Source: Candidatus Iainarchaeum sp. (lineage in GTDB: Archaea; Iainarchaeota; Iainarchaeia; Iainarchaeales; JAZDDZ01). Taken from it: a DNA stretch of 64,000 nucleotides. This document shows positions 1 to 64,000 of the stretch, piece by piece; positions within the stretch are counted from its first letter, which is position 1, and each line of letters opens with the position of its first letter. The notes below the pieces were generated by a model. That model was not told the DNA's origin, ran no database searches, and worked only from the letters and a program-made list of their open reading frames with translations. The position numbers and the translations under genes are program-made. The stretch spans positions 43,223 to 107,222 of the forward strand of contig JAZDDZ010000047.1 of the NCBI GenBank assembly GCA_043809245.1. Direction: 5' to 3'.

Positions 1-785
1 TTTGCGAGTGCGGGGTTTTTGGCTATGATTATGGGGATTTGGGTTTTTTTGAGGAAGATGTTGTCGAATAAGTGTTTGACGTCCAGGTCTTGGATGTTTT
101 TGGTTTTGGAGAAAAAGCCGTTGATTTCTTTCATGAGGCTTTTCGGGTAAAAGGCTTGAAGCACTAAGTCGCCCATTGCAATGATGTCGTTGTCTCCGTA
201 GTTGACTCCGCTTTTGCTGGAAAAGCCTTGTTTGTTCCAGAATTCAGAGCACCATTTGTCAATGACATTGCTGCCCTTCACTATGCTGTAGATTTTGGCT
301 GTTTTGGGAATAAGCTTTAATTTTTCGTATTCTTTCATTGAAAGGAAAAGCGGCAGCCAGTAGTGCTGCCACTGCCAGGCAATTGCTTCCCCGTCCCCGG
401 GATAATTTGTGACAAAAAAATCCAAAATGAACTTGTCTGCTTCATGCATTGATTCAAAGGAAAACGAGGACTCGCTAAAAGAAGGCGAAGCCTTTTTATC
501 AAAGTAAGCCGAGTGAATGGAGTGGCTTGCGTTTTTGAGCTCTTCAATCCACTTCCTGTTCAGCGAATAATTTTTTTCGCTTTTTTCAAGCACTCCATCC
601 AATACAAGCTGTGAAATGATTTTATGCGTTGCCTGGTAAGAAGAAGAAAAACCATTGCCCTTTGCCAAAGCGTTATGGATTTTGCGCGCTGAAAGAGGCC
701 ATTCATTGCTCAGCAAGGAAATAACCTTATCCCTTGTAGAGGAAGCCTTTCCATTCAGTTGTGGAACAATAAAACCCGACGCCAA
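1..785 (-). CDS. Winged-helix protein with long C-terminal domain (partial, runs off window start)
   Basis: Not in the ORF track. Manual translation from TTG 785 gives MASGFIVPQLNGKASSTRDKVISLLSNEWPLSARKIHNAL...SYQATHKIISQL...YSLNRKWIEEL, open to base 1. Shares the EWPLS motif with 3898..4266. Confidence 0.75.
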   Translation of the reverse strand, partial: MASGFIVPQLNGKASSTRDKVISLLSNEWPLSARKIHNALAKGNGFSSSYQATHKIISQLVLDGVLEKSEKNYSLNRKWIEELKNASHSIHSAYFDKKASPSFSESSFSFESMHEADKFILDFFVTNYPGDGEAIAWQWQHYWLPLFLSMKEYEKLKLIPKTAKIYSIVKGSNVIDKWCSEFWNKQGFSSKSGVNYGDNDIIAMGDLVLQAFYPKSLMKEINGFFSKTKNIQDLDVKHLFDNIFLKKTQIPIIIAKNPALA

Positions 786-956
786 AAAAAACCACACCTG
801 AAATATATACATAAACGGAAAAGAATAAAAGCAGCTTTCCGCGAAAAAAACAATGAAAAAACGGCTTTAAATGGGTTTAATTGGCTAATAAAGCGCTTTT
901 AGGGCTTTTTCGGAAATCAACTTTTTGGTTGATTTTTTCCTGGGCGAAGCGTTGAT

Positions 957-1265
957 TTATTTTGCCAGGTTTTTCAGCTCTTCGTTTAGGTCTTCAATTG
1001 AATACTGTGATTTGAAGCCTTTTTTAACCAGGTATTGCTCTAGTTCCCAGACCGTTGAATTTGACAGCTCCGCTGCCATGCTTATTGTTATTTTTCCCGC
1101 CATATAGTTTTCTGCTGCCTTTTTTTTGACATAATCGCCGTAACCTTCCTCTAACAGCAGGCGGATTATCGTTGACCTGTCAAAGTGCTCTGCTTTGCTT
1201 AGCCGGTCTATTTTTTCCAAAAGCCCTTTGTCAAGCCTTATCCCTATTGCCTTTGCTTTCTCCAT
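957..1265 (-). CDS. RHH + UPF0175-type antitoxin
   Basis: IGIRLDKGLLEKIDRL..DRSTIIRLLL (RHH) and Y.AGKITISMAAEL (UPF0175 HTH). Start trimmed to ATG 1265. Overlaps the upstream PIN gene. Confidence 0.75.
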   Translation of the reverse strand: MEKAKAIGIRLDKGLLEKIDRLSKAEHFDRSTIIRLLLEEGYGDYVKKKAAENYMAGKITISMAAELSNSTVWELEQYLVKKGFKSQYSIEDLNEELKNLAK

Positions 1266-1767
1266 TTTTTTCCACCTCCAGCAGTATTTTGTCAAGCACT
1301 TGGCTGCCGAACCAGCCAATCTTCCTCAGCTTGTTCAGCGCCTCAGCGGTTTTGCCCGAATCAATTGCCTTGACCTTGAAAAGCGCCAGGATAATTGAAG
1401 GGGTTCCAATCAAGTTAAGCCCCAAAACCGCCTTTTTGCTTCTTACATTGTCGTCATCCGAAACCAATAAGCCGGCATTCTCCTGCCAGTAAAGCGCAAC
1501 TGCCTCCGCCTCGCCCCCGAAAATGTTGAAGTTATTCGCATTTTTAACTAGCTGTTTTTTTGACACCCCTTTAACCTTAATCCATTTCTCTTTAACCAGG
1601 CGCTCAATCAGAAAAGAGTCGGCATAGCCCTTTTCTTTTCCCGTACTCACTGCTTCGGCAAAAACAAGTTCAGGGATAAGTACCTCCTTGAAATGGCGGC
1701 AGCTCTTCTCAAGCAGGGAAATCTTCGCCAAATGAATCAAAACCATTGCGTCATTTACAACAAGCAC
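1231..1767 (-). CDS. PIN-domain toxin (DUF3368-like)
   Basis: VVNDAMVLIHLAKI, IPELVFAE, GEAEAVAL, LVSDD, GLNLIGT. Start trimmed to GTG 1767. Confidence 0.8.
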   Translation of the reverse strand: MLVVNDAMVLIHLAKISLLEKSCRHFKEVLIPELVFAEAVSTGKEKGYADSFLIERLVKEKWIKVKGVSKKQLVKNANNFNIFGGEAEAVALYWQENAGLLVSDDDNVRSKKAVLGLNLIGTPSIILALFKVKAIDSGKTAEALNKLRKIGWFGSQVLDKILLEVEKNGESKGNRDKA

Positions 1768-2042
1768 AGTCTCTGTAATACAATGTGCACAATGTATATA
1801 TATTCTTTTCGTTTGGTGTTTAAAGGATAGGCGCCAACCTTTGCCTATAGCTTTTGGGAACCGCATGCGCGATTCTTTCTTTTTGAAGAACAATTTTGGT
1901 TTAAATCTTTCTTTTAAAAGAAAGATATGCTTGCAAGGCATAATGCCTGCCGTGTATTCAAATTCAATGCTGCTTTTGGGCTTTTTTATCTGTGACTCTA
2001 AAAGCTCTTTTTCTTTCAATGACTGCAATAAATTATTTATAA

Positions 2043-2066
2043 AGGTTTCAATAAACGTTGAAACCT
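2043..2066. promoter_or_regulatory. 9-bp perfect inverted repeat (candidate operator)
   Basis: AGGTTTCAA-TAAACG-TTGAAACCT in a divergent promoter region. Confidence 0.5.
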
Positions 2067-2097
2067 ATAAAAACAGGCGCAAATCCCTCCAGCTAAA

Positions 2098-2135
2098 GTA
2101 TCACTTTTTAGTGATACTATCACTATTTAGTGATA
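2098..2135. promoter_or_regulatory. Tandem palindromic operators upstream of the AbiEi-like gene
   Basis: GTATCACT-TTTT-AGTGATAC then TATCACTA-TT-TAGTGATA, directly before a TATA-like CTTTAAAA. Confidence 0.7.
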
Positions 2136-2167
2136 CCTTTAAAAGCTTGTTTGCGCATGGTTTTTGT

Positions 2168-2770
2168 ATGAAGCTGACTTCAAAGAAGACGTATAAGGTC
2201 ATTTATTTTTTGCTTGGGAACAGGGGTTTTACGCAGCTGCAGGCTTCAAGGGAGTTGGGCGTTTCTTTCGGGCTCGTTAACCGTGTCGTTCAGTGGCTTG
2301 TAAGCAAAAGGTTCGTTGAGAAACAGAAAAACGGCTATTATTTGACTGACCCTTCGGGTTTGGCTGCATTGTTCGCGTTTAACCGTGACATGAATTCTTT
2401 GCTGGCGGAAAAAATTCTTTTGGCTCTGCCTAAAGCAGGTGCTTTGGAAAGGATTCCGAAAAACTGCGTTTTGTGCCTTGACTCTGCTTTGGAGAATTAT
2501 TCCGGCTATTATCGCTCTAACCGCGTGTGCGTTTACGCTGAAGGCAATAAAGAGTTGAAGGAAATCGGAAAGGCGTTTCAGGGGGAGCCGAAGGGAAACA
2601 CCGAGTTATGGGTTTTCAAGCCAGACCTTGAACCTGAAACCGTTAAATTAAAGGGAAGGCTGGTGGTCTCCAAGCTTAGGACTTTGATTGACTTGGTTTG
2701 CGACAATAAAACATTTTATGCAAAAGACCTTTTCAAAGAACTGTGGGGGGTTGAATTGCTTGAATCATGA
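2168..2770 (+). CDS. wHTH + AbiEi-like antitoxin (type IV TA)
   Basis: N-terminal HTH FTQLQASRELGVSFGLVNRVV; C-terminal VVSKLRTLIDL. Precedes a nucleotidyltransferase. Start trimmed to ATG 2168. Confidence 0.6.
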   Translation: MKLTSKKTYKVIYFLLGNRGFTQLQASRELGVSFGLVNRVVQWLVSKRFVEKQKNGYYLTDPSGLAALFAFNRDMNSLLAEKILLALPKAGALERIPKNCVLCLDSALENYSGYYRSNRVCVYAEGNKELKEIGKAFQGEPKGNTELWVFKPDLEPETVKLKGRLVVSKLRTLIDLVCDNKTFYAKDLFKELWGVELLES

Positions 2771-3107
2771 AACTTTTGGCTATGGCTTAGAGGCAACGCA
2801 GAAATCATTCAAGGAACTGGAGGGCTTAGCCGCATGGCTGAACATCCACGGCCATTCGCCTATAGTCATAGGCGGCTGGGCAACTTTTTTTTATGTGAAG
2901 GGAATGGGAAGCAGGGACATTGACTTGATTCTTCCGAAAACCGCTCTGCCTGCAATTCAAAAACAGCAATTGAACGCAAAGATTTGGAAAGACGAGCAGG
3001 ACATCAAGGCGCTTCTTGCATTGCCGTTGGATCAGGAAAAGCTTGAAGAATTGCTTAAAAAAACAGGGTTCAAGGAAGAATATGAAAACGCGGCAAGCCA
3101 ACTCTAA
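2751..3107 (+). pseudogene. AbiEii-like nucleotidyltransferase, apparently internally deleted
   Basis: IVIGGWA...SRDIDL is joined almost directly to the C-terminal KDEQDIKALL motif; only about 118 aa. Confidence 0.55.
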
Positions 3108-3122
3108 TGCTGCCCAGTAAGC

Positions 3123-3162
3123 CCGCTATAGGCTTTCCTTGTCTCCCCGCTGAATTTGTTCA
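3123..3162. repeat. Direct repeat of 3941..3980 (displaced 3' part of the wHTH gene)
   Basis: 36/40 identical. Minus strand reads NKFSGETRKAYSG versus DKFSGETRKAYGG. Confidence 0.85.
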
Positions 3163-3183
3163 GCCCATCCCATTGCCTGCAAT

Positions 3184-3873
3184 TCACTTAAACCCTATTA
3201 TTATTGAAGAGTTGAGGTTTCTGTACGCCACTTCGGTTTTAAAGCCCGCGGCGTTCAGGAATTTGAGGTTATTGTTGAGTGAGGCGTATTGGTGGTGCTT
3301 GCCGTCAATTGAGAGTATTTTGTCCCTGAATTCTTTTCCGTTTTCTTTTTCCATGTGGCCAGCCCATTTTGAATGGAGGTACTCATTCAATTCTTTTGAA
3401 TCGCTTGCCATTACATCCGCTAAAATGAATGCCCCGCCCTGTTTTAATGAATCGTAAACTTTTTTGTAAGCCTTTTGCTTGTCTGCATCGGAGAGGTGAT
3501 GGTAAACAATGGAGCTTACCGCCAAATCAAACTCGTTTTTCCTGTCAAGGTTAATCACGTCATCGCAGACAGCCTTGAAGTCAAATCCCTTGAATCTTTT
3601 GTTTGCGCATTCCGCCATTTTATCCGAAACATCAAATGCCAATACGCTTGCCTTTGGCTTGGCTTCCAGGGCTGCCTTGCTGGTGTTCCCTGTTCCAGCC
3701 CCCAAATCCAATATTCTCGGCGACTCTGAATGCCCGCAGAACAGGTTAACCATTTCCCTGATTGTTGAAACCATTTCAGCATAGGATATAACGGTTCCAT
3801 GCACGAATGACTCGTATTCTTCCACTCTTTTGTTGAAAAGTTCCTTTGTTTTTTCCTTGTTCTCATTAGCCAT
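3184..3873 (-). CDS. Class I SAM-dependent methyltransferase
   Basis: ILDLGAGTG, FDLAVSSIVYHH, LKQGGAFILAD. Confidence 0.9.
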   Translation of the reverse strand: MANENKEKTKELFNKRVEEYESFVHGTVISYAEMVSTIREMVNLFCGHSESPRILDLGAGTGNTSKAALEAKPKASVLAFDVSDKMAECANKRFKGFDFKAVCDDVINLDRKNEFDLAVSSIVYHHLSDADKQKAYKKVYDSLKQGGAFILADVMASDSKELNEYLHSKWAGHMEKENGKEFRDKILSIDGKHHQYASLNNNLKFLNAAGFKTEVAYRNLNSSIIIGFK

Positions 3874-3897
3874 GTCATTCCCCCCAAAAACTTTTTT

Positions 3898-4266
3898 TTA
3901 AAATTTTTTAGAACGTTCAAGCAATTGGTTTGCCGGTTCACCGCCATAGGCTTTTCTTGTTTCCCCGCTGAATTTGTCCAATCTTTCCAGCCACTCCGCG
4001 TCAAGCAGATAAAGCGACTGCTCTTTGCAAAGGATTCCCTCGCGCAAAAGTTTTCGCGCGGCCTTGTGGATGCCTTGAAAGCTCACGTTCACAGCATGCC
4101 TGCGGTTGATGCGGTAATGCATGTCCCTCAAAGACAAAGGCCATTCGCGCGCAAGAATCAACACAATCAAATCCGCAACTGTTTTCTTTCCCGCGCTGAC
4201 CTGCGGCAGTTTCAGCGTTGAATCAGCTGTTGCTCCGTTTAATAGTTCGCCGGAAAAACTCGCCAT
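3898..4266 (-). CDS. Winged-helix DNA-binding protein
   Basis: EWPLSLRDMH..VSFQGIHKAARKLLREGIL..YLLDAEWL; paralog of 1..785. Confidence 0.7.
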   Translation of the reverse strand: MASFSGELLNGATADSTLKLPQVSAGKKTVADLIVLILAREWPLSLRDMHYRINRRHAVNVSFQGIHKAARKLLREGILCKEQSLYLLDAEWLERLDKFSGETRKAYGGEPANQLLERSKKF

Positions 4267-4343
4267 ACAATAAATTCGGTTTAGCGAATTAATATGGGTT
4301 TGGTTGAAAAAAGTTCAACTAAAAGGTTGAGGTTTTTCTGCCT

Positions 4344-4967
4344 TTAAAGCACAACCCTCGCGTCAACCGCTATCGCTTTTTTCTCGTTCACGAATAAGGG
4401 GTTGATGTCCAATTCTTTGATTTTTTCTTCCATCATTAAATCGCTGACCCTTAACAGCACGTCTTCAAGTGCTTTGCGGTTCACGGGCTTCTGTCCCCTA
4501 AATTCGCCTAAAACCTTTGCGCCCTTGATTTCGGAAATCATTTTCCGCGCTTCCTTGCGGTCAATTGGGCAAACGCGCAAAGAAAAGTCCTTGAAAACCT
4601 CAGTGAAAATTCCCCCCAATCCAAACAAGATTGTGGGCCCGAACTGTTCGTCCAGTTTTCCCCCGACAATGAGCTCGCGGCCTTGCTCCATGTGCTGGAC
4701 TTGCGCTGCCTCAAAGCCTTGAATGCGTTTTAATGACTTGAAGGCATGAATTGCTTCGCCAAGCGAGTGAATGTGCAGTTTTACTCCCCCTACATCTGAT
4801 TTATGCGATACCTTGGAGCTAACCAGTTTCAATGCAAGCGGATAGGATGCAAGCTTTTTAACGGCTTTCTGGAGCTCTAACTCGTCTTTCACGCGAATGA
4901 ATTCAACGCACGGAATATAGTGTTTTTTCAAGAGCTTCATTGAGGCATTCAGGTCAAGTGTCGGCAT
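4344..4967 (-). CDS. acdB: Acetate--CoA ligase (ADP-forming) beta / ATP-grasp subunit
   Basis: YPLALKLVS..HKSDVGGV, QFGPTILFGLGGIFTEVFKD, ELDINPL..AVDARV. Confidence 0.85.
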   Translation of the reverse strand: MPTLDLNASMKLLKKHYIPCVEFIRVKDELELQKAVKKLASYPLALKLVSSKVSHKSDVGGVKLHIHSLGEAIHAFKSLKRIQGFEAAQVQHMEQGRELIVGGKLDEQFGPTILFGLGGIFTEVFKDFSLRVCPIDRKEARKMISEIKGAKVLGEFRGQKPVNRKALEDVLLRVSDLMMEEKIKELDINPLFVNEKKAIAVDARVVL

Positions 4968-5076
4968 AAGTGATTCCTTAAGAGATAAAAGCGCTGGAAT
5001 ATTTAAAGCTATTCGCGGACCACAATGCACCCAAAGCCCAAAGGCAGGATGCAGGGGCAAAGGTTTAAAAAGATAA

Positions 5077-5116
5077 TGTTATCTATTTCTAACATAGTGT
5101 TAGAATAAAATAACTT
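5077..5116. promoter_or_regulatory. Paired TGTTA-N8-TAAC(A) operators for the XRE operon
   Basis: TGTTAtctatttcTAACA and TGTTAgaataaaaTAAC upstream of 5151. Confidence 0.55.
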
Positions 5117-5150
5117 TTAGTTGTTTGCTTCTAACATTGGAGGTGTTTGG

Positions 5151-5573
5151 ATGAAGCATGATTTGAGGGTTCTGATCGGGCTTGCAGTGGTTGTCCTGGT
5201 TGTTGCCTCGCTTGCGGTTTATTTGGCGAGTGTAGGGTCTGCCAATTCATCGGAATTGGTGCTTGTGATAGTTGCTTTGGTTATTGTTTTCGGCGCAGTG
5301 GTTTTTTTGCGCGACAGGATAAAGAGCTCGCGTGAAGGCCTTCCGGCTGAGGATGAGCTTTCCAGAAGAGCCGTGCATAAGGCAGGCTATTATGCGTATT
5401 TTGCCTCAATCTATACTGCGTTGGGGGCAATGTTCATCAATGATTTTCTGGTTGGCGAATCCGGTTTCCAGGGAATTGATGCAGGCCAGCTTTCGGGAAT
5501 AGTCATTCTTGTTCCCGCGATTGTGTTCATGGCCTTTGCCTTGTATTTCAGGCATAAGGGCGCGGTTGAGTAG
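5151..5573 (+). CDS. DUF2178-like membrane protein
   Basis: Four hydrophobic segments, EDELSRR..KAGYYAY; paired with an XRE HTH gene. Confidence 0.7.
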
Positions 5574-5580
5574 TGGTGCA

Positions 5581-5772
5581 ATGAAAACTCGGATTAAGGA
5601 GTTCAGGGCGCGGCATAACTTAACACAGGAAGAGCTTGCGAAAAAGGTTGGCGTGAGAAGGGAGACGATTGTTTTCATTGAGAGCGGGAAATACAATCCC
5701 TCTCTCAGGCTTGCGCATGATGTTGCAAAGGCTTTGAAGGCATCAATTGACGAGCTTTTCATTTTTGATTAG
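5581..5772 (+). CDS. XRE-family HTH regulator
   Basis: [41 protein letters not shown]. Confidence 0.9.
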
Positions 5773-5822
5773 CCGGAAAACTAAATATTTAAACTTACTG
5801 CAATTGAATATTTGCTGATATA

Positions 5823-7088
5823 ATGCATAAAATCAAGTTTTTGGGAGCTGCAAGAGAGGTCGGCAGGAGCTGTTTTTTGGTTGATGTGGGGGAAAAAATC
5901 CTGTTGGATGACGGGGTGAAGCTTTCCTCTGAGGAAACCCAGTACCCTTTGCCTGTGAAAGTTAATTTGGACGCGGCAATCATTTCACACGCGCACCTGG
6001 ACCATTCAGGCAACTTGCCATACTTATTCAACGGCCCCCCATGCCTAACCTATATGACTGCTCCAACGCTTGACTTGGCGAAAATGCTTTGGTTTGACTC
6101 GTTAAAAATAGCGGGCCTCGAGGGAATGGATGCGGGTTTTTCAAAGGAAGAAATACGGCGCACGGAAAAATACACTTTTGCATTGAATTACAACAAGCAC
6201 ATGGACATCAAGGGAAAGGTTTCAATGGAGTTCTTTGACGCAGGCCACATTTTAGGCAGCGCCATAACAAAGCTGCACATTGGAAAAAAATCCTTGGTTT
6301 ACACCGGAGACTTCAAGCCAGAGGAAACAAGGCTTCACAATGGCGCGGACTTAAACCGCGTGGGTTCCTGCGATTACTTGATTACTGAAAGCACTTACGG
6401 CAACCGCGAACACGGAGAAAGAAAGCAAACGGAGAAAGAATTTGTTGAGGATGTGCAGGACACGATTGACCGCGGAGGCCATGCCCTGGTTGCGGCTTTT
6501 GCGGTTGGAAGAAGCCAGGAAATAGTTGACATTTTAAACGAATACCACATTAACGCGCCGATTTATTATGACGGAATGTGCCAAAAAGCCGCGAACATTT
6601 ATATGAATTTCCCCAAATGGGTGAAAAACCCTTCCTTTCTCAAAAAAGCGTTAAAGAGAGTGACTTGGGTTAGGCGTGAAAAAGACAGAAAGGAAGCGTT
6701 AAAGCAGCCCTCAGTTGTTGTAACAACTAGCGGAATGCTGCAGGGAGGCCCGATTTACGCCTATCTTCCCTCGGTTTACAGGGATCACAATTCCAAGTTA
6801 ATGCTTACAGGCTACCAAGTGAAAGGCACGCCCGGCAGCATACTGCTTGACACTGGCAGAATTCAATTGAACGGAATTGACGCGGAAGTGAAAATGCGCG
6901 TTGAAAAGTTTGATTTTTCGGCCCACGCCGGAAAAGCCGAGTTAATGCGTGCAACGAAAAAGTTTTCCCCTGAAAAGATTTTCTGCGTGCACGGAGACGA
7001 AGAGGTCTCGGAGTTTTTTGTGAGGGAATTGCGCGCGGAAGGCTTTAACGCAATAGCGCCAAAACAGGGAGAGGAACTTCCACTATGA
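5823..7088 (+). CDS. Beta-CASP metallo-beta-lactamase ribonuclease
   Basis: GAAREVGRSC, SHAHLDHSG, AGHILGS, ESTYG, FSAH, VHG. Confidence 0.9.
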   Translation: MHKIKFLGAAREVGRSCFLVDVGEKILLDDGVKLSSEETQYPLPVKVNLDAAIISHAHLDHSGNLPYLFNGPPCLTYMTAPTLDLAKMLWFDSLKIAGLEGMDAGFSKEEIRRTEKYTFALNYNKHMDIKGKVSMEFFDAGHILGSAITKLHIGKKSLVYTGDFKPEETRLHNGADLNRVGSCDYLITESTYGNREHGERKQTEKEFVEDVQDTIDRGGHALVAAFAVGRSQEIVDILNEYHINAPIYYDGMCQKAANIYMNFPKWVKNPSFLKKALKRVTWVRREKDRKEALKQPSVVVTTSGMLQGGPIYAYLPSVYRDHNSKLMLTGYQVKGTPGSILLDTGRIQLNGIDAEVKMRVEKFDFSAHAGKAELMRATKKFSPEKIFCVHGDEEVSEFFVRELRAEGFNAIAPKQGEELPL

Positions 7089-7867
7089 AGCTATCCGAAG
7101 CGCTCATTGATTCACTGCGATTGCTTTTAAAGGAACCCAAACTTTTTTTACCAAAACTTTTTGTTGCAGCGATTTACGGTTTTTTAATGCTTTGGAGCGC
7201 GGCAATAGCCCTGGGCCTTTTCAATGCGGTTGCGCAAGGGCAGGGCGCTTCAATTGCATTGGCTTCGCTGCTGCCGGAAACCGCTTTGTTTTTCCTTTCA
7301 ATTTTTGCTGCATTCATAATTGACGTTTTCGTTTCCGCAATGTACCCTTCGCTTGCAAAAAACTTTGAGGCAAAGGAAAAAGTTTCGCTTTCAATGGCGC
7401 TTGGCTTTTCACTGAAAAAATCCGCGGTTGTTTTGCCTGCAGCGTTTTTCGCGTTAATTGTTTCAATAGCATTGATTGCAATCCCCTCGGTTTTTTTTGG
7501 CTTCCTTCTTGCAACAGCTTCAATGGAGCTGGTTTGGCTTTCCATTCCCGTGGAGCTAGCGATAATTTTTGCGACTGACTTCATTTTCTTTTATCTTTTC
7601 GCAGAGGCAGTCCTCGGTAAAGGAAATTTTCTAGGCGCTGTTGGAAAAGCCTTTGGCTTGAGCGGCAAAAACAAAAAGCTGACAGCAATTGCCGCACTGA
7701 TTCCGTTCAGCGTTTCACTCATGAATTACGCGCTTGCTTTTCTCGCGGAAACCCCTGCTTTTCTTTTCCTTTTCATTTTGATGCGCTTCTTCATGGGCTT
7801 GTTGGCTGCTTACGCCGCAATAGTGAGCCCTACAATTTACCTCGGGCTGGAAAGCCAAAAAAAGTAA
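7085..7867 (+). CDS. Multi-pass membrane protein
   Basis: About six hydrophobic helices; ATGA overlap with the upstream gene. Confidence 0.7.
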   Translation: MKLSEALIDSLRLLLKEPKLFLPKLFVAAIYGFLMLWSAAIALGLFNAVAQGQGASIALASLLPETALFFLSIFAAFIIDVFVSAMYPSLAKNFEAKEKVSLSMALGFSLKKSAVVLPAAFFALIVSIALIAIPSVFFGFLLATASMELVWLSIPVELAIIFATDFIFFYLFAEAVLGKGNFLGAVGKAFGLSGKNKKLTAIAALIPFSVSLMNYALAFLAETPAFLFLFILMRFFMGLLAAYAAIVSPTIYLGLESQKK

Positions 7868-7911
7868 TGTTTATATACTTATATATGTATAGATTTGTAT
7901 AGTGTGTTTTT

Positions 7912-8184
7912 GTGAAAAGCGGTTTAACAGGCACTGTACTGCATTACCCTCGCCTTGACACTGTACTGATGGTTGAAGATGCAATTAGGGTTGCAAAGGA
8001 TTATCCTTCCAAGAACGCGCTTTGGAGAAGCCTTCCAAGGCAGGTCCAATACCAAACTTTTAACGTTATACTGGAGTACCTTGAAAAATCCAATAAAATA
8101 ACTTACATCAAGTCAGGCGGGCTGATGTGGATTGGCTCAAACCAGAAGCTTGACAGCCTTGTGAAAAAGGGAAAGGAACTTTGA
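7912..8184 (+). CDS. Small wHTH protein, putative antitoxin
   Basis: HYPRLDTVLMVE..LWRSLPRQVQYQTFNVILEYLEKSNKI; coupled to a RelE-like gene. Confidence 0.6.
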   Translation: MKSGLTGTVLHYPRLDTVLMVEDAIRVAKDYPSKNALWRSLPRQVQYQTFNVILEYLEKSNKITYIKSGGLMWIGSNQKLDSLVKKGKEL

Positions 8185-8528
8185 TGTTCAGGGTAATTTC
8201 CTCGGATAGCTTTGAAAAAGAGCTGCAGGGGCTTAAGGAAAGGGCGAAACAGGGAGAAAATGAAAGCATTCAACTGCTGAAGCTGATTGACAAAGGCGTT
8301 GAAAAACTGAAATATGACTTTAAATACGGAGACCACATTTCAAAGGAAAAGATTCCAAGGGAATACAAGGAAAAATTTGGCGTTGAAAACCTGTGGAAGC
8401 TTGATTTAAGTTCTTTCTGGAGAATGATTTACACTGTAAGAGGCACTGAAATAGAGGTAATGTCAATTGTGCTTGAAGTGCTTGACCATAAAAAGTATGA
8501 CAGAAAATTCGGCTATAAAACCAGCTAA
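8184..8528 (+). CDS. RelE-fold toxin-like protein
   Basis: NLWKLDLSSFWRMIYTV..VLDHKKYDRKFGY. Confidence 0.7.
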   Translation: MFRVISSDSFEKELQGLKERAKQGENESIQLLKLIDKGVEKLKYDFKYGDHISKEKIPREYKEKFGVENLWKLDLSSFWRMIYTVRGTEIEVMSIVLEVLDHKKYDRKFGYKTS

Positions 8529-8544
8529 AATAAGGTGAAAAAAT

Positions 8545-9249
8545 TTGAATGAATTCTGCCCGCGCTGCGGTTCAACTGAAGGCCCTTTCTTCAAGGGCTT
8601 TTGCCAGAAATGCTTTCTGGGGCAAAATGAATTGATTCAGATAGAGCCTGAGCTGCGCGTAAAGCACTGCACGCGCTGCGGAAGAGTGCAGTTAACCGGA
8701 AGATGGCAGGAACAGGAAAGCCTTGCATTGGCAGGATTGGTCAAGTCAAAGGTAAAGCCTGCGCATGCCTTAAATCCTTCAATCGAAGTGGAGCTGATTC
8801 CCCTTGAAAACGGCTCAAGCAAGGCGCTGATTGAAGTGGAAGGCGAAGTAGAGGGGAAAAAAATTGTTGCGGAAAAAGAAGTGCTTGTAAAGCCAGAGAA
8901 AACAATCTGCGATGCATGCATGCGCCTTTCAAGCGATTACCGGGAAGCAGTGCTGCAGGTAAGGTTTGAGGAAACGCCCTCGCAGAAAAGGTTTGATGAA
9001 ATGGTCAGGGAAGTAGAGGGTGTTTTAATGCAGCTGCAGAAAAAGGACGCGCTTGCAAAGGCAGTTAAAATTTCCAAAGAGCAGAAAGGCGTTGACTTCT
9101 GGATCGGCTCAAAGCGCGGCGGAAAAATCGCGGCAGAAAAGCTCGCAAAAAAATATTCGTCAAAAGTTGTCCGTTCCTCAACGCTCACGGGCGTTGACAA
9201 GAAAGGAAAGGCAAAAAAAAGATTCACTTTCTGCGTGCGCGTGAAATGA
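8545..9249 (+). CDS. nmd3: NMD3 family protein
   Basis: FCPRCG, CQKC, CTRCG, CDAC..EAVLQVR. Confidence 0.85.
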   Translation: MNEFCPRCGSTEGPFFKGFCQKCFLGQNELIQIEPELRVKHCTRCGRVQLTGRWQEQESLALAGLVKSKVKPAHALNPSIEVELIPLENGSSKALIEVEGEVEGKKIVAEKEVLVKPEKTICDACMRLSSDYREAVLQVRFEETPSQKRFDEMVREVEGVLMQLQKKDALAKAVKISKEQKGVDFWIGSKRGGKIAAEKLAKKYSSKVVRSSTLTGVDKKGKAKKRFTFCVRVK

Positions 9250-9259
9250 GCAGAAAGTG

Positions 9260-9535
9260 TTACTGCCTAAATTCGTAAGCGCTGTCGTGATGCCCAAACT
9301 TAAGCAAAACCACGGCATTCTCTTTTTCTTTTATTGAATAAATCAAAACAAAGCTTTTCATTATGTGAACCCTCCTGACGCCGTGAAGAGGCGCGTGCAT
9401 TGGCTTGAACCTGTGTGGCTCGTTCAGAATCTGCTTAACTTTGCGGTCAATGGCTTTTTTTAATTCGGAATTTTTTTTGACGGCTTTCTTGTATTCCTTC
9501 TCAAAGGCTTCGGCAGTTTCAAGGTCAAAAGCCAT
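9260..9535 (-). CDS. RelE/YafQ-family mRNA interferase toxin
   Basis: FKPMHAPLHGVRRVHI..FVLIY..LLKFGHHDSAY. Confidence 0.85.
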   Translation of the reverse strand: MAFDLETAEAFEKEYKKAVKKNSELKKAIDRKVKQILNEPHRFKPMHAPLHGVRRVHIMKSFVLIYSIKEKENAVVLLKFGHHDSAYEFRQ

Positions 9536-9539
9536 CAAA

Positions 9540-9845
9540 TCACTTAAGCAATTCTGAAAGGCTTTTTATTTTCCTTGATTTTGATTTGCCGGCGTTTTGC
9601 ACTTCTTTAACAAATTCGGGCTTGTAATTCATCGCATCAACCGGGTGCCAGTCCATTTCATCCATCCATTTCCATTCCTCGGCACTTATCGGTTTTCTTT
9701 CAAGGTATTTCTGAAGAATCTCGACCTTTCTCAATTTTTCTGCTTCTTCCCTGATTGCATTTCTGGCTATTTCAGTCCATTTAATGTTTTGGTGGCCCTT
9801 AACCAGCGATTCAAGTTCCCCGCTTACAGACAAAGTAATATTCAT
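9540..9845 (-). CDS. RHH-type antitoxin
   Basis: NITLSV..IKWTEIARNAI; directly upstream of the toxin; operator palindrome CACATAATTATGTG at 9857..9870. Confidence 0.75.
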   Translation of the reverse strand: MNITLSVSGELESLVKGHQNIKWTEIARNAIREEAEKLRKVEILQKYLERKPISAEEWKWMDEMDWHPVDAMNYKPEFVKEVQNAGKSKSRKIKSLSELLK

Positions 9846-9906
9846 AGTTCATCTCCACATAATTATGTGAACCACATAATATTTAAAAATATGCATTAGG
9901 CAGGAT

Positions 9907-10614
9907 TCATTCGAATTTTTTCAGCGCTTCAAGTATCTCGGAGACAGGCTTGGCGGTTATCAGCAAGGGGATTTTTTCCGCTTCAGCGATTTTAACCGCA
10001 ATCGGGTCAACGTTTTTGCTGATGCCGTGAAGCACGACTAACGCGGGCTTCATTTCCGTTGCAAACCTTCCCACTCTGACAGCAATCATTGGAGAGCGGC
10101 CTGTTTCCACTTTTTCAAAAATAAGCGCCCTGTTAGGCGTTTTGCCGTACAACTGCATGTATTCGTGCACCGGCACTTCAAGTATTACCTTTAATGAATC
10201 AATCAGCGTGAAGCCGTAAATCTTTGTTTCCTTTAACTTTCCTGAGTTCGCCACGACTTCCGCGCCGATTTTTTCAGCAAAAGCCTTTCCCTCCATCGCG
10301 GCTGAAAATTCATGCGTGTCGAATACATCCTGCCTTGGCTGGAAATTCTTTTCAAGCTGTTTTTTTATGCTGCCGCCTTTTTTTTCATCAATTGCAATCA
10401 GCGCGTCCACCAAGCGCTTTACAACTCCTATCCCCGGGCTTTTTCTTCTTCCGCCCTCGTAATCGGAAATCGTCGAACTCGAAACCTTCAAATAATCCGC
10501 CAAATCAGTCTGCTGTATTCCAAAGATTTCGCGCCATTTCTTCATTGATCCCCCCGGATCCTTGGATAAGGCGATTTCCCCAGCAATAGTCAACTCCAAT
10601 TGGTCCAACGTCAA
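9907..10614 (-). CDS. Archaeal XRE-HTH transcriptional regulator (COG1709-like)
   Basis: IAGEIALS.DPG.SMKKWREIF..ISDYEGGRRKSPG, GRSPMIAVRV. Confidence 0.85.
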   Translation of the reverse strand: MTLDQLELTIAGEIALSKDPGGSMKKWREIFGIQQTDLADYLKVSSSTISDYEGGRRKSPGIGVVKRLVDALIAIDEKKGGSIKKQLEKNFQPRQDVFDTHEFSAAMEGKAFAEKIGAEVVANSGKLKETKIYGFTLIDSLKVILEVPVHEYMQLYGKTPNRALIFEKVETGRSPMIAVRVGRFATEMKPALVVLHGISKNVDPIAVKIAEAEKIPLLITAKPVSEILEALKKFE

Positions 10615-10757
10615 TCACCGATGCATTAAACAATAAGCCTTTGGAGTTTAAATAGTTTTCGTTGATTGTCAAACAATTTTTTGGCCGTAATTTTCTCCTC
10701 GCATTTAATTTGTTTGCCATATATAGAGTTATAAATTTCTTGTTGAACAATAATATT

Positions 10758-11234
10758 ATGCGCTTGCCTAAGGAACCTGGACCCTGGCAATATACAGGAA
10801 AAAGAGGAATTGTTAAGGCCCATAAAAGCGATAAAAAATTAGCAATGAAAGCCGCTGCAAGGAAAACTGCGGAAAGGGAGAAATATCAGGCACATTTGAG
10901 TACAGGCACCTTGTCATACCCTGAGTTTGTTAAAAGGCGAAACAATTTTCAGAATTGTGTTGAGAACTCTCCTACTGCAGGGCGGCTGAAGAAAAGCATG
11001 CTTGAAAAGGGCATTGACCTTTCAAAGGTAGAGGCCGAAAACCCCAAAGTGTTTTCAGGGCTTTGGAGTCTTGTTAGTGAATTTAAATCTGCAGCTAAAG
11101 AAGGGCGCTGGACTACTGAATTAGAAAAAAAATTGAAAGAAGACGTAACCCCTAGATTGTATAAAGCTTACCTCCTTTATAGAAAAGCAGGTGTAAAAGA
11201 CAACAATGCGCTAGGCATTGAATGGTGGCTCTAA
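10758..11234 (+). CDS. Hypothetical protein with basic N-terminus
   Basis: Open frame from ATG 10758 after a TATA-like TTATAAA; no recognised motif. Confidence 0.55.
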   Translation: MRLPKEPGPWQYTGKRGIVKAHKSDKKLAMKAAARKTAEREKYQAHLSTGTLSYPEFVKRRNNFQNCVENSPTAGRLKKSMLEKGIDLSKVEAENPKVFSGLWSLVSEFKSAAKEGRWTTELEKKLKEDVTPRLYKAYLLYRKAGVKDNNALGIEWWL

Positions 11235-11252
11235 TTTTTCCAAAGAAAAAGT

Positions 11253-11362
11253 TGGCGGGCGGGGAGGGATTTGAACCCTCGACCTACAGCTTAGGAGGCT
11301 TGCAAGAAATGCAGAAAAAACTGTCACCTCATGTTGCCCTATCCAGGCTAGGCTACCCGCCC
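11253..11362 (-). tRNA. tRNA-Arg(CCT) with a 32-nt intron at 29/30 (11300..11331); CCA encoded
   Basis: GGGCGGG/CCCGCCC acceptor; ACA|GC-CTCCTAA-GCTGT anticodon arm; GAGGG-TTCAAAT-CCCTC. Strict bulge-helix-bulge (GCAA/TTGC helix, CA|T and AA|G bulges). Confidence 0.92.
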
Positions 11363-12288
11363 AGCAATTCAATCATCTTACGTGACCTTATTGCCTTATT
11401 GGGGTGGTAAAAATCTATGTTCTGCAAGAATTTAAAAAGCATCTCCTTATTTCTAATTCTTAGCTCGTAAGTATCAGATATACGGTCAGAAGAGGGGGAT
11501 TTTGCCACCCGCTTGTAAATTTTAAGGGTCTCGATGCCAAAGTTTAGAAGGGTCTCTTTAATTTCTTCTATAAACTTTTTATCCTTGAAAGTGAGATCTA
11601 TGAAAAGCTGCTTGGCTTTTTTTGGATTTTTTGGTAAAGTTCCATCAGAATCAAATAAACCGGCTAAGTAATATTTTAGGACTGATTTATCATTTTTAAT
11701 TAGGCCCGGAATCCTAAGATTTTCTTTTACTCCCCGATTTATCCCGAATATATTATGCAAAAAAGAATTCACAACAATGCTCCTTAGCGGGAGACAAGGG
11801 ATAAATCTTTTAGATAATGTCGATTTAACGCTTATTATTTTCCCCGATAAACCAAAAAGATATTCTGAAATGGAATTAACTTTTTCCAACTGTTCCTTGT
11901 ATTCATCAGAAAAAATAACCCGCTTTCTATCAGAAGTTAAACAACCAGCCCCTTGCAAATACCCGATGAAATACGCTAAATTCGGATCAAGTTGTTTAGG
12001 CAGGTGCACCTTCTTATTTTTTCCCGTAAATTCAACATTATCCAAAGCATAAACTTTAGAAAAAATCGATGAATCAATATTTTTAGCAAATGATTTAAGC
12101 ACTCTGATTGAACAACAAGGTTTTGTTGTCAAATGCCTATGGTAATAGCCTTTTGAAATGTTTAGGAGATCAGCTGCTTGTCTACAAGTTAGACCCGAAT
12201 TCATATGGCTTTCCTTTAGAATTTTAGCAATGCCGAAAATCATCACATTACTGTCAAGTTCTTCATAGTAATCTAGAAGTTTAGCCAT
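11353..12288 (-). CDS. Free-standing HTH + LAGLIDADG homing endonuclease; stop codon inside tRNA-Arg
   Basis: N-terminal HTH; LAYFIGYLQGAG and YLAGLFDSDG; ends GGC GGG TAG, which is tRNA nt 2-10. Confidence 0.85.
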   Translation of the reverse strand: MAKLLDYYEELDSNVMIFGIAKILKESHMNSGLTCRQAADLLNISKGYYHRHLTTKPCCSIRVLKSFAKNIDSSIFSKVYALDNVEFTGKNKKVHLPKQLDPNLAYFIGYLQGAGCLTSDRKRVIFSDEYKEQLEKVNSISEYLFGLSGKIISVKSTLSKRFIPCLPLRSIVVNSFLHNIFGINRGVKENLRIPGLIKNDKSVLKYYLAGLFDSDGTLPKNPKKAKQLFIDLTFKDKKFIEEIKETLLNFGIETLKIYKRVAKSPSSDRISDTYELRIRNKEMLFKFLQNIDFYHPNKAIRSRKMIELLGG

Positions 12289-12361
12289 AAAAAAAGTTAA
12301 ATTTTAGAGTATATATTAGTTTCTGGACCTCATTTCCTCTGCCAGCCAAAGGTGCAACCAT

Positions 12362-12925
12362 CTAAATTAAAATTGTTAACGCTGCAGCGCAGACAAGGGG
12401 AATCATGAGGTTGTCGTCAACAGGCAAGTATTCTGCGAGCATTCCGATTACTGCAACAATTATCGCGGCGCTTAATGGAAATAGCTGCGCCAAGAGCGCG
12501 GCTGAAACGATTATTCCCGCGATTGTCCCCTCAAGCGTGTAAGGCGCAACTGTTTTGATTCTCCCAATTGCCTTTCCTGCAATTGTGGAAATGGTGTCGC
12601 CGTAAACAGAAACCAATAGCGCGCCGAAAACGATTTCCTGCCCTGGAAAAAGAAAGACAAGCAGGAAAAAACCAAGCAAAAAGTACAGCGCGCCGTAGCC
12701 CGGAAAATGCTTTTCCTTTTCCCTGCCGAATTTTTGCACAAAAAAATTTATTGCAGGAATATTCGCGCCCCTTTTCACAAACCACGAGATAATTATTCCT
12801 GTGAGGAAAATCGCGGCAACAGCCAAAAGAAGCAATTGCCTTTCAATGAAAGCCGCGGCCAGAAGAAAAATTGTGCCAAGCACCGCGTGGAACAGCTTGC
12901 GTTTTGTTTCCCTCATTAAAGTCAT
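12362..12925 (-). CDS. Dolichol/phytol kinase-like (CTP-transferase family) membrane protein
   Basis: RKLFH, GDTISTIAGKAIG, TLEG, DDNLMIP. Confidence 0.8.
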   Translation of the reverse strand: MTLMRETKRKLFHAVLGTIFLLAAAFIERQLLLLAVAAIFLTGIIISWFVKRGANIPAINFFVQKFGREKEKHFPGYGALYFLLGFFLLVFLFPGQEIVFGALLVSVYGDTISTIAGKAIGRIKTVAPYTLEGTIAGIIVSAALLAQLFPLSAAIIVAVIGMLAEYLPVDDNLMIPLVCAAALTILI

Positions 12926-13656
12926 CGCGTTCTGCCCCTAATGAAATTAATTGCTTCACTTAAGCTTTTTTTATTGCTGTAAGAGCGCACTATTTTTTTC
13001 AAGGAAGTTGTTTTCTTGCCTTTGAGTTTTTTTGCCTCTTTCTCCAGCAATGGAATGCATCTAACAACATTGTCAACGATTGAAATGTCTGCCTTCTGCG
13101 CTGTCCTGCTGAAAGGGTTTAAGTCAACGGCAACAACTTTTTTCCCGTTTTTGCGGAGCGCTTCCGTTCTATCCCCGTCCTCAAGCATCACAAGCACGCA
13201 GTCAGCGCTCCAGATTCCATTTGAGCTGACGAAAGCGCGCTTTGATTCAAGGAAAGCAAGTTTTTTGCCAGGATTAACGCCAAGGATTTTTGCGCCGAAC
13301 TTGGAGAATTCCTTTGCAATAAGCAACTCTCTTTTTCTGCTGCGGTAGAAAAGATTCACTTCAATTTTTGCGCCAAGCGTTTTGGCGAGCGAAACAATTT
13401 CTTTTGCGCACAACGCGGTTGTGTTTCCGTTAACAGAGATTACGGGTTTTTCCGCGAGCAGCAACTGCGCAGCTGCAGCAGAAATTGCTTTTTTTGCAAA
13501 CTTCTGCGTTTTTTCCCCTAAAAGATAATCAAATGCCTCGCCCCTCCCCTGTGCAATCATTCCCGCGTGCGCGGCAATCCCTTTTTTTGCGGCCTCTTCA
13601 ATGAGGTGCCTTTGCATTAGCGAATTAAAGCGGGGATGCGATTTCGGCGGCTTCAT
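12922..13656 (-). CDS. pps: Phosphopantothenate synthetase (archaeal PPS)
   Basis: SHPR..SL..R, IAQGRGEAFDYLLGE, ISVNGN, LEDGDRTEAL, DLNPFSRTA. Confidence 0.92.
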   Translation of the reverse strand: MKPPKSHPRFNSLMQRHLIEEAAKKGIAAHAGMIAQGRGEAFDYLLGEKTQKFAKKAISAAAAQLLLAEKPVISVNGNTTALCAKEIVSLAKTLGAKIEVNLFYRSRKRELLIAKEFSKFGAKILGVNPGKKLAFLESKRAFVSSNGIWSADCVLVMLEDGDRTEALRKNGKKVVAVDLNPFSRTAQKADISIVDNVVRCIPLLEKEAKKLKGKKTTSLKKIVRSYSNKKSLSEAINFIRGRTR

Positions 13657-14507
13657 TGTTCGTGCGCCCCCTTTTCTGCAATGCGTGAAACAAGCGTGCT
13701 TTTAGTGAATTTTTTCAGCTGCGCTTCAATTTTTTCCGGTTCACTTGTTGGAACAAAAACTGTTTCCCCGAGCATTGCCATTGAAGCCGGGGGAATTTCC
13801 TCCATCACTTTGCGCACGTTTTCCGATGCAAGGCCTGTTTCAACTGAAAAAACGCGTGAAAGGTGGATGAATTCCTTGATTGAAGGCAATAATGATATTT
13901 GTTTCATGCAGTAATCCCCTGAACGGTTGATTTTTTCCATCCAGCTTTTGTCCTTGATTATTTTTTTGGTTTTCATTGCGGAAAAAAAACCGCAAACCAC
14001 GAATTCTTCTTCGCATTTAATTTCCTTCACTTTCTCTGAAGGATATGGCTGCAGGCCATACATCACGCCCTTAAACTGCTGTGCAATCACATCCCCCAAG
14101 CCTGTTCCTGCCTCTATTTCAGCTTGTTTTGCGAGCTCCATGCATTCCTTTAAGGAAAGCCTTGCGCCGAGCGCCTTGTTCAACGCAAGCGTAAGGGAAA
14201 ATGCGCCTGCTCCGCTTGCACCCAAGCCAAAGCCGATTGGCACTTTTGATTCAAAATTGCATTCAAGCGCGAATTTTTTGCCTGAAATTTTGGATAATTT
14301 TTCCGCTGCAATGCGGGAAGTCGAAGCGTTGAATCTTTCGCCGTTTAGGAAGAAATGCATTGAGTTTTTTTCGGCTTCCCTAACCTCCACTTCTGCCTTC
14401 ACGCCTTCGCTTAGATTGATTCCCGCGCCAGTGCTTCCATTGGAATAAATTTTAAAGAAGCAGGTTATGTGTGAGGGCGCATAAGCGCTTGCAGTTGATT
14501 TATGCAT
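13653..14507 (-). CDS. pok: Pantoate kinase (GHMP family)
   Basis: APSHITCFF, GSTGAG, PIGFGLGASGA, GTGLGDV, SMAMLGETVF. Confidence 0.9.
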   Translation of the reverse strand: MHKSTASAYAPSHITCFFKIYSNGSTGAGINLSEGVKAEVEVREAEKNSMHFFLNGERFNASTSRIAAEKLSKISGKKFALECNFESKVPIGFGLGASGAGAFSLTLALNKALGARLSLKECMELAKQAEIEAGTGLGDVIAQQFKGVMYGLQPYPSEKVKEIKCEEEFVVCGFFSAMKTKKIIKDKSWMEKINRSGDYCMKQISLLPSIKEFIHLSRVFSVETGLASENVRKVMEEIPPASMAMLGETVFVPTSEPEKIEAQLKKFTKSTLVSRIAEKGAHEQ

Positions 14508-14584
14508 TAATTTCACAAAAGAATTTTTATGCGAATGATTAATAAGGAAAAACGCTGTTAAGTTTTAGGGAAAAGAGACTTTCT

Positions 14585-14686
14585 ATGCATGGTCAGGAAC
14601 TGATAGAAACAAGTCACCGTTTTCTTAAAGAAATAACTTCGAGCATCAAAGACATCAAATCAGGGAGAGTTAGAAGGATCCGCTGA
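14585..14686 (+). CDS. 33-aa antitoxin-tail-like micro-ORF or remnant
   Basis: Manual translation: MHGQELIETSHRFLKEITSSIKDIKSGRVRRIR. Confidence 0.4.
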   Translation: MHGQELIETSHRFLKEITSSIKDIKSGRVRRIR

Positions 14687-14697
14687 TTTTTCCTTTT

Positions 14698-15369
14698 TCA
14701 CTTCCTTTTGCATAAAACCATTGCATGCTCTGTGTCAAAGGGTTCAAGGGAAACGGGCTGGATTATTTCAAATTCTTTCTCCAGCAGTTTAATCTCTTTT
14801 TCAACGACTTTTTGCGCTTTTTCGGTTTGGCTGATTGAGCGCACCTTAATGACCAAGAGGCCATGGCCTTCGCCTTTGAGGTACATGCGCGCGTTTTTCA
14901 GAAAAATCTGCGCCTGGTTTTTCTGGCTGACATCCTGGTACAATAAATCAACTTTTGTTCCGGAAAGGTCTTTCAAATAGCTTTGCGGCTGCTCTGCATC
15001 GCCTAAAATCGGCGCAATGTTTTTCCTGTGCTCGCACAGCCACAAAAATTTCCTCATGACCCTCTCGCTTATATCAACGCCGAAGATGACTCCTTCCTCT
15101 CCAATGATATCAGATAGGTGTGAAATAGTCGTTCCCTCTGCGCTTCCAAGGTAAAGGATGTGCGCGCCTTTTTTCACAGGCATTTCCTTTAAGCCTTTTT
15201 TTATCGCTGCAGCAAGCTTTGACCTTTCAGGCATCCACTGCCTGAACTCCTCTCCTTTTGATTCAAGCAATTGTTCGCCGTAAACTTTTACGCCTTTGCA
15301 GAGGTTTTTGGTAAATAAAAGCTGCCCAAACCCGTAGATTCCTGGAAACAATTCCTTCATTTCAGCCAT
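14698..15369 (-). CDS. flpA: Fibrillarin-like rRNA/tRNA 2'-O-methyltransferase
   Basis: VYGE, RSKLAAAI, LYLGSAEGTTISHLSDI, YQDVSQ, LEPF. Confidence 0.95.
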   Translation of the reverse strand: MAEMKELFPGIYGFGQLLFTKNLCKGVKVYGEQLLESKGEEFRQWMPERSKLAAAIKKGLKEMPVKKGAHILYLGSAEGTTISHLSDIIGEEGVIFGVDISERVMRKFLWLCEHRKNIAPILGDAEQPQSYLKDLSGTKVDLLYQDVSQKNQAQIFLKNARMYLKGEGHGLLVIKVRSISQTEKAQKVVEKEIKLLEKEFEIIQPVSLEPFDTEHAMVLCKRK

Positions 15370-15391
15370 AAAGAATCAAAAGCAATTTTTT

Positions 15392-16195
15392 TCATTTAAG
15401 GGAAGCCGCTCTTTGCTCAAGGCCTTTTCTTAATTTTTCACCCAGGGTTTTTTCTCCGCCAAAATAATCCGCCTTAACGGCTATTGCGAGCTTTGCTGCA
15501 AGCGACCTCGCAATTTTTCCCCTTGCATTTCGGTTAACGCTTTGCACTAAAGTGTTCTGGAACAAATAACCGTGCTTTGGCGGCTTTCCTTTTTTCTTAA
15601 GGTGCTGGAACAATGCTTTTTCCGCCCCCAAAACCTGCAGAGTGGAGGAAGGCATGAGCATTAATTTTTTCTTTGAGCCTGCTTTTGCTAAAAGCCTTGC
15701 GCCAACAAGCGCCCCAGCAAGCGCTGTGAAGTTTGGCAATTCCTCGTTCATTGATTTTTCAATGAATTTGAACAAAAACATCCTTTCCTCCTTTAGGTTC
15801 AATGCATTTAATGCAAGCAGCTTTATTTCAGCAAGGTCTGTTTCCTCTATTTCAGAGCCGATTGAGTTTTGGGCTGCCTTGATTATTTTTGCCGCTGCCT
15901 CTTTTTGCGGGTAAATTTCAATGATGCTTTTTTCAGAAAAGTTTTTCCTCTGCCCCAAATTGTAAACCAGCTTAAGGTATGCCTCCGGGTCCCTGACAGC
16001 GGAATCAAGCTCAGGGAAATGGTAGGCATACCATTCATGCAAATGCTCGCTTAAGAGGTTGAATACCGCGTCAAGGTCCTGCAAGGCGTTCACTGCGCGG
16101 ATTATGTGCGCTTCCCTTCCGCTGTATTTTTCCTTGACCTTTTCCTTCACGGAATGCATCATTTTTTTGCGCAAAGCGTCAATGTTTGAGTTCAT
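15392..16195 (-). CDS. nop5: Nop5 (Nop56/58) C/D RNP protein, N-terminally short
   Basis: EWYAYHFPEL, PSSTLQVLGAEKALF, PPKHG, RGKIARSLAAKLAIA. Confidence 0.92.
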   Translation of the reverse strand: MNSNIDALRKKMMHSVKEKVKEKYSGREAHIIRAVNALQDLDAVFNLLSEHLHEWYAYHFPELDSAVRDPEAYLKLVYNLGQRKNFSEKSIIEIYPQKEAAAKIIKAAQNSIGSEIEETDLAEIKLLALNALNLKEERMFLFKFIEKSMNEELPNFTALAGALVGARLLAKAGSKKKLMLMPSSTLQVLGAEKALFQHLKKKGKPPKHGYLFQNTLVQSVNRNARGKIARSLAAKLAIAVKADYFGGEKTLGEKLRKGLEQRAASLK

Positions 16196-16270
16196 TTGAG
16201 CACCAAGAGATTTAAGCCATTGAATGATTAAAAAGCTTTGCTGTAACTGCCATTAAAAAACAGCTAACCA

Positions 16271-18196
16271 CTAGAACAATGGCTTTGAATCGGCTTTTTT
16301 TCCGATTGGTTCCAATGGCAGCGTGAAATAAAAAGTTGAGCCTTTTCCTTTAACGCTTTCCACCCAAATTTTTCCGCCGAGTGCGTCAATGATTCCCTTT
16401 GATATTGCTAAACCCAATCCAACTCCGCCGTGTTCCCTGCTCATTGCCTTTTCCTCCTGAAAGAAGGGATTGAATATTTTAGGCAGGTTTTCTTTTTCTA
16501 TTCCCGCCCCCGAGTCCTTGACGCTGAAGAGAATGTCTTTTTCCCTCAGCGCGGATTTCACTGTTACTGCGGAGTTGTTAGGTGAAAACTTTACCGCATT
16601 GTTCAGCAGGTTGTTCAGCACCTGCATTGTTCGCATGGAATCAGTTTCAATTTCAGGCAAATCAGCGAGTTCTGTTGCTATTTTTATTTTTTTTTCGGGA
16701 AGAAAGTGTTTTTCCTCCTCTATTAGCTCAACTATAAGTGGATTCAGTTTTGTTTTCCTGAAATCAAATTTAACCCTTCCTGCTTCAATCATGGATACGT
16801 CAAGGAAATCCGCGACTATGCGGTCAAGCTTGTTTGTGTTCCTCAGTATTATTTCAAGCGATTCCCTTTGCTTTCCACTGATTTTGCCGTAATAATCCCC
16901 TAAAAGAAGCTGTAGCTGGCCTTTTATTGGCGTCATTGGGCTTCTCAGCTCGTGGCTGCTTATGGATAGGAGGCTTGTTTTTGCGCTTTCAACTTCCTTT
17001 CGCTCCCTTTCCATTGCGCCCAATGCATCCATTGCATTGTTGAATGTTTTTCCCAGCTGCTCCAGTTCGTCGTTGGTTTTTATTTCAACCCTTGTGTCCA
17101 GGTTGCCTTTCTCCAGTTCTTTTGTCGCGGAGTAAAGCCTCCTTATAGGCTCTGATATTGTGCTGGAAATGTAGATTCCTGCGAAAATTGCAAACCCAAA
17201 TGCAGCTATAACCACAAGCATAATTCTCCTCTGCAGTGCCTGGGCGTTGGTGTTCACTTCATCCAGCTCTTGGTTTAGCCTCTCGGTTTCAAGGGATGAA
17301 ATCTCTATCGCGGCAAGCCTCAGGTTTCTTGAGCTTTCAAACCATTGCCTGGTTAATTCAGCGTGCCCTTCAAGCTTGAATGTTTCGGGGTTTTGTTCAC
17401 GCAAGGAAACCAATTCGTTTGCAAGTTCAAGCACCTTAGGCGAACCTGATTTTATTGACTCTAATTCCTGTTTTTCCGCTGCAGTAACATTTTCATCCCT
17501 GAAATGCCAGTCAAGCAACGCGATTTTTCCAAGGAATGAATCATAGTTTTCGAAAAACAATTTTTTGTCGGAATCGCTGCCAAGGGCAAGGTATGCCAGC
17601 AGGCTGCTTTCGGATTTTTTTGCATATCTCTGCGCCTCGGTTGCTTCCTCAATTATTCCATGGGTTGTAAGCGCGGTGGCGTTTTCCATCATTGCGTCTG
17701 TTGTTTCAAGCAATTCCTTGGTTAGGCTTTCCTGGGATGCAAGGCTGAAATTTTCAGGGTCGCTGTCATGCAATTCCAGCAGATTGTTTGCCAGTGCAAG
17801 GATTTTGCCTGAACCTGCATTTAATTGCTCTAATTGCAGCCCGCAGCACCCTGTGGGGCCCAGGGTTTCCTCAAGCGTTTTTATTTGGCTGGCAAGCGAT
17901 GCGTATCTTTCAAAAAAAATATTCTTGTCGTTCTCGTCGTTCAAGGCAAGGTAAAGCAGCAGCCTTCCTTCCGCGCGTTTTGCGTAAACGCTTACTTCAA
18001 GCGCTGCAACCTGGTCTTCGCTTAGCTTGCCGCTGACTTTTTCGTAAGAGGACGCGATCTGCTGGCTGGCGTAAAAGCCAAAGGACCCCACAATCGCCAC
18101 AAACAATGCGGTTGCAATGAAGCCTATGATGAGTTTTCTGCCTATTGTCCCAAGAAAAACCTGCCTTTCCCCTGCAATTCGGGTTTGCTTTTTCAT
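16271..18196 (-). CDS. Membrane sensor histidine kinase (HAMP-HisKA-HATPase)
   Basis: Two TM segments, HAMP, SHELRSP, NLLNNAVKF, DSGAGI, GVGLGL, GKGSTFYF. Confidence 0.95.
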   Translation of the reverse strand: MKKQTRIAGERQVFLGTIGRKLIIGFIATALFVAIVGSFGFYASQQIASSYEKVSGKLSEDQVAALEVSVYAKRAEGRLLLYLALNDENDKNIFFERYASLASQIKTLEETLGPTGCCGLQLEQLNAGSGKILALANNLLELHDSDPENFSLASQESLTKELLETTDAMMENATALTTHGIIEEATEAQRYAKKSESSLLAYLALGSDSDKKLFFENYDSFLGKIALLDWHFRDENVTAAEKQELESIKSGSPKVLELANELVSLREQNPETFKLEGHAELTRQWFESSRNLRLAAIEISSLETERLNQELDEVNTNAQALQRRIMLVVIAAFGFAIFAGIYISSTISEPIRRLYSATKELEKGNLDTRVEIKTNDELEQLGKTFNNAMDALGAMERERKEVESAKTSLLSISSHELRSPMTPIKGQLQLLLGDYYGKISGKQRESLEIILRNTNKLDRIVADFLDVSMIEAGRVKFDFRKTKLNPLIVELIEEEKHFLPEKKIKIATELADLPEIETDSMRTMQVLNNLLNNAVKFSPNNSAVTVKSALREKDILFSVKDSGAGIEKENLPKIFNPFFQEEKAMSREHGGVGLGLAISKGIIDALGGKIWVESVKGKGSTFYFTLPLEPIGKKADSKPLF

Positions 18197-18202
18197 CTGG
18201 CA

Positions 18203-18733
18203 TTACCTGCTAAGGTCAATGGCTCTGTCCACAAACATCACGGATTCCTGTATCGCTGTTTGTTTTTCCTTTGAGGCAAGGGCATAAAACAGCCCGTGCT
18301 TGTTTTTTTCCTTTACTTTCGCGGCAAGCCCTGAGAAGAATTTCAATACTTCCTGTTCGTTGTTGTAAATCAGCAGGTTTGTGAAAGAGTCAAGGACAAC
18401 AAAATCGTAATTTTCATCCAATAGCTTTGAAAGGAATATCATTACCTGTGTCATTCCGTTTCTTGAGTCCAGGAAATGGCAGTTTTCAATTTTATCCGCA
18501 GGCGGATTGGAAATGGATTTGGTAATGCCGTCAATGAAGAGGAACTTGCTGTAATCAACTTTTTTCCTGTCGAATATCTCTTTGAGTGACGAAAAGGTTT
18601 TGTTGAGTGATATGTAGATTACCCCTTTGCCTGAGAGCTGGCGTGCAAAATCAACCACCATTTCATTGTACTCCATTGGGGGAAGTATAATGAGAATTGT
18701 CTTGTAATCGTCTAGTTCTGCTTTTAGTTCCAT
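18203..18733 (-). CDS. Degenerate RecA/KaiC-fold accessory protein (DUF835-like)
   Basis: VIYISLNK, FLFIDGIT, VVLDSFTNLLIYN; no Walker A; lies between RR and HK. Confidence 0.65.
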   Translation of the reverse strand: MELKAELDDYKTILIILPPMEYNEMVVDFARQLSGKGVIYISLNKTFSSLKEIFDRKKVDYSKFLFIDGITKSISNPPADKIENCHFLDSRNGMTQVMIFLSKLLDENYDFVVLDSFTNLLIYNNEQEVLKFFSGLAAKVKEKNKHGLFYALASKEKQTAIQESVMFVDRAIDLSR

Positions 18734-18734
18734 G

Positions 18735-19091
18735 TCAGCCACCAACGATTTTCCTGACTCTTTTAACCAAGTCGTTTATGTCAAATGGCTTTTGAATGAA
18801 GTCCACCACGTTTTTTTGCTTTAAGAGGTCGGCTTTCTCGGCTTCGCTTGCCCTTACAACGCTCAGGAAAGCAATCTTTATGTTCTGGACTTTTTCAACG
18901 ACTTTTTTTACCGGCATCCCGGGCATCATTATGTCCAAGAGAATCAGGTCAATTTTTCCCGTTCCCATTTTTCCAATGAAGTCATCGCCGTTTATCGCTG
19001 TAAGCACTTTGTAGCCGTTCTTTGACAGCACGGTTTTGACTGTTTCCCTTACATCCTCTTCGTCATCCACAACCATTATTGTTTTAGCCAT
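18735..19091 (-). CDS. Single-domain response regulator
   Basis: IMVVDDE, LILLDIMMPG, FIQKPF. Confidence 0.95.
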   Translation of the reverse strand: MAKTIMVVDDEEDVRETVKTVLSKNGYKVLTAINGDDFIGKMGTGKIDLILLDIMMPGMPVKKVVEKVQNIKIAFLSVVRASEAEKADLLKQKNVVDFIQKPFDINDLVKRVRKIVGG

Positions 19092-19182
19092 TTTACCCCT
19101 CTGAAAAAAATTAAACTTTTAGATATGGTATGGAAGAATTGTTTATAAACACTATCAAAACCAGTTAGTTAAGTGAAAAGGA

Positions 19183-20670
19183 ATGCCAACAGAGGAAATC
19201 ATTAATCTAGCGCTCAGGAGAAGCCTTTTCTATCCCACGGCGGAGATTTACGCTAACTCTCCCTCCGGCTTTTGGGAGTTCGGCCCAATAGGCGAGAGGA
19301 TAAGGCGCAAGGTAGTTGACTTCTGGCGCAGGGAGCTGGTGGAAAAAGAAGGCTTTATTGAAATCTTTGGCTCGCAGATTTTGCCGGAAGCGGTTTTCCG
19401 CGCTTCAGGGCACCTTGAGAGCTTTAACGACCCCATAGTCCAATGCAAGAAATGCAATTCCCTGCACCGCGCAGACCAGTTGATTGCATCTGTTTCAAAG
19501 GGATTGGTGCCTGAAAGCCTTGCCACAAAAGAGCTGGATGCACTAATAAAAAAACACGAAGTGAAGTGCCCGAAATGCAAAAGCAACCAGTTCAATGAAG
19601 TCAGGAAATTCAACATGATGATGAAAGTTGATATTGGCGCAACAGGAAACCAGCCCTGCTATCTTCGCCCTGAAACCTGCCAAAGCATTTTCCTTGACTT
19701 TGACCGCTTGTACAAGACAATGCGAAAAAATCTGCCGCTCGGCATTGCACAGGCCGGGGCTTCTTTCCGAAACGAAATCGCTCCAAGAAACACTTTGCTG
19801 AGGGCGCGCGAGTTCGGGCAGATGGAATTGGAGATTTTCTTCAACCCGAAGAAAGCGGATGAAGTTGAGAAATGGGTTGAAGTGGAAAAATATGAATTGA
19901 ATTTAATGCTTGACGGTTCGGAAAAAATTCAGCAAATTTCCTGCTCTGACGCGATTGCGAAAAAAATTATTTCCGGCAAAATGATTGCCTATTACCTTGC
20001 GCGCACCCAGAAATTGTTTGAATTGCTTGGCGTTCCGCTTGAAAAAATGCGCTTCAGGCAGTTAGGCAAAGACGAAAAGGCGTTTTACGCGAAAGAGGCC
20101 TTTGACTTTGAGGTTCTTTCCTCACTTGGCTGGATTGAATTGATTGCATGCAACAACCGAAGCGATTATGACTTGAAAGGGCATGCAAAGGAAAGCAAAA
20201 AGGCTTTGACAGTGAAAGAGGATGGCGAAGAATTTTTGCCGCACATTTTTGAGTTAAGCGCAGGCATTGACAGAACATTCTTTGTTTTGCTTGACTTGGC
20301 TTACAGGAAAGAAAAGCGCGGGCCGGAGGAAAGGGTTTTCCTTGACCTGCAGCCAAAGCTCGCGCCTTACTTTGTTGCAGTTTTTCCTTTGGTGAACAAG
20401 GAAGGCATTGACTTAAAGGCAAAAAAACTTCATGATGAAATTGTCTCGTTTGGCTTTGAATCACTTTTTGATGGCAGTGGAAGCATTGGGAAAAGGTATG
20501 CGCGCGTTGACGAAATCGGCGTGCCTTATGCAATCACCTGTGACTTTGACTCTTTAAAGGATAACACGGTTACACTGAGGGAAAGGACGTCAATGAAGCA
20601 GAAGCGCGTGAAAACAAGCGATTTGCCTCAAACGCTCTGGCTTTTGTCGCTTGGAAAGGAAAAATTCTGA
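19183..20670 (+). CDS. glyS: Glycine--tRNA ligase (alpha2 type)
   Basis: ASGHLESFND, LRPETCQSIF, FRNEIAPR..REFGQME, SIGKRYAR.DEIG. Confidence 0.95.
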   Translation: MPTEEIINLALRRSLFYPTAEIYANSPSGFWEFGPIGERIRRKVVDFWRRELVEKEGFIEIFGSQILPEAVFRASGHLESFNDPIVQCKKCNSLHRADQLIASVSKGLVPESLATKELDALIKKHEVKCPKCKSNQFNEVRKFNMMMKVDIGATGNQPCYLRPETCQSIFLDFDRLYKTMRKNLPLGIAQAGASFRNEIAPRNTLLRAREFGQMELEIFFNPKKADEVEKWVEVEKYELNLMLDGSEKIQQISCSDAIAKKIISGKMIAYYLARTQKLFELLGVPLEKMRFRQLGKDEKAFYAKEAFDFEVLSSLGWIELIACNNRSDYDLKGHAKESKKALTVKEDGEEFLPHIFELSAGIDRTFFVLLDLAYRKEKRGPEERVFLDLQPKLAPYFVAVFPLVNKEGIDLKAKKLHDEIVSFGFESLFDGSGSIGKRYARVDEIGVPYAITCDFDSLKDNTVTLRERTSMKQKRVKTSDLPQTLWLLSLGKEKF

Positions 20671-20714
20671 AGGAAAAGAGTTTTAATTCAATTCCACCAA
20701 ATTCTTCTTTTGCT

Positions 20715-20786
20715 GCCGCGGTAGCACAACGGCAATGCAGCGCACTCGTAATGCGCAGACTGGGGGTTCGATTCCCCCCCGCGGCT
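20715..20786 (+). tRNA. tRNA-Thr(CGT)
   Basis: GCCGCGG/CCGCGGC-T acceptor; GCGCA-CTCGTAA-TGCGC; GGGGG-TTCGATT-CCCCC. Confidence 0.92.
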
Positions 20787-20860
20787 TTTTCTCTGCTTTT
20801 ACCTTGTGCCCTGCCAGTTCAGAGACAAAGAATAAAAATTGATTGCTCCTTTTTTATAAT

Positions 20861-21856
20861 ATGAATAATAGGGTTAGTTTTAGCTCTAAAAAAGAAGCTT
20901 CAAATTTTTTTGAGTGCGCTAGAAACACGGGAAAGTTCAATTCATGGCGGGAACTCGCTGTTTTTCTAAATGTGCGTATTGGAAAATTGTGGGATTACAG
21001 GAAAGGGACATATTCCCTGCCTTCGGGCAAATTCGAGGCTCTGATAAATCTCGTGCCATCGCGCATGCGAAAAAGGTTCGAAAATGCCGTAACAATAATG
21101 CCCTCCAACTGGGGCCAATCAAAGGGCGGCTGCATTACTTATTCTAGACATAAAAAAATTTTCGATGACGGAAGGGCTAAAGCCAGGGAAAACAGGTTAT
21201 TAAATGCAAAATACGACTTTGACTCAGCCATGCCTTTAAATGAAAAGCTTTGCGAATTTTTAGGCGCATTTATAGGAGATGGTTTCACAAACGCTTACAA
21301 CGGGCATTACATGACCCAGTTTGCAGGACATTCCAAGTTGGATGCGGACTATTACAACAATTTGATTATTCCGTATGCGAAGCAATTATTCGGCTTTGAA
21401 AAGCCATATATAAGAACAAAAGCCAATGCGTTATGGGTTACTTTTTATTCAAAAAGATTATTTGAATTTATGACTAAAAGGTTCGGGTTTCCTGCAGGGA
21501 AAAAATCCGCTTCAGTTTTAATACCTGGAGAGGTATTGGATTCAGACAAGACCAACATTTGTGCGCTGTTGAGGGGGTTATTCAATACTGATGGTGGAGT
21601 TCACTTTGACAAACGAAAAATTTACAAAACACCTTACATGCGAATCGAATTACACATGAAAAATGAACGGATCATCGAACAAGTTTATATTGAGTTAATA
21701 AGATTGGGAATTAATGCCAAAAGAAATAGTTCAAGCACGAGAGTGCAGATAAATTCAGAACAAGCAGTTTCAACATATCTCAATCAAATCGGGTTTTCCA
21801 ATAAAAGACATCTGGACAGAATTAGTTCCAGGGGCGTTTCCAATTCCACCTCATAG
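20861..21856 (+). CDS. Free-standing HTH + LAGLIDADG homing endonuclease; stop overlaps a tRNA 3' half
   Basis: SWRELAVFL HTH, NWGQSKGG, FLGAFIGDG, LRGLFNTDG, IGFSN.RH. Confidence 0.87.
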   Translation: MNNRVSFSSKKEASNFFECARNTGKFNSWRELAVFLNVRIGKLWDYRKGTYSLPSGKFEALINLVPSRMRKRFENAVTIMPSNWGQSKGGCITYSRHKKIFDDGRAKARENRLLNAKYDFDSAMPLNEKLCEFLGAFIGDGFTNAYNGHYMTQFAGHSKLDADYYNNLIIPYAKQLFGFEKPYIRTKANALWVTFYSKRLFEFMTKRFGFPAGKKSASVLIPGEVLDSDKTNICALLRGLFNTDGGVHFDKRKIYKTPYMRIELHMKNERIIEQVYIELIRLGINAKRNSSSTRVQINSEQAVSTYLNQIGFSNKRHLDRISSRGVSNSTS

Positions 21857-21890
21857 CAGGGGGTCGGGGGTTCAAATCCCTCTCGGGGCT
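21855..21890 (+). pseudogene. Isolated tRNA 3' half (Thr-like, U73)
   Basis: A-GCAGG-GGGTC-GGGGG-TTCAAAT-CCCTC-TCGGGGC-T followed by a T-run; no intact adjacent 5' half. Confidence 0.75.
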
Positions 21891-21917
21891 TTTTCATTCA
21901 GATTAAAGGGATTTCTA

Positions 21918-22247
21918 ATGGTTGCAAACGACAGGCAGCAGAGCTGGAGCGAATACCTTGACAAGGAAAAAGAAAACAAGCTGTTTGTGAGGTTTGTTTT
22001 TTCGCCGGACTTCAAGGAAGTGGAGGAATTCGCAGTAATCTATTTAACGACGGTTGGCGATGAAATATGCGAGGTTATTAGATTTGACTGCTCCGAAAGG
22101 GAAGCAGTAAACGTCCACCAGTTTTTTCATAAGCCGCCGAAAAAAATTTACCTGAAAAGGGAAAAATGCTACGAAACTCTTGAAGAGTTTATGGAAGACA
22201 TAAGGAAAAAATGGGCGGTTTACCGCTCAAAATTCCTTGAAAAATAG
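21918..22247 (+). CDS. Putative toxin-like protein paired with a wHTH
   Basis: EFAVIYL..EVIRFDCS..VHQFF; adjacent to a wHTH gene. Confidence 0.55.
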   Translation: MVANDRQQSWSEYLDKEKENKLFVRFVFSPDFKEVEEFAVIYLTTVGDEICEVIRFDCSEREAVNVHQFFHKPPKKIYLKREKCYETLEEFMEDIRKKWAVYRSKFLEK

Positions 22248-22296
22248 GGAAAAACCGCAAAGGTTTATATAACCTAACAGGTTATATATCTGTTAG

Positions 22297-22659
22297 GTGA
22301 AACAAATGAAACGGCTTGTAATAAACATTGGCGGGGAAATGCAGAGGGACATTAAAGAGGTCTTTGAATACCCTTCAAAGGCAAAGCCTGGAACGCACTC
22401 GCTTTACTTGAAGGACACTGAAGAGTTTCATCAATTGCTTTCCCCTAAAAGGCTTGAACTGCTTGGTTATATTATAAAGCACCAGAGCGGGAGAAAAACG
22501 ATTTCCGAACTTGCTAAAAAACTGAAAAGAAAGCAGGAGGCAGTCAGCCGCGATGCAAACATTTTGACAAAGTATAGAATCATTGAGAAAATAAGGGAAA
22601 AGCAGATGATTTACCTGAAAGCACTCTATAATTCGCTTGAAATAAGGCTGACTGGCTGA
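22297..22659 (+). CDS. HVO_A0114-like wHTH putative antitoxin
   Basis: LLSPKRLELL..TISELAKKLKRKQEAVSRDANIL; upstream inverted repeat TATATAACCT-AAC-AGGTTATATA. Confidence 0.7.
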   Translation: MKQMKRLVINIGGEMQRDIKEVFEYPSKAKPGTHSLYLKDTEEFHQLLSPKRLELLGYIIKHQSGRKTISELAKKLKRKQEAVSRDANILTKYRIIEKIREKQMIYLKALYNSLEIRLTG

Positions 22660-22663
22660 ATTT

Positions 22664-24154
22664 TCACCCGCTTGTCTGCACAACGAATTGCTGTTCGAAT
22701 GCGTTGACTTGGCTTCCGCTTGCGGGGTCTGCATAGTCTAAGCGGAAAAAGCAGTATTTGATGCTTTCCGCGGGCTCTGTGTTGGGCACGTTTATCTGCA
22801 TGTTAATTAGCTGGTCGTCTCCCGCGTCAAGGCTCTGGAATAGGTCAGGGTTGATTGAAATCCAGTTGCTTATCGTGCCATTGCACTCTGCGTTAATTGT
22901 TATAAGCGAAACCGGCACATCGGAACTGTTTTTCACGGTGACCTGCTCTAACTCGGTCGTGTAAAGGCCTGTGCCAGAATCCTTTTTTATTGAATATGAT
23001 TTCTGCACTCCGCTTACAGAGAACTTTATTTCCGTTGCCTTGACGCTCGTGCTAACCAGGTTTATTTTGCTTGACCAGAAATCGTTGGAAAAATTAACTG
23101 TGCCAGCTATAGAGTCAGCCTGCGCTGAAACAGGCGGCCTGAAAATGACCGTTACAACGGTCTTGCCGCTACTTCCTGAGGGAAGGGAATCGATTGTAGT
23201 CGGGCTGATTTCAAACCATTGCTCGGCGGTTGCAGGGTCGTTGTCGCCTGCAGTGGAAATGGACAGGCCAACGCTTATGCCGTCAATCTCGCTTCCAGTG
23301 CTGTTTGTCACATCAATTATTTTTGTGACTGTTTTTCCCGCTGAAACCGCGCCAAAGCTAAGGTTTGACAGTGAAAGCTTGATTTTCGAAAGGTCCAGTT
23401 TCACCAGTTCAAATTTCGCGCTGGCCTTTGCGTTCTTATTGTTCAGGCCCTTAACCCTCAACTCTGCTGACAGGCCTTCCTTGATTTTGTCCTTTGAAAC
23501 GTCATCCTTCACTTTCAAAACGATTTTTGCGTCAGTTATTCCAGGGGGAATCGAGGAAAGCCTTGTGCCTCCCGCCTGCAGTTCAAGAGAGGAAACAATT
23601 GATGCCAGGTCTCCGCCTGCGACAATCTCTATTGCCTCTTCGCCTGACTCCTTGTTTGAAAGCGAAACATCTATTTCCTTTGTCTGGCCAGTGTAAAGCG
23701 TTGCGGGAAAATCAAGCGATAATTCAAGTGAAACGTTTTTTTCAAGGACAACCGTCTCCTTTGTGCCTTCGCTGCCAACTGATAGTGCGCCAGAAACAGC
23801 CTTGTAGCCTGGGGCTCCGGCATCGTAAGAGTAGGAGCCTTGCTTGAGCTTGATTGAATCCCCTGCCTTAAGTTCCTTTATTGGCATGCCGTCTTCGCCT
23901 GAAACCTGAACTGTCCAGCCCCCGATTGAATCGCCTTCAGTGTCATTCACCGTGAAAGATACATCGTGATAGCTGCCTACAAAGAAATCAAATGCAAACC
24001 AGCCGATTGCCGCTATGACAATCACTAAGACAATAAGGGGAAGGAATTTTTTTCCCTGTTCGCCCACTTCCATTGCCCTGCCTAAAGGCGTTTCCTCGAC
24101 TATCTCCACCCCGCTTCCATATGAAGGCGAGTCAAACCTGTCAAAATCCTGCAT
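22664..24154 (-). CDS. Membrane-anchored extracellular multi-Ig-like protein
   Basis: One N-terminal TM, then S/T/V-rich beta domains (carboxypeptidase-regulatory-like APGYKAVS; Ig-like VTNS). Confidence 0.7.
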   Translation of the reverse strand: MQDFDRFDSPSYGSGVEIVEETPLGRAMEVGEQGKKFLPLIVLVIVIAAIGWFAFDFFVGSYHDVSFTVNDTEGDSIGGWTVQVSGEDGMPIKELKAGDSIKLKQGSYSYDAGAPGYKAVSGALSVGSEGTKETVVLEKNVSLELSLDFPATLYTGQTKEIDVSLSNKESGEEAIEIVAGGDLASIVSSLELQAGGTRLSSIPPGITDAKIVLKVKDDVSKDKIKEGLSAELRVKGLNNKNAKASAKFELVKLDLSKIKLSLSNLSFGAVSAGKTVTKIIDVTNSTGSEIDGISVGLSISTAGDNDPATAEQWFEISPTTIDSLPSGSSGKTVVTVIFRPPVSAQADSIAGTVNFSNDFWSSKINLVSTSVKATEIKFSVSGVQKSYSIKKDSGTGLYTTELEQVTVKNSSDVPVSLITINAECNGTISNWISINPDLFQSLDAGDDQLINMQINVPNTEPAESIKYCFFRLDYADPASGSQVNAFEQQFVVQTSG

Positions 24155-24231
24155 CGGCAAAAAAAACCACTTTTTAACGCTAAGATAAGGCATTAAACAT
24201 ATATAAATATTTTTGTGCGCACAAGCCTTTA

Positions 24232-24624
24232 ATGGATGAAAAGATTCAGCCAAAGGAAAGGGAATTTAACTGGTTTTACTGGTTTATGGCAATACTTGTG
24301 CTTTTGGTTGCGGCACTCATTGCATTCAGCGTTTACTCCAAGCCCCCCGCGGGTTTTTCCGAGGCATGGCTGAACGAATCAAATGGAAACAATTTTTCGT
24401 TTTCAATTAAAAATTCTTTTGATTCAGCGAAAAACTTCCAGTACAAAATATTTTTGGACGGCGCTCAAGTTGCGGATGAAAACGTTTTGCTGCAGGCAAA
24501 AGAAGAAAAAAGCTTATCACGCAAAATTGATTTAAGCGCCTCCAATGAAAAGCAGAAAATCGAAGTGCTTGTATGGCTGGAAGGAAGGCAGGAACCATTT
24601 GATTTGTGGAAATGGGTGGAGTGA
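24232..24624 (+). CDS. Small membrane-anchored protein (DUF1616-like)
   Basis: TM followed by GFSEAWL and a beta-rich domain. Confidence 0.55.
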   Translation: MDEKIQPKEREFNWFYWFMAILVLLVAALIAFSVYSKPPAGFSEAWLNESNGNNFSFSIKNSFDSAKNFQYKIFLDGAQVADENVLLQAKEEKSLSRKIDLSASNEKQKIEVLVWLEGRQEPFDLWKWVE

Positions 24625-24629
24625 AAGAA

Positions 24630-25037
24630 ATGAGAATAGCAATAATTTCTTCAAAGGATTCGTCTTTGGATTTGACTGAGGCAATGCAGGAGTTTTTGGA
24701 GACAGAGATAATCAATGCGGAGGCAGAGGTCTTTGTTTTGCCTGGCGCGCTTGACATTCCGGGAAAGGCAAAGCGCCTTGGGGATGAATTTGAATTGATT
24801 GTCGTTTGCTTTTTTTATTCAGAGGGAGAGGAAAGCGGAACTGTAAGCGTTTTGCTTGAAAAGCTTGTTGACGTGGAAGTCGCTTCCGGTGTTCAGGTGA
24901 TAAAGGCGGTTGATGAGACTTCAGCGGAAAATGATTCTGATGAAAGGGAAACTGAAACGGAAAAAAAGCGATTGCTCAAAAAATGGGGCGAGCTGATAAT
25001 TGAATCGCTGTTCCCGCAGAAAGAAGAAATTGAATGA
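24630..25037 (+). CDS. Divergent lumazine-synthase (RibH)-fold protein
   Basis: MRIAIISS, VFVLPGALDIPGKAKRL..ELIVV; acidic C-terminus. Confidence 0.55.
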   Translation: MRIAIISSKDSSLDLTEAMQEFLETEIINAEAEVFVLPGALDIPGKAKRLGDEFELIVVCFFYSEGEESGTVSVLLEKLVDVEVASGVQVIKAVDETSAENDSDERETETEKKRLLKKWGELIIESLFPQKEEIE

Positions 25038-25053
25038 AACTTTTTTTTCCGGT

Positions 25054-25806
25054 TTATTTTTGCGCAATCATTTCGTTAATCATGTCGTCAATTGAGTAAA
25101 AGCCTTTTTTGCCTTTAACCCATTCCGCAGCCTTTAATGCGCCTGATGCAAAGCCAAGCCTGCTTCTCGCAGTGTGTTTCAGTTCAATAGTATCTGCTTC
25201 CGAGTCAAAGCCTATTATGTGCGTGCCTGGAATTCTTCCCCCGCGAACAGAAGCGAAGTGTAGCTCGCTGGCTTCAGGGGCGCGGTCAAGTTTTTCATAA
25301 ACTGCTTTTGTTTTTCGCGGATATGATTTCAGCACTGATTCCGCAAGCGTTTTCGCTGTGCCGCTCGGGGAATCCTTTTTCGTGTTGTGATGCAACTCGT
25401 AGCCGAAAACATCGTATTCCGGGAACTTGTGGAACCATTGCGATGCGTCCTCCACAATTCGCTTGAACAACGCCAGGCCGATTGAAAAATTTGAAGCGTA
25501 AATCAATCCAATGCCTGACTCTTCAACGATTTTTTTAACCTCGGCCTCGTGTTCGTTCCAGCCAGTTGTGCCTAAGACAATGTTTTTTTTGAATTCCGCG
25601 AGCTTTTTTATGTTATCCATTACCGCCGAGGGATTTGTAAAGTCAATGCATACATCCGCTTTATCAACCGCCTCTTTGCTTATTTCCTTGTAGTCAGCGT
25701 CCTTTGCAGTGGGGTCGATTGTTGCCACTATTATTAGTTTTTGTTCTTCCGCCAGCTGTTTTATGGTGCGGCCCATTTTCCCCAAACCGATTAAAGCGAT
25801 GTTCAT
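25054..25806 (-). CDS. dapB: 4-hydroxy-tetrahydrodipicolinate reductase
   Basis: GLGKMG, IDFT, GTTG, NFSIG, ELHHNTKKDSPSGTA. Confidence 0.95.
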   Translation of the reverse strand: MNIALIGLGKMGRTIKQLAEEQKLIIVATIDPTAKDADYKEISKEAVDKADVCIDFTNPSAVMDNIKKLAEFKKNIVLGTTGWNEHEAEVKKIVEESGIGLIYASNFSIGLALFKRIVEDASQWFHKFPEYDVFGYELHHNTKKDSPSGTAKTLAESVLKSYPRKTKAVYEKLDRAPEASELHFASVRGGRIPGTHIIGFDSEADTIELKHTARSRLGFASGALKAAEWVKGKKGFYSIDDMINEMIAQK

Positions 25807-25867
25807 CAATGCTTTTGGGCTTAAAAGAGTTTAAAAAAACTGTGCTTTGTAATTTTTTCGTGGAACA

Positions 25868-27061
25868 ATGCAGTTTAAGCCTTTTTTAAACCCGAATTTG
25901 CGGAAGATTCTGAATGCCCCTTACCCGTTTGAGGCGGTTGAAGCGAAAAAACTTGAAGCGCAAAAAAAATGGGGAGAAAGGCTGATTGATTTTGGCGTAG
26001 GGGACCCCACTGATGCAACTCCAAAAGTTGTCAGGGAGGCATGCAAAAATGCTGTTGATGCAAGGAAAAGCAGCGGTTACCCTAATTCAATTGGCGAACA
26101 GGAATTCAGGGAGAAAGCAGCGGAATGGCTGAAAAAAAGGTTCAGGGTTAAAGTTTCAGGTTCAGAGATTGTAAGCAATTTTGGCGCCAAGCAATGCATT
26201 TTTCTGATGCCACAGCACTTCATTGAACCCAATAAAGGGCACATAGTGCTTATTCCAAACCCGGGCTATCCGCCTTACACTGACGGAACGGTTATAGCCG
26301 GGGGAAAAACGCATTACCTCAACATTTTAGAGGAAAACGATTTCGAGCCCGATATTGAAAGCCTGCCGAAAGATGCTGTGAAAAAAGCTAAAATTTTGTA
26401 TGTGAACAGCCCGCATAACCCAACCGGAAAGGTTTACGGAAAAGAAAAGCTGAAAGAGCTTGTTGACTTTGCGATTGACAACGGAGTAGTGCTTGTTTCC
26501 GATGAATGCTATTGCGAGAACTATTACAAAGAGCCACCTCACAGCATTCTGGAAGTGCGGAACGCGGAGCAGTGCAGCATTGCAGTGCACTCGTTAAGCA
26601 AAAGGGCTTTGATGACTGGCTACCGCGTGGGCTTTGCCGCAATAAAAAACCCCGAAATAATGCGCGCTTACAAATTGTTTGAGCAGAAAAGCCATTCAGG
26701 CGTTGCAACATTCATTCAGGACGCTGCGATTGCCGCGCTTGACGCGGATGAAGTTGTTGGGGAAATGAATAAAGTTTACGTTCAGAGAATGGACGCATTG
26801 GTTCCCGCGCTCCAAGGCATTGGAATGGAAGTGAAAAAACCGGAAGCAACATTTTATTTGTGGGCAAAATTGCCAGGGAAAAGGAAGCCCGAGGAATTCT
26901 GCGTTGAGTTGCTGCAAAAAAAAGGAATCAATGCGACTCCAGGCAACCTCATTAGTGAAACATTTAACGGAGTAAACCCTGGGGCTGACCGCGCGAGGTT
27001 TGCATTGGTTGCATCGCTGGAGCAGACAAAAGAGGCAGCGGAACGCCTTACGGGAAAGTGA
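25868..27061 (+). CDS. dapL: LL-diaminopimelate aminotransferase (class I/II PLP)
   Basis: DFGVGDP, PNPGYPPY, NSPHNPTG, SDECY, SLSKR..TGYRVG; dap context. Confidence 0.8.
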   Translation: MQFKPFLNPNLRKILNAPYPFEAVEAKKLEAQKKWGERLIDFGVGDPTDATPKVVREACKNAVDARKSSGYPNSIGEQEFREKAAEWLKKRFRVKVSGSEIVSNFGAKQCIFLMPQHFIEPNKGHIVLIPNPGYPPYTDGTVIAGGKTHYLNILEENDFEPDIESLPKDAVKKAKILYVNSPHNPTGKVYGKEKLKELVDFAIDNGVVLVSDECYCENYYKEPPHSILEVRNAEQCSIAVHSLSKRALMTGYRVGFAAIKNPEIMRAYKLFEQKSHSGVATFIQDAAIAALDADEVVGEMNKVYVQRMDALVPALQGIGMEVKKPEATFYLWAKLPGKRKPEEFCVELLQKKGINATPGNLISETFNGVNPGADRARFALVASLEQTKEAAERLTGK

Positions 27062-27068
27062 GAAAATT

Positions 27069-27890
27069 ATGCGGATAGCTTTTTCCAAAATCCACGGAAT
27101 AGGAAATGACTTCATTGTCATAGACGAGCAGGCAAAGGAACTCGTGCCGGAGAAAAACAAGGCTGCTTTCGCGAAAAAATTCTGCAACCGCCGCTTCTCA
27201 ATCGGCGCTGATGGAGTGCTGTTCATGGTTTCGTCAAAAAAAGCGGATTTCAGGATGCGCCTGTTTAACGCGGATGGCTCCGAGGCCGAGAACTGCGTTA
27301 ACGGATTGAGGTGCGTTGCATTGGAAAAATTTTTGTTGGAAGGGAAAAAGAAAAAGGATTTTTTGATTGAAACAATTGCGGGATTGGTTAATGCAAAAGT
27401 TGTTTCATTTCAAGGCAGGGAAAACAAGGCGGAAGTGGAAATACAGGTTTTAGGCAAAGCAGAGGCAGGGGCAAAGGCAGTTATTTCAGTTGAAGGAAAG
27501 TCGTTTGAGTTCTGGCCAGTTGATGTTGGCAATCCGCATGCAGTGATTTTTTTAAAGGAAAAAGTGGAGGGCTTTCCAGTTGAAAGATTCGGCCATGCAA
27601 TGGAGTTCAGTGAAAAATTCGCGCCGAAGAGAGTGAACGCGGAATTCGTTAATGTTCTGTCCCCCTCTAACGTGAAAATGCGTGTGCACGAGCGCGGAGC
27701 ATGCGAAACACAGGCCTGCGGTTCAGGAAGCATTGCAATTGTTCTTGCGGGCATAAGCGAAGGTGTTTTGGAGAAAGGGAAATGGGTGTCAGTGGAGCAG
27801 CCTGGCGGAACCTTGCAGATAAAAGTTGATAAAGGCGTGCTGCTAAAGGGTTCCGCGGAAAAGGTTTTTGAAGGTTCATTGGAGGCATGA
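27069..27890 (+). CDS. dapF: Diaminopimelate epimerase
   Basis: KIHGIGNDF, IGADG, NADGSEAENCVNG, VGNPH, ERGACETQACGSG. Confidence 0.95.
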   Translation: MRIAFSKIHGIGNDFIVIDEQAKELVPEKNKAAFAKKFCNRRFSIGADGVLFMVSSKKADFRMRLFNADGSEAENCVNGLRCVALEKFLLEGKKKKDFLIETIAGLVNAKVVSFQGRENKAEVEIQVLGKAEAGAKAVISVEGKSFEFWPVDVGNPHAVIFLKEKVEGFPVERFGHAMEFSEKFAPKRVNAEFVNVLSPSNVKMRVHERGACETQACGSGSIAIVLAGISEGVLEKGKWVSVEQPGGTLQIKVDKGVLLKGSAEKVFEGSLEA

Positions 27891-27891
27891 G

Positions 27892-29178
27892 ATGCAGTGG
27901 TGGGAGAAAAAAGGGAATTTAGAGGTTAAAGGCAACAGGCTTTTTCTCTGCGGAATTGCATGTGCGGAGCTTGCGCGCGCTTATGGAACACCGCTTTACG
28001 CAATCAATGCGGACAGGGTGATTGAAAACTTCCAAAGCGCCAAAAAGGCGTTCAGTGCCTGCGCTAACAGGGATGTTAGGGTTCATTTCGCTTTAAAGGC
28101 AAACAGCAACCTCTTTCTCTTAAAGCTTTTGCAGAAAGAAGGCGCATGGGTTGACGCTGTTTCGCCGAATGAAGTGAGAATGGCTTTGCTTGCAGGTTTC
28201 CCCAAAGAAAAAATTTTGTTCACTGGCACAAGCGTTTCAAACAATGACCTGAAAGAATTGGCTGAATTGGGTGTTACGGTCAACGTTGATTCTTTTTCCC
28301 AGTTAAGGCGCTTTGCAGCTTTAAGGCCGGAAAACAAGAACATTTCAATCCGCTGGAACCCTGGAGTTGGCGCGGGGCATCACGGGCATGTCATTACTGC
28401 TGGAAAGTTCATTAAGTTCGGCGTCCCGGAGAAAAAAATTTTGAATGCGTTCAGCGAGGCAAAAAAACTTGGCCTTAACGTAATCGGATTGCACCAGCAC
28501 ATTGGTTCCGGCTGGCTGGGAAAAGATGTGAATGCTTTCCTTGCAACTGTTGGCAAAACGCTTCTCATTGCAAGGAAAGCGGAAAAAATTCTTGGCAAGC
28601 CCCTTGAGTTTGTTGATTTCGGCGGAGGCCCGGGAATAAGGTATAAAAAAGAGCAGAAAGATTTTCCGCTTAATGCTTATGCGAAAGGAATCTGCAATAA
28701 AATGAAGAAATCAAAACTCGGAGCCGCGATTGCAATTGAACCTGGAAGATTCATTGTAGGCGATTCAACTGTGCTTTTAACGGAAGTGAATACAGTTGAG
28801 GAAAAAAACGTTCCAATTCTCGGAGTTGACTCTGGCTTTAATTCCCTGATACGCCCCTCTTTTTACGGCGCCTATCACGAAATAGTGAACTGCAATAACG
28901 TGCATTCAAGGAAAACGAAAAAAGTCCTTGTTGCAGGCAACTTATGCGAGTCCGGGGATGCATTCAACCAGCCAAAGGAAAAACTGCGCGCCTTGCCTGA
29001 AACAAAGGAAGGCGATGTCCTTGCAATCCTTTGCGCTGGAGCCTATGGTTACTCAATGGCTTCAACTTACAATCTGCGCGGAAGGCCTGCTGAAGCCATT
29101 GTGCAGAAAGGAAGGCATTTCCTTGCGACTGAAAGGGAAAAATTCTATGATTTGATTGCATTGCATAAAAAGCAGTGA
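27892..29178 (+). CDS. lysA: Diaminopimelate decarboxylase
   Basis: YGTPLY, FALKAN, HQHIGS, DFGGG, EPGR, CESGD, GAYGYSMAS.YN. Confidence 0.95.
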   Translation: MQWWEKKGNLEVKGNRLFLCGIACAELARAYGTPLYAINADRVIENFQSAKKAFSACANRDVRVHFALKANSNLFLLKLLQKEGAWVDAVSPNEVRMALLAGFPKEKILFTGTSVSNNDLKELAELGVTVNVDSFSQLRRFAALRPENKNISIRWNPGVGAGHHGHVITAGKFIKFGVPEKKILNAFSEAKKLGLNVIGLHQHIGSGWLGKDVNAFLATVGKTLLIARKAEKILGKPLEFVDFGGGPGIRYKKEQKDFPLNAYAKGICNKMKKSKLGAAIAIEPGRFIVGDSTVLLTEVNTVEEKNVPILGVDSGFNSLIRPSFYGAYHEIVNCNNVHSRKTKKVLVAGNLCESGDAFNQPKEKLRALPETKEGDVLAILCAGAYGYSMASTYNLRGRPAEAIVQKGRHFLATEREKFYDLIALHKKQ

Positions 29179-29184
29179 ACAAGT

Positions 29185-30276
29185 TTATTTTTTCTTCGCT
29201 TTTTTTTTCGCGTTTTTTTCCGCGAGCACTGCATTCAGTTTCCTAATGCTTTCGTCTTTTTCCTCTGCAATGGAGCGGAAGTGATGCAATAAGTCGTGCT
29301 TGTCGCGCAGTTCCTTTTGGAGCCTTGAAGTTGTTTTGCCCAATTGTTCCCTGACTTGCTTTTTTGCCTTTAATTTGTCCTGCTCCAGATTCAGAAGCTG
29401 CTTTGAATAGGAATTGCGGAGCTGCAGTGTTTCGTGCTCTATGTCTAAAACGATTTTTTTCGCGTAATCCCTTTCCTTTTTCAGCGAGGTAATCAGAATG
29501 GAGGATTTTTCCAGCTGCCTCATCAGCAATTCGTCAATTATTTTTTGCCTGCGCTTTAATTCAAATTGCGTTGACAGAAGGTAGTTCAATTGCTTTTCGT
29601 GAGCGCTCATTTCCTTTTCAAACAAAACATTCTGCCCTTCAAGTTTTCTTGACAATTCATTCAATTCGTGCTCCAAATCGTTTGAGGTGTTTTCCTCAAT
29701 TCTTCCTAGGAAAATGTTGCTGCGCGCTTTCTCAAATTTTCCGCGCATTTCCTGCAGCTCCTCTTCTTTTGATTCAAGCAGCTGCAAAACGTTTCTGTGA
29801 ACGCCTTTCTCCGCGATTGGCGCAGAGTACACTTTTTTTTCAAAGACGCTTATCCTTTCCCCGAGGTAACGCATTTTCAGCAGCAGCGACAAAAGCTTTT
29901 GTTCAATTGAAGAGTAAAGCTCTCCAGCGTGGACTTTTGCTGCAATGTCCGGCATGGCGCTTTCGCCTTCGCGCATTCTTTCCTTTTCCTGCCTTGACTG
30001 CTCCAGGTTCGCGTTCCTTTTCAGCACAGCCAAAAGCGAGTGAAGCTCTGTCAGATAAGATTCAACGTCAGGGGAATTTGATTCAGGGCTCCTGTCCAAT
30101 TCAATGCGCATTGACTCCAAAATTGACTCTATTCCCTGCAATTCGTGGATTGATGAGTTAAGGCTGTGAACGAAGGATGCGCGGTTAAAAGAAGACCATT
30201 TTTTGGAGCTGACCGAGTTATGCAGCTCATTTAACGATTCAAGCAGCTTGTCGTTTAAGGCGCCGATTTCAGCCAT
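29185..30276 (-). CDS. Long coiled-coil hypothetical protein
   Basis: L/E/K/S heptad-rich throughout. Confidence 0.65.
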   Translation of the reverse strand: MAEIGALNDKLLESLNELHNSVSSKKWSSFNRASFVHSLNSSIHELQGIESILESMRIELDRSPESNSPDVESYLTELHSLLAVLKRNANLEQSRQEKERMREGESAMPDIAAKVHAGELYSSIEQKLLSLLLKMRYLGERISVFEKKVYSAPIAEKGVHRNVLQLLESKEEELQEMRGKFEKARSNIFLGRIEENTSNDLEHELNELSRKLEGQNVLFEKEMSAHEKQLNYLLSTQFELKRRQKIIDELLMRQLEKSSILITSLKKERDYAKKIVLDIEHETLQLRNSYSKQLLNLEQDKLKAKKQVREQLGKTTSRLQKELRDKHDLLHHFRSIAEEKDESIRKLNAVLAEKNAKKKAKKK

Positions 30277-30334
30277 TGCAACCAATAACTATTACGCAAC
30301 TCAAGTTTATATTTTTTGCCTTCGTATTCTATTC

Positions 30335-31339
30335 ATGCCTGACTTGTTTTCTTTTGGGGGAGGCGTCTGCATCCAGGGCGCAAAGGGCGCAAAGCTGTTC
30401 ATTGATGCCTCAAAGTCAAAAAACTCAAATGTTTTGATTTCGCACGCGCACTCAGACCACGCGAAAACCAATTGTTCCAGTGATTTTTTCGCCTCAAAAG
30501 AAACCGCGGAACTGGTCAAGAAAAAGGCTTCGGCTGAAGCGCGGATTCACGGCCATTCCTTCAAAAAAAAATTTTCTTTGGATGGCTTTGACGTTTCACT
30601 GCATTCCTCGGGGCACATTCTGGGTTCAAGCCAGTCAAAAATTGAAGCGGATGGAAAAACAGTTGTTGCAACCTCTGATTTCAAATTGCAGAAAAGCCTT
30701 TTGTTTGAGCCAGCTGAAATTTTGGCGGGAGATGTTTTGCTGATTGAAAGCACTTTTGGAATGCCGCAGTTTGTTTTTCCCGAAAGGGAAAGGGTTTACG
30801 GGGAAATGGAGAAATGGCTTGAATCAAATTTGAAGCAAAACCGCTTTGTTGTCATGGCGGGTTATGCAACGGGAAAAGCGCAGGAGTTGACACGCATAGT
30901 GAACGAGTTCTCGCATGAAACTCCCATAGTTCATGAAAGCATTTTTGAAAACAATAAAATTTACGAGGCAAACGGCGTGAAGTTAGGCAAATATTTGAAG
31001 CTAAACCATAATTTGAAGGAAAGCTCGGTTTTGATTATGCCGCCTTCGCTTGTTGACGCGAATTTGCTTGAAGCGTTAAGCTATTCGCTTGGAAAAAAAG
31101 TCGTTTCCGCTCTTGCAACCGGCTGGCATTACGGCAACGGCTATTCAAAAATTTTTCCGCTCTCGGACCACGCGGATTTCTCGCAGTTGACGCGTTACGT
31201 GAAGGAAGCCGAGCCAAAGCTTGTTTTGACGCACCACGGCTATGCAAAGGAATTCGCCAGCTCCGTGCAAAGAAAACTCAAGATTCCTGCCAGGGCGCTT
31301 AACGCGAAAGGCCAGAAAGTGCTGGGAGAATTTGCCTAG
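30335..31339 (+). CDS. MBL-fold beta-CASP nuclease (ligase-associated exonuclease-like)
   Basis: SHAHSDH, SGHILGS, ESTFG, GKAQE, LSDHADF. Confidence 0.85.
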   Translation: MPDLFSFGGGVCIQGAKGAKLFIDASKSKNSNVLISHAHSDHAKTNCSSDFFASKETAELVKKKASAEARIHGHSFKKKFSLDGFDVSLHSSGHILGSSQSKIEADGKTVVATSDFKLQKSLLFEPAEILAGDVLLIESTFGMPQFVFPERERVYGEMEKWLESNLKQNRFVVMAGYATGKAQELTRIVNEFSHETPIVHESIFENNKIYEANGVKLGKYLKLNHNLKESSVLIMPPSLVDANLLEALSYSLGKKVVSALATGWHYGNGYSKIFPLSDHADFSQLTRYVKEAEPKLVLTHHGYAKEFASSVQRKLKIPARALNAKGQKVLGEFA

Positions 31340-31411
31340 AAACTTTGCCGTTTATTGCATGTAATGGCTGTTTTTTTAAAGCTTTACCAGTTAATTCTAT
31401 TCGGATAACCC

Positions 31412-33175
31412 ATGTATCGCTCAAATTCATGCGGGGAATTGACTGAAAAGGCGGTCGGCAAAAAAGTCCAGCTTGCGGGCTGGGTTTCAAGCAGGCGCGA
31501 CCATGGAAACCTGATTTTCATTGATTTAAGGGACAGGGAAGGGGTAACGCAAGTGGTATTCAACCCTGAAAAGGAAAAAAAAGCCCATGAAACCGCGAAA
31601 GCATTAAGGGACGAGTTTGTTGTCAAGGTTGAAGGCATTGTGGGGAAAAGGCCTAAGGGAACAGAGAACGAGAAAATCCACACTGGAAAAATTGAGGTTA
31701 ACGCGAGCGTGCTTGAAATCCTTTCAAAGGCAGAGGCACTGCCATTTGAGTTAGGTGGGAGGATAGGCGTTTCAGAGGATGTCAGGCTCAAATACCGCTA
31801 CCTTGATTTAAGGCGCGGGGAAATGCAGGCAAACATCATTGCAAGGCATAAGGCAGCAAAGGCAATGCGCGATTATTTTAACGAAAAAGGCTTTTTGGAG
31901 ATTGAGACGCCGATTCTCGCTAAAAGCACTCCGGAAGGGGCAAGGGATTACCTTGTTCCAAGCAGGGTTCATGAAGGAAAATTTTTTGCCTTGCCCCAGA
32001 GCCCGCAGTTGTTCAAGCAATTGCTCATGGTTTCAGGCTTTGACAAGTACTACCAGCTTGCAAAATGTTTCAGGGACGAGGATTTGAGGGCGGACAGGCA
32101 GCCGGAGTTCACGCAAATAGACGTGGAAATGTCTTTTGTGAACGAGGATGACGTTTTGGCGGTTGCAGAGGGAATGCTGAAGCGCATCTGGAAAGACGTT
32201 TTAGGCGTTGAGGTGAAAACGCCTTTCCCGCGCATAACGCACGAGGAAGCAATGGCGCGCTTTGGCTCTGACAAGCCTGACACGCGCTTTGGAATGGAAT
32301 TGATTGACTTGACTGATTTGGTTAAGGGATGCGGCTTTGAGGTTTTCAGCAAAGCTGTGAAGGAAGGCGGGGAAGTCAAGGCAATTGTCGCGGAAAAATG
32401 CGCTGAATATTCAAGAAAGCAAATTGAAGAGTTAACTGAGTTTGTTAAGATTTTCCGCGCAAAGGGACTTGTGCCAATAAAAGTTTCCGCTTCCGGAATT
32501 GAATCCCCGGTTGAAAAATTTTTGGGAAAAGAGCTTTTGGAAAAAATCGCGAAAAAATGCCTAGCGAAAAAAGGCGACCTTGTGCTGGTTGTCGCCGGCC
32601 AGAGAAAAATCGTGGCGGATTCATTGGGGAATTTGCGTGTAAAGCTTGGAAAAGAATTGAAATTGATTGACGAAAAAAAGTTTAATTTTTTGTGGGTAAC
32701 GGATTTTCCCTTGCTTGAATGGAGTGAAGAGGACGGGAAGTGGAATGCAATGCATCATCCATTCACATCCCCTAGGGAAGCTGATTTGCCTTTGCTTGAA
32801 AAATCGCCTGAAAAGGCAAAGGCCCGCGCCTATGACATCACTTTGAACGGCGTGGAGCTCGGAGGCGGAAGCATTAGGATTCACCGCGCGGATATACAGT
32901 CAAGGGTTTTCTCTGTTCTCGGAATCTCCAAGGATGAAGCGCAAACAAGGTTCGGCTTTCTCTTGGAGGCATTCAAGTTCGGCCCCCCTCCGCATGGGGG
33001 CATTGCCTTTGGCTTTGACAGGATTGTCGCAATTCTCACTAAAAACGAGTCCATACGCGAAGTCATTGCTTTTCCAAAAAACAAGTCCTGTGTTTCACTG
33101 ATGGACGGCGCGCCCTCTGATGTTGATTCAAAACAGTTAAAGGAATTGAAGCTAAAGATTGATTCAGGGAAATAA
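31412..33175 (+). CDS. aspS: Bacterial-type aspartate--tRNA(Asp/Asn) ligase
   Basis: 587 aa with GAD insert; RRDHG, TPEGARDYLVPSR, LPQSPQLFKQLLM, DLRADRQPEFTQ, PPHGG. Confidence 0.95.
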   Translation: MYRSNSCGELTEKAVGKKVQLAGWVSSRRDHGNLIFIDLRDREGVTQVVFNPEKEKKAHETAKALRDEFVVKVEGIVGKRPKGTENEKIHTGKIEVNASVLEILSKAEALPFELGGRIGVSEDVRLKYRYLDLRRGEMQANIIARHKAAKAMRDYFNEKGFLEIETPILAKSTPEGARDYLVPSRVHEGKFFALPQSPQLFKQLLMVSGFDKYYQLAKCFRDEDLRADRQPEFTQIDVEMSFVNEDDVLAVAEGMLKRIWKDVLGVEVKTPFPRITHEEAMARFGSDKPDTRFGMELIDLTDLVKGCGFEVFSKAVKEGGEVKAIVAEKCAEYSRKQIEELTEFVKIFRAKGLVPIKVSASGIESPVEKFLGKELLEKIAKKCLAKKGDLVLVVAGQRKIVADSLGNLRVKLGKELKLIDEKKFNFLWVTDFPLLEWSEEDGKWNAMHHPFTSPREADLPLLEKSPEKAKARAYDITLNGVELGGGSIRIHRADIQSRVFSVLGISKDEAQTRFGFLLEAFKFGPPPHGGIAFGFDRIVAILTKNESIREVIAFPKNKSCVSLMDGAPSDVDSKQLKELKLKIDSGK

Positions 33176-33258
33176 ACGTGGTGAACGGATGAGGCATTTA
33201 AAAGCAAAATTGAGTAAAAGTTATTCATTTGTTCAACACGTTTAGAAAAGGCGAATGC

Positions 33259-33552
33259 ATGGCTAAGCCTAAAATTGACCGGGAACTGCTTGAAGCCGTT
33301 GCAAGGAACGCAAGGCTAAAGCTGAGTGAAAAAGAGATAGCGGTTTTTCTGCCGCAATTGCAGGAAGTACTGCATGCCTTTTCAAAGCTTGATGAGCTTG
33401 ACGTGAAAAAAGAAAAGCCTTCCTTTCAGCCGATTCCAATGAAAAACGTTTTAAGGAAAGACACTGTGAGCAAATGCTTTTCACAGGAAGAAGCTCTTTC
33501 GCTCACAAAGCTGAAAAAAGACGGTTACTTCAAGGGGCCGAAGGTGCTGTAA
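33259..33552 (+). CDS. gatC: Amidotransferase subunit C
   Basis: VARNARLKL, NVLRKD, GYFKGPKV. Confidence 0.9.
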   Translation: MAKPKIDRELLEAVARNARLKLSEKEIAVFLPQLQEVLHAFSKLDELDVKKEKPSFQPIPMKNVLRKDTVSKCFSQEEALSLTKLKKDGYFKGPKVL

Positions 33553-34022
33553 TGGTAAAAGTGCATGCAAAGATAAGGCGGGCTTCGGCAAAGGATTTTC
33601 CCGCAATGCTTGAAATAAACCGGAACGACGGCTTTGATTACGTTGCCAAAATGAATATTGAGTGGCTTAAAAAAGCGCAAAGGGGAAAGGACGCCTTTTT
33701 CATTGCCGAGCACAAGGGAAAGGCACTTGGTTTCTGTTCAGTGCAGCCAAATTACACTTATGGCTCAAGGCTCCGCTTTCTCTCCGTGCTGAAAAAATTC
33801 CAGCACAAGGGAATCGGCGCGGCGTTAATGGAAAAAGCCGAAGAGCACGCAAGGGGAAACGGCAAAAAAAAGCTTTTCCTTTACGTTAACCAGAAGAATT
33901 TTGACGCGATAAGGTTTTACTCAAAGCACAAATTTTATGTCACGGGAATTTTCCTTGAAAAATACGGAAAAGGCGGCAATGCCTTGCTGATGGCAAAAGA
34001 CCTCGGAGAGGGAGAAAAATGA
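33552..34022 (+). CDS. GNAT acetyltransferase
   Basis: VLKKFQHKGIGAALM, N.DAIRFY. Confidence 0.9.
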   Translation: MVKVHAKIRRASAKDFPAMLEINRNDGFDYVAKMNIEWLKKAQRGKDAFFIAEHKGKALGFCSVQPNYTYGSRLRFLSVLKKFQHKGIGAALMEKAEEHARGNGKKKLFLYVNQKNFDAIRFYSKHKFYVTGIFLEKYGKGGNALLMAKDLGEGEK

Positions 34023-35470
34023 AATTGCTTTCGGTTCAGGAATTCGCAAGGCAAGCGCGGGACGGAAGCCTTTCAGTGGAAGACCACATGGAAAAATTCC
34101 TTAAAGAGGCAAAAAAAAACAACGCGGAATTCAACCACTTCAACCTGCTGGCGGAAAAAAACGCGTTAGAGCAGGCAAAAGAGCTGGACAGGCAAATAAA
34201 AAAAGAAAAAGGAAAAATTAAAGGAAAGCTCCTCGGAGTTCCATTGTCAGTCAAAGATGCAATCTGCGTTAAAGGCATGGAGAGCACTGGCGGAAGCAAA
34301 ATACTTTCAGGTTATAAGCCATTGTTTGATGCGACAGTTGTTGCACGCGCAAAAGCCGAAGGCGCAATAATTGTGGGAAAAACCGCGCAGGACGAATTTG
34401 GCTTCGGCTCATTCAGCGTGAATGTGGGCATTGGCTTTAAGGTTCCAAAAAACCCTTTTGACAAAAACAGGTGCACTGGCGGAAGCAGCGGAGGCAGCGG
34501 CGGGATAACCGCGCAAACCTCTTTAACGCACATTTCCTTCGGTGAAAGCACTGGGGGAAGCATTGCTGCCCCGGCATCCTTTTGCGGCGTCACGGGCTTC
34601 ACCCCGACTTACGGAAGGGTTTCCCGCTATGGCTTAATGGATTACGCTTCAAGCTGTGACAAGATAGGCCCGATGGCAAAAACAGTCGAAGAAAGTGCCT
34701 TGCTTTTGGAAGTGATTGCGGGAGCGGATGAAAAGGAAAGCACCACACTCGTGCAAAAAACTGATGATTATGAAAAGGCTTGCGGTGAAGGCGTGAAGGG
34801 AATGAAAATAGGGGTTGTAAAGGAATTAATTGATTGGCAGGGCATTGACAAAAAGGTTTCAGGCGCCTGCTGGAATGCGATAAAAAAACTTGAAGGAGAA
34901 GGGGCAAAAGTGGAGAATGTTTCCCTGCCGTTGAACGCAAAGTACGCGGTTGCCGCATACTATATGATTACAACCGCAGAGGCAAGCACTAACCTGGCAA
35001 AGTACTGTGGAATGCGCTATGGCTTTGAAAAAGAGCTTAAGGGAAACTTTGATGAATATTTTTCTTCGGTGAGAAGCGATGCTTTCGGTGAAGAGGCAAA
35101 GCGAAGGATAATCATCGGCACGTTTGCGAGAATGAGCGGTTACCGTGACGCCTATTACCTTAACGCAATGAAGGTGCGCACAAAACTCATCAACGAGTTC
35201 AAGCAGGCGTTCAAGAAATTTTCCGTTTTGGCTCATCCGACAATGCCTTTCATTGCGCCAAAGTTCTCGGAAATTGAAAAACTCACGCCCTTGCAGCATT
35301 ACCACGCAGACCAGTGCACTGTTCCCGCAAACTTGGCGGGAATACCGCACCTCAGCGTGCCCGCGGGAACTGAAAAGGATTTGCCCATTGGATTGCTGTT
35401 GAGCGCAGACCATTTAGAGGAAAAGGAATTGTTTAAAGTGGGTTCAGCGTTAGAGGAAGTGGTTAAATGA
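34019..35470 (+). CDS. gatA: Amidotransferase subunit A
   Basis: SVKD, GGSSGGS, ESTGGSI, PTYGRVSRYGL, EAKRRIIIGT. Confidence 0.95.
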   Translation: MKLLSVQEFARQARDGSLSVEDHMEKFLKEAKKNNAEFNHFNLLAEKNALEQAKELDRQIKKEKGKIKGKLLGVPLSVKDAICVKGMESTGGSKILSGYKPLFDATVVARAKAEGAIIVGKTAQDEFGFGSFSVNVGIGFKVPKNPFDKNRCTGGSSGGSGGITAQTSLTHISFGESTGGSIAAPASFCGVTGFTPTYGRVSRYGLMDYASSCDKIGPMAKTVEESALLLEVIAGADEKESTTLVQKTDDYEKACGEGVKGMKIGVVKELIDWQGIDKKVSGACWNAIKKLEGEGAKVENVSLPLNAKYAVAAYYMITTAEASTNLAKYCGMRYGFEKELKGNFDEYFSSVRSDAFGEEAKRRIIIGTFARMSGYRDAYYLNAMKVRTKLINEFKQAFKKFSVLAHPTMPFIAPKFSEIEKLTPLQHYHADQCTVPANLAGIPHLSVPAGTEKDLPIGLLLSADHLEEKELFKVGSALEEVVK

Positions 35471-36246
35471 AGCAAAGCGCTGAAATGAAGGTTGCGTTAA
35501 AGGCAGCGCTTGAGGCCGGCAAAATCGCACGCAAAATGTTCGGGAAAAAAATCAAGGTCAAGCCAAAAGGCATCAAGGGCTTTGTCACCAGCGCGGATTT
35601 TGCCTGCGAAAAAAAAATCATCAAAGTAATTTCAAAAAAATTTCCAGGCGACGCCTTTTTCGCAGAGGAAAGCGGGAAAAGCGCTGACGAAGCTGTTAGG
35701 GAATGGCTGATTGACCCCATTGACGGCACAACAAATTTTGTTTACGGTTTCCCTTTCTTTTCGGTTTCCATTGCATTCGCTGAAAACCGCGAAGTGAAGG
35801 CAGGCGTTGTCTTTAACCCTGTATCAAGAAATCTTTTCTCTGCTGAAAAAGGGAAAGGCGCTTTCCTTAACGGCAAAAAAATCCATGTTTCAGGCAGAAA
35901 AAAGCTGGGCGATTCAATCATAATTGCGGGTTATCCTGAGGAGCCAAAGGAACTTGTGGAAAAAAGCATTCAGATAAACAACGAGCTTGCATACACTGCG
36001 AGAAGGGTCCGTGGCATGGGCTCTGCTGCGCTTGAAATGTGCTTTGTTGCCGCGGGTGTCTTTGACGGTTTCGCGCAGATAAGCCTTTCCCCATGGGATT
36101 ACGCTGCGGCAAAGCTGATTGTCGAAGAAGCTGGCGGAATAGTTACTGACTTCAATGGAAAAAAGATTGACCTCAAGGAAAGGCACAGTGTTTGCGCTTC
36201 AAACCGCTTTATCCGCGAAGAACTGCTGAAAAAAGTGAAGGTGTGA
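35467..36246 (+). CDS. suhB: Inositol monophosphatase family
   Basis: WLIDPIDGTTNF, GSAALE, WDYAAA.LIVEEAGG. Confidence 0.9.
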   Translation: MKQSAEMKVALKAALEAGKIARKMFGKKIKVKPKGIKGFVTSADFACEKKIIKVISKKFPGDAFFAEESGKSADEAVREWLIDPIDGTTNFVYGFPFFSVSIAFAENREVKAGVVFNPVSRNLFSAEKGKGAFLNGKKIHVSGRKKLGDSIIIAGYPEEPKELVEKSIQINNELAYTARRVRGMGSAALEMCFVAAGVFDGFAQISLSPWDYAAAKLIVEEAGGIVTDFNGKKIDLKERHSVCASNRFIREELLKKVKV

Positions 36247-36249
36247 AAA

Positions 36250-37662
36250 ATGCAAAGCGAGGGAAAAGCAGTCATTGGCCTGGAATGCCATGTACAGCTC
36301 CACACAGCGTCAAAGCTTTTCTGCGGCTGCACAACAAAAGCAACTGAACCTAATTCCGCGACATGTGAAATCTGTTTGGGAATGCCTGGCTCAAAGCCTT
36401 CGCTGAATGAAAAGGCATTGGAATTCGGGTTGAGAGTAGCGCTTGCATTGAACTGCGAAATTAACCGCGAGTTCTTTTTTTCGCGCAAAACATATTTTTA
36501 CCCGGACCTTGCGAAAAACTTCCAGATAACGCAGTTTGAGATTCCCCTTGCGAAAAATGGTTTCGTTAAGCTCCGTTCGGGAAAAACGGTTGTTATTAGG
36601 CGCGTTCATTTGGAGGAAGACCCAGCTGCATTAGTGCATGAGGGGGGGATGGCTTCAGCGAATTATTCTCTTGTTGACTACAATCGTTCAGGCATTCCCT
36701 TGGTTGAAATAGTGACAGAGCCAGTAATTGATTCGCCTGCGGAGGCAAGGGAGTTTTTGGATGAACTGCTTAACATCCTAAACTATCTCGGTGTTTTTGT
36801 GCAGGGCGAGGACACGTTAAAGGTTGACTCTAACATTTCAATCAAGGGCTCTGAGAGAGTGGAAGTGAAAAACATTTCCGGGTTTCAGGCGGTTGAAAAG
36901 GCGCTTTTGTTTGAAATTGAAAGGCAGAGAAAAGCTTTAGGGAAAGGCGGTAAAGTTGAAAGGGAAGTTCGTTCATTTGACGAGGCAACTGGTTCCACGC
37001 GCAGCCTGAGGAAAAAAGAATTTGAAGAGGATTACGGTTACATTTTTGAGCCGGATTTGCCTTCAATTGAGTTAAGCGAAAAGCAGATTTCCGATGTGAA
37101 AAATGCCTTGCCTGAACTGCCGCAGGAAAAAGCGCAAAGGCTTGAAAAGCAATTCGGCTTGCCTGCATACGATGCAAAGGTCTTAAGCTCTGACATTTCC
37201 CTTGCAGGGCTCTTTGATGAAACCGCTAAAACCATTGACCCAAAACTTTCCGCAAAGTTTTTGACGCGCGAGTTGCTTGCAATACTGAATCACGGCAACC
37301 TTTCCCTGAGCCAGTTGCGCCTTGAAGCAAATGAAATTACCGCACTGCTTGAACTGCTGGAGAAAGGAATGGTTTCCGAGAAAAACGCAAAGGAAGCCAT
37401 GATCAAGTACGTGAATGAAAAGATTCCGCCAAAAGAATTTTTGCAGAAAAACAATTTATTGAAGGACATGAAGTCTGATGAAACCGCTGCAATTGTTGAA
37501 AAAGTTTTGAATGAAAACCCGCAGGCGGTTGAGGACCTGAAGAAAGGCGAAACAAAAGCCCTGAATTTTTTGGTTGGATTGGTGATGCGGCAGACAAAGG
37601 GAAAAGCCGAGGCAAGGGAAGTGCAGAGGATGATTGAGGAAATGATGAAAAATGCAGATTAG
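36250..37662 (+). CDS. gatB: Amidotransferase subunit B
   Basis: IGLECHVQL, RKTYFYPDL, HLEED, DYNRSGIPLVEIVTEP. Confidence 0.95.
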   Translation: MQSEGKAVIGLECHVQLHTASKLFCGCTTKATEPNSATCEICLGMPGSKPSLNEKALEFGLRVALALNCEINREFFFSRKTYFYPDLAKNFQITQFEIPLAKNGFVKLRSGKTVVIRRVHLEEDPAALVHEGGMASANYSLVDYNRSGIPLVEIVTEPVIDSPAEAREFLDELLNILNYLGVFVQGEDTLKVDSNISIKGSERVEVKNISGFQAVEKALLFEIERQRKALGKGGKVEREVRSFDEATGSTRSLRKKEFEEDYGYIFEPDLPSIELSEKQISDVKNALPELPQEKAQRLEKQFGLPAYDAKVLSSDISLAGLFDETAKTIDPKLSAKFLTRELLAILNHGNLSLSQLRLEANEITALLELLEKGMVSEKNAKEAMIKYVNEKIPPKEFLQKNNLLKDMKSDETAAIVEKVLNENPQAVEDLKKGETKALNFLVGLVMRQTKGKAEAREVQRMIEEMMKNAD

Positions 37663-37740
37663 ATATTTAAATCGTTTATCGATTGATATTAATGGGTAAT
37701 GCCAAACTGGAGAACCTCAAAAAGATTGGAATGTAAATTC

Positions 37741-38226
37741 ATGGCAAAAAGAAGGTTCAGACCAAAATCAAGTGTAATGGGGGCGGGTGTAACCCCTAAA
37801 CACACGCAAAGGAGGCCGAGTGAATTAGGCAATATTAAAGCCAAAATTAAAGCTATACTAGATTTAGAAGCGCTTCGAAGCCATGCGCCAAAACCAGAAC
37901 CTTCGCCAAGAGAACAACAAATAAAGGCACTCCGAGGAACGCTTGAAAGCATTCAGAAGCAGATTGTCGGGAATCCGTACGCAGGTTCAGGTTTGCTGAA
38001 AAAAGAAGAAAAATTGATTGTGGAGATAAGGCAACTTGGCCAAAATGAGCACCCTCATTTTACGGCAAATCTATCGCGAGAAGAGCAGTTAAGTGGAATG
38101 AGAAGACGATTAAGGGTAATTGAAGGGCTTCGTGCACAGGGAAAAATATCTTATGAACTCAACAATGAAAGAATAGGATTGGAATCACAAATTAATGCAT
38201 TTGAAAAAAGTTTAAATAAAAAATGA
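37741..38226 (+). CDS. Hypothetical protein with basic N-terminus
   Basis: MAKRRFRPK...; no recognised motif; lies between gatB and yjbQ. Confidence 0.55.
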   Translation: MAKRRFRPKSSVMGAGVTPKHTQRRPSELGNIKAKIKAILDLEALRSHAPKPEPSPREQQIKALRGTLESIQKQIVGNPYAGSGLLKKEEKLIVEIRQLGQNEHPHFTANLSREEQLSGMRRRLRVIEGLRAQGKISYELNNERIGLESQINAFEKSLNKK

Positions 38227-38624
38227 ATAAAATGTTTTCCGAAATCTCCGTCAAATCCTCCAAAAGAAACGAATTGATTGACGTTTCAGCGCAAATTGAA
38301 AAAGCAGTAAAAGAAAGCGGTGTGAAAGAAGGGTTTTGCCTTGTTTTCTGCCCCCATACGACTGCTGCGGTAACAATTAACGAGAACGCCGATCCCTCAG
38401 TGAAAGAAGACCTGCTTGGCTATTTTTCAAAGCTTGTTCCAGAGCACGGAAGGTATTTGCATTCAGAGGGAAACAGTGACGCGCACATTAAATCCTCGCT
38501 GATTGGCGCAAGCGTTTTTTTGCCGGTGAAAAACAGCGGGCTTGTTTTGGGTGCATGGCAGGGCATATTTTTCTGCGAATTTGATGGGCCGAGAAACAGG
38601 AAATTAATGGTGCTGGTGAAATAA
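38223..38624 (+). CDS. yjbQ: YjbQ/UPF0047 family protein
   Basis: PHTTAAVTINENADP, H.EGNSDAHIKSSL, LGAWQGIFFCEFDGPR.R. Confidence 0.92.
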   Translation: MNKMFSEISVKSSKRNELIDVSAQIEKAVKESGVKEGFCLVFCPHTTAAVTINENADPSVKEDLLGYFSKLVPEHGRYLHSEGNSDAHIKSSLIGASVFLPVKNSGLVLGAWQGIFFCEFDGPRNRKLMVLVK

Positions 38625-38680
38625 TTTACGAGTAAAGCTTTAAATAGTATATGACTCATATATGAGTAAGGAGATTTGTC

Positions 38681-38965
38681 ATGAAAACCCTTACAGCCGT
38701 TGTTGATGATGATTACGTTCAAACCCTTGATTTCGTTATCCGTTCATCCAAGCTTTACTCTTCTAGAAGCGAATTCATCAAGGATGCCGTTAGGGAGAAA
38801 ATGGAGGCGCTTGTCAGGCTAAGTGAAGAATTGAGGGACATAAGGGAAGCCTCAAAACGCCTTGCATCAAAGGCAAAGGCAAGGGGCTGGAACGGCTCTA
38901 TTCCCTCAAAAAGCGAGAGGGAAAAAAATGCAAACCAGTTTTTGAAGGAAAAAGGCTTCAAATGA
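38681..38965 (+). CDS. RHH antitoxin-like protein
   Basis: YSSRSEFIKDAVRE; upstream palindrome ACTCATATATGAGT. Confidence 0.8.
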   Translation: MKTLTAVVDDDYVQTLDFVIRSSKLYSSRSEFIKDAVREKMEALVRLSEELRDIREASKRLASKAKARGWNGSIPSKSEREKNANQFLKEKGFK

Positions 38966-39401
38966 AGTCCTTCGGTTCAATAACGTTTATACTTCGATTT
39001 ATTTTTTCAAAATCTTTTGCATTGAATGAAACAATACAGTCACACCCTGCCTTGATTGCGATTGCGGCATGAATTGAGTCTGGTCGGTGGACCCCGCTTA
39101 ACGCAATCCTTTTTTCTTCCAGGGAATGCTCTTCAGTGAAAGCAGCCTCCTCAAATGTAACGCCAATTGATTGAAAATATTCGTTGGCCTCTTCCCTGCT
39201 TATTTTAATGCATTTTTTTACCTCAAAATAAAACAGGCTGGATAAAACAACGGTATCCCTGTTTTTCCTTACCCGGCTAAAAAACAGCTGTGCTTCTGCC
39301 GACAAAAACCTGAATTGCCTGTCCATTTCATCTCTTAACGCGGAAATCAGGACATTGGAGTCAAGGTAAACCCTCTTTGGCATAAAAACAATTAATGCCA
39401 T
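38958..39401 (-). CDS. PIN/VapC toxin, convergent with the RHH gene
   Basis: VYLDSNVLI, DSIHAAIA, IVSFNAKDF. Confidence 0.88.
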   Translation of the reverse strand: MALIVFMPKRVYLDSNVLISALRDEMDRQFRFLSAEAQLFFSRVRKNRDTVVLSSLFYFEVKKCIKISREEANEYFQSIGVTFEEAAFTEEHSLEEKRIALSGVHRPDSIHAAIAIKAGCDCIVSFNAKDFEKINRSINVIEPKDFI

Positions 39402-39430
39402 ACATCTTTTTTATTATCCGCTTAAACAGT

Positions 39431-39934
39431 TCACAGAACGCTTTCCAGAAGTTTTATATGCCCTTCTTCAAATTCAGCCAGCTCTGAGAAAAGGCTTTTT
39501 GCGTCAGGCTCTGTTGTGTTTTCTTTCATGAAATCATAGAACTTTTTTGCCTCTTTTTCCCATTCAACAGCGTAAAGCAATGCTTCCCTTTTGCTTTTGT
39601 CGCTTATCTTGGGAAAAGGGTAATCCTTTGAAAAAATTCCTCCCCCCGCGGCTTTGGACAAAGCCAGTTGCTCTTCGCTTAAATCCACCCATCCTTTTTC
39701 CTGCCTTAACTTCTGCCGCAAGCCCACGACTATTTTGAAGTGAGCCTCTTCCTGTGAAATAAGGAATTCAAAAAGTTTTTTCAAAGCAGAATCAGCAGCC
39801 GCGCCTTTTTGCTGGCGGTAAAAATTCATGCTCTTTTTTTCAAGCTCCACCGCCAACTCCACGCCAACAGCAGCGTCAAAACTGGAGCCTTCAAGAAAAG
39901 AATCAACCTGCTGCTTGAATTCATCTTCCGGCAT
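39431..39934 (-). CDS. Ferritin-like/rubrerythrin family protein
   Basis: LEKKSMNFY, EEAH, WEKEAKKFY, EEGH. Confidence 0.85.
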   Translation of the reverse strand: MPEDEFKQQVDSFLEGSSFDAAVGVELAVELEKKSMNFYRQQKGAAADSALKKLFEFLISQEEAHFKIVVGLRQKLRQEKGWVDLSEEQLALSKAAGGGIFSKDYPFPKISDKSKREALLYAVEWEKEAKKFYDFMKENTTEPDAKSLFSELAEFEEGHIKLLESVL

Positions 39935-39980
39935 ACATTAATAGAAAAAGACCGTAAGGGTTAAATTAGTTGTTTTTTAA

Positions 39981-39998
39981 TGGGCACGGGCGGATTTG
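39981..39998 (-). pseudogene. Displaced tRNA 3' end (T-loop to discriminator)
   Basis: Minus strand CAAAT-CCGCC-CGTGCCC-A; 13/18 identical to the tRNA-Ile 3' end at 41135..41152. Confidence 0.7.
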
Positions 39999-40065
39999 GC
40001 AGCGGCAACTCACTGTGTTTGCGGAGATTTAAATATAAAAAAGCCGAATATTTAATAGTGGTTAA

Positions 40066-41214
40066 ATGGAAGATAAAAGGCTGAAATTTCAGCCCGGCAA
40101 GCAGAGGGCTTTGTTGGAGTTATTTTTTTACAAGCACGGTTTCACCCAAAGAGAATTAGCCGGAAGATTAGGGGTATCAAAAGGCACAATAGCAGCATAT
40201 TTCACGGAGAAAAACAACCTATTGCTTTCAACTTTCCAAAAGCTTGAATCAATTGATCCCGCTGTAAAAGGATATGAAAAATTCATAGAAAAAGAATTGC
40301 CTCTCGGTTGGGGCGCAAAAAAGGGCGGTATCGAAAGGGCAAAACTTATTCCAAACAAGAAAACCTATTATGAAGGTATAAGGCATATAAAAAAATTGAA
40401 AGAATTAGCTAACGCTAGGAAAGAAAAAGAAAAAATAGAGAATCACCCTTTAGTTGAGGAGCTAAAGAAGGCTAATGTTGATTTGGAAGCCGTACTGGCA
40501 GTTTGCCTTTTAACGGATGGCTCACTCTGCATTAAAGGAAAAAATCTTAGGATTAGTTACACAACTAAAGACCATATTCTAGAAAAGCTGCTTTTTTCAA
40601 TGATGAACGAACTGTCAGCCAGGGTTCCAGGAATTGGTTTTTCACAAAGTGCTAATACCGTAAGGGTGAGTGATGACGCGCTAGCGAAAAAATTACTCAA
40701 CCTCAGCCCGAATTTCAAAACAAGCCCAAGCAGACATGAGACCAACGAGGATTATCTTAAAGAACCGCAGCCAACCATACGCTTTCTTTCAAAATCCAAT
40801 CAACAGACAAAAAAATGGGCTTTGAGGTTTGCATTCACTGCGGACGGCTACATCAGCAAGGCGGCAAATGGAAAAACAGAATTGGGGCTCTCCTGTTATC
40901 ACACGAATCTTGCAATTGAATGGAAACAGATTATAGAAGAATTTGGCTTATCCTGCACGCTTGCCCAAAACAAAAATTCTTGGTGCGGCATATCTGGAAT
41001 CAGAATTCAAAACATGGATTCTATTGGAAAATTTTTTCAGCTTGGCGGGTTCATAGATGGAGTTAAAATATCCAATAAAAGCAAAAAATTCAGGGGGCTG
41101 GCAAAAAACGAGCTGTTGACACAGATTGTGGAAATGGGAAAGGGAGGACTCGAACCTCCGACCCCCCGGTTATCAGCCGGATGCGCTAGCCACTGCGCCA
41201 CATTCCCAAAATAA
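40066..41214 (+). CDS. Free-standing HTH + LAGLIDADG endonuclease reading antisense through tRNA-Ile
   Basis: FTQRELAGRLGVSKGTI HTH, WGAKKGG, VCLLTDG, RFAFTADG. C-terminus MGKGGLEPPTPRLSAGCASH is the tRNA antisense. Confidence 0.8.
   Translation: MEDKRLKFQPGKQRALLELFFYKHGFTQRELAGRLGVSKGTIAAYFTEKNNLLLSTFQKLESIDPAVKGYEKFIEKELPLGWGAKKGGIERAKLIPNKKTYYEGIRHIKKLKELANARKEKEKIENHPLVEELKKANVDLEAVLAVCLLTDGSLCIKGKNLRISYTTKDHILEKLLFSMMNELSARVPGIGFSQSANTVRVSDDALAKKLLNLSPNFKTSPSRHETNEDYLKEPQPTIRFLSKSNQQTKKWALRFAFTADGYISKAANGKTELGLSCYHTNLAIEWKQIIEEFGLSCTLAQNKNSWCGISGIRIQNMDSIGKFFQLGGFIDGVKISNKSKKFRGLAKNELLTQIVEMGKGGLEPPTPRLSAGCASHCATFPK
41135..41207 (-). tRNA. tRNA-Ile(GAT)
   Basis: GGGAATG/CTTTCCC-A acceptor (one T-T mismatch); CCGG-CTGATAA-CCGG; GGAGG-TTCGAGT-CCTCC. 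Confidence 0.92.
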
Positions 41215-41319
41215 AGCAAACAAAACGAGCAACAAAGAAATTCCGTAAAAAAAGGGTTTTAAACCCTCGCTACGACAATAACAAATCCAGTTAAAAAAGG
41301 CTTAAAAACGGTATTTTTG

Positions 41320-41352
41320 TTGCCGCAGCGGCAATCTACTCCCCCGAAAACT
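41320..41352 (+). repeat. Conserved palindromic motif upstream of endonuclease genes
   Basis: TTGCCGC-A-GCGGCAA. 41323..41352 is 26/30 identical to 51186..51215. Related copies at 39999, 44616 and 12333(-). Confidence 0.75.
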
Positions 41353-41380
41353 GCTTAAAAGACAAAACAAGAATCATTAC

Positions 41381-42325
41381 ATGAAGTTCTCCATTTTTGA
41401 TGTAGATAACCAATGGCTTGCAGAAAAAATCTGCATTGATGGAATAAACCAAGAAGCTAAAGACATTATAAAAAGTTTGGGCGGACCATCAAAAACCTGC
41501 AAACTTTTAAACTGCAAATATACGCGATTAAAAGAATGGTCTAACGGCAGGTCGCCCATACCTTTACATGTTTTGCTAAAAACGCTTAATGCATGCGCCG
41601 ACAGTTTTAAGGAAAAAATCAAAAACAAGATTGACTCAAAAGAAATTAACCTCAAGGCACAATACTCGCCGCACAAAGTAAAATTTCCAAAGAAAATGAC
41701 TCCTAACTTGGCTTACATAACAGGAGTAATTTTAGGGGACGGACATCTAGCCAGCAGCAAAGATAATGAAAAGGGAAACTGGGCAATATCTGTTTGCTTT
41801 GACAATTTAATGCATCTCAAGGTCTACAATCAATATATTAAGGAAATATTCGGCATCGAGCCTAAATATTATTTTTGCCAAAAGAAGAATTATTATGTTT
41901 CCTATTTTGCATCATTGACTGTCCACTGGTTTTTAAGGAATTTCCTCGAAATTCCAAATGGTAATAAAAGCAGCCTAATCCAAATGCCCGAAGTAATTGC
42001 CAATGGAGATGAAAAAATAATTTCAGCCTTCATTAGCGGGCTATTTGATTCCGATGGCACAATAACCAAAAACGGGGAACTTAAATTTGCAAGCACAAGC
42101 GAAAGAATTGTACACCAGGTTAAGGCTGCGCTAGCTTGTTTCTCAATTAAAAGCTATCATTCAAAATGGCTTAAATCGGAAAAATACAAAATGCTTCACA
42201 CAATCAGAATAGGCAAGGAATCAATTCAATCATTCGAGAAAACAATCGGATTTAAGCATCCAAGGAAAAAGCAGCTATTAAAAATGTTTTCAAATAAGAC
42301 TTTAGTTAATAGCCCCGTCGTCTAG
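41381..42325 (+). CDS. Free-standing HTH + LAGLIDADG endonuclease; stop codon inside tRNA-Gln
   Basis: LAYITGVILGDG, FISGLFDSDG, IGFKHPRK; ends AGC CCC GTC GTC TAG, which is tRNA nt 1-15. Confidence 0.88.
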   Translation: MKFSIFDVDNQWLAEKICIDGINQEAKDIIKSLGGPSKTCKLLNCKYTRLKEWSNGRSPIPLHVLLKTLNACADSFKEKIKNKIDSKEINLKAQYSPHKVKFPKKMTPNLAYITGVILGDGHLASSKDNEKGNWAISVCFDNLMHLKVYNQYIKEIFGIEPKYYFCQKKNYYVSYFASLTVHWFLRNFLEIPNGNKSSLIQMPEVIANGDEKIISAFISGLFDSDGTITKNGELKFASTSERIVHQVKAALACFSIKSYHSKWLKSEKYKMLHTIRIGKESIQSFEKTIGFKHPRKKQLLKMFSNKTLVNSPVV

Positions 42326-42429
42326 CGGCCAAAGCAATAAACGTATTTTCGTTAAAATTATGGTTGTTGCTGCCGAAAGGATGGCAGGCTCTGGACCTGC
42401 GGACAGGAGTTCGAATCTCCTCGGGGCTA
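42311..42429 (+). tRNA. tRNA-Gln(CTG) with a 46-nt D-loop intron (42332..42377)
   Basis: AGCCCCG/CGGGGCT-A; GCAGG-CTCTGGA-CCTGC. BHB: CGGC/GCCG helix, CA|A and AA|A bulges, AGCAATAA/TTGTTGCT intron stem. Confidence 0.9.
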
Positions 42430-42445
42430 TTATCCTTTTTATTTA

Positions 42446-42530
42446 AAATAAAAAAAGAAAAAGCAGCCCCTTTTTTTTGGGGCTTTGTTTTTTGCGTTTA
42501 CACGATTTCGAATTGCACGCTGGCTGTCGC
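42446..42530. repeat. Direct repeat of 43290..43375 (displaced SIMPL 3' end and terminator)
   Basis: Near-identical terminator region. Minus strand reads ATASVQFEIV* versus ATVSVQFEIV*. Confidence 0.9.
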
Positions 42531-42600
42531 TTTGAAAGGCAAAAAGGTTAAAAACACTATCTGCACTAATATTAGTGTAATCACTAGGGGGGTTTTTTGT

Positions 42601-42840
42601 ATGGCTAATGCAACATTAACGCTCGCTATTCCTGAAAAACTTAAGAAGGATATTAGGGAGTTAAAGGAAATCAATTGGTCCGAGGAAACAAGGTCTTTTT
42701 TGGAGGACAGGGTTGAAAGGCTCAAGGCTTTGAGGACACTGGATGAAATCCTGAAGGGCAGCAGGTTAACTGAAAAGGACATTGAGGAATTGGGCGCAAA
42801 AATAAAGCAGGGAATAGCCAAAGCGCATGAAAGGAAATGA
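42601..42840 (+). CDS. RHH antitoxin
   Basis: TLTLAIPEKLKKDI..EINWSEETR; upstream palindrome CACTAATATTAGTG. Confidence 0.8.
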   Translation: MANATLTLAIPEKLKKDIRELKEINWSEETRSFLEDRVERLKALRTLDEILKGSRLTEKDIEELGAKIKQGIAKAHERK

Positions 42841-42844
42841 TTGA

Positions 42845-43279
42845 ATGCAGCCAATTGCATTAATCGCTGACACAAACGCCTTGCTTTCAGCGCTGCTAAA
42901 AGACAATTTGTCAAGAAAAATTTTTTTAAACCCGAAAGTGAAGCTTTCCTCGCCACAGCACATGAACGAAGAAGTCAACAGGCACGCAGAAGAATTAGCC
43001 AAAAGAATCGGCATAACGCAAAAAGAGTTCGTTCACGCATTCGAATTGCTTTTAGAAAAATCAGGGCTTGAAATTATTGCGGAAAAACAATACGAATCCC
43101 TTAAGCCAATGGCATTGGAATTATGCCCTGAGGGGCACAAGGACGACTGGCCTTTCCTCGCCTTGGCTTTAAAGCAAAACTGCGCTTTATGGTCAAACGA
43201 TAAAGCGCTCAAAAAACAATCAACAATTGAAGTACATTCAACATTTGAATTAAAGCAAAAACTCGGAAAACTGTTATAG
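42845..43279 (+). CDS. PIN-domain toxin
   Basis: IADTNALLSALL, DDWPFLALAL, LWSNDKALK. Confidence 0.9.
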   Translation: MQPIALIADTNALLSALLKDNLSRKIFLNPKVKLSSPQHMNEEVNRHAEELAKRIGITQKEFVHAFELLLEKSGLEIIAEKQYESLKPMALELCPEGHKDDWPFLALALKQNCALWSNDKALKKQSTIEVHSTFELKQKLGKLL

Positions 43280-43296
43280 CGCTGCATTGAAATAAA

Positions 43297-43338
43297 AAAA
43301 AGAAAAAGCAGCCCCTTTTTTTTGGGGCTTTGTTTTTT
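43297..43338. terminator. Bidirectional hairpin terminator
   Basis: A-rich run, AGCCCC-T8-GGGGCT, T-rich run, between convergent genes; second copy near 42460. Confidence 0.65.
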
Positions 43339-43342
43339 GCGT

Positions 43343-44227
43343 TTACACGATTTCAAACTGTACGCTGACCGTTGCGCTGTATTCTATGTCGCCTGGCGTG
43401 ATTGGCGTTGGCGCTGACGCGGCACCTTCCGCTACTGCGTCCAAGGCGTAGTTTCTGTACATTGGCACTACATAGTTTGAGCTTTCGCTTGCGCTGAAAA
43501 CCTGCCCCACGCCTATTCCTAAACCGGAGGCAATGCTTTGCGCTTTGACTTTTGCATTGGCAGCTGCTTCCTGTAAAGCCTGTGTTTTTAGCTGTGCTTC
43601 AACTGCTTTTGAAAGCGCGAAGGTAACTCCTGAAACCCTGTTTGCCCCTGCCTGAACCGCTGCGTCAATAACGCTTCCTGTTTTTGAAAGGTCTTTGACT
43701 GTCACCTGAATGCTGTTCGTTGTCCTGTAACCGACTGACTCGGATTTTCGGAGCGTTGAATTGTATTCAAAGTCCTCGCTTAAATTATAGGAAGTCGTTT
43801 CAATGTCGTCTTCCGCTATTCCCGCGTTCTTTAAAGCAGTCATGACTTTGCCAGCCAAAACAGCGTTGTCACTCTGGCTTTTTGAAGCGCTTTTGTCAAG
43901 CGTTTCAATGCTCAGGTAAATCAATGCTTCATCCGGTGCAGCTGTCTTTGTGATGGTGCCTGAAACAGAGAGCAGCCTTTTCTGGTTGCCTGAATCATCT
44001 GCCGCAAAGCTGATTACTCCCTCGCTTGCAGGCATTACTGCGCCTTCATTTGTTGAAGTGGTGCCCTGGCTTAAATAGCTTGGAAGCTGGACTGCGAGTT
44101 GCTTGTTTTCGCCTGAATTATCCGTGTTGGTTAAGGCGTTAAAGTTAAAGCCGATAACCAGTACAAGCACTGCAATGACAACTGCTGCCGCAATTATAAC
44201 CACATTTTTTGAATCCATTCTTTTCAC
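43343..44227 (-). CDS. SIMPL (DUF541) domain protein
   Basis: N-terminal TM; LSVSG..APDEA, IDAAVQAGANRVSGV, A..KAQSIA. Confidence 0.9.
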   Translation of the reverse strand: MKRMDSKNVVIIAAAVVIAVLVLVIGFNFNALTNTDNSGENKQLAVQLPSYLSQGTTSTNEGAVMPASEGVISFAADDSGNQKRLLSVSGTITKTAAPDEALIYLSIETLDKSASKSQSDNAVLAGKVMTALKNAGIAEDDIETTSYNLSEDFEYNSTLRKSESVGYRTTNSIQVTVKDLSKTGSVIDAAVQAGANRVSGVTFALSKAVEAQLKTQALQEAAANAKVKAQSIASGLGIGVGQVFSASESSNYVVPMYRNYALDAVAEGAASAPTPITPGDIEYSATVSVQFEIV

Positions 44228-44357
44228 CTCCCTTTGCGTTTTTTTCTATAAACCCTTTGTGGCTGAACTTCCTTTAAATATCTTTGTTTTAATGAGGGAA
44301 AAGGCTAACCAAGGGCTTTAAATTGCTTAGGCAAAAAATAATCTATTGGTGTAATTA

Positions 44358-44615
44358 ATGGGTTTGCTGGATTTTTTGGGCAAAAAAAAAGATGAAAGCA
44401 GTGAAGCAGAAAACGCAAAGGAAGCCAAAGCGGCAAAGGAATCAAAAGAGGCAAAAAAGGAAGCCGCAAAAGAAGACGCTGCCTCTGACGCAAAGTATGA
44501 GGGCAAGGAATGCTCGATGTGCGGCGGCATGGGCGCTGAAAAAAAATGGATGGGGCAATACTGGCACAAAAAATGCCTTAGGTCGATGAAGAAAGGCGCG
44601 CGAAAAATGATTTGA
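44358..44615 (+). CDS. Small Zn-finger protein
   Basis: CSMCG..YWHKKC; low-complexity K/E/A N-terminus. Confidence 0.65.
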   Translation: MGLLDFLGKKKDESSEAENAKEAKAAKESKEAKKEAAKEDAASDAKYEGKECSMCGGMGAEKKWMGQYWHKKCLRSMKKGARKMI

Positions 44616-44692
44616 TTCCGCAGCGGAAACGCACCCTGAAAAGCTATTTAAACAGCCCGAAGCCAACTTTTTCTGGAAGCAGTGGTGGCAGG

Positions 44693-45115
44693 GTGCAGAG
44701 GATTTATTTGGATTCAAATATTTTTATCGCTTATATCAGGAGCGATATGGGCAAGCCGTTCAAGCTGATGTTCAAGGATGTTGAGGATTTCTTTGACTGC
44801 TGCCCGAATAGGTTCGTTCTTGTTTTGTCCGAATTTTTTATTGAAGAAGTCGAAAAAAAAGTGCACTATTCAAAAAGCATGGTTGGAGAATTCTTTAAAG
44901 ATTACAAAATTTCAACTGAATTTATTGAAACAACCAAAATTGAAAAGAAATTGGCTCCCGAGTTTTTCAAAAAAGGGCTGCACGCTGGCGATGCATTGCA
45001 TGCTGCTTTTGCAATAAATTCAAAATGTGATTTTCTTTTGACTTTCAACATTAAAGATTTTAAGCGACTGGAAAACAGGATTAAGTTAAGAGAGCCAAAA
45101 GAACTAGTCGAGTGA
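44693..45115 (+). CDS. PIN/VapC toxin, convergent with the RHH gene
   Basis: IYLDSNIFI, DALHAAFA, LLTFNIKDF; start trimmed to GTG 44693. Confidence 0.88.
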   Translation: MQRIYLDSNIFIAYIRSDMGKPFKLMFKDVEDFFDCCPNRFVLVLSEFFIEEVEKKVHYSKSMVGEFFKDYKISTEFIETTKIEKKLAPEFFKKGLHAGDALHAAFAINSKCDFLLTFNIKDFKRLENRIKLREPKELVE

Positions 45116-45379
45116 AAAACCCTTTTTCTTCATGAACTCCTTCGCCATTTTATCCCTTTCTTCCCTTGTGAGAAGCTCCCCGTTCCAGCCGTTTTTCAGC
45201 GCATTGTCGCGGATTTCCCTCAGCATCTTCCTGACCTTTGAGCGCCTGAACTCCAAAACCTTGCTTCTAACGGCATCCCTGATGAACTCGTTCCTAGAAT
45301 TGTGAAGCTTCTCGGATTTGACGATTTTGTCAACCTCCTTAATCAAGGCAGGCTCCATGTTCATTACATACTGCTGCAT
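45104..45379 (-). CDS. RHH antitoxin-like protein
   Basis: NSRNEFIRDAVR..GWNG; paralog of 38681..38965. Confidence 0.8.
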   Translation of the reverse strand: MQQYVMNMEPALIKEVDKIVKSEKLHNSRNEFIRDAVRSKVLEFRRSKVRKMLREIRDNALKNGWNGELLTREERDKMAKEFMKKKGFSLD

Positions 45380-45433
45380 AAAAATCACGCTAATATTAGA
45401 GTTAATATTAGTGTTTTTATATGTTTCGGCGGA

Positions 45434-45790
45434 CTATTTTTTCTTTGCCCTTCCGTATTTGTCCTCGAACCTTTTGATGTCGTTCTCTTCGAATTTTCCG
45501 AAGGAAATCTCCAAAACCATTGCCTCTTTGGAGGAATTGTTTTGAATTCTGTGCCTTGCCCCCTTTGGAATGAAAATGCTCTGCAGTTTTTTCAGCAGGG
45601 TTTTTTTGCTTCCAACCGTTACTGTAATCCCTTCGGTTAACGCAGCCCATTGCTCTGAGCGCTTTTTATGCGATTGAAGGGAGAGGATTTGCTTTGGCTT
45701 GACTGTTAAAATTTTTACGGTTGTTTTTTCATTCAAAGTGAAGCGCCTGAAATTCCCCCAGGGCCTTTTTTCAAAAAAAGTTTTACCCAA
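45434..45790 (-). CDS. Type II mannose-6-phosphate isomerase-like cupin
   Basis: RPWG, LSLQSHKKRSEQW, IPKGARHRI, ENDIKRFEDKYGR. Confidence 0.9.
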   Translation of the reverse strand: MGKTFFEKRPWGNFRRFTLNEKTTVKILTVKPKQILSLQSHKKRSEQWAALTEGITVTVGSKKTLLKKLQSIFIPKGARHRIQNNSSKEAMVLEISFGKFEENDIKRFEDKYGRAKKK

Positions 45791-45794
45791 GCTA

Positions 45795-47696
45795 TCACTC
45801 TTTCAATAATTTCCCAATTTCTTGTTTTAAGGCTTTGCTTATCGCGTCACCGGATGCTTTTCCGCGCAGTTGCTTCATTGCATCGCCCATTAAGGCGGAT
45901 AATGCTCCCGAACCTTTGGCTTTCACCATTGAAGCGTTTTTTGCGGCAATTTCCGCAATAATTTTCTGAACTTCCCCTTCATCTGCGCCCTCAATTTTAA
46001 GTTCACCCAAAATTTCTTCAAGGAATTTCTGCGGTGCGCTGCCCCAGTGCTTTAAGACAGCGAGAAGCACTTCCCTTGTGATTTTCTTTTCCTTCAAGGC
46101 AAGAAGCGCTGCCTCAAGCATTTCATCGCTTAAAGCGTCAACGTTTGCCTTTTCGCGCTTGAGCTGCGTCAGGCCTTCAAGCAAAAGCACAGCAGTCGGA
46201 ACAGCCTCAAATCCTTTTCCAACAAGGTGCTCAAAAAAGCGCGCAAAATTGCTTGTGGCCATTTCCTTTGCAAGCTTTTCGCTTAAGCCGAATTTTTCAA
46301 TGTAAAGTTTAATTCGCTCTTTTTCGCTTGAAGGCAAATGCTTTTTTATTTCTTCAAGCATTCCAGCGCTTAATTTTATTGGCGCCAAATCGGTTTCAGG
46401 GTACATTCTTGCGGCTCCGGGAAGTGGGCGCGAGTACTCCGTGTTTCCATCAGCCAAGGCGTTGCGTGTTTCTTCTGGAACTCCTTTCAGGCACTGCTGC
46501 GCCCTTTCAATTACCGCATTGAATACATGAACCGCTTTCTGCTGTTCAGCTACAACAATTACAAAGGCATCGTTTGCATCAAAACCGCTTTTTTTCCTTA
46601 AAGCCTCTTCAACTGAAAAGACTTCTGTCTGCGTTATGCCATAATTCGGGAGTTCATCTGAGTGAAAGATTCCCTTCAAGCCGGCTTTTGCCTTCACGTG
46701 CGCTGCAAACTCCGAGCCAAGCCTTTTCCCGGGCTGCAGTTCTTTTCCGATAATTCCCTTAAAGCCAGCGAGCTTCATTGCATAAGACGCTTTTCCTTTC
46801 GTGATTTTGCAATCGGATTTGTCAAGGATTTTTGAAACTTCAATGAAATCCATTTTCGCAATCTTTTCCTTTGAAGCCTGCCTTTTTTCCAGAGCCCATT
46901 TCACTTCCACTAACTTCAATTGCCTTTCCACTTCGCGCTGAACATACAAGTCAATCAAGTCCAGTTCCTGCACGCCCTTAATTTCAACGCGCGCTCCGCC
47001 GCGGATTGAAACATTCAAGTCCTGCCTAATTGTGCCCAGGCCGCGCTTCACTCTTCCAGTCAGGCGGAAAATTGTGCCGATTGCACGCGCAGCTTCCTTT
47101 GCTTCCTTTGGCGAGGAAATGCCAGGCGCGGTTGCAAGCTCTATCAACGGAATCCCCAAGCGGTCAAGCCTGTAAAAAATTTCATTATCGGTTTTCTTTG
47201 TGGGCCTTGCAGCGTCCTCTTCCAATGCAATTGTCTGCACGCCCAATTCTTTTCCGCTTTCCAGCCTTATTTTTCCGCCTGTTGCAACAAGCGCGGTTCT
47301 CTGAAAACCCGAGGTATTGGAACCGTCAATCACTGCTTTTCTCATAACAAATATTTCATCCATTACATCCGCGCCAAGCATGAGCGAGATTTCAAGCACT
47401 GTTTTTAGCGCATCTTTGTCGGCTGGCTTTACTGGCTCTTCGTCCAGTTCAATCAGGCAATTGGTGTCCTTGTATGCCTCGTAAACAAATGTAATGCCTT
47501 TAGCCGCTGCTTCTAGAGCAGCCGCATCATATTCCCCTAACTCTGATGCAACCGCGCGCAGCTGCCTTTTAACCAAAAGATGCGGTTTGTCTTCGCGTAA
47601 AATGCTTGGGCACCTGCAGAACAGTTTGCCGGATTCAAGCTGTTGGTGCACTTCCAAGCCGCATTTCAAGCCCAATTGTTTGAAGTCAAGGTCCAT
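45795..47696 (-). CDS. gatE: Glu-tRNA(Gln) amidotransferase subunit E
   Basis: GLEVHQQL, DGSNTSGFQRT, RLDRLGIPLIE, RGLGTIRQDLN, PGAARMYPETD. Confidence 0.95.
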   Translation of the reverse strand: MDLDFKQLGLKCGLEVHQQLESGKLFCRCPSILREDKPHLLVKRQLRAVASELGEYDAAALEAAAKGITFVYEAYKDTNCLIELDEEPVKPADKDALKTVLEISLMLGADVMDEIFVMRKAVIDGSNTSGFQRTALVATGGKIRLESGKELGVQTIALEEDAARPTKKTDNEIFYRLDRLGIPLIELATAPGISSPKEAKEAARAIGTIFRLTGRVKRGLGTIRQDLNVSIRGGARVEIKGVQELDLIDLYVQREVERQLKLVEVKWALEKRQASKEKIAKMDFIEVSKILDKSDCKITKGKASYAMKLAGFKGIIGKELQPGKRLGSEFAAHVKAKAGLKGIFHSDELPNYGITQTEVFSVEEALRKKSGFDANDAFVIVVAEQQKAVHVFNAVIERAQQCLKGVPEETRNALADGNTEYSRPLPGAARMYPETDLAPIKLSAGMLEEIKKHLPSSEKERIKLYIEKFGLSEKLAKEMATSNFARFFEHLVGKGFEAVPTAVLLLEGLTQLKREKANVDALSDEMLEAALLALKEKKITREVLLAVLKHWGSAPQKFLEEILGELKIEGADEGEVQKIIAEIAAKNASMVKAKGSGALSALMGDAMKQLRGKASGDAISKALKQEIGKLLKE

Positions 47697-47752
47697 CAGC
47701 ACACCAAAAGAAAGGTGAACAAAAAGGGTTTTAAATGGCTATTTGCAGCCTA

Positions 47753-48727
47753 TTAAAAGTATTTTATTTTGTGCACTTTGTGGAACAGGAAGTAATCGTA
47801 GTCCTTCACTTTTCCGGGGAATTTTGCGCTGAATTTTTTGACAAAGCGCTCCATTTCCTCGGGCCTTTCAGCCAGGATTTCAATTTCCAAGTCTGCGAAG
47901 CTGATTGACTTGTCGATGTAGATTGTTGAAGGCTCCGCGAGGGCAAAGGAAACCATTTCAGCGTATTTGTCCAGGTCATTTAACTGAAAATTTATCTTGT
48001 ACATTGCGAGCCCCATTTTCTCCAGGTTCAGCCTTGCCCTGAATCCTTTAATAATTCCGTTTTTTTTCAGGTTTTTCATCAGGAGCTTTATGCTTGAAAC
48101 GGAAATGCCTGTTTTCTTTGCGAGTTCAACAGTAGGCAGCCTTGCGTTTTCGCTTAAGGCGGAGAGGAGCTTTTTTTCCGAATCAGAAATCGAAATCGAG
48201 CCAAATGTTTCCCCCACAACCTGCACCGGCCTATCAAGGATTTTTTCAGGCACAAGGAATGCCGCGGCACAGTCATGCACTTTCGTGTAAGGGCAAACCA
48301 CGCTTTTAAGCATAAATTTTTTGTATTTAGAGGTTATTTTTTCCCAGAATTGCTCAAACTCATATATGTTCTTCATGTAGGAGACAAAGCCGAAATTGAA
48401 TTCCCCTGAAATGCTGCCAACCCACCAAGTGAATGGGCTTGAAGTAATTGCTTCAACGAATCCTTTTTCCTCCTCTACCGTATCAAACCTTACCCTCAGG
48501 TAAATCCCGATTCCCTGGAAGCCAAGCAAAGGCTTGTCAATCACTGTATAAAAAGAAACAATGAATTCTTCCCTTAGAAGCCTGTTAATGCGGTAATTTA
48601 CCACATTTTTATCCATTGCCATTTTTTTTGCAATCTGCGAGTTTGACTGCCTTGAATTGCAGTCAAGCTCGAAAAGAATAAGCCTGTCCTTTTCATCCAA
48701 ACCACCAAACTTTGCCTGTTTAGCCAT
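47753..48727 (-). CDS. Tandem Lrp/AsnC-family regulator
   Basis: LDEKDRLILFELDCNSRQS..VNYRINRL and LSENARLPTVELAKK. Confidence 0.85.
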   Translation of the reverse strand: MAKQAKFGGLDEKDRLILFELDCNSRQSNSQIAKKMAMDKNVVNYRINRLLREEFIVSFYTVIDKPLLGFQGIGIYLRVRFDTVEEEKGFVEAITSSPFTWWVGSISGEFNFGFVSYMKNIYEFEQFWEKITSKYKKFMLKSVVCPYTKVHDCAAAFLVPEKILDRPVQVVGETFGSISISDSEKKLLSALSENARLPTVELAKKTGISVSSIKLLMKNLKKNGIIKGFRARLNLEKMGLAMYKINFQLNDLDKYAEMVSFALAEPSTIYIDKSISFADLEIEILAERPEEMERFVKKFSAKFPGKVKDYDYFLFHKVHKIKYF

Positions 48728-48912
48728 ATTTAATCATATAGCTCAAAATAGCATAAAAATATATCTGTTTGAACAAAAAATAGTACTTAATTTTTATTAA
48801 GTTGAAATGATGCTATTTATTTGTGGTGTTATAAAAAAGAAAAAAAACAAGGCCAGTCTTCCGAAGCATTTGTTTAACTGCTTCAGCAAGTTTTGAGGAA
48901 AGGCATAAAACT

Positions 48913-49782
48913 ATGCAGCAGAAAAAGTTAGCCTCAGCCATTAGGCGCGAGGCAAAAAAAGGGAAAGCAGTTGTGCTTTGCTCCGGCGGAGTTGACAGCA
49001 CTGTTTGCGCAGTGCTTGCAAAAAATGCCTTGGGCAGCAAAGCGGTTTTTTATTTCATTGATTCAGGTTTCCAGCGGAAATTTGAAGCCCAAAAAGCTGA
49101 AAAAAATCTGGAAAAACTTGGAATCACGCTAAAAATTTTTAATGCAGGGCATTGCTTTTCACAGCTGAAAAAAAGCAGGGCAAATTCAGTTGAAAGAAGG
49201 GCGCTTTCCCTGGCTGGTTTTTCCCGCGCGGTTGAATTGATTTCAAAAAAAGAGAAATGCCGGGCATTTATTTTTGGGACAACCCAAGATGATTTGGCTG
49301 CGTCGGGAAAACAGTCAGGCGCGAATAAAAGCGGGTTCACGATTATTGAGCCGCTTAAATGCCTGGAAAAAAAACAGGTGCGCGGGCTTGCGGAACAACT
49401 GGGCATTCCAAAAAAAATTATTCACGCACAGCACTTTCCTGGGCCTGGGCTTTCATTGAGGGTTTTAGGCAGGCTGGATGGCAGAAACATCGCGTTGGCA
49501 CAGGAACTTCACGCGTTTTTTGAAAAGAAAAAGAATTGGCTTGTCGGGAAAAAGGGGGATTCAATCTTTTTTCCTTTTGTTATCCCTGCAAATGAAAATG
49601 GGAAAAAGTGGGTTGGGATTAGGGCACTAAAACAAGTTAACGCAGAAACTGCAATACTGCCGGAATTAAGGTTAGAAAAACTATGGCTGCTTGCAGCAGG
49701 GATATTGGATGAATTTCCCTCGGTTGGAAGAGTGCTTCTGGATATATCCCCAAAACCACCGGCAAAAATGGAGATGCTTTGA
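48913..49782 (+). CDS. Divergent GMP synthase ATP-pyrophosphatase subunit-like protein
   Basis: SGGVDS, IEPL..K..VR, FPGPGL, RVLLDISPKPPA. Confidence 0.75.
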   Translation: MQQKKLASAIRREAKKGKAVVLCSGGVDSTVCAVLAKNALGSKAVFYFIDSGFQRKFEAQKAEKNLEKLGITLKIFNAGHCFSQLKKSRANSVERRALSLAGFSRAVELISKKEKCRAFIFGTTQDDLAASGKQSGANKSGFTIIEPLKCLEKKQVRGLAEQLGIPKKIIHAQHFPGPGLSLRVLGRLDGRNIALAQELHAFFEKKKNWLVGKKGDSIFFPFVIPANENGKKWVGIRALKQVNAETAILPELRLEKLWLLAAGILDEFPSVGRVLLDISPKPPAKMEML

Positions 49783-50556
49783 ATGAAAAAAGAAAACAAC
49801 ATCGCTCTAATCTGGGACGTATTACTTCACTTCATGTATCCACAGGAATACGCGGAATCGCTGGCAGAATTCCTGAAGAAAAAAAAGGCGCACTCGATTC
49901 TTGACGCCTCATGCGGCACTGGCTTTCCGTCAATAGAGCTTGCAAAGAAGGGCTTTAATGTAATAGGCGCTGATGCGGATGAAAAAATGCTTGAAAGGGC
50001 AAAGCAGAAAAGCGTGGAACAATGCGCGAAACTTGAATTCATGAAGGTTGACTGGACAAAACTATCAAAAACATTCACGCAAAAATTCGACTGCGTCATG
50101 TGCAGGGGAAACTCGCTTCCTTATGCGGCATCGTGGGGAAAAGAGTCACTTGACATCCCAATTGCAAGGAAAAAAATTGAAAAGGCCGTTGAAAACTTTT
50201 ATGCGGTTCTGAAAAAAGGCGGCATATGCTATATTGATGCGGCGCCAAAAGTTGATTTCCTCCCGAACCACAAAAAAGAAGTCATTTTTGACCCGCTTGT
50301 GATTGACGGCAAAAGCGTCAGGATGATCCAGCGAATTTACCACGACAACAAGAAGCACATCAGGCACTGGAAACCAATTGTTGAAATTACCGCCAATGGC
50401 AAAACCAAAACCATGTGGAAAAAATACAAAGGCTATCACTTGGGGCACGATATCCTTGTCTCGCTGATGAAAAAAGCCGGTTTTTGCAAAGTGGACGAAT
50501 ACGTTGAAATAAAAGGCGAAAAGAATTATGACGTGTTCGTCGGCTACAAGAAATAA
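49783..50556 (+). CDS. Class I SAM methyltransferase (glycine/sarcosine N-MTase-like)
   Basis: ILDASCGTG, FDCVMCRGNSLPY, LKKGGICYID. Confidence 0.8.
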   Translation: MKKENNIALIWDVLLHFMYPQEYAESLAEFLKKKKAHSILDASCGTGFPSIELAKKGFNVIGADADEKMLERAKQKSVEQCAKLEFMKVDWTKLSKTFTQKFDCVMCRGNSLPYAASWGKESLDIPIARKKIEKAVENFYAVLKKGGICYIDAAPKVDFLPNHKKEVIFDPLVIDGKSVRMIQRIYHDNKKHIRHWKPIVEITANGKTKTMWKKYKGYHLGHDILVSLMKKAGFCKVDEYVEIKGEKNYDVFVGYKK

Positions 50557-51150
50557 TTAAGCGCTTTTTTTCGCAATCCAGATTCTCTGGAGTGCCGTGA
50601 AGTTTGAGAGCACTGCAAGGAAGGCAATAACGTAAACAAGGAATGAAAGGTCAATTGACGCGGCAATGATTCCAGCAAACAATAAAATCATTCTCTCAGC
50701 CCTCTCCAAAAGACCGCCTTTCAGTTCCTTTTCCACTAATTCTTTTTCTTTTGCCGCAGCCTTAACGTAAGTTGTCATCATTGCGCCGAAAAAGTAAAGG
50801 AAAAGCCATGCAACAGCCGGAATGAAGAAAAACGGAAGGGAAACGAATAAAAGAGCGAAAACAATTATTGCCTCAATGTACCTGTCCACAATTGTGTCCA
50901 GAAAAGCGCCGAACTTGCTCACTGTGCCTGTAACGCGAGCAACAGAGCCGTCAACAAAGTCAAGGAACGCGGCAACAATCAATGAAACCGCGGCAAAAAC
51001 AAACTGCTGCTGGAAAATGAACCAAAAAGCCGCAATAGCGGGAAGGATTGAGATAAGAGTCCAGGCGTTAGCGCTGAAGGGGATTTTGCTGAATGCAATG
51101 CCTATTTTTACCGACAACTTTTCAAACCTTTCACGGTTCCTGTAAAGCAA
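50557..51150 (-). CDS. CDP-alcohol phosphatidyltransferase (archaetidylinositol-phosphate synthase-like)
   Basis: DFVDGSVAR..GAFLDTIVDRY, YVKA, ERAER; downstream of ino1. Confidence 0.88.
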   Translation of the reverse strand: MLYRNRERFEKLSVKIGIAFSKIPFSANAWTLISILPAIAAFWFIFQQQFVFAAVSLIVAAFLDFVDGSVARVTGTVSKFGAFLDTIVDRYIEAIIVFALLFVSLPFFFIPAVAWLFLYFFGAMMTTYVKAAAKEKELVEKELKGGLLERAERMILLFAGIIAASIDLSFLVYVIAFLAVLSNFTALQRIWIAKKSA

Positions 51151-51182
51151 GCATTCACCTTTTATGAGATAATTTTGCAGTA

Positions 51183-51215
51183 ATTCCGCAGCGGAAATGT
51201 ACTCCCCCCAAAGCT
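51183..51215 (+). repeat. Conserved palindromic motif upstream of endonuclease gene
   Basis: ATTCCGC-A-GCGGAAA, 15 bp identical to 44615..44629. Confidence 0.75.
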
Positions 51216-51278
51216 AAATAAATGCTATTTTTCCAAATTAATAGGAAACAAAGTAGTTAAAATGCTTGGTGATTAAGA

Positions 51279-52358
51279 TTGGAAAATCCTATTTTGACTT
51301 ATAACGAATTCATAATACATTTCCCATCAATTAAGCCGAAAAGCAAGAGGTTAGCCAACAAACTGTTGCCACTGTATCCTTCCACTGAACTTGCCCAGAT
51401 AACTGGCGCCTTGTTGACCGACGGGCATGTCGACTGGTATGTTTCTGACGGCAGTCCGAGAACAAGGAAAATTATTTTATACTCAAGCAATGAAGAGGAA
51501 TGTGAGTGGTTTTCTGGTTTGGTCAAAAAAGTTTTTGCCGTTGAACCAAAAATTACAGCCTATTTGCCAAAATACGGGCAATTCAAGTTGCAGCCCTACA
51601 AAGCGGTCTTAAATAATTCAGTCGTTGCCCAAACAATGATTCTTTTAGGGGTTTGCGCGGGAGACAAAACAAAATGCGGGTATAAGGTTCCAGAATGGAT
51701 TCTGAATGGAAACAAGAAGATTAAAGCTGCATTCCTGAAAACTGTTTTTACTTTCGACGGTTCAAAACCATACAAGAGAAAAAATACGTGGACTATCAGC
51801 TATAGCACAACCGTGACAAAAGAAGCCCTGCCTAACGGCTTTTTGCTTTTCAAACAGCTTAACCAACTTTTAAAAGAATTCGGCGTAACTTTCAGTTCAA
51901 TTCCAACAGCACACTTGAAAGAGAATGGGAAATTCATGCTAATATCATCCGCATCATCTAGAGAGTCAATTACTAATTTTTTACGGAATTTGGGCTATCT
52001 TAACGAAAACAAGCAAAGAAGGCTGGCTTACGCGGTTGCTGAAATTTTTAAGCTCGCAAGAATACGCTCTCCAAAAAATAACCACTTGTTAAGCAAATTC
52101 AAAAAAATTTTTGGAACAGACAAAGAAACAGCTTTTTTTGTTAATAAGCTCCTTAAAACAAAGTATACAAAAAGGCAATTTGAGCATTTCCGGAGAAACG
52201 AAACAATGGCGCCTTTGGAAATACTTGCCTTAGCGCTGAAAAAAACCAAAACAAAAAATTATTTGCCTGACTGGGCAAAATTTTTGCACAGCCATTATCT
52301 TTCTCTAGTTCCGTTGATGAATTCTTCAACCATTTCTTTGGCTGCAGATGGAGAGTAG
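51279..52358 (+). CDS. Free-standing LAGLIDADG endonuclease overlapping the ino1 3' end in antisense
   Basis: LAQITGALLTDG, FLKTVFTFDG, LGYLNENKQ; HTH-like C-terminus; 64-bp tail-to-tail overlap. Confidence 0.82.
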   Translation: MENPILTYNEFIIHFPSIKPKSKRLANKLLPLYPSTELAQITGALLTDGHVDWYVSDGSPRTRKIILYSSNEEECEWFSGLVKKVFAVEPKITAYLPKYGQFKLQPYKAVLNNSVVAQTMILLGVCAGDKTKCGYKVPEWILNGNKKIKAAFLKTVFTFDGSKPYKRKNTWTISYSTTVTKEALPNGFLLFKQLNQLLKEFGVTFSSIPTAHLKENGKFMLISSASSRESITNFLRNLGYLNENKQRRLAYAVAEIFKLARIRSPKNNHLLSKFKKIFGTDKETAFFVNKLLKTKYTKRQFEHFRRNETMAPLEILALALKKTKTKNYLPDWAKFLHSHYLSLVPLMNSSTISLAADGE

Positions 52359-53401
52359 TGCACTGGCGGATGTTTCATTAAATACGCGCTAGGTGATATT
52401 AGGGCTCCGCCAATTTTCCTATCCAATGCAAGTTTTATTGCTCTTATTGCGTCAATTACCACGCCCGCCGAGTTAGGGCTGTCTTCGACACTTAACCGAA
52501 GTTCAAGTTCCACGGGCACATTGCCGAATTTTCTGCCTTCAATCCTAATGAAACAGATTTTATTGTCATTCTGCCAGGGAACATAGTCGCTTGGGCCAAT
52601 GTGAATGTTGTCTGGCTCAAGCCTCACGCCAAGCATTGCCTGCACTGCTTCCGTCTTGCTTATCTTTTTGCTTTTAAGCCTTGCCCTTTCAAGCATGTTA
52701 AGAAAATCCGTGTTCCCGCCGGTGTTAAGCTGATAAGTACGGTCAATTTTGATGCCCCTGTCCCAAAATAATTTTGTCAATGCCTTATGGGTTATTGTGG
52801 CGCCAAGCTGTGAGGCCACATCATCCCCAATTATTGGCAAGCATTTCTCCCTGAATCTTTTCTCCCATTCAGGCGTTGAGGCAATGAATACAGGCATGCA
52901 GTTAACCATTGCAGTGCCTGTTTCAAGGCAGGCGTTCGCATAATATTCTACAGCCTGCTGTGAACCGACAGGCATGTAATTAACCAGAACATCGGCTTTG
53001 GCTGCCTTTAGCGCGGAAACAACGTCAATTGGCTTCTGGTTTCCGTCAACGCGAAAAGCCCGGTCATCGGGAAAATTCTCCATGTGGGCTGCAACGCCGT
53101 CAAGCACAGGCGCTTTCTGCACAATGACCCCGCTTTTAGGCAGATCTTTCTGGAAAACCGTGGTGCAGTTTGGCTTTTCAAAAATCGCCTCGCTTAAATC
53201 CTTGCCGACCTTTCTTTTGTCAACGTCAAAGGCCGCAACGAATTTTATGTCAGAAATTTTGTAGCCGCCGAAAACATTATGCATTAAGCCGGGGATAGCC
53301 TCGTCTTTTTCTGAAACAGATTTATAGAAGGAAACGCCCTGAACAAGGGAACTGGAGCAGTTTCCGACTCCCGCAATTGCAACGCGAATTTCTTCAGCCA
53401 A
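52295..53401 (-). CDS. ino1: myo-inositol-1-phosphate synthase
   Basis: GVGNCSSSLVQG, YQLNTGGNTDFLNM, KKISKT, DSPNSAGVVIDAIR. Confidence 0.95.
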   Translation of the reverse strand: MAEEIRVAIAGVGNCSSSLVQGVSFYKSVSEKDEAIPGLMHNVFGGYKISDIKFVAAFDVDKRKVGKDLSEAIFEKPNCTTVFQKDLPKSGVIVQKAPVLDGVAAHMENFPDDRAFRVDGNQKPIDVVSALKAAKADVLVNYMPVGSQQAVEYYANACLETGTAMVNCMPVFIASTPEWEKRFREKCLPIIGDDVASQLGATITHKALTKLFWDRGIKIDRTYQLNTGGNTDFLNMLERARLKSKKISKTEAVQAMLGVRLEPDNIHIGPSDYVPWQNDNKICFIRIEGRKFGNVPVELELRLSVEDSPNSAGVVIDAIRAIKLALDRKIGGALISPSAYLMKHPPVHYSPSAAKEMVEEFINGTRER

Positions 53402-53421
53402 AAAAACAACCTCCGAGCCAC

Positions 53422-53463
53422 TATTTTACCGTTGTAAAATAACTATTTTATGCTTGTAAAATA
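53422..53463. promoter_or_regulatory. Tandem TATTTTA..TAAAATA operators between ino1 and PadR
   Basis: TATTTTAC-CGTT-GTAAAATA and TATTTTA-TGCTTG-TAAAATA. Confidence 0.65.
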
Positions 53464-53491
53464 TTTAAACCTTTCGCTCGCCTTTCTCTTC

Positions 53492-53818
53492 ATGGCTTCC
53501 CTTGAAAGCAGCCCTGAGATAAGGCGCCTGGAAAGCAAGCTTGGCGTGGAGCTTTTGTGGCTTTTCATACTATCCCTGCTTAAAAAAGAGGGAAAAACGC
53601 ATGCCTATGCGCTCCGCAAGAAAATCAAGGAAAGCTTCGGCTTTTTGCCGGGAAATGTCTCCGCTTACGTGGTGCTTTACAAGCTGGAGTCAAGGGGCTT
53701 TGTGAAAACCAAAAAGGATGGAAACCGCGTGGTTTACTCTATTACGCAGAAGGGAAATGATTTGTTCAGGGAAGCCGAGAAAAGCATGGGAAGGAAAATG
53801 AATCTTATTTTCGGGTAA
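53492..53818 (+). CDS. PadR-family regulator
   Basis: FILSLL..HAYALRK..YVVLYKLESRGFV..YSITQKG. Confidence 0.88.
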   Translation: MASLESSPEIRRLESKLGVELLWLFILSLLKKEGKTHAYALRKKIKESFGFLPGNVSAYVVLYKLESRGFVKTKKDGNRVVYSITQKGNDLFREAEKSMGRKMNLIFG

Positions 53819-53828
53819 AAAATTCGCG

Positions 53829-54167
53829 TTATCTTCTTCTCATCCGGTCTGTTTCCCTGATTGCATCCGCCATGCTGCCTTCGCCGTACTGGGAAATGTT
53901 TGCCTCAAGGTTTTTCAGCTGGCCTTTTATGAACATCTTTTTCGCAATAAAGTAAAGCGCAATGAAAGCAAAAATCGCGTTAAGGGCAAGGAAAATTGCG
54001 TCGGATTTAAGGAAAGCGTAAAAGCTGAGTAGCGCCGCGCCGAGGAAAGCTATGCCGTTATAGGTGTAAGTGAAGCGCTTGAATTTTTTCAAATGGTTAA
54101 TGTAAAAGGCGAGCAGAATGAAGAACATGCCCAACGCGCCAATAGCGGTTACAAGAATTTCATCCAT
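53829..54167 (-). CDS. Small 3-TM membrane protein (CBU_0592/PQ-loop-like)
   Basis: IGALGMFFILLAF..YN..GAALL.FYA..FLALN. Confidence 0.65.
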   Translation of the reverse strand: MDEILVTAIGALGMFFILLAFYINHLKKFKRFTYTYNGIAFLGAALLSFYAFLKSDAIFLALNAIFAFIALYFIAKKMFIKGQLKNLEANISQYGEGSMADAIRETDRMRRR

Positions 54168-54171
54168 TTTT

Positions 54172-55503
54172 TCATTCACCTGCAACAGAGTCAAGGGGCG
54201 TCCTTTCGCTTATTTCCCCGCGAAGATTTAGCGCAATTAATTCTTTAACCTTTTCCTTCGGGTAATTGCCTAAAAGCCAGGCAAGCTTCACAAAGGCTGT
54301 TTCGGGCAGCATGTCTTCCCCTGGAACCACGCCCAGTTTCACCAAATCGGTTCCCTTGTCGTAAACATGCATTTGAACCCTGCCATAAAGGCATTGAGTT
54401 GCCATAACCACAACGCAGCCTGAATCAATCACTTTTTTGAGGGCGGGAAAAATTTTTTCATTCGGCTTGCTTAGTTCATCAGGAACATGCCCGGGAGTAT
54501 GCCCTAAACCAGTGCCCTCCAGCACCAATCCCTTAAAGCCGTTTTTTTCAAAGAATTCAAATTCCTCGGAGTGCATGTTAATGTGAATTTTGAGAACACC
54601 TGTTTTTTCCTCGAATTTTGGCTTCAATGAAAATTTCGCGCCTTTTTCCTTTTTGGCGTGATTTTTTTTCAGGAACTGTATTTCCTTTGTTTTGAAGTTA
54701 ACTCTTGCAATCGCTGAATCGTTTACGGGTTTGAATGCGTCCCTCCTGGAGGAATGCATTTTCCTTGCCTTTGTTGCTGGAAGGATTGCGCACCATTCAT
54801 CCGCGGTTCCCTCGTGCATGCAGATTGCCACTCCCGCGAAATCAGTTTTCGTTATGAATTGCGCTGCGCTTAAAAGGTTCATTGCAGCGTCACTGCTCCC
54901 GCGGTCCGAGCTCCTTTGCGCTCCCACAAAAATAACAGGCAAAGGGCATTTTTCAAGGACAAAAGACATTGCCGCAGATGCAACCGCTAAGTTGTCTGTG
55001 CCCATTCCAATGATTATTCCTTCAACGCCTTTTGCCGCCTCTTCTTCAATTGCTTTTGCTATTTTTTCAAAGTGCGGAAATCTGAGGTCATCTGACCACA
55101 TTTTTGCCACAAGCCTTGAATCAAAATTTGCTGTCTGCCCGAGCTCAGGGAACATGGAGAGAAGGTCTTTGGGTTCAAAGGAAGAGAAAACCGCGCCGGT
55201 CCTGTAATCAACCCTGCTTGCAATCGTGCCCCCCGTATGAAGGATTGAGATTGTCGGCAGCGAAGCGTTTTTTTTGAGTTCAATTGTTTTGGGCTTGCCC
55301 ATTATTTTTTCTTCACCCAATTTTTTAACGGAAATTATTTCATTGGAATTGATGCCAATGTTATAGCCTGTTTTAAGCTTTAAGACAAGTACGCCTTCTT
55401 CTTCCGAGGGAACAACATAGCCGGTAAACAACTCAGCGCCTTTTTTTGCCTCAACAAGGTCTCCGGCTGAGAGGCTGTGTTTTTCCAGAAAATTTTCCTT
55501 CAT
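54172..55503 (-). CDS. gatD: Glu-tRNA(Gln) amidotransferase subunit D
   Basis: KLKTGYNIG, TGGTIASRVDYRTGAV, GAQRSSDRGSSDA, KMHSSRRDAF. Confidence 0.95.
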   Translation of the reverse strand: MKENFLEKHSLSAGDLVEAKKGAELFTGYVVPSEEEGVLVLKLKTGYNIGINSNEIISVKKLGEEKIMGKPKTIELKKNASLPTISILHTGGTIASRVDYRTGAVFSSFEPKDLLSMFPELGQTANFDSRLVAKMWSDDLRFPHFEKIAKAIEEEAAKGVEGIIIGMGTDNLAVASAAMSFVLEKCPLPVIFVGAQRSSDRGSSDAAMNLLSAAQFITKTDFAGVAICMHEGTADEWCAILPATKARKMHSSRRDAFKPVNDSAIARVNFKTKEIQFLKKNHAKKEKGAKFSLKPKFEEKTGVLKIHINMHSEEFEFFEKNGFKGLVLEGTGLGHTPGHVPDELSKPNEKIFPALKKVIDSGCVVVMATQCLYGRVQMHVYDKGTDLVKLGVVPGEDMLPETAFVKLAWLLGNYPKEKVKELIALNLRGEISERTPLDSVAGE

Positions 55504-55516
55504 AAAATCAACGTTT

Positions 55517-56542
55517 TCATTTGCGTGTAACGCCCACTATTCCGTTTGTTTCCCCTGCAATGTTTTTATGCATGAGTTTTTCAACTTTTTTCATGTTTGA
55601 AGTCTGCCCTAACACCCACATCAGCTTGATTAGCGCGGTTTCAGATAGCATGCCATAGCCGTGGATAACGTTAAGGTTTTCAAGGCGCTTGCCTATTTCA
55701 GGGTAGTATATTTTCTGCCAGCCCCTGCCAAGCTCGCATTCGCTTGTTATCACAACAGGAATCCCTGCGCCTTCCGCGTTCCTGATTGCTTCATTTAGCC
55801 CGCGTTTTTTTGTGGGAACATTGCCCAGGCCATATCCCTCAAGCACAATTCCCTTGACGCCCTTTTCAACAAGCAATTCAATCATTTCAGGGTCAAAGCC
55901 GGGGTGGATTCTTAAAAGTGAAACACTTGGTTCAAGCGTATTGCATAGCCTGGGCTTTTTGTTGTTCCTTTTCCTTTGCTTTCCGTTAAGGTAAATGAAC
56001 TGCTGGACTGTGCCGAGCTTTTCACAGTCAAGGCTCCTGAAGCCATTGAACTGCGAGGCATTGACTTTCTTTGACCTTATTCCCCTTATTATTTTCCCGT
56101 TAAAAACAACAACTGTTTCCGCGAGGTCAGCGAAGGCCGCGACATTCAGCGAGTCAAGCAAATTTCTTTTCGCGTCAGAGCCAACATCATCGAAAATTGC
56201 CTGTGAGCCTGTTAAAACAATTGGCACATTCAGGTTTTGGATTAGGAAAGACAATGCAATTGCAGTGTAATGCATTGTGTCTGTCCCATGCGTTATCACC
56301 ACCCCGTCAACTTCCGGCAGCTTGTAGTAAACCATTTGCGCCAGCGTTAACCAGTTCTCGGGCTGGATATCGGCTGAATCAGTCCTGAAAAGGCTTGAAG
56401 CGGTTATCTGCATTTTATCGTTTACCTCAGGCACTATTTCAAGTATGTCTTTTGCCGTGAATTCGTCAAAAAGCCATACGCCCTTCACTTTTTTGGCTGC
56501 AATTGCGCCGCCAGTGCCTACAACAAAAATATTGGGCTTCAA
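55517..56542 (-). CDS. L-asparaginase type I-like protein
   Basis: GTGGAIA, HGTDT, LTGSQ, LEGYGLGN, ETALIKLMWVL. Confidence 0.85.
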   Translation of the reverse strand: MKPNIFVVGTGGAIAAKKVKGVWLFDEFTAKDILEIVPEVNDKMQITASSLFRTDSADIQPENWLTLAQMVYYKLPEVDGVVITHGTDTMHYTAIALSFLIQNLNVPIVLTGSQAIFDDVGSDAKRNLLDSLNVAAFADLAETVVVFNGKIIRGIRSKKVNASQFNGFRSLDCEKLGTVQQFIYLNGKQRKRNNKKPRLCNTLEPSVSLLRIHPGFDPEMIELLVEKGVKGIVLEGYGLGNVPTKKRGLNEAIRNAEGAGIPVVITSECELGRGWQKIYYPEIGKRLENLNVIHGYGMLSETALIKLMWVLGQTSNMKKVEKLMHKNIAGETNGIVGVTRK

Positions 56543-56606
56543 GCAAAAAACACCATAAGCTTAATGGAAACAAACTCTTAAATGTTTAATTAGGCTGGAC
56601 TATTTA

Positions 56607-57293
56607 ATGAAGCTTTGCGCGCTTTTTTCCGGCGGAAAAGACAGCGCTTTCGCGGTTTTTCAGGCAAAAAAAGAAGGGCACTCCATTGAATGCCTTTTAA
56701 CCATCCACTCCAGTTTCACGGAGTCCTACATGTACCACAGGCCAAACATACACTTGACTGAGCTTGCCGCCGAAGCAATGGGTTTGCCGCTGGTCACGGT
56801 TAAAACTTCAAAGGGAAAGGAAGATGAATTAAAGCCATTGAAAGAAGCGCTGGAAAAATTAAGGGATGAAAAGGGAATTGAAGGCGTTTTAACCGGCGCG
56901 CTTGCATCTGTTTACCAGGCGAGCCGCATTGAAAAAATCTGCAAGGAACTCGGGCTTGCAAGCGTTAACCCATTGTGGAAAAAAAACCAGAAAGAATACC
57001 TGCAGGAATTGATTGAAAGCCAATTCAAAGTAATGGTTGTCGGCGTGTATGCCGCGGGATTGGATGAAAAATGGCTTGGCAGACTACTTGACAAAAAAGC
57101 CCTCGTGGAACTTTCCGCGCTTGAAAAAAAATTCAAAATCTCTGTGGGCGGCGAGGGAGGAGAACTAGAAACGCTTGTGCTGGACTGCCCGCTGTTCAGT
57201 AAAAAAATTGAAATCCTTGAATCTGAAAAAAAATGGGACGGCACGCGAGGAGAACTTGTTGTGAAGAAGGCGGCGCTGAGGGAAAAGAATTGA
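56607..57293 (+). CDS. dph6: Diphthine--ammonia ligase
   Basis: LFSGGKDS, SYMYH, GALASVYQ, PLW, GEGGELETLV. Confidence 0.9.
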   Translation: MKLCALFSGGKDSAFAVFQAKKEGHSIECLLTIHSSFTESYMYHRPNIHLTELAAEAMGLPLVTVKTSKGKEDELKPLKEALEKLRDEKGIEGVLTGALASVYQASRIEKICKELGLASVNPLWKKNQKEYLQELIESQFKVMVVGVYAAGLDEKWLGRLLDKKALVELSALEKKFKISVGGEGGELETLVLDCPLFSKKIEILESEKKWDGTRGELVVKKAALREKN

Positions 57294-57294
57294 G

Positions 57295-59139
57295 TTATCC
57301 TATTGTTCCGCCGACTGCCGCGCATGCCGGCTGGTAATTTTCAGTAAGTATTTTTTCAGCATACTTTGCGCCGTAACCATAACCCGAGACTTGTTGCCCA
57401 TATGCAATTCCTGGCTTGCCGCAGCAGGCATAAACATCAAAATTTGAGTGGGTACAGGTAGAGCCAGGTGCGTTTTGAATGTAGAAATATTCGCATGCCG
57501 AGTACATTGCATCAAACAAGCTTTGACCTTGACTTCGATATTCAATTGCAAGATTTGCCGCTGCCTTGCCCCGGTTATAGGAAAACAAGATTAATTGAAT
57601 TGCCTCGCTTCCGCTGATCCCTTTGCCCACGATGTTTTCGTAATTGCTTGCCAGTTCCTTTGTGCCCAAATCAATATTTTTCTCCAAGCTGCACGGGTAA
57701 TTTGCGCCTCCTGAGTCACAGCTTACCACCTGCATCAAGCCCTGATTGTTTATATTGGGATTACAACTGCTTTCCTGTTTTATAATTGATTCAACCAAAA
57801 GAATGTCAATTCCCCTGCTAGTCAAGCCGCTCTGCGTAGAATATTGCTTTAACAAATCAAGGTAAGGATTACACGCGCTTATAGGGTTGTTTGCCGTTGT
57901 TATTTCAACTGAGAATTGGCAGAATCCCGCCTGCGACTGCTGTTGTTCGCATGTTCCCTGCGAATTGGGGTCGCCTTTGACTTCGAATAAGCCTATGCCA
58001 ACCGCTTCCACTGTTTTTCCAAGCGATTCGGCTTTCTGCCTGCATTCGCCAGCCGAAACACAGTTCGAACACGAAATTGCCTGAACGCATTTGTTTAACG
58101 TTGCATTAAGCGCTGTAATGCCTGATGATACTGCTGTGCATTGCGGCTGCATTTGCACACAGGTTCCGTTTGCAAAAGGGGGAAATATTTTTTCCGCGAA
58201 ATCGGGATCGGAGAAATCCAGTTTTGCATTGGGTTCGCTTAAGTCAACGCCTTTACCTTGCCACAACTCGCGGCATTCAAACGCGTAATTGCATCCCGTG
58301 CAGTAGAATTTTTGCTCGCATTGCACGCCATCAATGCTCAGTGATGGAGCGGTTTCGCTTGTTGTTGCGGTACAGCCAGGCGTTATTCCTGGCGCGGTTA
58401 CTTCGAATTCAACAACAGCGGTGTCATAGCCTGCTTCGTCTGCTGAAACCCTTAAATCCAATTCATACAGCCCGCTTTCGGTTAATGAAAGCTCTAAGGG
58501 AAATTCCTGGCTTTGGCTTTCTTCAAGCGAGAATTGCTGTGAAACTTCTTTTGCAAGTGTTTTCTGCCATTGGCCGTTAACAAGCCTTTTTTTGTATGCT
58601 TTTGCTTCAAGCAATGCGTTGAATGCCTTTAAGCTGCCTGTGTTTTCAACTGAAACGCTTCCTGAAACTTTTTCCGAGCTTAAATCGAATTTTTGCTTGA
58701 AGTCAATTTCCTTTAATTCAAGCTGTGCAGGAGTTTTGCCGAAGTAAATCCTGCACGCGTACAGCTCTTTTTCGTAAAGGCACCTGAAAGTCGTCATCAG
58801 CGACTGGTTTTCGTTTGAGGCAAAATACCTTGGGTCAACGGAAAGCGAGCCGTCAACACAGTAATCAGCGGCAAGGCATTGGAATGTAACGCTCCTGATC
58901 TGCGTGTCAAGCGCGCCCTCTGCATCCAATGCAAAGTCTTTGTTGTAAAAGATTTCCTTTGAATACGATTTTCCGTCAATTCCCTCGGAAAAATTAACCG
59001 CTTTAGAGATTTCATCAAAAGTTGTTTGCGGGGGCCATAAAGCCGGAACAATGTAGGCAAAAAAAATCCAAACCATCATTAAGGCAACAATCGCGTAAAT
59101 CAAAAGCCTGAAAACGCTGAATTCGCCTGAGGAATTCAT
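57295..59139 (-). CDS. Surface protein: pilin-like N-terminus, Ig domain, Cys-rich linkers, C-terminal SLT/lysozyme-like domain
   Basis: LVESIIKQESS, GLMQV, NIDLGTKEL, FSYNRG, YAEKI. Confidence 0.75.
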   Translation of the reverse strand: MNSSGEFSVFRLLIYAIVALMMVWIFFAYIVPALWPPQTTFDEISKAVNFSEGIDGKSYSKEIFYNKDFALDAEGALDTQIRSVTFQCLAADYCVDGSLSVDPRYFASNENQSLMTTFRCLYEKELYACRIYFGKTPAQLELKEIDFKQKFDLSSEKVSGSVSVENTGSLKAFNALLEAKAYKKRLVNGQWQKTLAKEVSQQFSLEESQSQEFPLELSLTESGLYELDLRVSADEAGYDTAVVEFEVTAPGITPGCTATTSETAPSLSIDGVQCEQKFYCTGCNYAFECRELWQGKGVDLSEPNAKLDFSDPDFAEKIFPPFANGTCVQMQPQCTAVSSGITALNATLNKCVQAISCSNCVSAGECRQKAESLGKTVEAVGIGLFEVKGDPNSQGTCEQQQSQAGFCQFSVEITTANNPISACNPYLDLLKQYSTQSGLTSRGIDILLVESIIKQESSCNPNINNQGLMQVVSCDSGGANYPCSLEKNIDLGTKELASNYENIVGKGISGSEAIQLILFSYNRGKAAANLAIEYRSQGQSLFDAMYSACEYFYIQNAPGSTCTHSNFDVYACCGKPGIAYGQQVSGYGYGAKYAEKILTENYQPACAAVGGTIG

Positions 59140-59387
59140 TTCTTAACCCTTCTTTTCTTGTGCGGAAAGGCGGCTCTTACCTCCCACAGCACCATTTTCT
59201 TCAAAAAAAAACCGGCAATTAAAACCGCGGCAGTAAGGCCAAGGAAAGCCACATAGTCCCCTGTGAACAAAAACCAGTGCTTGAAGGGATCAGCCCAGTT
59301 GTTCATCAACTGAATAAAACCAACCACAATTACAAGGGCAAGCATAACCAATCCAAGCCCTTCAATCAATCCAATAATCTGCCGCAT
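59136..59387 (-). CDS. Small 2-TM membrane protein
   Basis: Two hydrophobic helices and a basic tail; ATGA overlap with the downstream gene. Confidence 0.6.
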   Translation of the reverse strand: MRQIIGLIEGLGLVMLALVIVVGFIQLMNNWADPFKHWFLFTGDYVAFLGLTAAVLIAGFFLKKMVLWEVRAAFPHKKRRVKK

Positions 59388-59451
59388 AAAGCCCAGTAAA
59401 TTAAAGGGAAAAGAAATATTTAAAGGTGCGCCCAAAGTAAAAGCTTTACGA

Positions 59452-59892
59452 TTACTTTAATTCGTTCCGCCTGAATGCCGCTTCAAAATCAGCGGCTGCA
59501 GCAGGGTTAATCAATTTGAAAGTATTAACCATTCTTCCAATCTCGCCAACAGACATCAAAGAGCCATCCTTAGCCAGAGGCAATTTTCCTGTTTTAATAC
59601 ACTCTTGGACAAATTTATTTACATAAGCAACAAATTCCTCAGGGGGCTTCTCGCCAGTTCGGTATCTTCCTAAAGAGCCCTTATCTGCTTTTGAGATTTC
59701 CCTCAACTTTTCAACAAACTGAACATAGCCAAGTTTTTGCATAGCACTCTTTTGATCAACCGGCCCAGAATAGGTGTGGTCTGCAAACTTTTCGCTTTTC
59801 CCTTTCCCGCCAATCGGGCCGACAGCGCCCCTCTTGCTGCCTAAATACGATAAAATTCGACGACCAGCACGTCTTAGGAGCCCCGGCCGCAT
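59452..59892 (-). CDS. Hypothetical protein with Arg-rich N-terminus
   Basis: MRPGLLRRAGRRILSYLGSKRGAVG...; abuts the ligase stop codon. Confidence 0.6.
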   Translation of the reverse strand: MRPGLLRRAGRRILSYLGSKRGAVGPIGGKGKSEKFADHTYSGPVDQKSAMQKLGYVQFVEKLREISKADKGSLGRYRTGEKPPEEFVAYVNKFVQECIKTGKLPLAKDGSLMSVGEIGRMVNTFKLINPAAAADFEAAFRRNELK

Positions 59893-62775
59893 TTATTTCC
59901 CCTCACTTAATTGTAGGTGTTTCTGGTTCTTATACATTTGCCTTATTTCTTTCACGGTTGTGGCTTCTTCGGCTTTTTTGTCGGAGCGCAGCTTAATGAA
60001 GCGGGGAAACCTTAACGCAAAGCCGTCCTCGCCTTTTCCCTTGCCCGCAGTGTGGATTGGGCTGCGCGTGATTTCATCCGCGCGGATTTCTGCAACGAAT
60101 TCAGGTTCAACCCAGACATCTGGCTTTAACTCGGAGTCAACGCGCGCAGGCTTTTCCTTTACTTTGATTTTCTGCAGTTGTTTTTCAAGCGCAGCCATTC
60201 CCTCTTCTTTTAAGCCCGAACCGACTTTTGCAATTGTCTTAAATGAATCGCTTTCCTTGTCGTAAACCCCTGAAAGCAATGCACCCAAGCCAAAGTGAAC
60301 GCGCTGGCCTTTACCCTTAAAGAAGCCGAGAATCACCGCGTCAACCGAGTCGCTTAACTCGCCTTTATACGAGCGCTTTAATTTAATCCATGAAAATTTT
60401 CTCGCGCCGGCAATGTAAGGCGCATTCAAGTCCTTTGCAATTATTCCCTCCAATCCGCGTTCAATGCATTCATTGAAAAAAGAGTCAATTTTTTCCGCAT
60501 CCTTTGTCACAATCGTTTCAGTCATCTTGATTGTTTCGCCTTTGCCGATTATTTTTGCAAGCGCATCCCTTCTTTTCCTGAACGGCTCTTTCATATAGTT
60601 TTTTCCATCAGCGTACATCAAGTCAAATGCAAAGAGCTTGAGGGGAAAATCTTTTGCCATCTGCTTCACGTCATATTTTCTCTTCCTTTGAATGGTAACC
60701 TGAAATGGCAGGAATTCTCCTGTCTCCTCGTTGACAGCCAAAGCTTCGCCTTCAAAAATCGCATTATTCGCCTTAACTTGTTTTTTCACTGCTGAAACTA
60801 TTTCGGGAAACATTTCAGTCATTGGTTCCGAGTGACGGGAAAAAATTGTTACATTACCTGCATTTTTATGAATTTGACAATTATGCATTGCAAGCATTGT
60901 CGCACAATAACTTTCATGCCCTTCAACCTGCAGATTATACAGGCGTGTCCTCGGATCAGGATATTTGAACTCCTCCAATCTCAAGATTTTTACAAGAACG
61001 TTTCCATCAACAATTTTAGCCTTTATTTCAGATTTTGGAATCACGAGTTTATAATAAGTCCAATCATATTTTTTCAGTTTCACTTTAACTTTTTTTACTC
61101 CAATAAGTTTTTTGAATTTTAACCCCAAGAGCTGGGCGAACATTGCCAGATCCTTTTCTTTAGTGGTAATGGCAATTCGGCCCTGCTTGTCTATGGTTCC
61201 ATCAGATTCAATCCAGCCTCTTAAAAACTCTGAAAATTCCCGTTTGGAAATGTTGAAGAACCAATTAGGCAACATTTTGCCTTTCCATTCTCTTCTAAAG
61301 TTTTGAGTAAGCCATTTTTTAAACGGGGAATCCCTCCAATACAGGTATATCGCCCCGTTGTGAGTGTTCTTTGATATTTTTTTTAAGCCGAACAACTCCT
61401 TTACCAGTGATTCATAATAGGAACAAAGCCGTTTTTCTGTTTTTTCGTTAAAAATAAGGCCGATTCTCTCAGTGTTATGAAAACTATTGGTGAATCCATC
61501 TCCAATCCAATAACCAATAAACCTGAAAAAGGAATTGTCAAGAACAATCCTTTTTTTATAGCAATCAATAGTTTCCAACTCAAGTGCCATCAGCCGTTTT
61601 TCTTTATAAGTCATTTTTGGCAATGGGAAAACCAGATAATCTGTCTTTTGTAATTTTTCCACATTTACCCACGCCAATTTTTTATTCCTATTTACAAGCA
61701 CAGGGTGTTTTTCTGTTATTTTAAATTTGTCGCCAAAATAAGTTTGAATCCTAAATAATCTCTCCCCCTTATCAATCGTTCTTTTATTTTTTGCAATCAC
61801 TTTCTTGAATTCACCCTTATGCGTTAGCACCCTATCCCCAATTCTTACATTGCTAATCTGAGTAAACCCTTTTCTTTCAACATAAATTGAAGCAGCGCCA
61901 CTAATGCACCTAAATCCATCATATTTACTTTCTACGGCGCATTCCCCCAACTTTTCCACTATTTCTTGAACGCTTGGAAGCCTTTCCGCAAGCGTTGGCC
62001 GAATGGGAATGCCTGGCTCAATTCCAATGCTTTCAATTCCCTTCAAGCCCTTTTCTTTAAGCACAGAGGCAATTGCACCCAAATCAGAGTGAATGTTGTA
62101 TTTCTCTTCAATCATTTCCCTTAGCCTTATCCGCAGCCTTCGCTCAAGCTCTTCTTTTCTTTTCTCGGGCTTTTTTTCCTTCAAATTTTTTTCAATGCGC
62201 TCAACTTCCTTTTTCTCGGTTTTCCTGAATTCATTAATGTAATTCACTGCAAGCGCGTCCATTATTGTTGGGTCGCCTATGCCCAAGCGCAAATTCTCCA
62301 ACGGAATCCTTACAATGAATTTTGCCTCAACTGGGGAAGCGCTGTTCAAGAGCTCAGCCAAAAGCCGTATTTTGGATTCCTGGCTTCCTGTGCCGGAAGA
62401 AGACGCAATCTTCATGAGGTTTCCATGCACTTTTTTCACGGAAAGCCTCTCAGAGTAAAGCGCAAGCTGCTTTTTCTTGCCTAAAACCTCTGCAGCCACT
62501 AAACCCAAATCGCCTTTTTCCTTGAACAGCTTGTCTATTTCCACGCGCGAAAAGCCGCTTACCTTTGAAATGGCTTCCGCTACAAACTTTTCACCCATGC
62601 CGACATTCACCTGCATAAAAGCCGGCGCAAGAGTGCCCTGGCAAAGGTAAACAATGTCAGCGATTTCATCAGCAGGGGGAATTCCAAGCAACTGTGAAAG
62701 AAGCGCAGTCATTTCCAAACGCGAGGGAACAGCCTCGATTTTTTCAAATGCCTCGGCAACTATTTTGAATTCCAT
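59893..62775 (-). CDS. lig: ATP-dependent DNA ligase with intein
   Basis: KYDGFR|intein|CQIH, EGE, FDLMY, EGIIAK, WIKLKR, LRFPRF..R.DK. Confidence 0.95.
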   Translation of the reverse strand: MEFKIVAEAFEKIEAVPSRLEMTALLSQLLGIPPADEIADIVYLCQGTLAPAFMQVNVGMGEKFVAEAISKVSGFSRVEIDKLFKEKGDLGLVAAEVLGKKKQLALYSERLSVKKVHGNLMKIASSSGTGSQESKIRLLAELLNSASPVEAKFIVRIPLENLRLGIGDPTIMDALAVNYINEFRKTEKKEVERIEKNLKEKKPEKRKEELERRLRIRLREMIEEKYNIHSDLGAIASVLKEKGLKGIESIGIEPGIPIRPTLAERLPSVQEIVEKLGECAVESKYDGFRCISGAASIYVERKGFTQISNVRIGDRVLTHKGEFKKVIAKNKRTIDKGERLFRIQTYFGDKFKITEKHPVLVNRNKKLAWVNVEKLQKTDYLVFPLPKMTYKEKRLMALELETIDCYKKRIVLDNSFFRFIGYWIGDGFTNSFHNTERIGLIFNEKTEKRLCSYYESLVKELFGLKKISKNTHNGAIYLYWRDSPFKKWLTQNFRREWKGKMLPNWFFNISKREFSEFLRGWIESDGTIDKQGRIAITTKEKDLAMFAQLLGLKFKKLIGVKKVKVKLKKYDWTYYKLVIPKSEIKAKIVDGNVLVKILRLEEFKYPDPRTRLYNLQVEGHESYCATMLAMHNCQIHKNAGNVTIFSRHSEPMTEMFPEIVSAVKKQVKANNAIFEGEALAVNEETGEFLPFQVTIQRKRKYDVKQMAKDFPLKLFAFDLMYADGKNYMKEPFRKRRDALAKIIGKGETIKMTETIVTKDAEKIDSFFNECIERGLEGIIAKDLNAPYIAGARKFSWIKLKRSYKGELSDSVDAVILGFFKGKGQRVHFGLGALLSGVYDKESDSFKTIAKVGSGLKEEGMAALEKQLQKIKVKEKPARVDSELKPDVWVEPEFVAEIRADEITRSPIHTAGKGKGEDGFALRFPRFIKLRSDKKAEEATTVKEIRQMYKNQKHLQLSEGK
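60880..61908 (-). mobile_element. 343-aa intein with LAGLIDADG endonuclease
   Basis: Starts CISG; TEKHP block B; FIGYWIGDG and FLRGWIESDG; YNLQV..SY; ends HN|C. Confidence 0.93.
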
Positions 62776-62950
62776 GCACAAGAATTAATGCTGATTGGGA
62801 ATAAAAAAGTAATTGAACGCGATTTTCATCAATTAACGAAAAACCGCGGAAGAGTAACAGTTTAAAATTATCCTGTTTTTGATAGTTTTTTTGTGTTGTT
62901 TTGGCGTATAGGTAGGTTTAAACGCATATTGTAGCTACAAAGTAGCTACT

Positions 62951-63088
62951 ATGAAGAAGGCTATTTCTTTGCGCATGGAGGGTTTTGAGGTCATCGAGAA
63001 AGTTGCCGAGTCCAGCGGCAACAGCGGCAGGATTTACGTCCCAAAAAAGTGGGTTGGAAAAAAAGTGCGGGCTGTGCTGATAGAATGA
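62951..63088 (+). CDS. DUF2080-like (AbrB-fold) transposase-associated protein
   Basis: Manual translation: MKKAISLRMEGFEVIEKVAESSGNSGRIYVPKKWVGKKVRAVLIE. GTAGCTAC palindromes at 62931 and 62942. Confidence 0.8.
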   Translation: MKKAISLRMEGFEVIEKVAESSGNSGRIYVPKKWVGKKVRAVLIE

Positions 63089-64000
63089 ACGAGACTGATT
63101 TTTACAAAATAATAGAACGGCTTGAAGCGCGTATTGTCAAACTGGAAAAGTCTAACACGGAACTGGCTGATGAGCTAGCTTTTCTGCGAAAAGAAAACAA
63201 ACGGCTTGTAGGAGAACTGCGAAAGTATTCCAACGAGAACACGCCTTCAGGGAGTGTTCCGCCTTATTTGAAACCTGCGTTGCGGAGAGAGGTTGAGGAA
63301 GCCAACAAAGAGCCAAAACCAAAAGCAGAGAACAATCCGCGTAACAATAGGCCGGAGGTTCATGATAGGGAACGAGATGTTACTCTGGAGCACTGCCCTC
63401 ACTGTGGAAGCACTCGGTTGAGAAAAAAGAAAATATATCTGCGGACAACGTTGCACATTCGGCTTCCAAGCATTGAAAGCATTCTCAACAAAATACGTGT
63501 TTATTTCTGTTTGGATTGTGGAAAAGAAGTCACTGCAAAACTGCCTGATGCTTTGCCGTATTCCAAGTTTGATTTGACAACAGCAATCTTCATCTCCACG
63601 CTTTTTACCGCTTTCAATCTTTCAGAGGATAAGATTTCAGAACTTTTTAGAATGATATTCAAACTTGATATTTCCCCTGGGAGTGTCAGCAACACGCTTG
63701 CCAGACTCAGAGAATACCTCAAAGAGGACTACAAAAAACTTGAAAAAGAAATAGAAAAAGCAAAGTTTGTTCACCGTGATGACACTGGATGGCGAAAAAA
63801 CGGTGAAACCAACTGGTTAAGCGTTGCAAGCACAGCCAACGCTGTTTATTTCAAAATAAGCAAGCGTTTGAATGCAAAGAACGCAAAAAAACTCAAACTC
63901 GCAAAAGACTGTGTCCAGATTTCTGACGCCCACTCAGTGTATAACAATACTTGCAAGGAACAGCAAAAAGACTGGGCTCATTTATCCAGATTAGCAAAAA
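63085..64000 (+). CDS. IS66-family transposase (partial)
   Basis: Manual translation: leucine-zipper-like N-terminus, NTPSGSVPP, CPHCG..CLDCG zinc finger, HRDDTGW, ISDAHSVY, QKDWAHLSR. Confidence 0.88.
   Translation, partial: MNETDFYKIIERLEARIVKLEKSNTELADELAFLRKENKRLVGELRKYSNENTPSGSVPPYLKPALRREVEEANKEPKPKAENNPRNNRPEVHDRERDVTLEHCPHCGSTRLRKKKIYLRTTLHIRLPSIESILNKIRVYFCLDCGKEVTAKLPDALPYSKFDLTTAIFISTLFTAFNLSEDKISELFRMIFKLDISPGSVSNTLARLREYLKEDYKKLEKEIEKAKFVHRDDTGWRKNGETNWLSVASTANAVYFKISKRLNAKNAKKLKLAKDCVQISDAHSVYNNTCKEQQKDWAHLSRLAK

Follow-up and report, generated by a model that had tools for sequence, protein, structure and literature searches.

Five free-standing LAGLIDADG open reading frames (O1 to O5) lie in a 64,000-nucleotide stretch of the Candidatus Iainarchaeum sp. 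genome (the window), and their stop codons fall in or against tRNA genes or the end of a protein gene. What kind of element is arranged in this way? A preliminary description had proposed an intron-less, intein-less homing family on tRNA and gene ends. The observation of the five ORFs and their stops was confirmed, and the proposal was supported, since every prediction that could be computed agreed with the data. A family of elements that would home into tRNA gene ends and carry a replacement gene end is the probable explanation, with the endonuclease activity predicted. No description of such elements for archaeal tRNAs was found in the literature.

Identity and fold of the ORFs

All of the five ORFs scored above the Pfam LAGLIDADG_3 cut-off of 22.5 bits. 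The scores were 61.4 bits for O1 (11353..12288, minus strand, 311 aa), 31.5 bits for O2 (20861..21856, plus strand), 27.5 bits for O3 (40066..41214, plus strand), 62.0 bits for O4 (41381..42325, plus strand), and 27.2 bits for O5 (51279..52358, plus strand). The start of O2 is taken as the ATG at 20861, and the first in-frame start codon is the TTG at 20843. Motif inspection found two LAGLIDADG motifs in each ORF, and the Pfam scan at E ≤ 0.1 listed no intein or Hint family for any of them, as had been described. The added helix-turn-helix (HTH) domain attributed to most of the ORFs was confirmed by Pfam for O3 (HTH_3, 29.8 bits), the only match of this type above cut-off. O1 (HTH_31, 17 bits) and O2 (NUMOD1, 17.8 bits) gave matches below it, and O4 and O5 gave no HTH family in the scan.

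The AlphaFold model of O2 had a mean pLDDT of 85.8, and its residues 10–117 form a helical N-terminal domain. In the fold search, the bI3 LAGLIDADG maturase ranked first, WhiA was also among the matches, and I-DmoI and I-Tsp061I were matched with a target TM of about 0.7 and an E of about 1e-8. The closest sequence with a solved structure was the PI-PfuI endonuclease (E 5e-6). Most of the 45 members aligned retain the catalytic acids of both motifs. Those that depart from this are O1, which has Ala at the catalytic Asp position of motif 1 and an intact motif 2, and L078 and L079, which are altered in both motifs; both catalytic Asp residues are present in O4. In-frame stops mark L034, L050, and L079 as pseudogenised, decaying copies. 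Judged from sequence, each ORF is a putative gene of a monomeric two-motif LAGLIDADG homing endonuclease, whose nuclease activity is predicted.

Stop codons and neighbouring genes

The stop positions were as described. The TAG of O1 (11353-11355) is nt 8-10 of tRNA-Arg(CCU) (11256..11362, minus strand), a 107-nt, intron-bearing gene recognised by Rfam (46.5 bits) and by sequence reading. Its insert, read manually, is a non-canonical one of about 32 nt after nt 28 (about 11303-11334). In relatives, the tRNA-Arg(CCU) gene either lacks an intron or has one in the canonical position. The TAG of O4 (42323-42325) is nt 13-15 of tRNA-Gln(CUG) (42311..42429, plus strand), and the TATA-like box for this tRNA sits within the final codons of O4. 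The gene was called by neither ARAGORN nor Rfam; it was assigned by manual reading, from a fold that includes the acceptor, anticodon (CUG), and T arms, and from the tRNA-Gln(CUG) genes behind O4 orthologs. A D-loop insert of about 46 nt follows nt 22 (about 42333-42378), and the tRNA-Gln(CUG) of L031 has an insert at the same position. The TAA of O3 (41212-41214) lies 4 nt past the convergent tRNA-Ile(GAU) (41134..41208, minus strand; ARAGORN and Rfam), and the last 26 or so codons of O3 translate this tRNA in antisense. On the far side of O3, 39981..39998 (minus strand, the tRNA-Ile orientation) may be a decayed tRNA 3′-end remnant; the weak resemblance, from sequence reading, comprises part of the T-loop and the 3′ strands of the T-stem and acceptor, and no matching tRNA was found among the sequences searched.

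O2 stops directly before an orphan tRNA 3′ half. The stop TAG is at 21854-21856, and the tRNA-Thr-like fragment occupies 21857..21891 (plus strand), with variable loop, T arm, acceptor 3′ strand, and U73, followed by a T run. The intact tRNA-Thr(CGU) (20715..20786, plus strand; ARAGORN and Rfam, 64.5 bits) lies 57-74 nt upstream of O2. All four tRNAs of the window have such an ORF beside them, in agreement with the earlier statement.

O5 ends at a protein gene. It shares 64 nt with the convergent ino1 (myo-inositol-1-phosphate synthase; 52295..53401, minus strand; Pfam Inos-1-P_synth, 124 bits), and its last 21 codons are antisense to the ino1 end, which encodes a C-terminus conserved to the final residue in 13 relatives. 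The usual immediate downstream neighbour of ino1 is a CDP-alcohol phosphatidyltransferase gene (50557..51150, minus strand; Pfam CDP-OH_P_transf, 63.9 bits). In the window, O5 separates the two and runs opposite to both.

That stops fall inside the neighbour is a by-product. The ORFs lack a stop of their own and run into whatever sequence abuts, in all three frames; they end inside tRNAs because they read on until a D-arm TAG/TAA or another stop comes into frame.

Association with tRNA genes

In the genome that holds the window, six of 10 free-standing LAGLIDADG ORFs stand at a tRNA. By our own arithmetic, about 48 tRNA loci of about 200 nt cover 0.65% of 1.48 Mb, so that about 0.07 of 10 ORF ends would be expected there. 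The proximity is therefore better than chance, and it was also found in relatives. A survey across DPANN genomes, as the preliminary description had suggested, placed homologs at a tRNA in 32/41 loci of 40 related genomes and in 63/74 new loci of an independent DPANN set (57/74 by ARAGORN, 63 with Rfam at gathering score, and 64 if one 28.1-bit Rfam match is counted); the genomes are related and not independent, so these counts overstate significance. Any tRNA is absent from 9/41 and about 10/74 loci, respectively. Among distant relatives on viral contigs, one of 24 is at a tRNA. The 32 tRNA loci of the relatives comprise 19 with the ORF upstream on the same strand and running into the tRNA 5′ part ('5s'), nine with a convergent ORF running antisense into the tRNA 3′ end ('3a'), and four with the ORF downstream of the tRNA on the same strand ('3s').

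Distinct endonuclease clades go with Gln(CUG), Leu(UAG), Thr, and Arg(GCG). Mapped onto the tree, tRNA identity shows 18 changes, whereas the shuffles average 26.1 and none of 1000 gave 18 or fewer. With the Thr-clade profile, the independent DPANN set showed a tRNA-Thr partner at 42/57 ARAGORN-typed loci. O4 orthologs (33-46% identity) precede tRNA-Gln(CUG) in four other genomes, one of them cut by a contig end. The clade-tRNA pairs persist across different families of the order, a pattern equally expected if both had been inherited together vertically for a long time, with losses.

Occupied and empty sites

Empty alleles, which had been proposed as a check, were sought in relatives and found for the O1, O2, and O5 sites. 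In L107 and L109, the gene that flanks O1 is separated from tRNA-Arg(CCU) by 91 nt and 24 nt, respectively, with no such ORF. Downstream of the aaRS-tRNA-Thr pair, the place of O2, such an ORF occurs in none of 10 syntenic metagenome loci. The ino1 and CDP-alcohol phosphatidyltransferase genes directly adjoin in 7/13 relatives, and L128 has an ortholog of O5 (58% identical) at the same position. Two further loci were found in relatives. At a tRNA-Thr site, G039 has 1118 bp where the same-genus G013 has 135 bp, and the two alleles part at the 3′ end of tRNA-Thr. Conversely, the carA-carB junction measures 1268 bp in G013 and 23 bp in G039. Occupied and empty alleles thus differ by about 1.1–1.3 kb, a length for which the ORF nearly accounts. 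Synteny and vertical inheritance of the ORFs in all relatives had been named as contrary to the proposal, and this is not what was found. Presence or absence at fixed sites is compatible with gain or loss, and we infer the direction of the events.

These sites bear on another reading, namely that the ORFs are domesticated tRNA-linked factors kept by vertical inheritance, either immobile regulators acting through the HTH or maturase-like helpers for unusual introns. It is unlikely. The persistence of clade-tRNA pairs across families, the N-terminal HTH of O3, the top rank of the bI3 maturase with WhiA in the list, and the lost catalytic Asp of O1 would suit such factors. So would the introns in 15/21 '5s' tRNAs of the first set, the baseline being 14 matches of at least 90 nt among the 150 tRNA matches listed for five relatives; however, this excess was weaker in the replication set (7/27 by ARAGORN, about 12/32 after Rfam rescue). 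The distribution is patchy, with empty sites within the same synteny, pseudogenes occur, most members keep the catalytic acids, and the same family is found at protein-gene junctions without a tRNA (ino1 and carA-carB). These observations argue against domestication.

Duplicated tRNA pieces

The preliminary description had noted that such elements can carry a resistant copy of the gene end. A duplicated tRNA piece was indeed found at many cassettes, but not at O1, O4, or O5, where no duplicated fragment was detectable on the far side. The orphan after O2 best matches tRNA-Thr 3′ halves of relatives, is identical in 34 of 35 nt in L141, and has no matching 5′ half in a search of the genome. A tRNA 3′ fragment follows the stop directly in 12/15 tRNA-Thr(CGU) '3s' loci, judged by eye, and it matches the 3′ end of the adjacent tRNA in at least 15 of 22 nt at 9/14 loci, against 0/14 on the control strand. 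L081 has a perfect copy of 27 nt. In 4/18 '3a' loci, 15 to 20 of 22 nt match. Duplicated pieces were seen at three, perhaps four, of 29 '5s' loci against 1/29 on the control strand. Upstream of the ORF, L201 carries a 22/22 copy of tRNA nt 1-22 that has a TATA box of its own. Since O1, O4, and O5 lack far-side copies and few '5s' loci have one, the replacement-end claim has good support in the tRNA-Thr(CGU) '3s' clade alone. Most '5s' tRNAs retain a TATA-like box, which lies in the last codons of the ORF; it is 8/8 A/T at 12/21 of them, compared with 16/28 control tRNAs. There, the cassette may simply precede the tRNA promoter, with the ORF reading through it.

Integrase-type integration classically leaves direct repeats of tRNA 3′ ends. 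The ORFs could accordingly be cargo or leftovers of larger integrative elements or other tRNA-targeting insertions, with the duplications being att repeats and not endonuclease-made, and the repeats themselves fit this idea. In addition, tRNA ends here host other mobile DNA: an insert of about 150 nt flanked by 25-nt tRNA-end repeats was found at two tRNAs, one allele being without it, and in G001 transposase-like ORFs stand in front of tRNA-Gln, which is followed by a 48-nt tandem copy of its 3′ end plus flank. Such an origin is nevertheless very unlikely, given the ORF-sized difference between alleles, the insertions on the tRNA 5′ side and at protein-gene junctions, and a target tracked by endonuclease clades and not by element types. 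A scan of eight neighbouring genes in the window turned up no integrase-like family. Six of them encode an aaRS, DUF7718, rubrerythrin, PIN, ino1, and a transferase; the other two matched no family.

It is most improbable that the ORF is still intron-encoded at some loci, with the distal orphan as the true exon and the ORF plus nearby copy as a giant bulge-helix-bulge intron: the perfect copy in L201 does lie behind its TATA-like box about 790 nt upstream of a tRNA with a short insert exactly after nt 22, where the insert of the window tRNA-Gln likewise begins, but O1 and O4 have no upstream exon copy in the window, a complete tRNA stands beside every ORF, and the O2 orphan, read manually, pairs poorly with the 5′ acceptor strand of the upstream tRNA-Thr (one mismatch here, two in L141).

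Discussion

In the homing model that we prefer, each ORF forms a cassette of about 1 kb pressed against a conserved gene end, usually that of a tRNA, with no surrounding intron or intein. It would bring its own copy of the tRNA piece displaced by the insertion, so that the tRNA stays whole, and the native piece, orphaned beyond the cassette, would decay. The enzyme would cut cassette-free copies of the same tRNA gene, and repair would copy the cassette in, with the tRNA halves and/or the flanking genes as homology. The occupied allele would be protected because its site is split or altered. Different enzyme clades are each tied to a given tRNA and to one side of it. The sequence comparisons establish this fidelity, the association with tRNAs, the occupied and empty states of fixed sites, the duplicated tRNA pieces, the retained catalytic residues, and the fold. 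Cleavage, the target sequence, and homing itself are predictions of the model.

The closest parallels come from other genomes. Fungal mitochondrial mORFs are described as mobile endonuclease ORFs with a foreign gene C-terminus, for example at atp6 of Allomyces macrogynus and at atp6, atp9, cox2, and nad3 of Glomus sp., and their mobility is stated there to be biochemically demonstrated (PMC3630166). As far as that account goes, they share with the present ORFs a free-standing LAGLIDADG (or GIY-YIG) ORF placed where a conserved gene ends, which may be in frame with the host gene or have no stop codon of its own; a replacement gene end; and a native end that persists past the ORF as an untranslated remnant. 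By the same account, the mORF hosts are protein genes, whereas the hosts here are chromosomal tRNA genes of DPANN archaea and a few protein-gene junctions. In these archaea, insertions occur at 5′ as well as 3′ ends and in either orientation, the duplicated RNA-gene piece is 11-35 nt, and mobility is predicted from sequence. Phage T4 SegB, one of several free-standing phage homing endonucleases and located among tRNA genes, is reported to cleave the tRNA gene region and to drive its preferential inheritance (PMC2330249). It resembles the archaeal ORFs in intron-less homing beside its target among tRNA genes. However, it is a GIY-YIG enzyme of a phage genome and not a LAGLIDADG protein, and it is not known to show ORF-tRNA overlap, a duplicated tRNA fragment, or tRNA-tied clades.

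A survey of archaeal group I introns places 39/39 in rRNA genes (PMC6125680). Among archaeal enzymes, I-DmoI, I-Tsp061I, and PI-PfuI likewise come from archaea and target conserved genes for RNA or protein; the first two share the monomeric two-motif fold, and PI-PfuI is the nearest sequence relative with a structure. Those enzymes are encoded within an rRNA intron or an intein, which the mature product loses, whereas the present ORFs lie outside the mature tRNA without a splicing element. In collaborative homing, a free-standing endonuclease acts with a neighbouring ORF-less intron. Similarly, the short non-canonical inserts of the tRNAs beside O1 and O4 could interrupt a recognition site. 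As a rule this is unsupported, since '5s' partners of the replication set have inserts in only 7/27 cases (ARAGORN) or about 12/32 (after Rfam), and one O4 ortholog stands at a tRNA-Gln without an intron.

Results

The five ORFs of the window, O1 (11353-12288, minus strand) and O2 to O5 (20861-21856, 40066-41214, 41381-42325 and 51279-52358, all plus strand), encode ordinary members of the LAGLIDADG family. The Pfam family LAGLIDADG_3 scored above its cut-off in 5/5, two motifs per chain were aligned in O1-O5 and 40 relatives, and no Hint or intein family was detected in O1-O5 by Pfam at E ≤ 0.1. The preliminary description of five double-motif ORFs without intein splicing blocks is thus confirmed. 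Its addition that most of them carry an HTH holds clearly for O3 alone by Pfam. An intein would be flanked by Hint segments and lie in frame within a host protein; O1-O5 stand alone, with lengths of 311-382 aa. Their pairwise identity is only 22-28%. In the alignment, O2, O3, O4 and O5 have the acidic catalytic residue in both motifs, motif 1 of O1 has alanine instead, and two of the 45 aligned sequences (L078 and L079) are without the catalytic acid in both motifs. In WhiA-type LAGLIDADG regulators the motifs are degenerate and devoid of catalytic acids, and the HTH is C-terminal. In contrast, the window family keeps the catalytic acids and its HTH, where seen, is N-terminal. The score of Pfam LAGLIDADG_WhiA was below its cut-off (17-19 bits against 23.2). 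The AlphaFold model of O2 (mean pLDDT 85.8) has a helical N-terminal domain and a two-lobed core, and this core was matched by Foldseek to I-DmoI, I-Tsp061I, PI-PfuI, a VMA intein endonuclease and the bI3 maturase (target TM 0.68-0.73 for I-DmoI and 0.69 for I-Tsp061I; E about 1e-8). The pseudo-dimeric alpha-beta-beta-alpha-beta-beta-alpha fold is accordingly present in the predicted O2 model, the one structure considered. The solved structure nearest to O4 by sequence is PI-PfuI (E 5e-6), which fits a kinship with the intein endonucleases abundant in the same genome. Database relatives of O4 with 42-49% identity are named, if at all, 'LAGLIDADG family homing endonuclease' or 'intein/homing endonuclease'.

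Four tRNA genes of the window are relevant to the ORF ends. ARAGORN called tRNA-Thr(CGU) at 20715-20786 and tRNA-Ile(GAU) at 41134-41208 (minus strand). The intron-bearing tRNA-Arg(CCU) at 11256-11362 (minus strand) was found with Rfam, and its identity and its 32-nt insert after nt 28 were assigned by reading. The tRNA-Gln(CUG) at 42311-42429, with an insert of about 46 nt after nt 22, was called by neither ARAGORN nor Rfam. It was recognised by sequence reading, by its fold with acceptor, anticodon and T arms, and by the context of O4 orthologs elsewhere, which have a tRNA-Gln(CUG) at the equivalent place behind the ORF. All five stop codons were located where they had been proposed to lie, inside or beside conserved host sequence. 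The stop of O1 is nt 8-10 of tRNA-Arg, and that of O4 is nt 13-15 of tRNA-Gln. The stop of O2 directly precedes an orphan T arm and acceptor strand. O3 ends 4 nt past the antisense tRNA-Ile, so that its final 26 or so codons are antisense tRNA, and O5 ends 64 nt into the convergent ino1, the myo-inositol-1-phosphate synthase gene. In all relatives the conservation of ino1 extends to the final residue, so that the tail of O5 is simply antisense ino1. The arrangement is not that of endonucleases encoded within a BHB or group I intron of the host RNA gene: the ORFs of the window are situated outside tRNAs that are complete, and neither of the tRNA inserts, about 32 and 46 nt long, contains an ORF. 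One locus from another genome, L201, is ambiguous in this respect.

The preliminary description had taken these ORFs for a family specialised on archaeal tRNA and gene termini, and a tRNA was found beside non-intein LAGLIDADG ORFs in three sets of loci, nearly all from DPANN archaea: 6/10 in the window's own genome, 32/41 in relatives and 63 or 64/74 in new loci. In the first of these, G000 (1.48 Mb, 55 contigs, 91.8% complete), a profile from 45 family members detected 26 ORFs, 16 in intein-type long frames and 10 free-standing (frames ≤520 aa). The six that touch a tRNA are O1-O4, C10:39018-39941, whose end is 53 nt short of an intron-bearing tRNA-Val, and C3:55458-55892, a partial ORF running antisense into tRNA-Thr(GGU). 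As a separate observation, intein-type LAGLIDADG domains occur in this genome at about 15 places in frames of 706-1708 aa, besides the one at window 61021-61230 (minus strand) within a 963-aa frame. For the second set, 40 relatives of the same order, each from a family other than that of the window, were used. They gave 42 matches to O4 with open frames ≤460 aa, of which L033 was removed because it lies at a contig end. The remaining 41 loci were scanned with Rfam and intron-allowing ARAGORN. Nineteen have the ORF upstream on the same strand, running into the 5' part of the tRNA (5s), nine have it convergent and antisense into the tRNA 3' end (3a), in four the only tRNA is on the same strand and just upstream (3s), and nine are without a tRNA. 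Uncalled T-arm-like elements were noticed in L072 (counted without tRNA; inside the ORF 3' end, antisense strand) and L071 (counted 3s; 126 nt past the stop). The ORF overlaps the tRNA as called in 15/19 of the 5s loci, with the final base of the stop codon at tRNA positions 10, 10, 11, 15, 15, 15, 16, 28, 38, 48, 50, 52, 88, 90 and 92. Stops within tRNAs use all three frames. No stop precedes the tRNA in these ORFs, and the frame simply stays open up to the first one encountered.

The association was replicated with a profile of the tRNA-Thr clade against one genome per species of the GTDB collection. Eighty loci were found, nearly all on DPANN-titled contigs. By contig title they belong to Iainarchaeum, Woese-, Pace-, Nano-, Micr- and Aenigmatarchaeota, with a few labelled Methanosarcinales or bacterium. 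After removal of five loci already covered and one running off its contig, 74 new loci remained, all of them short frames (74/74). ARAGORN placed a tRNA ≤150 nt away in 57/74 (27 5s, 18 3a, 11 3s and one upstream on the opposite strand), and tRNA-Thr is the partner in 42 of these 57. Rfam added six of the 17 ARAGORN negatives at gathering score (L143, L153, L193, L201, L202 and L217) and one further tRNA, in L197, at 28.1 bits. In a rough control with ARAGORN run without introns, a tRNA adjoined 1/24 distant LAGLIDADG relatives on viral contigs. Viruses were considered as the vector and set aside, as viral contigs hold only relatives of ≤30% identity. The closest of these, at 30% identity (L221:348-1146), has a tRNA-Ser 46 nt past the protein match on the same strand, the same arrangement as in the archaeal genomes.

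Well-supported clades in a tree of 50 members correspond to one tRNA and one arrangement. The tRNA-Gln(CUG) 5s clade consists of O4, L031, L032 and L034 from four different families, and no flanking gene was common to the O4 orthologs compared. The tree also contains a tRNA-Leu(UAG) 5s clade, a tRNA-Arg(GCG) 5s clade and a tRNA-Thr clade, the last with a CGU 3s subgroup (O2, L077 and L080) and a GGU/UGU 3a subgroup. Along the tree, the amino acid of the partner tRNA switches 18 times against a shuffle mean of 26.1 (≤18 in 0/1000 shuffles) and orientation 10 times against 13.4 (14/1000), figures that overstate independence because related sequences share labels. Across at least six DPANN groups, as named in record titles, single clades are faithful to single tRNAs.

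The preliminary description had regarded the ORFs as inserted elements, and empty alleles were indeed found in relatives at the sites of O1, O2 and O5 and at two further loci, L086 and L087. At L087 of genome G039, tRNA-Thr(UGU) is followed by a convergent ORF. The same site in G013, of the same genus, has flanks of 70-74% identity and measures 135 bp instead of 1118 bp, with the junction at the tRNA 3' end. At L086 of G013, the ORF lies between carA and carB, which are 23 bp apart in G039. In the occupied allele the carA stop and the ATG of the ORF overlap, and a second occurrence of the carB ribosome-binding sequence lies at the end of the ORF. Two contigs of G039 (G039:C28 and G039:C56; L101-L103) both carry the carA flank; one continues into carB and the other into the ORF start, where the contig ends. 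This suggests that both carA-carB alleles coexist in the sampled population of G039. The O2 site was followed in 23 metagenome loci through the neighbouring aaRS (60-72% identity). tRNA-Thr(CGU) lies downstream of the aaRS in 10, and a family member was found in 0/23. At the O1 site, the distance from the upstream gene to tRNA-Arg(CCU) is 91 nt in L107 and 24 nt in L109, and in four further loci the interval is filled by 190-1155 nt of different sequence in which no family member occurs. At the O5 site, ino1 and the CDP-alcohol phosphatidyltransferase gene directly adjoin in 7/13 relatives, and L128 has an O5 ortholog, 58% identical, in the equal place and orientation. G001, of the same family as G032, a host of an O4 ortholog, retains the flanking genes and tRNA-Gln(CUG) without the endonuclease gene (G001:C3:115880-117030; L097 and L098). 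In its place before the tRNA stand two ORFs which by eye resemble DDE transposases. Behind this tRNA there is a 48-nt tandem repeat with a second copy of the tRNA 3' end and 20 nt of flank. DNA searches for an empty site gave no match for L053 in G038 or L036 in G035, and tRNA-like bits alone for L082 in G013. In-frame stops are present in three relatives' copies (L034, L050 and L079). Among sequencing runs, one DNA run with a 0.05 share of words and no RNA runs were listed. The cassettes, i.e. the units holding an endonuclease ORF pressed against a gene end, measure about 1.1-1.3 kb with the ORF as their sole content. This is not the make-up of an integrase-type element at a tRNA gene, which would hold an integrase gene between repeats of the tRNA end. 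No integrase family was found by Pfam in the eight window neighbours scanned.

Duplicated tRNA pieces are clearest in the clade of O2. The order tRNA-Thr(CGU), ORF and, at the stop, a tRNA 3' fragment with a T run was found in 12/15 of its loci, the gene-end duplication known from mitochondrial mORFs. Compared with the final 22 nt of the neighbouring tRNA, the fragment agrees at ≥15 positions in 9/14 loci, against 0/14 on the control strand. The orphan of O2 (21857-21891) was considered as half of a split tRNA and this was rejected: a whole-genome search of G000 (91.8% complete) found no matching 5' half with a pairing acceptor strand and a D-arm behind it. The acceptor stem of the intact tRNA-Thr upstream of O2 differs from that of the orphan. 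The orphan is most like the tRNA-Thr 3' halves of relatives, including the cassette-free tRNA-Thr(CGU) of L125 and L108, a likeness qualified by the presence of both acceptor types among cassette-free relatives. It is identical at 34/35 nt to L141:1846-1880. The endonucleases of the two loci are 83% identical; acceptor stem, T arm and intron all distinguish the one intact tRNA-Thr gene from the other. Something preserves the orphan, which is far better kept than the intact gene; it may serve as a homology arm or as the ORF terminator, or it may be kept by gene conversion. The T loop of the intact tRNA has TGC or TCC and the orphan the canonical TTC in the 3s loci L142, L147, L148 and L151. The reverse is seen in L145, and both copies have TGC in L143, L150, L153 and L154. 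TTC is near-universal at this place of the T loop. The TGC and TCC differences could reflect resistance changes.

Copies were also found in the other arrangements. L081 has a perfect 27-nt copy of tRNA-Val positions 40-66 after the stop, followed by a different acceptor strand. In L201, an exact repeat of tRNA nt 1-22 lies between a TATA-like box and the ORF, about 790 nt upstream of the tRNA, and the TAG stop of the ORF is nt 13-15 of the proximal tRNA copy. Similar 5' copies occur in L193 (19/22) and L191 (15/22), so that three, perhaps four, of the 29 5s loci have one (control 1/29). Beyond the ORF start of 3a loci, a copy of the tRNA 3' end was detected in 4/18 (15-20/22 nt; control 1/18). 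For O3 there is one weak candidate remnant, so a duplication is possible there. For O1, O4 and O5 none was found: BLAST with the partner tRNA or the ino1 end gave chance-level 8-9-mers alone on the far side. The far-side repeat search for O1 found nothing, and for O4 the strongest direct repeat shared by its upstream region and the tRNA-Gln insert, 14/18 nt (D13), was no better than many others.

Discussion

The data fit, by analogy, a free-standing homing element of the fungal-mitochondrial kind. The enzyme would cut cassette-free copies of its tRNA gene, and repair from the occupied copy would transfer the replacement piece together with the ORF. With the conserved tRNA halves as homology, spread between genomes with unlike flanks would be possible. 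The architecture, the polymorphism and the clade specificity are directly seen. Site-specific cleavage and gene conversion are suggested indirectly, by empty and occupied alleles at common sites. A simpler variant is compatible with the evidence for most 5s loci, O1 and O4 among them: the cassette sits just upstream and reads through the tRNA promoter. A TATA-like box lies inside the last ORF codons in most 5s loci. A necessity of co-transcription was rejected because most 5s tRNAs keep this box and need not rely on the promoter of the ORF.

The homing element has partial counterparts elsewhere. An endonuclease ORF at a gene end in fungal mitochondria brings a foreign copy of that end, and the native end is left as a remnant (PMC3630166). 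The free-standing ORF and the gene-end duplication are the same as in these mORFs; the difference is that here the gene end is a tRNA half. SegB of phage T4 is a known case of a free-standing endonuclease gene among tRNA genes (PMC2330249). In our search of the openly accessible literature, archaeal tRNA-linked free-standing LAGLIDADG genes were not found described. What appears to be new is a large, diversified family in archaeal chromosomes, with clades tied to single tRNA gene ends and with duplicated tRNA fragments.

Homing endonuclease genes are thought to survive within introns and inteins because insertion there is harmless, and most known free-standing ones come from phages and organelles. 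In the DPANN family, which resides in cellular chromosomes, harmlessness at tRNA genes would be achieved by the position at the gene edge and the duplication of the displaced piece. The family offers a concrete source for orphan tRNA halves, for sequence variation in tRNA acceptor stems and T loops, and possibly for non-canonical introns. It also accounts for mis-annotations such as ORF-tRNA overlaps and tRNAs missed by the usual programs. Besides, for dozens of natural LAGLIDADG enzymes the adjacent gene indicates the probable target. The old problem of the origin of split tRNA genes also becomes accessible to direct comparative testing.

The non-canonical inserts of tRNA-Arg and tRNA-Gln start near the expected end of an element-borne 5' piece. 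Introns were present in 15/21 of the 5s partners in the first set, against at most about 24% in five relatives, and the second set was weaker. An intron as immunity against the enzyme was therefore set aside, the excess of the first set not being clearly repeated in the second. Speculatively, orphan halves, odd introns and split tRNA genes of DPANN archaea might stem from this family. A further step, which we consider rather improbable, is that the cassettes generate the broken tRNA genes of DPANN archaea, so that LAGLIDADG homing would have left the split, multi-intron and odd-intron tRNAs of Nanoarchaeota and related lineages as its scars. Every time a cassette entered a tRNA gene, an orphan half would be left on one side, and the extra sequence at the junction would have to be removed as a non-canonical bulge-helix-bulge intron, as might be the case with the inserts after nt 22 (tRNA-Gln and L201) and nt 28 (tRNA-Arg). 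Once the element-borne copy decayed, the tRNA would be interrupted by an insert of 1 kb or exist as two halves transcribed separately. If this were true, free-standing endonuclease genes would be the link from intron-encoded enzymes to split genes.

Several minor observations were made in the same genome. An insert of about 150 nt, roughly 80% alike at two places, lies behind tRNA-Arg(UCG) and tRNA-Ser(UGA) (G000:C16:36540-36830 and G000:C31:3565-3850). At each place it is flanked by about 25 nt repeated from the 3' end of the tRNA in question, the crossover lying within the T loop, and G000:C32:995-1290 is a variant of the C31 copy without it. The insert resembles either a non-autonomous element of small size or the decayed form of a cassette, in both cases one that uses tRNA 3' ends. 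Uncalled T-arm and acceptor elements were seen at G000:C10:48040-48170, C27:34041-34065 and C49:1829-1853. The first is probably a tRNA with a non-canonical intron, its recognisable 5' part lying about 90 nt upstream. The tRNA sets of such genomes are under-called.

The motif CCGCAGCGG, followed by about 20 nt and a TATA-like box, precedes O4 (41323-41360) and O5 (51186-51225). It recurs at window 44618 and on G000 contigs C2, C17, C23, C42 and C48. It stands before two more LAGLIDADG ORFs (C2:4254-5114 and a 462-aa ORF from C48:30392), two PIN-domain genes, two genes that are Bro-N-like by reading and a DNA methyltransferase-like gene. The motif is no general promoter element of tRNA genes; it might act as an operator or promoter that accessory or mobile genes have in common. 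Just downstream of O4 and tRNA-Gln there is a PIN-domain gene at window 42845-43279 (Pfam PIN_2, 82.8 bits), and a second gene, PIN-like by reading, occupies 44612-45115. The region from 39.9 to 45 kb of the window looks like an island of accessory genes.

Follow-up and report, generated by a model that had tools for sequence, protein, structure and literature searches.

Three genes follow one another on the minus strand at the locus considered here, which lies in the window, i.e., the whole stretch of 64,000 nucleotides that was analyzed from a Candidatus Iainarchaeum contig: a conserved membrane-protein gene (187 aa, 12362..12925), a gene of 311 aa (12288..11353) which, judging from the ORF list, Pfam, a structural model, fold matches and orthologs, would encode a free-standing homing endonuclease with an HTH domain and a double LAGLIDADG motif, and a tRNA-Arg(CCU) gene interrupted by an intron. 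Positions 1–73 of the tRNA occupy 11362..11256, as indicated by a match to Rfam RF00005 over exactly this interval (46.5 bits, E 9e-7), by the cloverleaf read by hand and by the orthologous genes, and the CCA end is encoded directly after G73 (11255..11253, minus strand), the whole gene covering 11253..11362. Exon 1 (tRNA positions 1–29, 31 nt, 11362..11332, from the hand parse and a BHB script) is separated from exon 2 (tRNA positions 30–73, 44 nt, 11299..11256, from the BHB script) by a 32-nt intron at site 29/30 (11331..11300), all on the minus strand. In the hand reading, the acceptor stem is GGGCGGG/CCCGCCC, the D arm is GCCU/GGGC, and the 5′ strand of the anticodon stem, ACA|GC, pairs with GCUGU and encloses the loop CUCCUAA, which gives the anticodon CCU (Arg). 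Automatic detection of this gene was poor: ARAGORN in default mode reported two tRNAs in the window, the one at 11362..11256 not among them, and with introns allowed it mis-called the gene as tRNA-Glu and proposed spurious kilobase “introns” elsewhere, so that its output was discarded for tRNA-Arg(CCU). A candidate tRNA promoter in the A/T-rich 3′ end of the nuclease ORF was also dropped, its spacing being wrong.

The BHB script folds the exon-intron junctions into a central 4-bp helix (GCAA/UUGC) flanked by two 3-nt bulges, CAU and AAG, each to be cut after its second base; the inner helix has 6 bp and the outer one 3 bp, which makes a strict hBHBh′ motif at 29/30. The 32-nt strict BHB intron in the anticodon stem that the preliminary description had recognized is thereby confirmed. 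Eleven further genomes of the order have introns at this position, and the central helix of these introns changes in step with the exon (GCAA/UUGC, GCGG/CCGC, GCAC/GUGC, CACC/GGUG), which speaks for a functional motif and against a chance pairing. Removal of the intron from the sequence leaves a standard cloverleaf, parsed by hand, with the stem ACAGC/GCUGU and the loop CUCCUAA, and the product aligns with intron-less orthologs. Non-canonical archaeal BHB introns at 29/30 and 30/31 are already known, and the present one agrees with them in position and in the BHB requirement, while the portion of the review concerned with these sites lists them mainly for Crenarchaeota and Nanoarchaeota and the locus described here belongs to an Iainarchaeum-type DPANN archaeon (Yoshihisa, 2014; PMC4090602). 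The intron would be removed by the tRNA splicing endonuclease. No gene for this enzyme (PF01974, TIGR00324) was found in the 55 contigs of the assembly, which is 91.8% complete; a single gene of about 170–200 aa is present in 27 of 30 relatives. The comparison of two DNA runs with the locus yielded no join across which the intron or the ORF is missing, and one contig of 270 nt, about 94% alike, keeps the tRNA-intron-ORF layout. The runs also contain many foreign tRNA 3′ halves; in run X2, contigs from other organisms align with the exon 2 part only and diverge at 11300.

The upstream ORF matches Pfam LAGLIDADG_3 (PF14528, E 1e-16), and alignments place on it a first LAGLIDADG motif at residues 104–116 (LAYFIGYLQGAGC, 11941..11979, minus strand) and a second one at residues 207–217 (YLAGLFDSDGT, 11638..11670, minus strand). 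About the first 90 residues (12019..12288, minus strand) form a putative N-terminal helical/HTH domain, with a weak Pfam HTH_31 match at residues 29–68 and helices at residues 21–80 of the AlphaFold model (pLDDT 93.6). The top fold matches of the model are intein- and intron-encoded LAGLIDADG enzymes, with a Foldseek probability of 1.00 for the TliVMA intein, I-Tsp061I, PI-SceI and I-DmoI and a further match to PI-PfuI, all of them spanning only about 195–220 residues of the nuclease. Pfam, the model and the presence of both motifs agree on a predicted single-chain double-motif LAGLIDADG fold, which the protein would share with I-DmoI, I-Tsp061I, PI-PfuI and the TliVMA intein, its best matches in sequence and fold. 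Unlike the archaeal enzymes encoded in introns or inteins, it carries its own N-terminal HTH domain, and its gene stands outside any intron or intein and outside the target gene, at the edge of a tRNA.

The acidic residue that ends each LAGLIDADG motif is kept in the family overall but not in this copy. At position 114 (codon 11949..11947) this copy has Ala where 10 of 11 orthologs have Asp, while D213 and D215 of motif 2 are invariant in 11/11 orthologs and D215 is retained here. Because the first catalytic Asp is replaced (D114A), the enzyme of this genome is probably crippled, and its gene is probably a decaying copy or else encodes a nicking or binding-only version. The ORF is intact despite the substitution, which could mean retained function instead of decay. 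A domesticated protein could be envisaged on this ground, i.e., a DNA- or RNA-binding factor, such as a WhiA-like regulator or a maturase-like helper, with a role in transcribing or processing the neighboring tRNA; the N-terminal HTH would suit such a role, the fold matches include WhiA and the LAGLIDADG maturases bI3 and I-AniI, and the tRNA would have either its promoter inside the ORF or a common transcript with it. We nevertheless consider domestication very improbable, given that the gene is patchy (13/196 genomes) and present or absent between congeners, unlike a host function, and that the catalytic Asp is kept in nearly all orthologs (10/11 for motif 1 and 11/11 for motif 2). Moreover, BHB splicing requires no maturase.

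The TAG stop codon of the nuclease ORF (11355..11353, minus strand) coincides with U8-A9-G10 of the tRNA, so that the two genes overlap by 10 nt and 21 nt separate the stop from the intron, in good agreement with the distance of about 20 nt estimated at first; the two genes are neighbors, as had been stated, but the stop actually lies inside the tRNA, at its positions 8–10. Orthologs of the nuclease (E<=1e-20) occur in 13 of the 196 genomes surveyed in the order, which comprises DPANN archaea of the Iainarchaeum/Diapherotrites type, and in 7 of its 32 GTDB families. The 3′ flank is readable at 12 loci, 11 of which abut tRNA-Arg(CCU) and one tRNA-Val(GAC), with the orthologs located either upstream of tRNA-Arg(CCU) or convergent with it; eight further orthologs, from Woesearchaeota, Micrarchaeota and other archaeal records, all read into tRNA-Arg(CCU) (8/8). 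At 10 of 11 loci in the relatives the ORF stops inside a tRNA or at most 21 nt from one. Since 11 of the 12 orthologous loci abut the same tRNA, the adjacency is not due to chance; what stands beside tRNA-Arg is a genuine LAGLIDADG gene, free-standing and linked to this particular tRNA gene, and the preliminary description is supported on this point.

The membrane-protein gene, for which no family was matched in Pfam or NCBIfam, lies beside tRNA-Arg(CCU) in 28 of 33 loci examined by tblastn, and the comparison with empty sites indicates that it is the ancestral upstream neighbor of the tRNA and that the nuclease gene was inserted between them. Between the congeners G130 and G131, about 1 kb containing the ORF is present in the former and absent from the latter, with flanks 67% identical and tRNAs 95% identical, and the same presence or absence of the ORF distinguishes G059 from G097 and G133 from G134 and G137. 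In addition, one clade of the nuclease tree (support 100/98) mixes upstream, convergent and inverted arrangements. A gene that is sporadic (13/196 genomes) and present or absent at one conserved site, with three sets of empty sites, has the distribution of a mobile element, from which we infer a tRNA-dedicated, free-standing homing-endonuclease gene; a tRNA-directed homing role is plausible because the gene is tied to the tRNA, patchy, and present or absent at syntenic loci.

The mobile unit may be larger than the nuclease gene. It could consist of this gene together with a fused tRNA-Arg(CCU) allele that replaces the resident tRNA gene, any introns of the allele being carried along and having no part in immunity. 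The overlap between ORF and tRNA, which precludes a clean separation of the two, would fit such hitch-hiking, as would the inversion of the G055 tRNA with respect to the membrane-protein gene, where it is co-oriented with the nuclease gene, unlike in the congener G123, and the tRNAs of the congeners G059 and G097, which are only 76% identical with flanks of 74–78%. However, the tRNA-Arg(CCU) genes of the nuclease-free congeners G134 and G137 are also only about 80% identical (counted by hand), and because this tRNA diverges fast even between nuclease-free congeners, a low identity alone is no proof of replacement; furthermore, the tRNAs of G130/G131 and of G133/G134 are 94–95% identical despite the difference in the presence of the nuclease. 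A possible trace of the process is found on another contig of this genome (C10), where a nuclease ORF lies between a tRNA-like gene and a 26-nt duplicate of a tRNA 5′ end. This layout recalls the mobile-element model of tRNA gene disruption proposed for the tRNA-Thr(GGU) of Caldiarchaeum subterraneum, in which the entry of a mobile element at a tRNA gene is tied to the gain of an intron and to a remnant of the tRNA 5′ end that stays behind (Sugahara et al., 2012; PMC3293823). The C. subterraneum element encodes a recombinase instead of a LAGLIDADG nuclease, and the tRNA-Arg locus differs from it in having no leftover fragment: inspection of the sequence revealed no duplicated tRNA-Arg fragment flanking the ORF in the window. 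Replacement of the whole allele is on balance an unlikely explanation of the locus. The tRNA-like gene after the C10 nuclease ORF has no match in Rfam and no clean solution in the BHB script, and the same applies to the insert in a tRNA-Gln(CUG)-like gene of the window (42311..42429).

The cyanophage S-PM2 pair F-CphI/psbA is an example of collaborative homing. In this process, a free-standing endonuclease is combined with an endonuclease-less intron (Edgell et al., 2010; PMC2988022). The locus resembles such systems, as outlined in the relevant part of that review, in that a free-standing nuclease gene adjoins a gene whose intron, a few tens of nucleotides away, contains no ORF, and it departs from the phage cases described there in that its intron is of the protein-spliced BHB type and not a group I ribozyme, its host is an archaeal chromosome, and intron and nuclease are mostly found apart. 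If the partnership suggested in the preliminary description existed, the nuclease would cut intron-less tRNA-Arg(CCU) around positions 25–33, and the 29/30 intron would split the site, protect the allele that carries it and, when the break is repaired, be copied along with the nuclease gene. The close spacing is favorable, since an intron beginning 21 nt from the ORF stop falls well inside a typical co-conversion tract.

Whether intron and nuclease travel together was evaluated on alleles recognized by D-arm/anticodon patterns, which replaced a tRNA-Arg(CCU) covariance model that matched all tRNAs in 151/151 genomes and did not discriminate isoacceptors; the patterns detect tRNA-Arg(CCU) in only 78 of the 196 genomes, and the counts refer to these pattern-detectable alleles. 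An intron at 29/30 or 30/31 is present in 12 of the 196 genomes; it is itself patchy, and the situation that had been named as speaking against the partnership, an intron present throughout the lineage whether or not the nuclease is there, is literally not the one observed. An adjacent LAGLIDADG ORF accompanies 2 of the 12 intron alleles, and one more (G179) has a 17-codon relic of the nuclease; conversely, an intron at either site is found in 2 of 11 nuclease-linked alleles. For alleles found by the same D-arm pattern (12 with and 66 without the insert), Fisher’s test of intron against nuclease gives p values of 0.60 for all configurations and 0.17 for the same strand only; a value of 0.04 requires that the relic be included. 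Six orthologs are convergent on the other side of the tRNA, none of whose alleles (0/6) has an intron at 29/30 or 30/31, and in a Woesearchaeota order 8 of 9 intron alleles found by pattern have no LAGLIDADG ORF within 1.5 kb. The proposed co-occurrence, once checked, therefore shows no clear dependence (2/12, 2/11, Fisher p 0.17 to 0.60), and the partnership at this locus is not borne out by it; what stands of the original proposal is a nuclease tied to the tRNA and mobile, with its patchy distribution and empty sites. An association of the D stem GCCU/GGGC with the nuclease, as a distinct allele class, was also considered and abandoned, for the nuclease-free G107 and G110 share this D stem.

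Some link is hinted at by the alleles linked to a nuclease on the same strand across DPANN, 8 of 14 of which, read by eye, have a non-canonical intron in the tRNA 5′ half, from the D-loop to the 5′ region of the anticodon stem, compared with 12 of the 78 pattern-detectable alleles of the order with a 29/30 or 30/31 intron; the p of 0.04 obtained with the G179 relic points in the same direction. In favor of collaborative homing are also the allele of G179, in which the intron stands beside the relic, and genus g48, in which G055 has the nuclease and two introns and G123 has neither. Moreover, nuclease genes are expected to vanish faster than introns, and therefore alleles with the intron only are no strict refutation. 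Against it stand 9 of 11 nuclease-linked alleles without the 29/30 intron, the convergent copies, all six of which adjoin alleles free of such an intron, the D114A substitution in the enzyme found here, and the identity of the intron-less, nuclease-linked tRNA of G130 with the nuclease-free tRNA of G140. Taken together, these data make collaborative homing, or an immunity function of the intron, rather unlikely at this locus.

The account that we favor, with some reservation, is that two separate features meet here, an ordinary archaeal BHB intron, though non-canonically placed at 29/30, and a selfish LAGLIDADG gene dedicated to tRNA-Arg(CCU). The latter would have inserted between the membrane-protein gene and the tRNA, its ORF ending on U8-A9-G10 of the tRNA, and its family would spread by invading the tRNA-Arg(CCU) locus of genomes devoid of the nuclease gene. 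Members of the family keep the shortest possible distance to the tRNA, whichever side they are on, and always face it with the C-terminal end, presumably because the tRNA gene, or its boundary, is what the enzyme recognizes and because close linkage maximizes co-conversion. A target wholly inside the tRNA would fail to explain self-immunity in G130, since the nuclease-free tRNA of G140 is identical to the nuclease-linked one of G130. This account is built on what was observed, namely the anatomy, the linkage of the family with its tRNA, its scattered distribution, the empty sites and the absence of co-occurrence; that the tRNA locus is cleaved, that the gene homes and that the intron is spliced are its conjectural steps. 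Residence of the nuclease would need no intron, the intron would be independent of the nuclease, and their meeting here may be mostly a coincidence of two patchy traits, joint inheritance possibly helping. A close parallel is SegB of phage T4, a GIY-YIG homing endonuclease whose gene stands free within a tRNA gene cluster and which targets the tRNA region, with the result that the neighboring tRNA genes are preferentially inherited (Edgell et al., 2010; PMC2988022, Table 1 and related text). Here too a free-standing homing-endonuclease gene would lie between genes of a tRNA region and putatively target the tRNA, while, relative to SegB as portrayed in those sections, the enzyme is of the LAGLIDADG type, the host is cellular, the ORF overlaps the tRNA, and the subfamilies are each tied to one tRNA identity.

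The gain and movement of short archaeal tRNA introns are an open question. In the section of the review that treats intron transposition its mechanism is described as unknown, and the term “homing endonuclease” does not occur in this review (Yoshihisa, 2014; PMC4090602). It is conceivable, though improbable, that free-standing LAGLIDADG genes of DPANN are tRNA-specific homing elements, fused to the tRNA genes they target, and that the non-canonical BHB introns of the 5′ half are an immunity device spread together with them; if so, they would provide a DNA-level vehicle for archaeal tRNA introns and the first collaborative-homing pair outside phages. Independently of the introns, free-standing LAGLIDADG genes each dedicated to one tRNA, and pressed against it, in many cases with an overlap, appear to be a widespread habit, undescribed in the literature searched, in which no paper was found on LAGLIDADG genes abutting archaeal tRNA genes. 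As such elements would break and repair tRNA loci repeatedly, they are a candidate cause of tRNA allele replacement, of leftover fragments and perhaps of intron gain, and the family may represent natural meganucleases with tRNA genes as putative targets. In the Woesearchaeota order, none of 10 LAGLIDADG frames of the intein type has a tRNA at its 3′ end. Among the free-standing LAGLIDADG ORFs of genome G000, 6 out of 10 are no more than 100 nt away from a tRNA or tRNA-like gene (tools called four of these neighbors, and the other two were identified by hand), when about 0.9% would be expected by chance.

The gene at 11362..11256 (–), identified as a tRNA by its match to the Rfam model (46.5 bits) and absent from the default-mode output of ARAGORN, is built on an acceptor stem GGGCGGG/CCCGCCC, a D arm GCCU/GGGC, an anticodon stem in which ACA and GC, separated by the intron, pair with GCUGU, a variable loop of 5 nt, a T arm GAGGG/CCCUC and a 3' end consisting of G73, an encoded CCA and then a T run; the anticodon loop CUCCUAA gives the anticodon CCU and thus tRNA-Arg(CCU). 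The 32-nt intron (11331..11300, –) lies between positions 29 and 30, and in our script for bulge-helix-bulge (BHB) geometry it shows a central helix of 4 bp (GCAA/UUGC), two bulges of 3 nt (CAU and AAG), an inner helix of 6 bp and an outer one of 3 bp. It is a strict hBHBh' motif, yet at a non-canonical position; folded without constraints, the whole precursor has z = –3.85. The preliminary description, which had seen a strict 32-nt BHB intron in the anticodon stem about 20 nt from the endonuclease stop codon, is correct in both respects, the measured distance being 21 nt. The review by Yoshihisa (2014; PMC4090602) lists introns at both 29/30 and 30/31; it regards the way introns transpose as unknown and nowhere speaks of homing endonucleases.

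Upstream of the tRNA, on the same strand, lies the nuclease ORF (12288..11353, –; 311 aa), whose TAG stop is formed by U8-A9-G10 of the tRNA, so that the two genes overlap by 10 nt. The protein matches Pfam LAGLIDADG_3 (E 1e-16), with a weak N-terminal HTH match, and an AlphaFold model built from 11 orthologs is confident (pLDDT 93.6). Its best matches among solved structures are TliVMA and PI-PfuI (endonuclease parts of archaeal inteins), PI-SceI, I-Tsp061I and I-DmoI (archaeal intron enzymes) and WhiA; it is a double-LAGLIDADG enzyme in a single chain, extended at the N-terminus by a helical domain of ~90 residues. In LAGLIDADG enzymes the last acidic residues of the two motifs bind the catalytic metals. 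Across the 11 aligned orthologs motif 2 (LFDSDG) is invariant; position 114, the final acidic site of motif 1, holds Asp in 10 of them and Ala in the source genome, G000 (YLQGAG vs YLQGDG). With Ala at this metal-binding position the G000 copy, although its frame is intact, is probably unable to make a double-strand break.

Orthologs of the nuclease (E≤1e-20, 38–57% identity) occur in 13 of the 196 genomes of the order, in 7 of its 32 families. One locus runs off its contig; among the 12 readable ones, with anticodons read by hand, 11 adjoin tRNA-Arg(CCU) and one tRNA-Val(GAC). A further 8 orthologs, from records titled Woesearchaeota, Micrarchaeota or "archaeon", all read into a same-strand tRNA-Arg(CCU) (8/8), so the family has crossed DPANN phyla and kept its tRNA partner. 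Relative to a conserved gene for a 187-aa membrane protein, which neighbors tRNA-Arg(CCU) in 28 of the 33 loci examined, three arrangements can be defined: membrane gene, nuclease and tRNA on one strand (G000, G130, G059 without the membrane gene, and G041 with a degraded nuclease); membrane gene, tRNA and a convergent nuclease (G132, G133, G165, G172, G173 and G054); and nuclease, tRNA and an inverted membrane gene (G055). In all loci the C-terminal end of the ORF points to the tRNA, and its conserved part ends no more than about 12 nt from the edge of the tRNA. In a maximum-likelihood tree of 20 orthologs, G130, G000, G055, G132 and G133 form one clade (100/98 support) that holds all three arrangements, and the position of the gene around the tRNA therefore changes over short times. 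Presence and absence are clean among congeners: between G130 and G131 ~1 kb with the ORF is missing while the flanks are 67% and the tRNA 95% identical, and the same is seen for G059 vs G097 and for G133 vs G134 and G137. Because the partner is constant and the ORF abuts it tightly, C-terminus first, on either side, we infer that the tRNA gene or its boundary is the target of the family. As the nuclease-free tRNA of G140 is identical to the nuclease-linked tRNA of G130, self-immunity, at least in G130, is suggested to stem from an insertion that disrupts a boundary-spanning site, or else from lost activity, rather than from changes within the tRNA. As an alternative to collaborative homing (below), the nuclease gene and a tRNA allele fused to it could move as one cassette, with introns merely carried along, as the inverted tRNA in G055 would favor. 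The spacer between the membrane-protein gene and tRNA-Arg(CCU) is also a general insertion hot spot, with other small genes in place of the nuclease gene at L036, L052, L053 and L056 (loci of G115, G053, G179 and G024), among them the tail of a RelE-like toxin (G053) and an antisense ORF resembling an acetyltransferase (G179).

A pattern running from U8 to the anticodon, with 24–54 additional nt from position 25 to the loop, found tRNA-Arg(CCU) with an insert in 12 of the 196 genomes; 18 further matching genomes, whose hits were judged by eye to be other tRNAs or not tRNA at all, were discarded. In 8 of the 12 the BHB script puts the insert at 29/30 (in G071 with only 3 of the 4 central pairs), and in 4 at 30/31. 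A LAGLIDADG ORF lies within 1.5 kb of the insert allele only in G000 and G055; in G179 a relic of 17 codons remains from the conserved nuclease C-terminus (E 1e-5 in a tiny search space), and in 6 of the other 9 the site is empty, the membrane-protein gene ending 30–60 nt before the tRNA. The insert-free version of the pattern matched 66 genomes, six of them nuclease-linked (G059, G041, G130, G165, G172 and G173). The co-occurrence of intron and nuclease that collaborative homing, proposed in the preliminary description, would lead one to expect is thus not borne out (2 of 12; Fisher's exact test, p = 0.60 for all arrangements and 0.17 for same-strand ones); counting the G179 relic gives p = 0.04, and even this is weak, since relatives are not independent. 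In a Woesearchaeota order sample of 301 genomes, 9 carry such an insert (G410 left out of the count), one of them beside a LAGLIDADG frame that is cut off where the contig ends, and of two true orthologs one lies beside an intron-less and the other beside an intron-bearing allele. The best-supported reading is that two patchy features coincide in G000: an ordinary non-canonical BHB intron in tRNA-Arg(CCU), and a putatively selfish, free-standing homing-endonuclease gene dedicated to this locus and probably crippled here. Collaborative homing of intron and nuclease is possible, since nuclease genes are expected to be lost faster than introns, and would agree with the excess of 5'-half introns beside same-strand copies: a non-canonical insert between the D loop and position 31 is present at 8 of 14 same-strand ortholog loci (by eye, and with the matched background confined to the order), which counts against full independence. 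The review that describes collaborative homing also lists, in its Table 1, phage T4 SegB as a free-standing homing endonuclease in a tRNA region (PMC2988022).

The adjacency to tRNA genes is not confined to this family. In the G000 assembly LAGLIDADG_3 matches 29 times, mostly within very long frames (inteins), and there are 10 free-standing LAGLIDADG ORFs, of which 6 lie ≤100 nt from a tRNA or tRNA-like gene, a proximity shared by ~0.9% of the genome; no tRNA is near the other 4. Four of these tRNAs were called by tools, namely tRNA-Arg(CCU), tRNA-Thr(CGU), tRNA-Ile(GAU) and tRNA-Thr(GGU); the other two, one resembling tRNA-Gln(CUG) and one lying on contig C10, are tRNA-like genes recognized by hand from their acceptor, T arm and anticodon arm. 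In relatives, the ORF stop lies inside or ≤21 nt from a tRNA in 10 of the 11 best-matching loci. In the Woesearchaeota sample ARAGORN places a tRNA 0–43 nt from the stop in 9 of 19 free-standing frames, with 4 more beside intron-rich tRNAs by eye, and at the 3' end of none of 10 intein-type frames; an Rfam re-scan confirmed the tRNA at only 1 of 10 loci re-scanned, and one further ARAGORN call, at locus L132 and with an 876-nt "intron", was distrusted. Such endonuclease genes are described by Nawrocki et al. (2018) in archaeal BHB introns, group I introns, inteins and free-standing elements; a search through the main texts of articles found none that treats LAGLIDADG genes placed against archaeal tRNA genes.

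Three further HTH-LAGLIDADG ORFs of the window show this habit. The second (20843..21856, +; 337 aa) starts 57 nt after tRNA-Thr(CGU) (20715..20786), and 10 nt past its stop is an isolated tRNA 3' piece (the T arm with the 3' acceptor strand, ~21866..21893) with no matching 5' acceptor strand within 2.6 kb, which may be a relic of nuclease-gene insertion. The third (40066..41214, +; 382 aa) is convergent with tRNA-Ile(GAU) (41208..41134, –) and crosses the entire antisense tRNA before its stop. The fourth (41381..42325, +; 314 aa) has its TAG stop in the D region of the tRNA-Gln(CUG)-like gene (42311..42429), which has a ~46-nt insert in the D-loop region, was missed by ARAGORN and Rfam and gave no clean intron solution in the BHB script. 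A LAGLIDADG-containing ORF of 361 aa (51273..52355; G000 C47:94495..95577) is an exception, no tRNA being detected within ~500 nt. Contig C10 (38843..40121, L080) carries, in this order, a copied tRNA 5' end of 26 nt, a LAGLIDADG ORF of 308 aa and a tRNA-like gene that shares this 5' end and contains several inserts. Such an order agrees with the mobile-element model of tRNA disruption and would likewise favor joint movement of nuclease gene and tRNA allele; a recombinase-bearing insertion has been linked with the gain of an intron and a leftover piece of tRNA (Sugahara et al., 2012; PMC3293823). At the Woesearchaeota loci L117, L120, L125, L131 and L133 a paralogous LAGLIDADG subfamily lies ~40 nt upstream of a tRNA-Gly(UCC) with several inserts, some apparently inside the T loop, and a TTTATAAA box stands between ORF and tRNA.

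G000 is the sole member of its GTDB family in an order of 196 species genomes of ~1 Mb each; its assembly comprises 1.48 Mb in 55 contigs (91.8% complete). No tRNA splicing endonuclease gene was found in these contigs with PF01974 and TIGR00324, despite at least a dozen intron-bearing tRNA genes; 27 of 30 relatives have one such gene of ~170–200 aa, and that of G000 is presumably in the unassembled part. On C10, tRNA-Gly(GCC) and tRNA-Gly(UCC) (~42032..42203 and 48040..48155), with no nuclease gene nearby, have D-loop inserts at the same site that are clearly alike in sequence (UUUUCACACGGGC...CUGGUGGAAAACCCAUAAA), a likeness that suggests intron copying between the isoacceptors. Finally, a near-identical stretch of ~45 nt, ending in a copy of the T arm and 3' acceptor, follows both tRNA-Arg(UCG) and tRNA-Ser(UGA) at a distance of ~180 nt (contigs C16, ~36585, and C31, ~3810), and these look like attachment-site duplications of related integrated elements.

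Follow-up and report, generated by a model that had tools for sequence, protein, structure and literature searches.

A box of about 22–24 nucleotides, present in about 28 copies in the genome of an Iainarchaeum species (DPANN archaea, Diapherotrites/Iainarchaeota), stands just upstream of TATA at genes for DNA replication, recombination, and repair and at a variety of selfish genes. Each copy is single and oriented toward a gene start, the distance to the core promoter is fixed, and the box recurs across the order. We consider it probable that the box acts in cis as the binding site of a regulatory protein, that it forms the upstream end of a composite promoter, and that it marks a replication/recombination/repair regulon joined by selfish genes. 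The genome is 1.5 Mb (91.8% complete) and the organism uncultivated; the starting point was a 64,000-nucleotide stretch of it, called the window below.

A first-pass annotation of the window had singled out the 10-mer GCAGMGGMAA at five places, and it was found at all five. The window holds 13 matches versus 1.26 expected, a count attained in none of 100 shuffles. The 10-mer is not itself the specific unit, as 135 of its 147 genome-wide matches lie inside crude ORF calls and only 12 outside; 78 of the 135 are in frame as GCA-GCG-GAA, the matches in ORFs being mostly Ala-Ala-Glu codons. The specific unit is a longer sequence, WTYCGCA-S-CGG-M-AA-Y-N-Y-ACT-S-Y, of which the 10-mer forms the core and AAYNYACTSY a conserved 3′ extension that makes the box asymmetric. 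A strict 16-mer, GCASCGGMAAYNYACT, has 19 matches in the genome, all of them intergenic though ORFs make up 90.6% of the sequence, and its reversed control pattern has no match in the whole genome. A scan with a 24-nucleotide matrix gave 27 sites at or above 26.8 bits, including one (C54:91739) outside the matrix training set, and the next best site scored 17.7 bits. The information content of the box, about 27–37 bits, is unusually high for a single transcription-factor site.

The first-pass annotation had treated its five places as one family. Four belong together (28.3–36.1 bits), whereas the fifth, at 12333 on the reverse strand, matches the 10-mer only and is absent from nhmmer matches at E ≤ 100; the remaining eight window matches all score below 0 bits. 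The identity of 26 of 30 nucleotides between 41323–41352 and 51186–51215, the 15-nucleotide identical run shared by 44615 and 51183, and the TATA-like box at a fixed distance (about 16–20 nucleotides past the 10-mer) were all confirmed, as was a motif beginning right after a stop codon: the ORF at 44358–44615 ends in TGA at 44613–44615. Covariation of a palindrome did not survive inspection of further copies. The left arm TTGCCG occurs in only 1 of 13 sites having the right arm CGGCAA, and the left arm is TTCCG, TTTCG, or TTTGG irrespective of the right arm. A supposed tRNA remnant at 39999 was likewise not recovered by Infernal at E ≤ 1 in 39950–39999; only an intact tRNA-Ile was found (41135–41207, reverse strand), through which the last ~27 codons of the 382-residue endonuclease gene run antisense.

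Table 1 Motif copies in the window and the genes behind them
Feature	Position	Strand	Details
10-mer match only, upstream of LAGLIDADG gene (11353–12288, −)	12333..12342	−	best 24-nt score −7.5 bits
Motif copy TTTGGCAGCGGCAACTCACTGTGT	39995..40018	+	24-nt matrix 29.6 bits; TATA (TTTAAATA) at 40028; ATG at 40066
HTH_3 + LAGLIDADG_3 endonuclease gene, 382 aa	40066..41214	+	Pfam HTH_3 6e-07, LAGLIDADG_3 4e-06
Intact tRNA-Ile	41134–41208	−	Infernal match 41135–41207
Motif copy TGCCGCAGCGGCAATCTACTCCCC	41321..41344	+	33.3 bits; spacer CGAAAACTGC; TATA-like TTAAAAGA at 41355; ATG at 41381
LAGLIDADG_3 endonuclease gene, 314 aa	41381..42325	+	Pfam 6.6e-17; LGDG and FDSDG motifs visible in translation
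Motif copy TTCCGCAGCGGAAACGCACCCTGA	44616..44639	+	28.3 bits; TATA (TTTAAACA) at 44647
PIN-domain gene, 140 aa, GTG start 44693	44693..45115	+	Pfam PIN 1.3e-06; start offset +77
Motif copy TTCCGCAGCGGAAATGTACTCCCC	51184..51207	+	36.1 bits; spacer CCAAAGC; TATA (TAAATAAA) at 51215
LAGLIDADG_3 endonuclease gene, 359 aa, TTG start	51279..52358	+	Pfam 4.8e-06

The geometry seen in the window holds throughout the genome. TATA starts 30–34 nucleotides past the motif start at 23 of 28 sites, the first ORF of at least 50 codons begins 58–95 nucleotides past it at 22 of 26 sites, and similarity among copies stops at TATA. The box thus located would be the first part of a composite archaeal promoter, followed by a BRE (CGAAAG-like), TATA, and a start codon some 25–30 nucleotides on. 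A protein is predicted to bind the box, and binding would be expected to activate transcription because the box lies directly upstream of the BRE, the position taken by those archaeal activators that work through recruitment of TFB/TBP. Archaeal repressors sit over TATA or the start site. The sites of the archaeal activators Ptr2 and TFB-RF1 lie immediately upstream of BRE/TATA with fixed phasing, as does the box, and are unrelated to it in sequence and regulon.

Of 26 sites that could be classified, 17 precede selfish genes and nine precede host genes; the classification was made after the fact, and sites related to one another do not count as independent. The host genes encode MCM, RadA, an SSB-like OB protein, RecJ/GAN (NF053576, 2.7e-154), NurA followed by HerA, a PD-(D/E)XK Cas4-like nuclease, and a radical-SAM/HhH repair protein (TIGR03916). 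Less certain host members are a 508-residue protein whose model resembles family-B polymerases (Foldseek 2e-07) and a 388-residue protein followed by a DEAD helicase. The selfish genes comprise eight LAGLIDADG genes, four PIN genes, two Bro-N genes, TnpB, and a restriction-modification pair (N6/N4 methylase plus BsaWI-type endonuclease); the PIN gene in the window has three paralogues elsewhere in the genome, and all four genes lie behind the motif. The first-pass annotation had proposed an element specific to selfish genes. That gene set is refuted because the motif also fronts housekeeping genes, the finding that the annotation had itself set against its proposal; its suggestion of a co-regulating binding site stands insofar as a protein is predicted to bind the box and the spacing to the downstream TATA is fixed, and fails insofar as the genes are not exclusively selfish. 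PCNA, RFC, primase, ligase, and replicative polymerases were absent from the 28 first genes and 22 operon partners scanned. The regulon probably covers DNA replication/repair genes and may or may not extend to the replisome.

Two proteins behind the box are conserved unknowns. The ~500-residue family has no sequence match in Pfam, NCBIfam, or PDB, and only the Foldseek fold search points toward family-B polymerases. The other, of 82 residues, gave a good model (pLDDT 87) of four strands plus a long helix; Foldseek returned only weak PC4 and Pur-alpha rows (E 0.2–0.8), and VIA-align found nothing above Z 4.7.

The strict motif was found in 9 of 41 related genomes and a looser 15-mer, CASBGGMAAYNYACT, in 65 of 151 genomes of the order (control matches at most two per genome), the box occurring in relatives as lineage-specific variants. 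Behind it in the relatives are MCM, NurA, SSB (twice), radical-SAM/HhH, NreA, a DEAD helicase, RadA, and HerA, together with selfish LAGLIDADG, Bro-N, and TnpB genes. At least six genomes have common gene families behind the box; the PolB-fold family is so placed in five, this one included, and host genes of the regulon bear the motif elsewhere in the order, in families other than that of this genome. Of 27 MCM promoters, nine attain a relaxed score of at least 7.8, in uniform orientation and 77–111 nucleotides upstream, versus 1 of 28 promoters of the conserved Orc1 gene used as control. The copies are intergenic, oriented, and at a fixed core-promoter distance, and they recur where orthologues with related functions have their promoters, as do the sites of transcription-factor regulons in general. 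The regulon of DNA replication, recombination, and repair genes would be conserved across the order. Free-standing LAGLIDADG genes, PIN and other toxin-antitoxin-type genes, Bro-N, TnpB/IS605, and the restriction-modification pair bear the box in their own promoters and therefore would be co-expressed with the recombination machinery, the signal plausibly being DNA damage or replication stress.

Could the box instead be part of a portable promoter cassette or the end of a mobile element, a 45-nucleotide block (box, BRE, and TATA) that travels with selfish genes and owes its conservation to recent spread rather than to selection for binding? The preponderance of selfish genes and the 26/30 agreement of two window copies fit that idea, as do the four TnpB/IS605 copies of relative G035, each bearing the box, and the enrichment of the G variant (GCAG..) at selfish genes (13 of 17 versus 1 of 9 host sites, Fisher p 0.003, with post hoc classes). 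Host genes present in one copy also have the box, however, as do orthologous MCM promoters across several families, and similarity among copies ends at TATA. At the 29 other variable positions, likeness among G-variant sites is no greater than that between G and C sites (0.473 vs 0.493, permutation p 0.95), and no terminal repeats or target duplications were seen around the window copies. In three of the four aligned IS copies a common sequence with a hairpin-like inverted repeat reaches ~60–70 nucleotides upstream of the box, which therefore is internal to the element and not its end. We judge a cassette unlikely. The same internal position and the copies at orthologous host promoters speak against the earlier proposal of an element end or recombination site. 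A LAGLIDADG target, or a site for Xer or an integrase, would account for the co-occurrence with endonuclease genes in at least six genomes and for the copy near a tRNA gene. Yet the box is intact upstream of the endonuclease genes rather than split by them, it is present at about ten host genes that cutting would damage, its 28 oriented copies at fixed promoter geometry are unlike dif or att, and Infernal recovered no tRNA remnant; the chance that this is the explanation seems slight.

The rigid spacing between box and TATA would also be expected if these promoters formed a class recognized by a different basal factor, a second TFB or TBP, and not by a gene-specific regulator. A precedent exists in Sulfolobus, in which cyclic transcription is reported to be driven by a TFB paralogue (bioRxiv 10.64898/2026.09.06.749720), and a 95-residue, single-repeat TBP-like ORF (C49:48908-49111, 27 bits) could be a further factor. 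Weighing against it, only one TFB gene and one full two-repeat TBP gene were found in the 91.8% complete genome, and an ordinary purine-rich BRE-like stretch separates box from TATA, which therefore places the box outside the part read by TFB. We regard such a factor as quite improbable. Likeness to published mini-ORB and C3 sites raises the prospect of replication-origin recognition boxes, either real origins or their remnants, but every site stands alone and points at a gene, with a fixed spacing to TATA and no inverted cluster around an AT-rich stretch at any of the 28. Repeat searches gave no convincing ORB cluster around either Orc1 gene of this genome and none by the conserved Orc1 gene of G016, G023, or G027. 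An origin function is hardly credible.

If the box is a regulator site, as we favor, the leading candidate for its binder is a second Orc1/Cdc6 paralogue, a tentative assignment based on sequence. Among 20 promoters sampled from its orthologues, nine, which fall in three families, contain the motif in reverse orientation, and in six of the nine it directly abuts the TATA of the paralogue gene; the sample comprised the closest orthologues on usable contigs plus G031, the adjacency having been noticed beforehand for G016, G085, and G031. The box resembles the Sulfolobus Orc1 sites mORB (GATTTTCAGATGAAACG) and C3 (GAAACGTAGGAAATTTAC), as given in the available text of PMC3089459, over 9–10 nucleotides; the variants TTCAGGGGAAATCTACT and CAGTGGAAATTTACT show the likeness, and half-site spacing differs. 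Autoregulation by Orc1 in this genome (G000) was rejected, the motif being upstream of neither Orc1 gene. The paralogue behind the motif may be merely another controlled replication gene rather than the controller. An E2F/DP-type factor was also considered, the box being, in our estimation, loosely like TTTSGCGC sites; PF02319 has no match in this genome, but neither has it one in any control genome, so the search carries no information on such a factor.

Several known systems invite comparison. In the bacterial SOS response one operator, the LexA box, links recombination and repair genes with prophage, toxin, and DinD-type genes, and the present box would likewise tie repair genes to mobile-element and toxin genes; the Bro-N proteins may resemble DinD. 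The system differs in being archaeal, in lacking LexA, and in having its box upstream of BRE/TATA, the activator position, rather than over the promoter. Another is the Orc1-2 regulon of Sulfolobales. According to the available text of PMC9738581, the DDRE element ANTTTC is common to promoters of DNA-damage and repair genes and is recognized by a member of the Orc1/Cdc6 family, which binds the promoter of its own gene as well, and the available text of PMC7390963 describes the Sulfolobus B-family polymerase Dpo2/PolB2 as damage-inducible. As far as those texts go, the counterparts here are a diverged PolB-fold gene (behind the box in the five genomes noted above) and an Orc1 paralogue with the box in its own promoter (in the three families), and the systems differ in that a 22–24-nucleotide, high-information box here stands in place of a hexanucleotide. 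Most copies of the box do not contain that hexanucleotide, as reverse-strand GAAANT requires a T at position 15, seen in only 2 of 26 copies. Nor does the candidate regulator fall in the Orc1-2 (ORC2) class: Sulfolobus Orc1-1 (2qby_A) is the nearest relation of both Orc1 proteins of this genome, the paralogue matching it at 5e-52 versus 4.4e-14 for ORC2 (1w5s). MCM and RecJ/GAN are members here, the phylum is DPANN, and the reader is a predicted one. The box partly resembles ORB, mini-ORB, and C3 sites in its asymmetric layout of ~17–24 bp, its TTC..GGAAA core, and its one-sided extension; C3 contains GGAAATTTAC, which is also in CAGTGGAAATTTACT variants here, and the Pyrococcus mini-ORB is TTCCAGTGGAACT in the available text of PMC1904270. 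In contrast to ORB sites, which are clustered and inverted around an unwinding element, those here are single and tied to promoters, and the half-sites are TTCCG-N3-CGGAA rather than TTCCA-N1-TGGAA.

These likenesses permit a bolder and considerably less likely reading, that of an SOS-like replication/repair programme in Diapherotrites/Iainarchaeota. Its 24-bp box would derive from an origin-recognition sequence, its reader would be the Orc1/Cdc6 paralogue regulating itself through a shared bidirectional site, and the box would have been copied by free-standing homing endonucleases, by TnpB elements, by toxin-type nucleases, and by a restriction-modification system, which so would fire precisely upon induction of the recombination machinery.

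To our knowledge, gene regulation is almost uncharted in the DPANN archaea, a group that does not grow in pure culture, and a literature search (supplements aside) found no description of this motif or of any DPANN regulon. A box so sharply defined makes the regulon directly testable with one probe of 24 bp and a few candidate proteins, and it points to a function for the ~500-residue PolB-fold protein and the 82-residue protein. It also suggests that selfish nucleases tie their expression to host recombination genes, a coupling that would explain the persistence of so many free-standing endonuclease genes in a 1.5-Mb genome. Should an Orc1 paralogue bind the box, the coupling of replication initiators to damage-responsive transcription, known to date from Sulfolobales, would reach a distant phylum. 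Were the SOS-like reading true, this would be a second, independently evolved master regulator of the Orc1 family and the first regulon defined in DPANN archaea.

The first-pass annotation had defined the shared leader motif by the 10-mer GCAGMGGMAA, which is indeed over-represented in the window (13 copies versus 1.26 expected). Across the whole genome this pattern gives 147 matches, 135 of them within crude ORF calls (78 as the in-frame reading GCA-GCG-GAA) and just 12 outside ORFs, and hence the 10-mer defines the feature poorly. Alignment of the intergenic copies gave a longer unit, W-T-Y-C-G-C-A-S-C-G-G-M-A-A-Y-N-Y-A-C-T-S-Y (called the box here), in which none of 26 copies deviates at G4, C5, A6, G9, G10, A12, or C18. 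Next to the box come a short BRE-like stretch rich in purines (CGAAAG, CAAAGC) and then a TATA box. Four window copies score highly on a 24-nt matrix built from this unit. The minus-strand site at 12333, proposed as a fifth family member, is not a member, and the remaining eight window 10-mers each score below 0 bits. A 26/30 match between two window copies, a 15-nt run common to two copies, and a stop codon immediately 5' of the 44616 copy had been reported and all were reproduced. Covariation of a palindrome did not hold, as a TTGCCG left arm is present in only 1 of 13 CGGCAA sites, and Infernal detects no tRNA remnant at 39999.

Coordinates of the features discussed (window, or extracted locus with its genome and contig)
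Feature	Position	Strand	Score (24-nt matrix)
Box copy	window 39995		29.6 bits
Box copy	window 41321		33.3 bits
Box copy	window 44616		28.3 bits
Box copy	window 51184		36.1 bits
10-mer match	window 12333	-	-7.5 bits
HTH-LAGLIDADG ORF	window 40066-41214		
tRNA-Ile gene	window 41134-41208		
90-nt direct repeat, two copies	window 42441-42530 and 43286-43375		
PIN_2 gene	window 42845-43279		
SIMPL gene	window 43343-44227	-	
82-aa protein gene	L011:1576-1821 (G000 C48)		
PIN gene downstream of it	L011:1821-2294 (G000 C48)		
508-aa protein gene	L016:1611-3134 (G000 C10)		
N6/N4 methylase and BsaWI-type endonuclease	L003:1618-3141 (G000 C42)		
ORF with single TBP-like repeat	L134 (G000 C49:48908-49111)		
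~60-nt repeat near the Orc1 paralogue	L030 (G016), about 520-580 and 1440-1500		

The window corresponds to C47:43223-107222 of the genome under study (G000; 1.48 Mb, 55 contigs, 91.8% complete). In this genome a strict 16-mer, GCASCGGMAAYNYACT, has 19 matches, all 19 intergenic in a genome of which ORFs make up 90.6%; the reversed control pattern of the same 16-mer has none. The genome-wide matrix scan that had been suggested gave a bimodal score distribution, with 27 sites at 26.8-37.0 bits and the next best at 17.7. Note that 26 of these 27 sites formed the training set and that the 27th (C54:91739) is independent. The 17.7-bit site fronts another HTH-LAGLIDADG gene and is plausibly a 28th box copy. 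All of the sites are oriented toward a gene. In 23 of 28 the TATA box begins 30-34 nt past the motif start, and in 22 of 26 the first ORF begins 58-95 nt past it. Such spacing is that of an archaeal promoter having a short or absent leader, with the box lying roughly from -65 to -40.

The genes listed downstream of the box were sorted post hoc into host and selfish classes. The host genes encode MCM, an intein-containing RadA, an SSB-like OB protein, archaeal RecJ/GAN, NurA followed by HerA, a PD-(D/E)XK Cas4-like nuclease, a putative DNA repair protein of the radical-SAM/HhH type (TIGR03916), a conserved 82-aa protein with a PIN protein after it, and a 508-aa protein that falls in no sequence family. 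The selfish or mobile-type genes comprise eight LAGLIDADG genes (of which several encode an N-terminal HTH), four PIN paralogues (140 aa), two Bro-N genes, a TnpB gene, a methylase plus endonuclease, and a gene for a 132-aa protein that has no family match and looks RelE-like. Two mutually homologous proteins of no named family (388 and 274 aa) are also encoded behind the box, ahead of a DEAD helicase and Kae1/TsaD. Both LAGLIDADG motifs retain their acidic residues in the three window genes whose translations were inspected. The methylase and endonuclease form a restriction-modification pair that sits on a predicted box promoter. Inteins are found in RadA, HerA, a DEAD helicase, and an AAA protein of G000 (loci L002, L018, L007, and L009), and three of these four genes belong to units behind the box.

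Other features were seen in the window. One HTH-LAGLIDADG ORF reads antisense across the entire tRNA-Ile gene and then stops, so that a tRNA gene and an endonuclease gene adjoin or overlap here. A 90-nt direct repeat, whose two copies are 90% identical, includes the 3' end of the SIMPL gene and a hairpin resembling a terminator. The copies flank the PIN_2 gene, which looks like an insertion of ~845 bp with a duplicated target.

The only matches of the AlphaFold model of the 508-aa protein (pLDDT 71) are to family-B DNA polymerases (Foldseek 2e-07, probability 1.00). The protein belongs to a family of ~500-aa proteins (L016, L071, L080, L093, L127, and L027) with three invariant cysteines and no sequence-family match. 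In five genomes the family is encoded behind the box, and in G031 it adjoins the Orc1 paralogue. One possible identity for this family is a miniature repair polymerase of a PolB2-like kind. The 82-aa protein is strongly conserved in Diapherotrites, with about 60-74% identity among close matches, and its homologues carry the organism name Candidatus Diapherotrites archaeon, which agrees with a DPANN (Iainarchaeota/Diapherotrites) placement of this genome. Its predicted fold has four strands plus a long helix and gives a weak PC4/Pur-alpha match; its gene, which lies behind the box, overlaps the downstream PIN gene by 4 nt.

Beyond this genome, the strict motif turned up in 9 of the 41 related genomes. 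A looser 15-mer, CASBGGMAAYNYACT, has matches across the order in 65 of 151 genomes, with no more than two control matches in any genome, and outside the order (a phylum-level sample) it gives 1-2 matches in 2 of 7 genomes. Within the order it is found in 0 of 16 genomes of family f3 and 1 of 7 of family f31. Lineage-specific variants are CAGGGGAAATCTACT in G035, CACCGGAAATGCACT in G055, and CAGTGGAAAYCCACT in G139, and positions 7-8 of the box read CC, GC, GG, or GT depending on the lineage. Genes behind the box in relatives encode MCM (G027, G035), RadA and HerA (both G035), NurA (G003), SSB-like proteins (G013, G039), the radical-SAM/HhH protein (G027), NreA plus a DEAD helicase (G039), the ~500-aa PolB-fold family (G003, G013, G031, G035, G039), and the 82-aa family (G025, G035), together with numerous LAGLIDADG, Bro-N, and TnpB genes. 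At a relaxed cut-off of 7.8, which is the 90th percentile for random 600-nt windows, orthologous MCM promoters of 9 out of 27 genomes scored high enough, each with the site oriented alike and 77-111 nt upstream; only 1 of 28 control regions, those upstream of the conserved Orc1 gene, did so. By eye, CA[CG]NGG[AC]AAY lies ~20 nt ahead of the TATA box in several further MCM promoters. Because the box is conserved at single-copy host promoters, the best reading of these sequence data is that it is a regulon site, putatively bound by a protein.

A recently spread promoter cassette is not supported, since the likeness among box copies stops at the TATA box and sites with the G variant resemble one another at the remaining 29 variable positions no more than G and C sites do (permutation p 0.95). 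Four IS200/605 (TnpB) copies of G035 (L096, L098, L099, and L101) carry the box in the internal tnpB promoter. These four were aligned, and they too argue against a cassette: in three of them the common sequence, which includes a hairpin-like inverted repeat, continues for about 60-70 nt on the upstream side of the box, and the box is therefore internal to the element rather than at its end. The GCAG variant of G000 fronts 13 of the 17 selfish genes and just 1 of the 9 in the host class (Fisher p 0.003, the classes being post hoc), and in most relatives GCAC is found on both. This bias possibly reflects arrival of selfish genes from CAGCGG-dominated lineages.

Recognition of these promoters by an alternative basal factor is unlikely, as G000 has a single TFB and a single full TBP, and box and TATA are separated by an ordinary BRE. 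Besides the normal two-repeat TBP, the genome has an ORF of 95 aa that contains just one TBP-like repeat (27 bits). The 28 sites, each single, oriented, and at a fixed promoter geometry, are at odds with a function of the box as an origin, homing site, or recombination site. A regulon site remains our preferred reading.

As to what reads such a site, the second Orc1/Cdc6 paralogue is a tentative candidate, one we consider rather doubtful. G000 has two Orc1/Cdc6 genes, one conserved (49-71% identity, 41 of 41 relatives) and one, the paralogue at C48:36156-37508, more divergent. The box occurs, always in reverse orientation, in 9 of 20 promoters of divergent-paralogue orthologues, a sample made up of G031 and the nearest orthologues whose contigs were usable, in which the adjacency in G016, G085, and G031 had been noticed beforehand. 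The nine represent three families (G016 and G085; G150, G042, G110, G078, G145, and G103; G031), and in six the box directly abuts the paralogue's own TATA. At these promoters the box is predicted also to serve a divergent transcript, which differs from genome to genome. In G016 no ORF lies behind the box copy, which thus may drive a non-coding or antisense transcript; a ~60-nt sequence just downstream of that promoter is repeated ~900 nt away. The Orc1-2 paralogue of Sulfolobales is a damage-response regulator that binds its own promoter (PMC9738581), and the box resembles both the experimentally defined Sulfolobus Orc1 sites (PMC3089459) and the mini-ORB described in Pyrococcus (PMC1904270). 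Against the candidate, G000's own paralogue lacks a box and is not of the Orc1-2 class, the half-site spacing differs from that of ORBs, and an Orc1 gene behind a box may be only a target.

No description of the box was found in the literature searched. Compared with ORBs it fails on arrangement, and compared with the DDRE it fails on both sequence and regulator class. By analogy, the box regulon would work like the Sulfolobales Orc1-2/DDRE system, as a damage or replication regulon, or like a bacterial SOS regulon with mobile-element passengers. It would be the first defined regulon for DPANN archaea, one to which selfish nucleases are systematically tied, and it supplies testable candidates.
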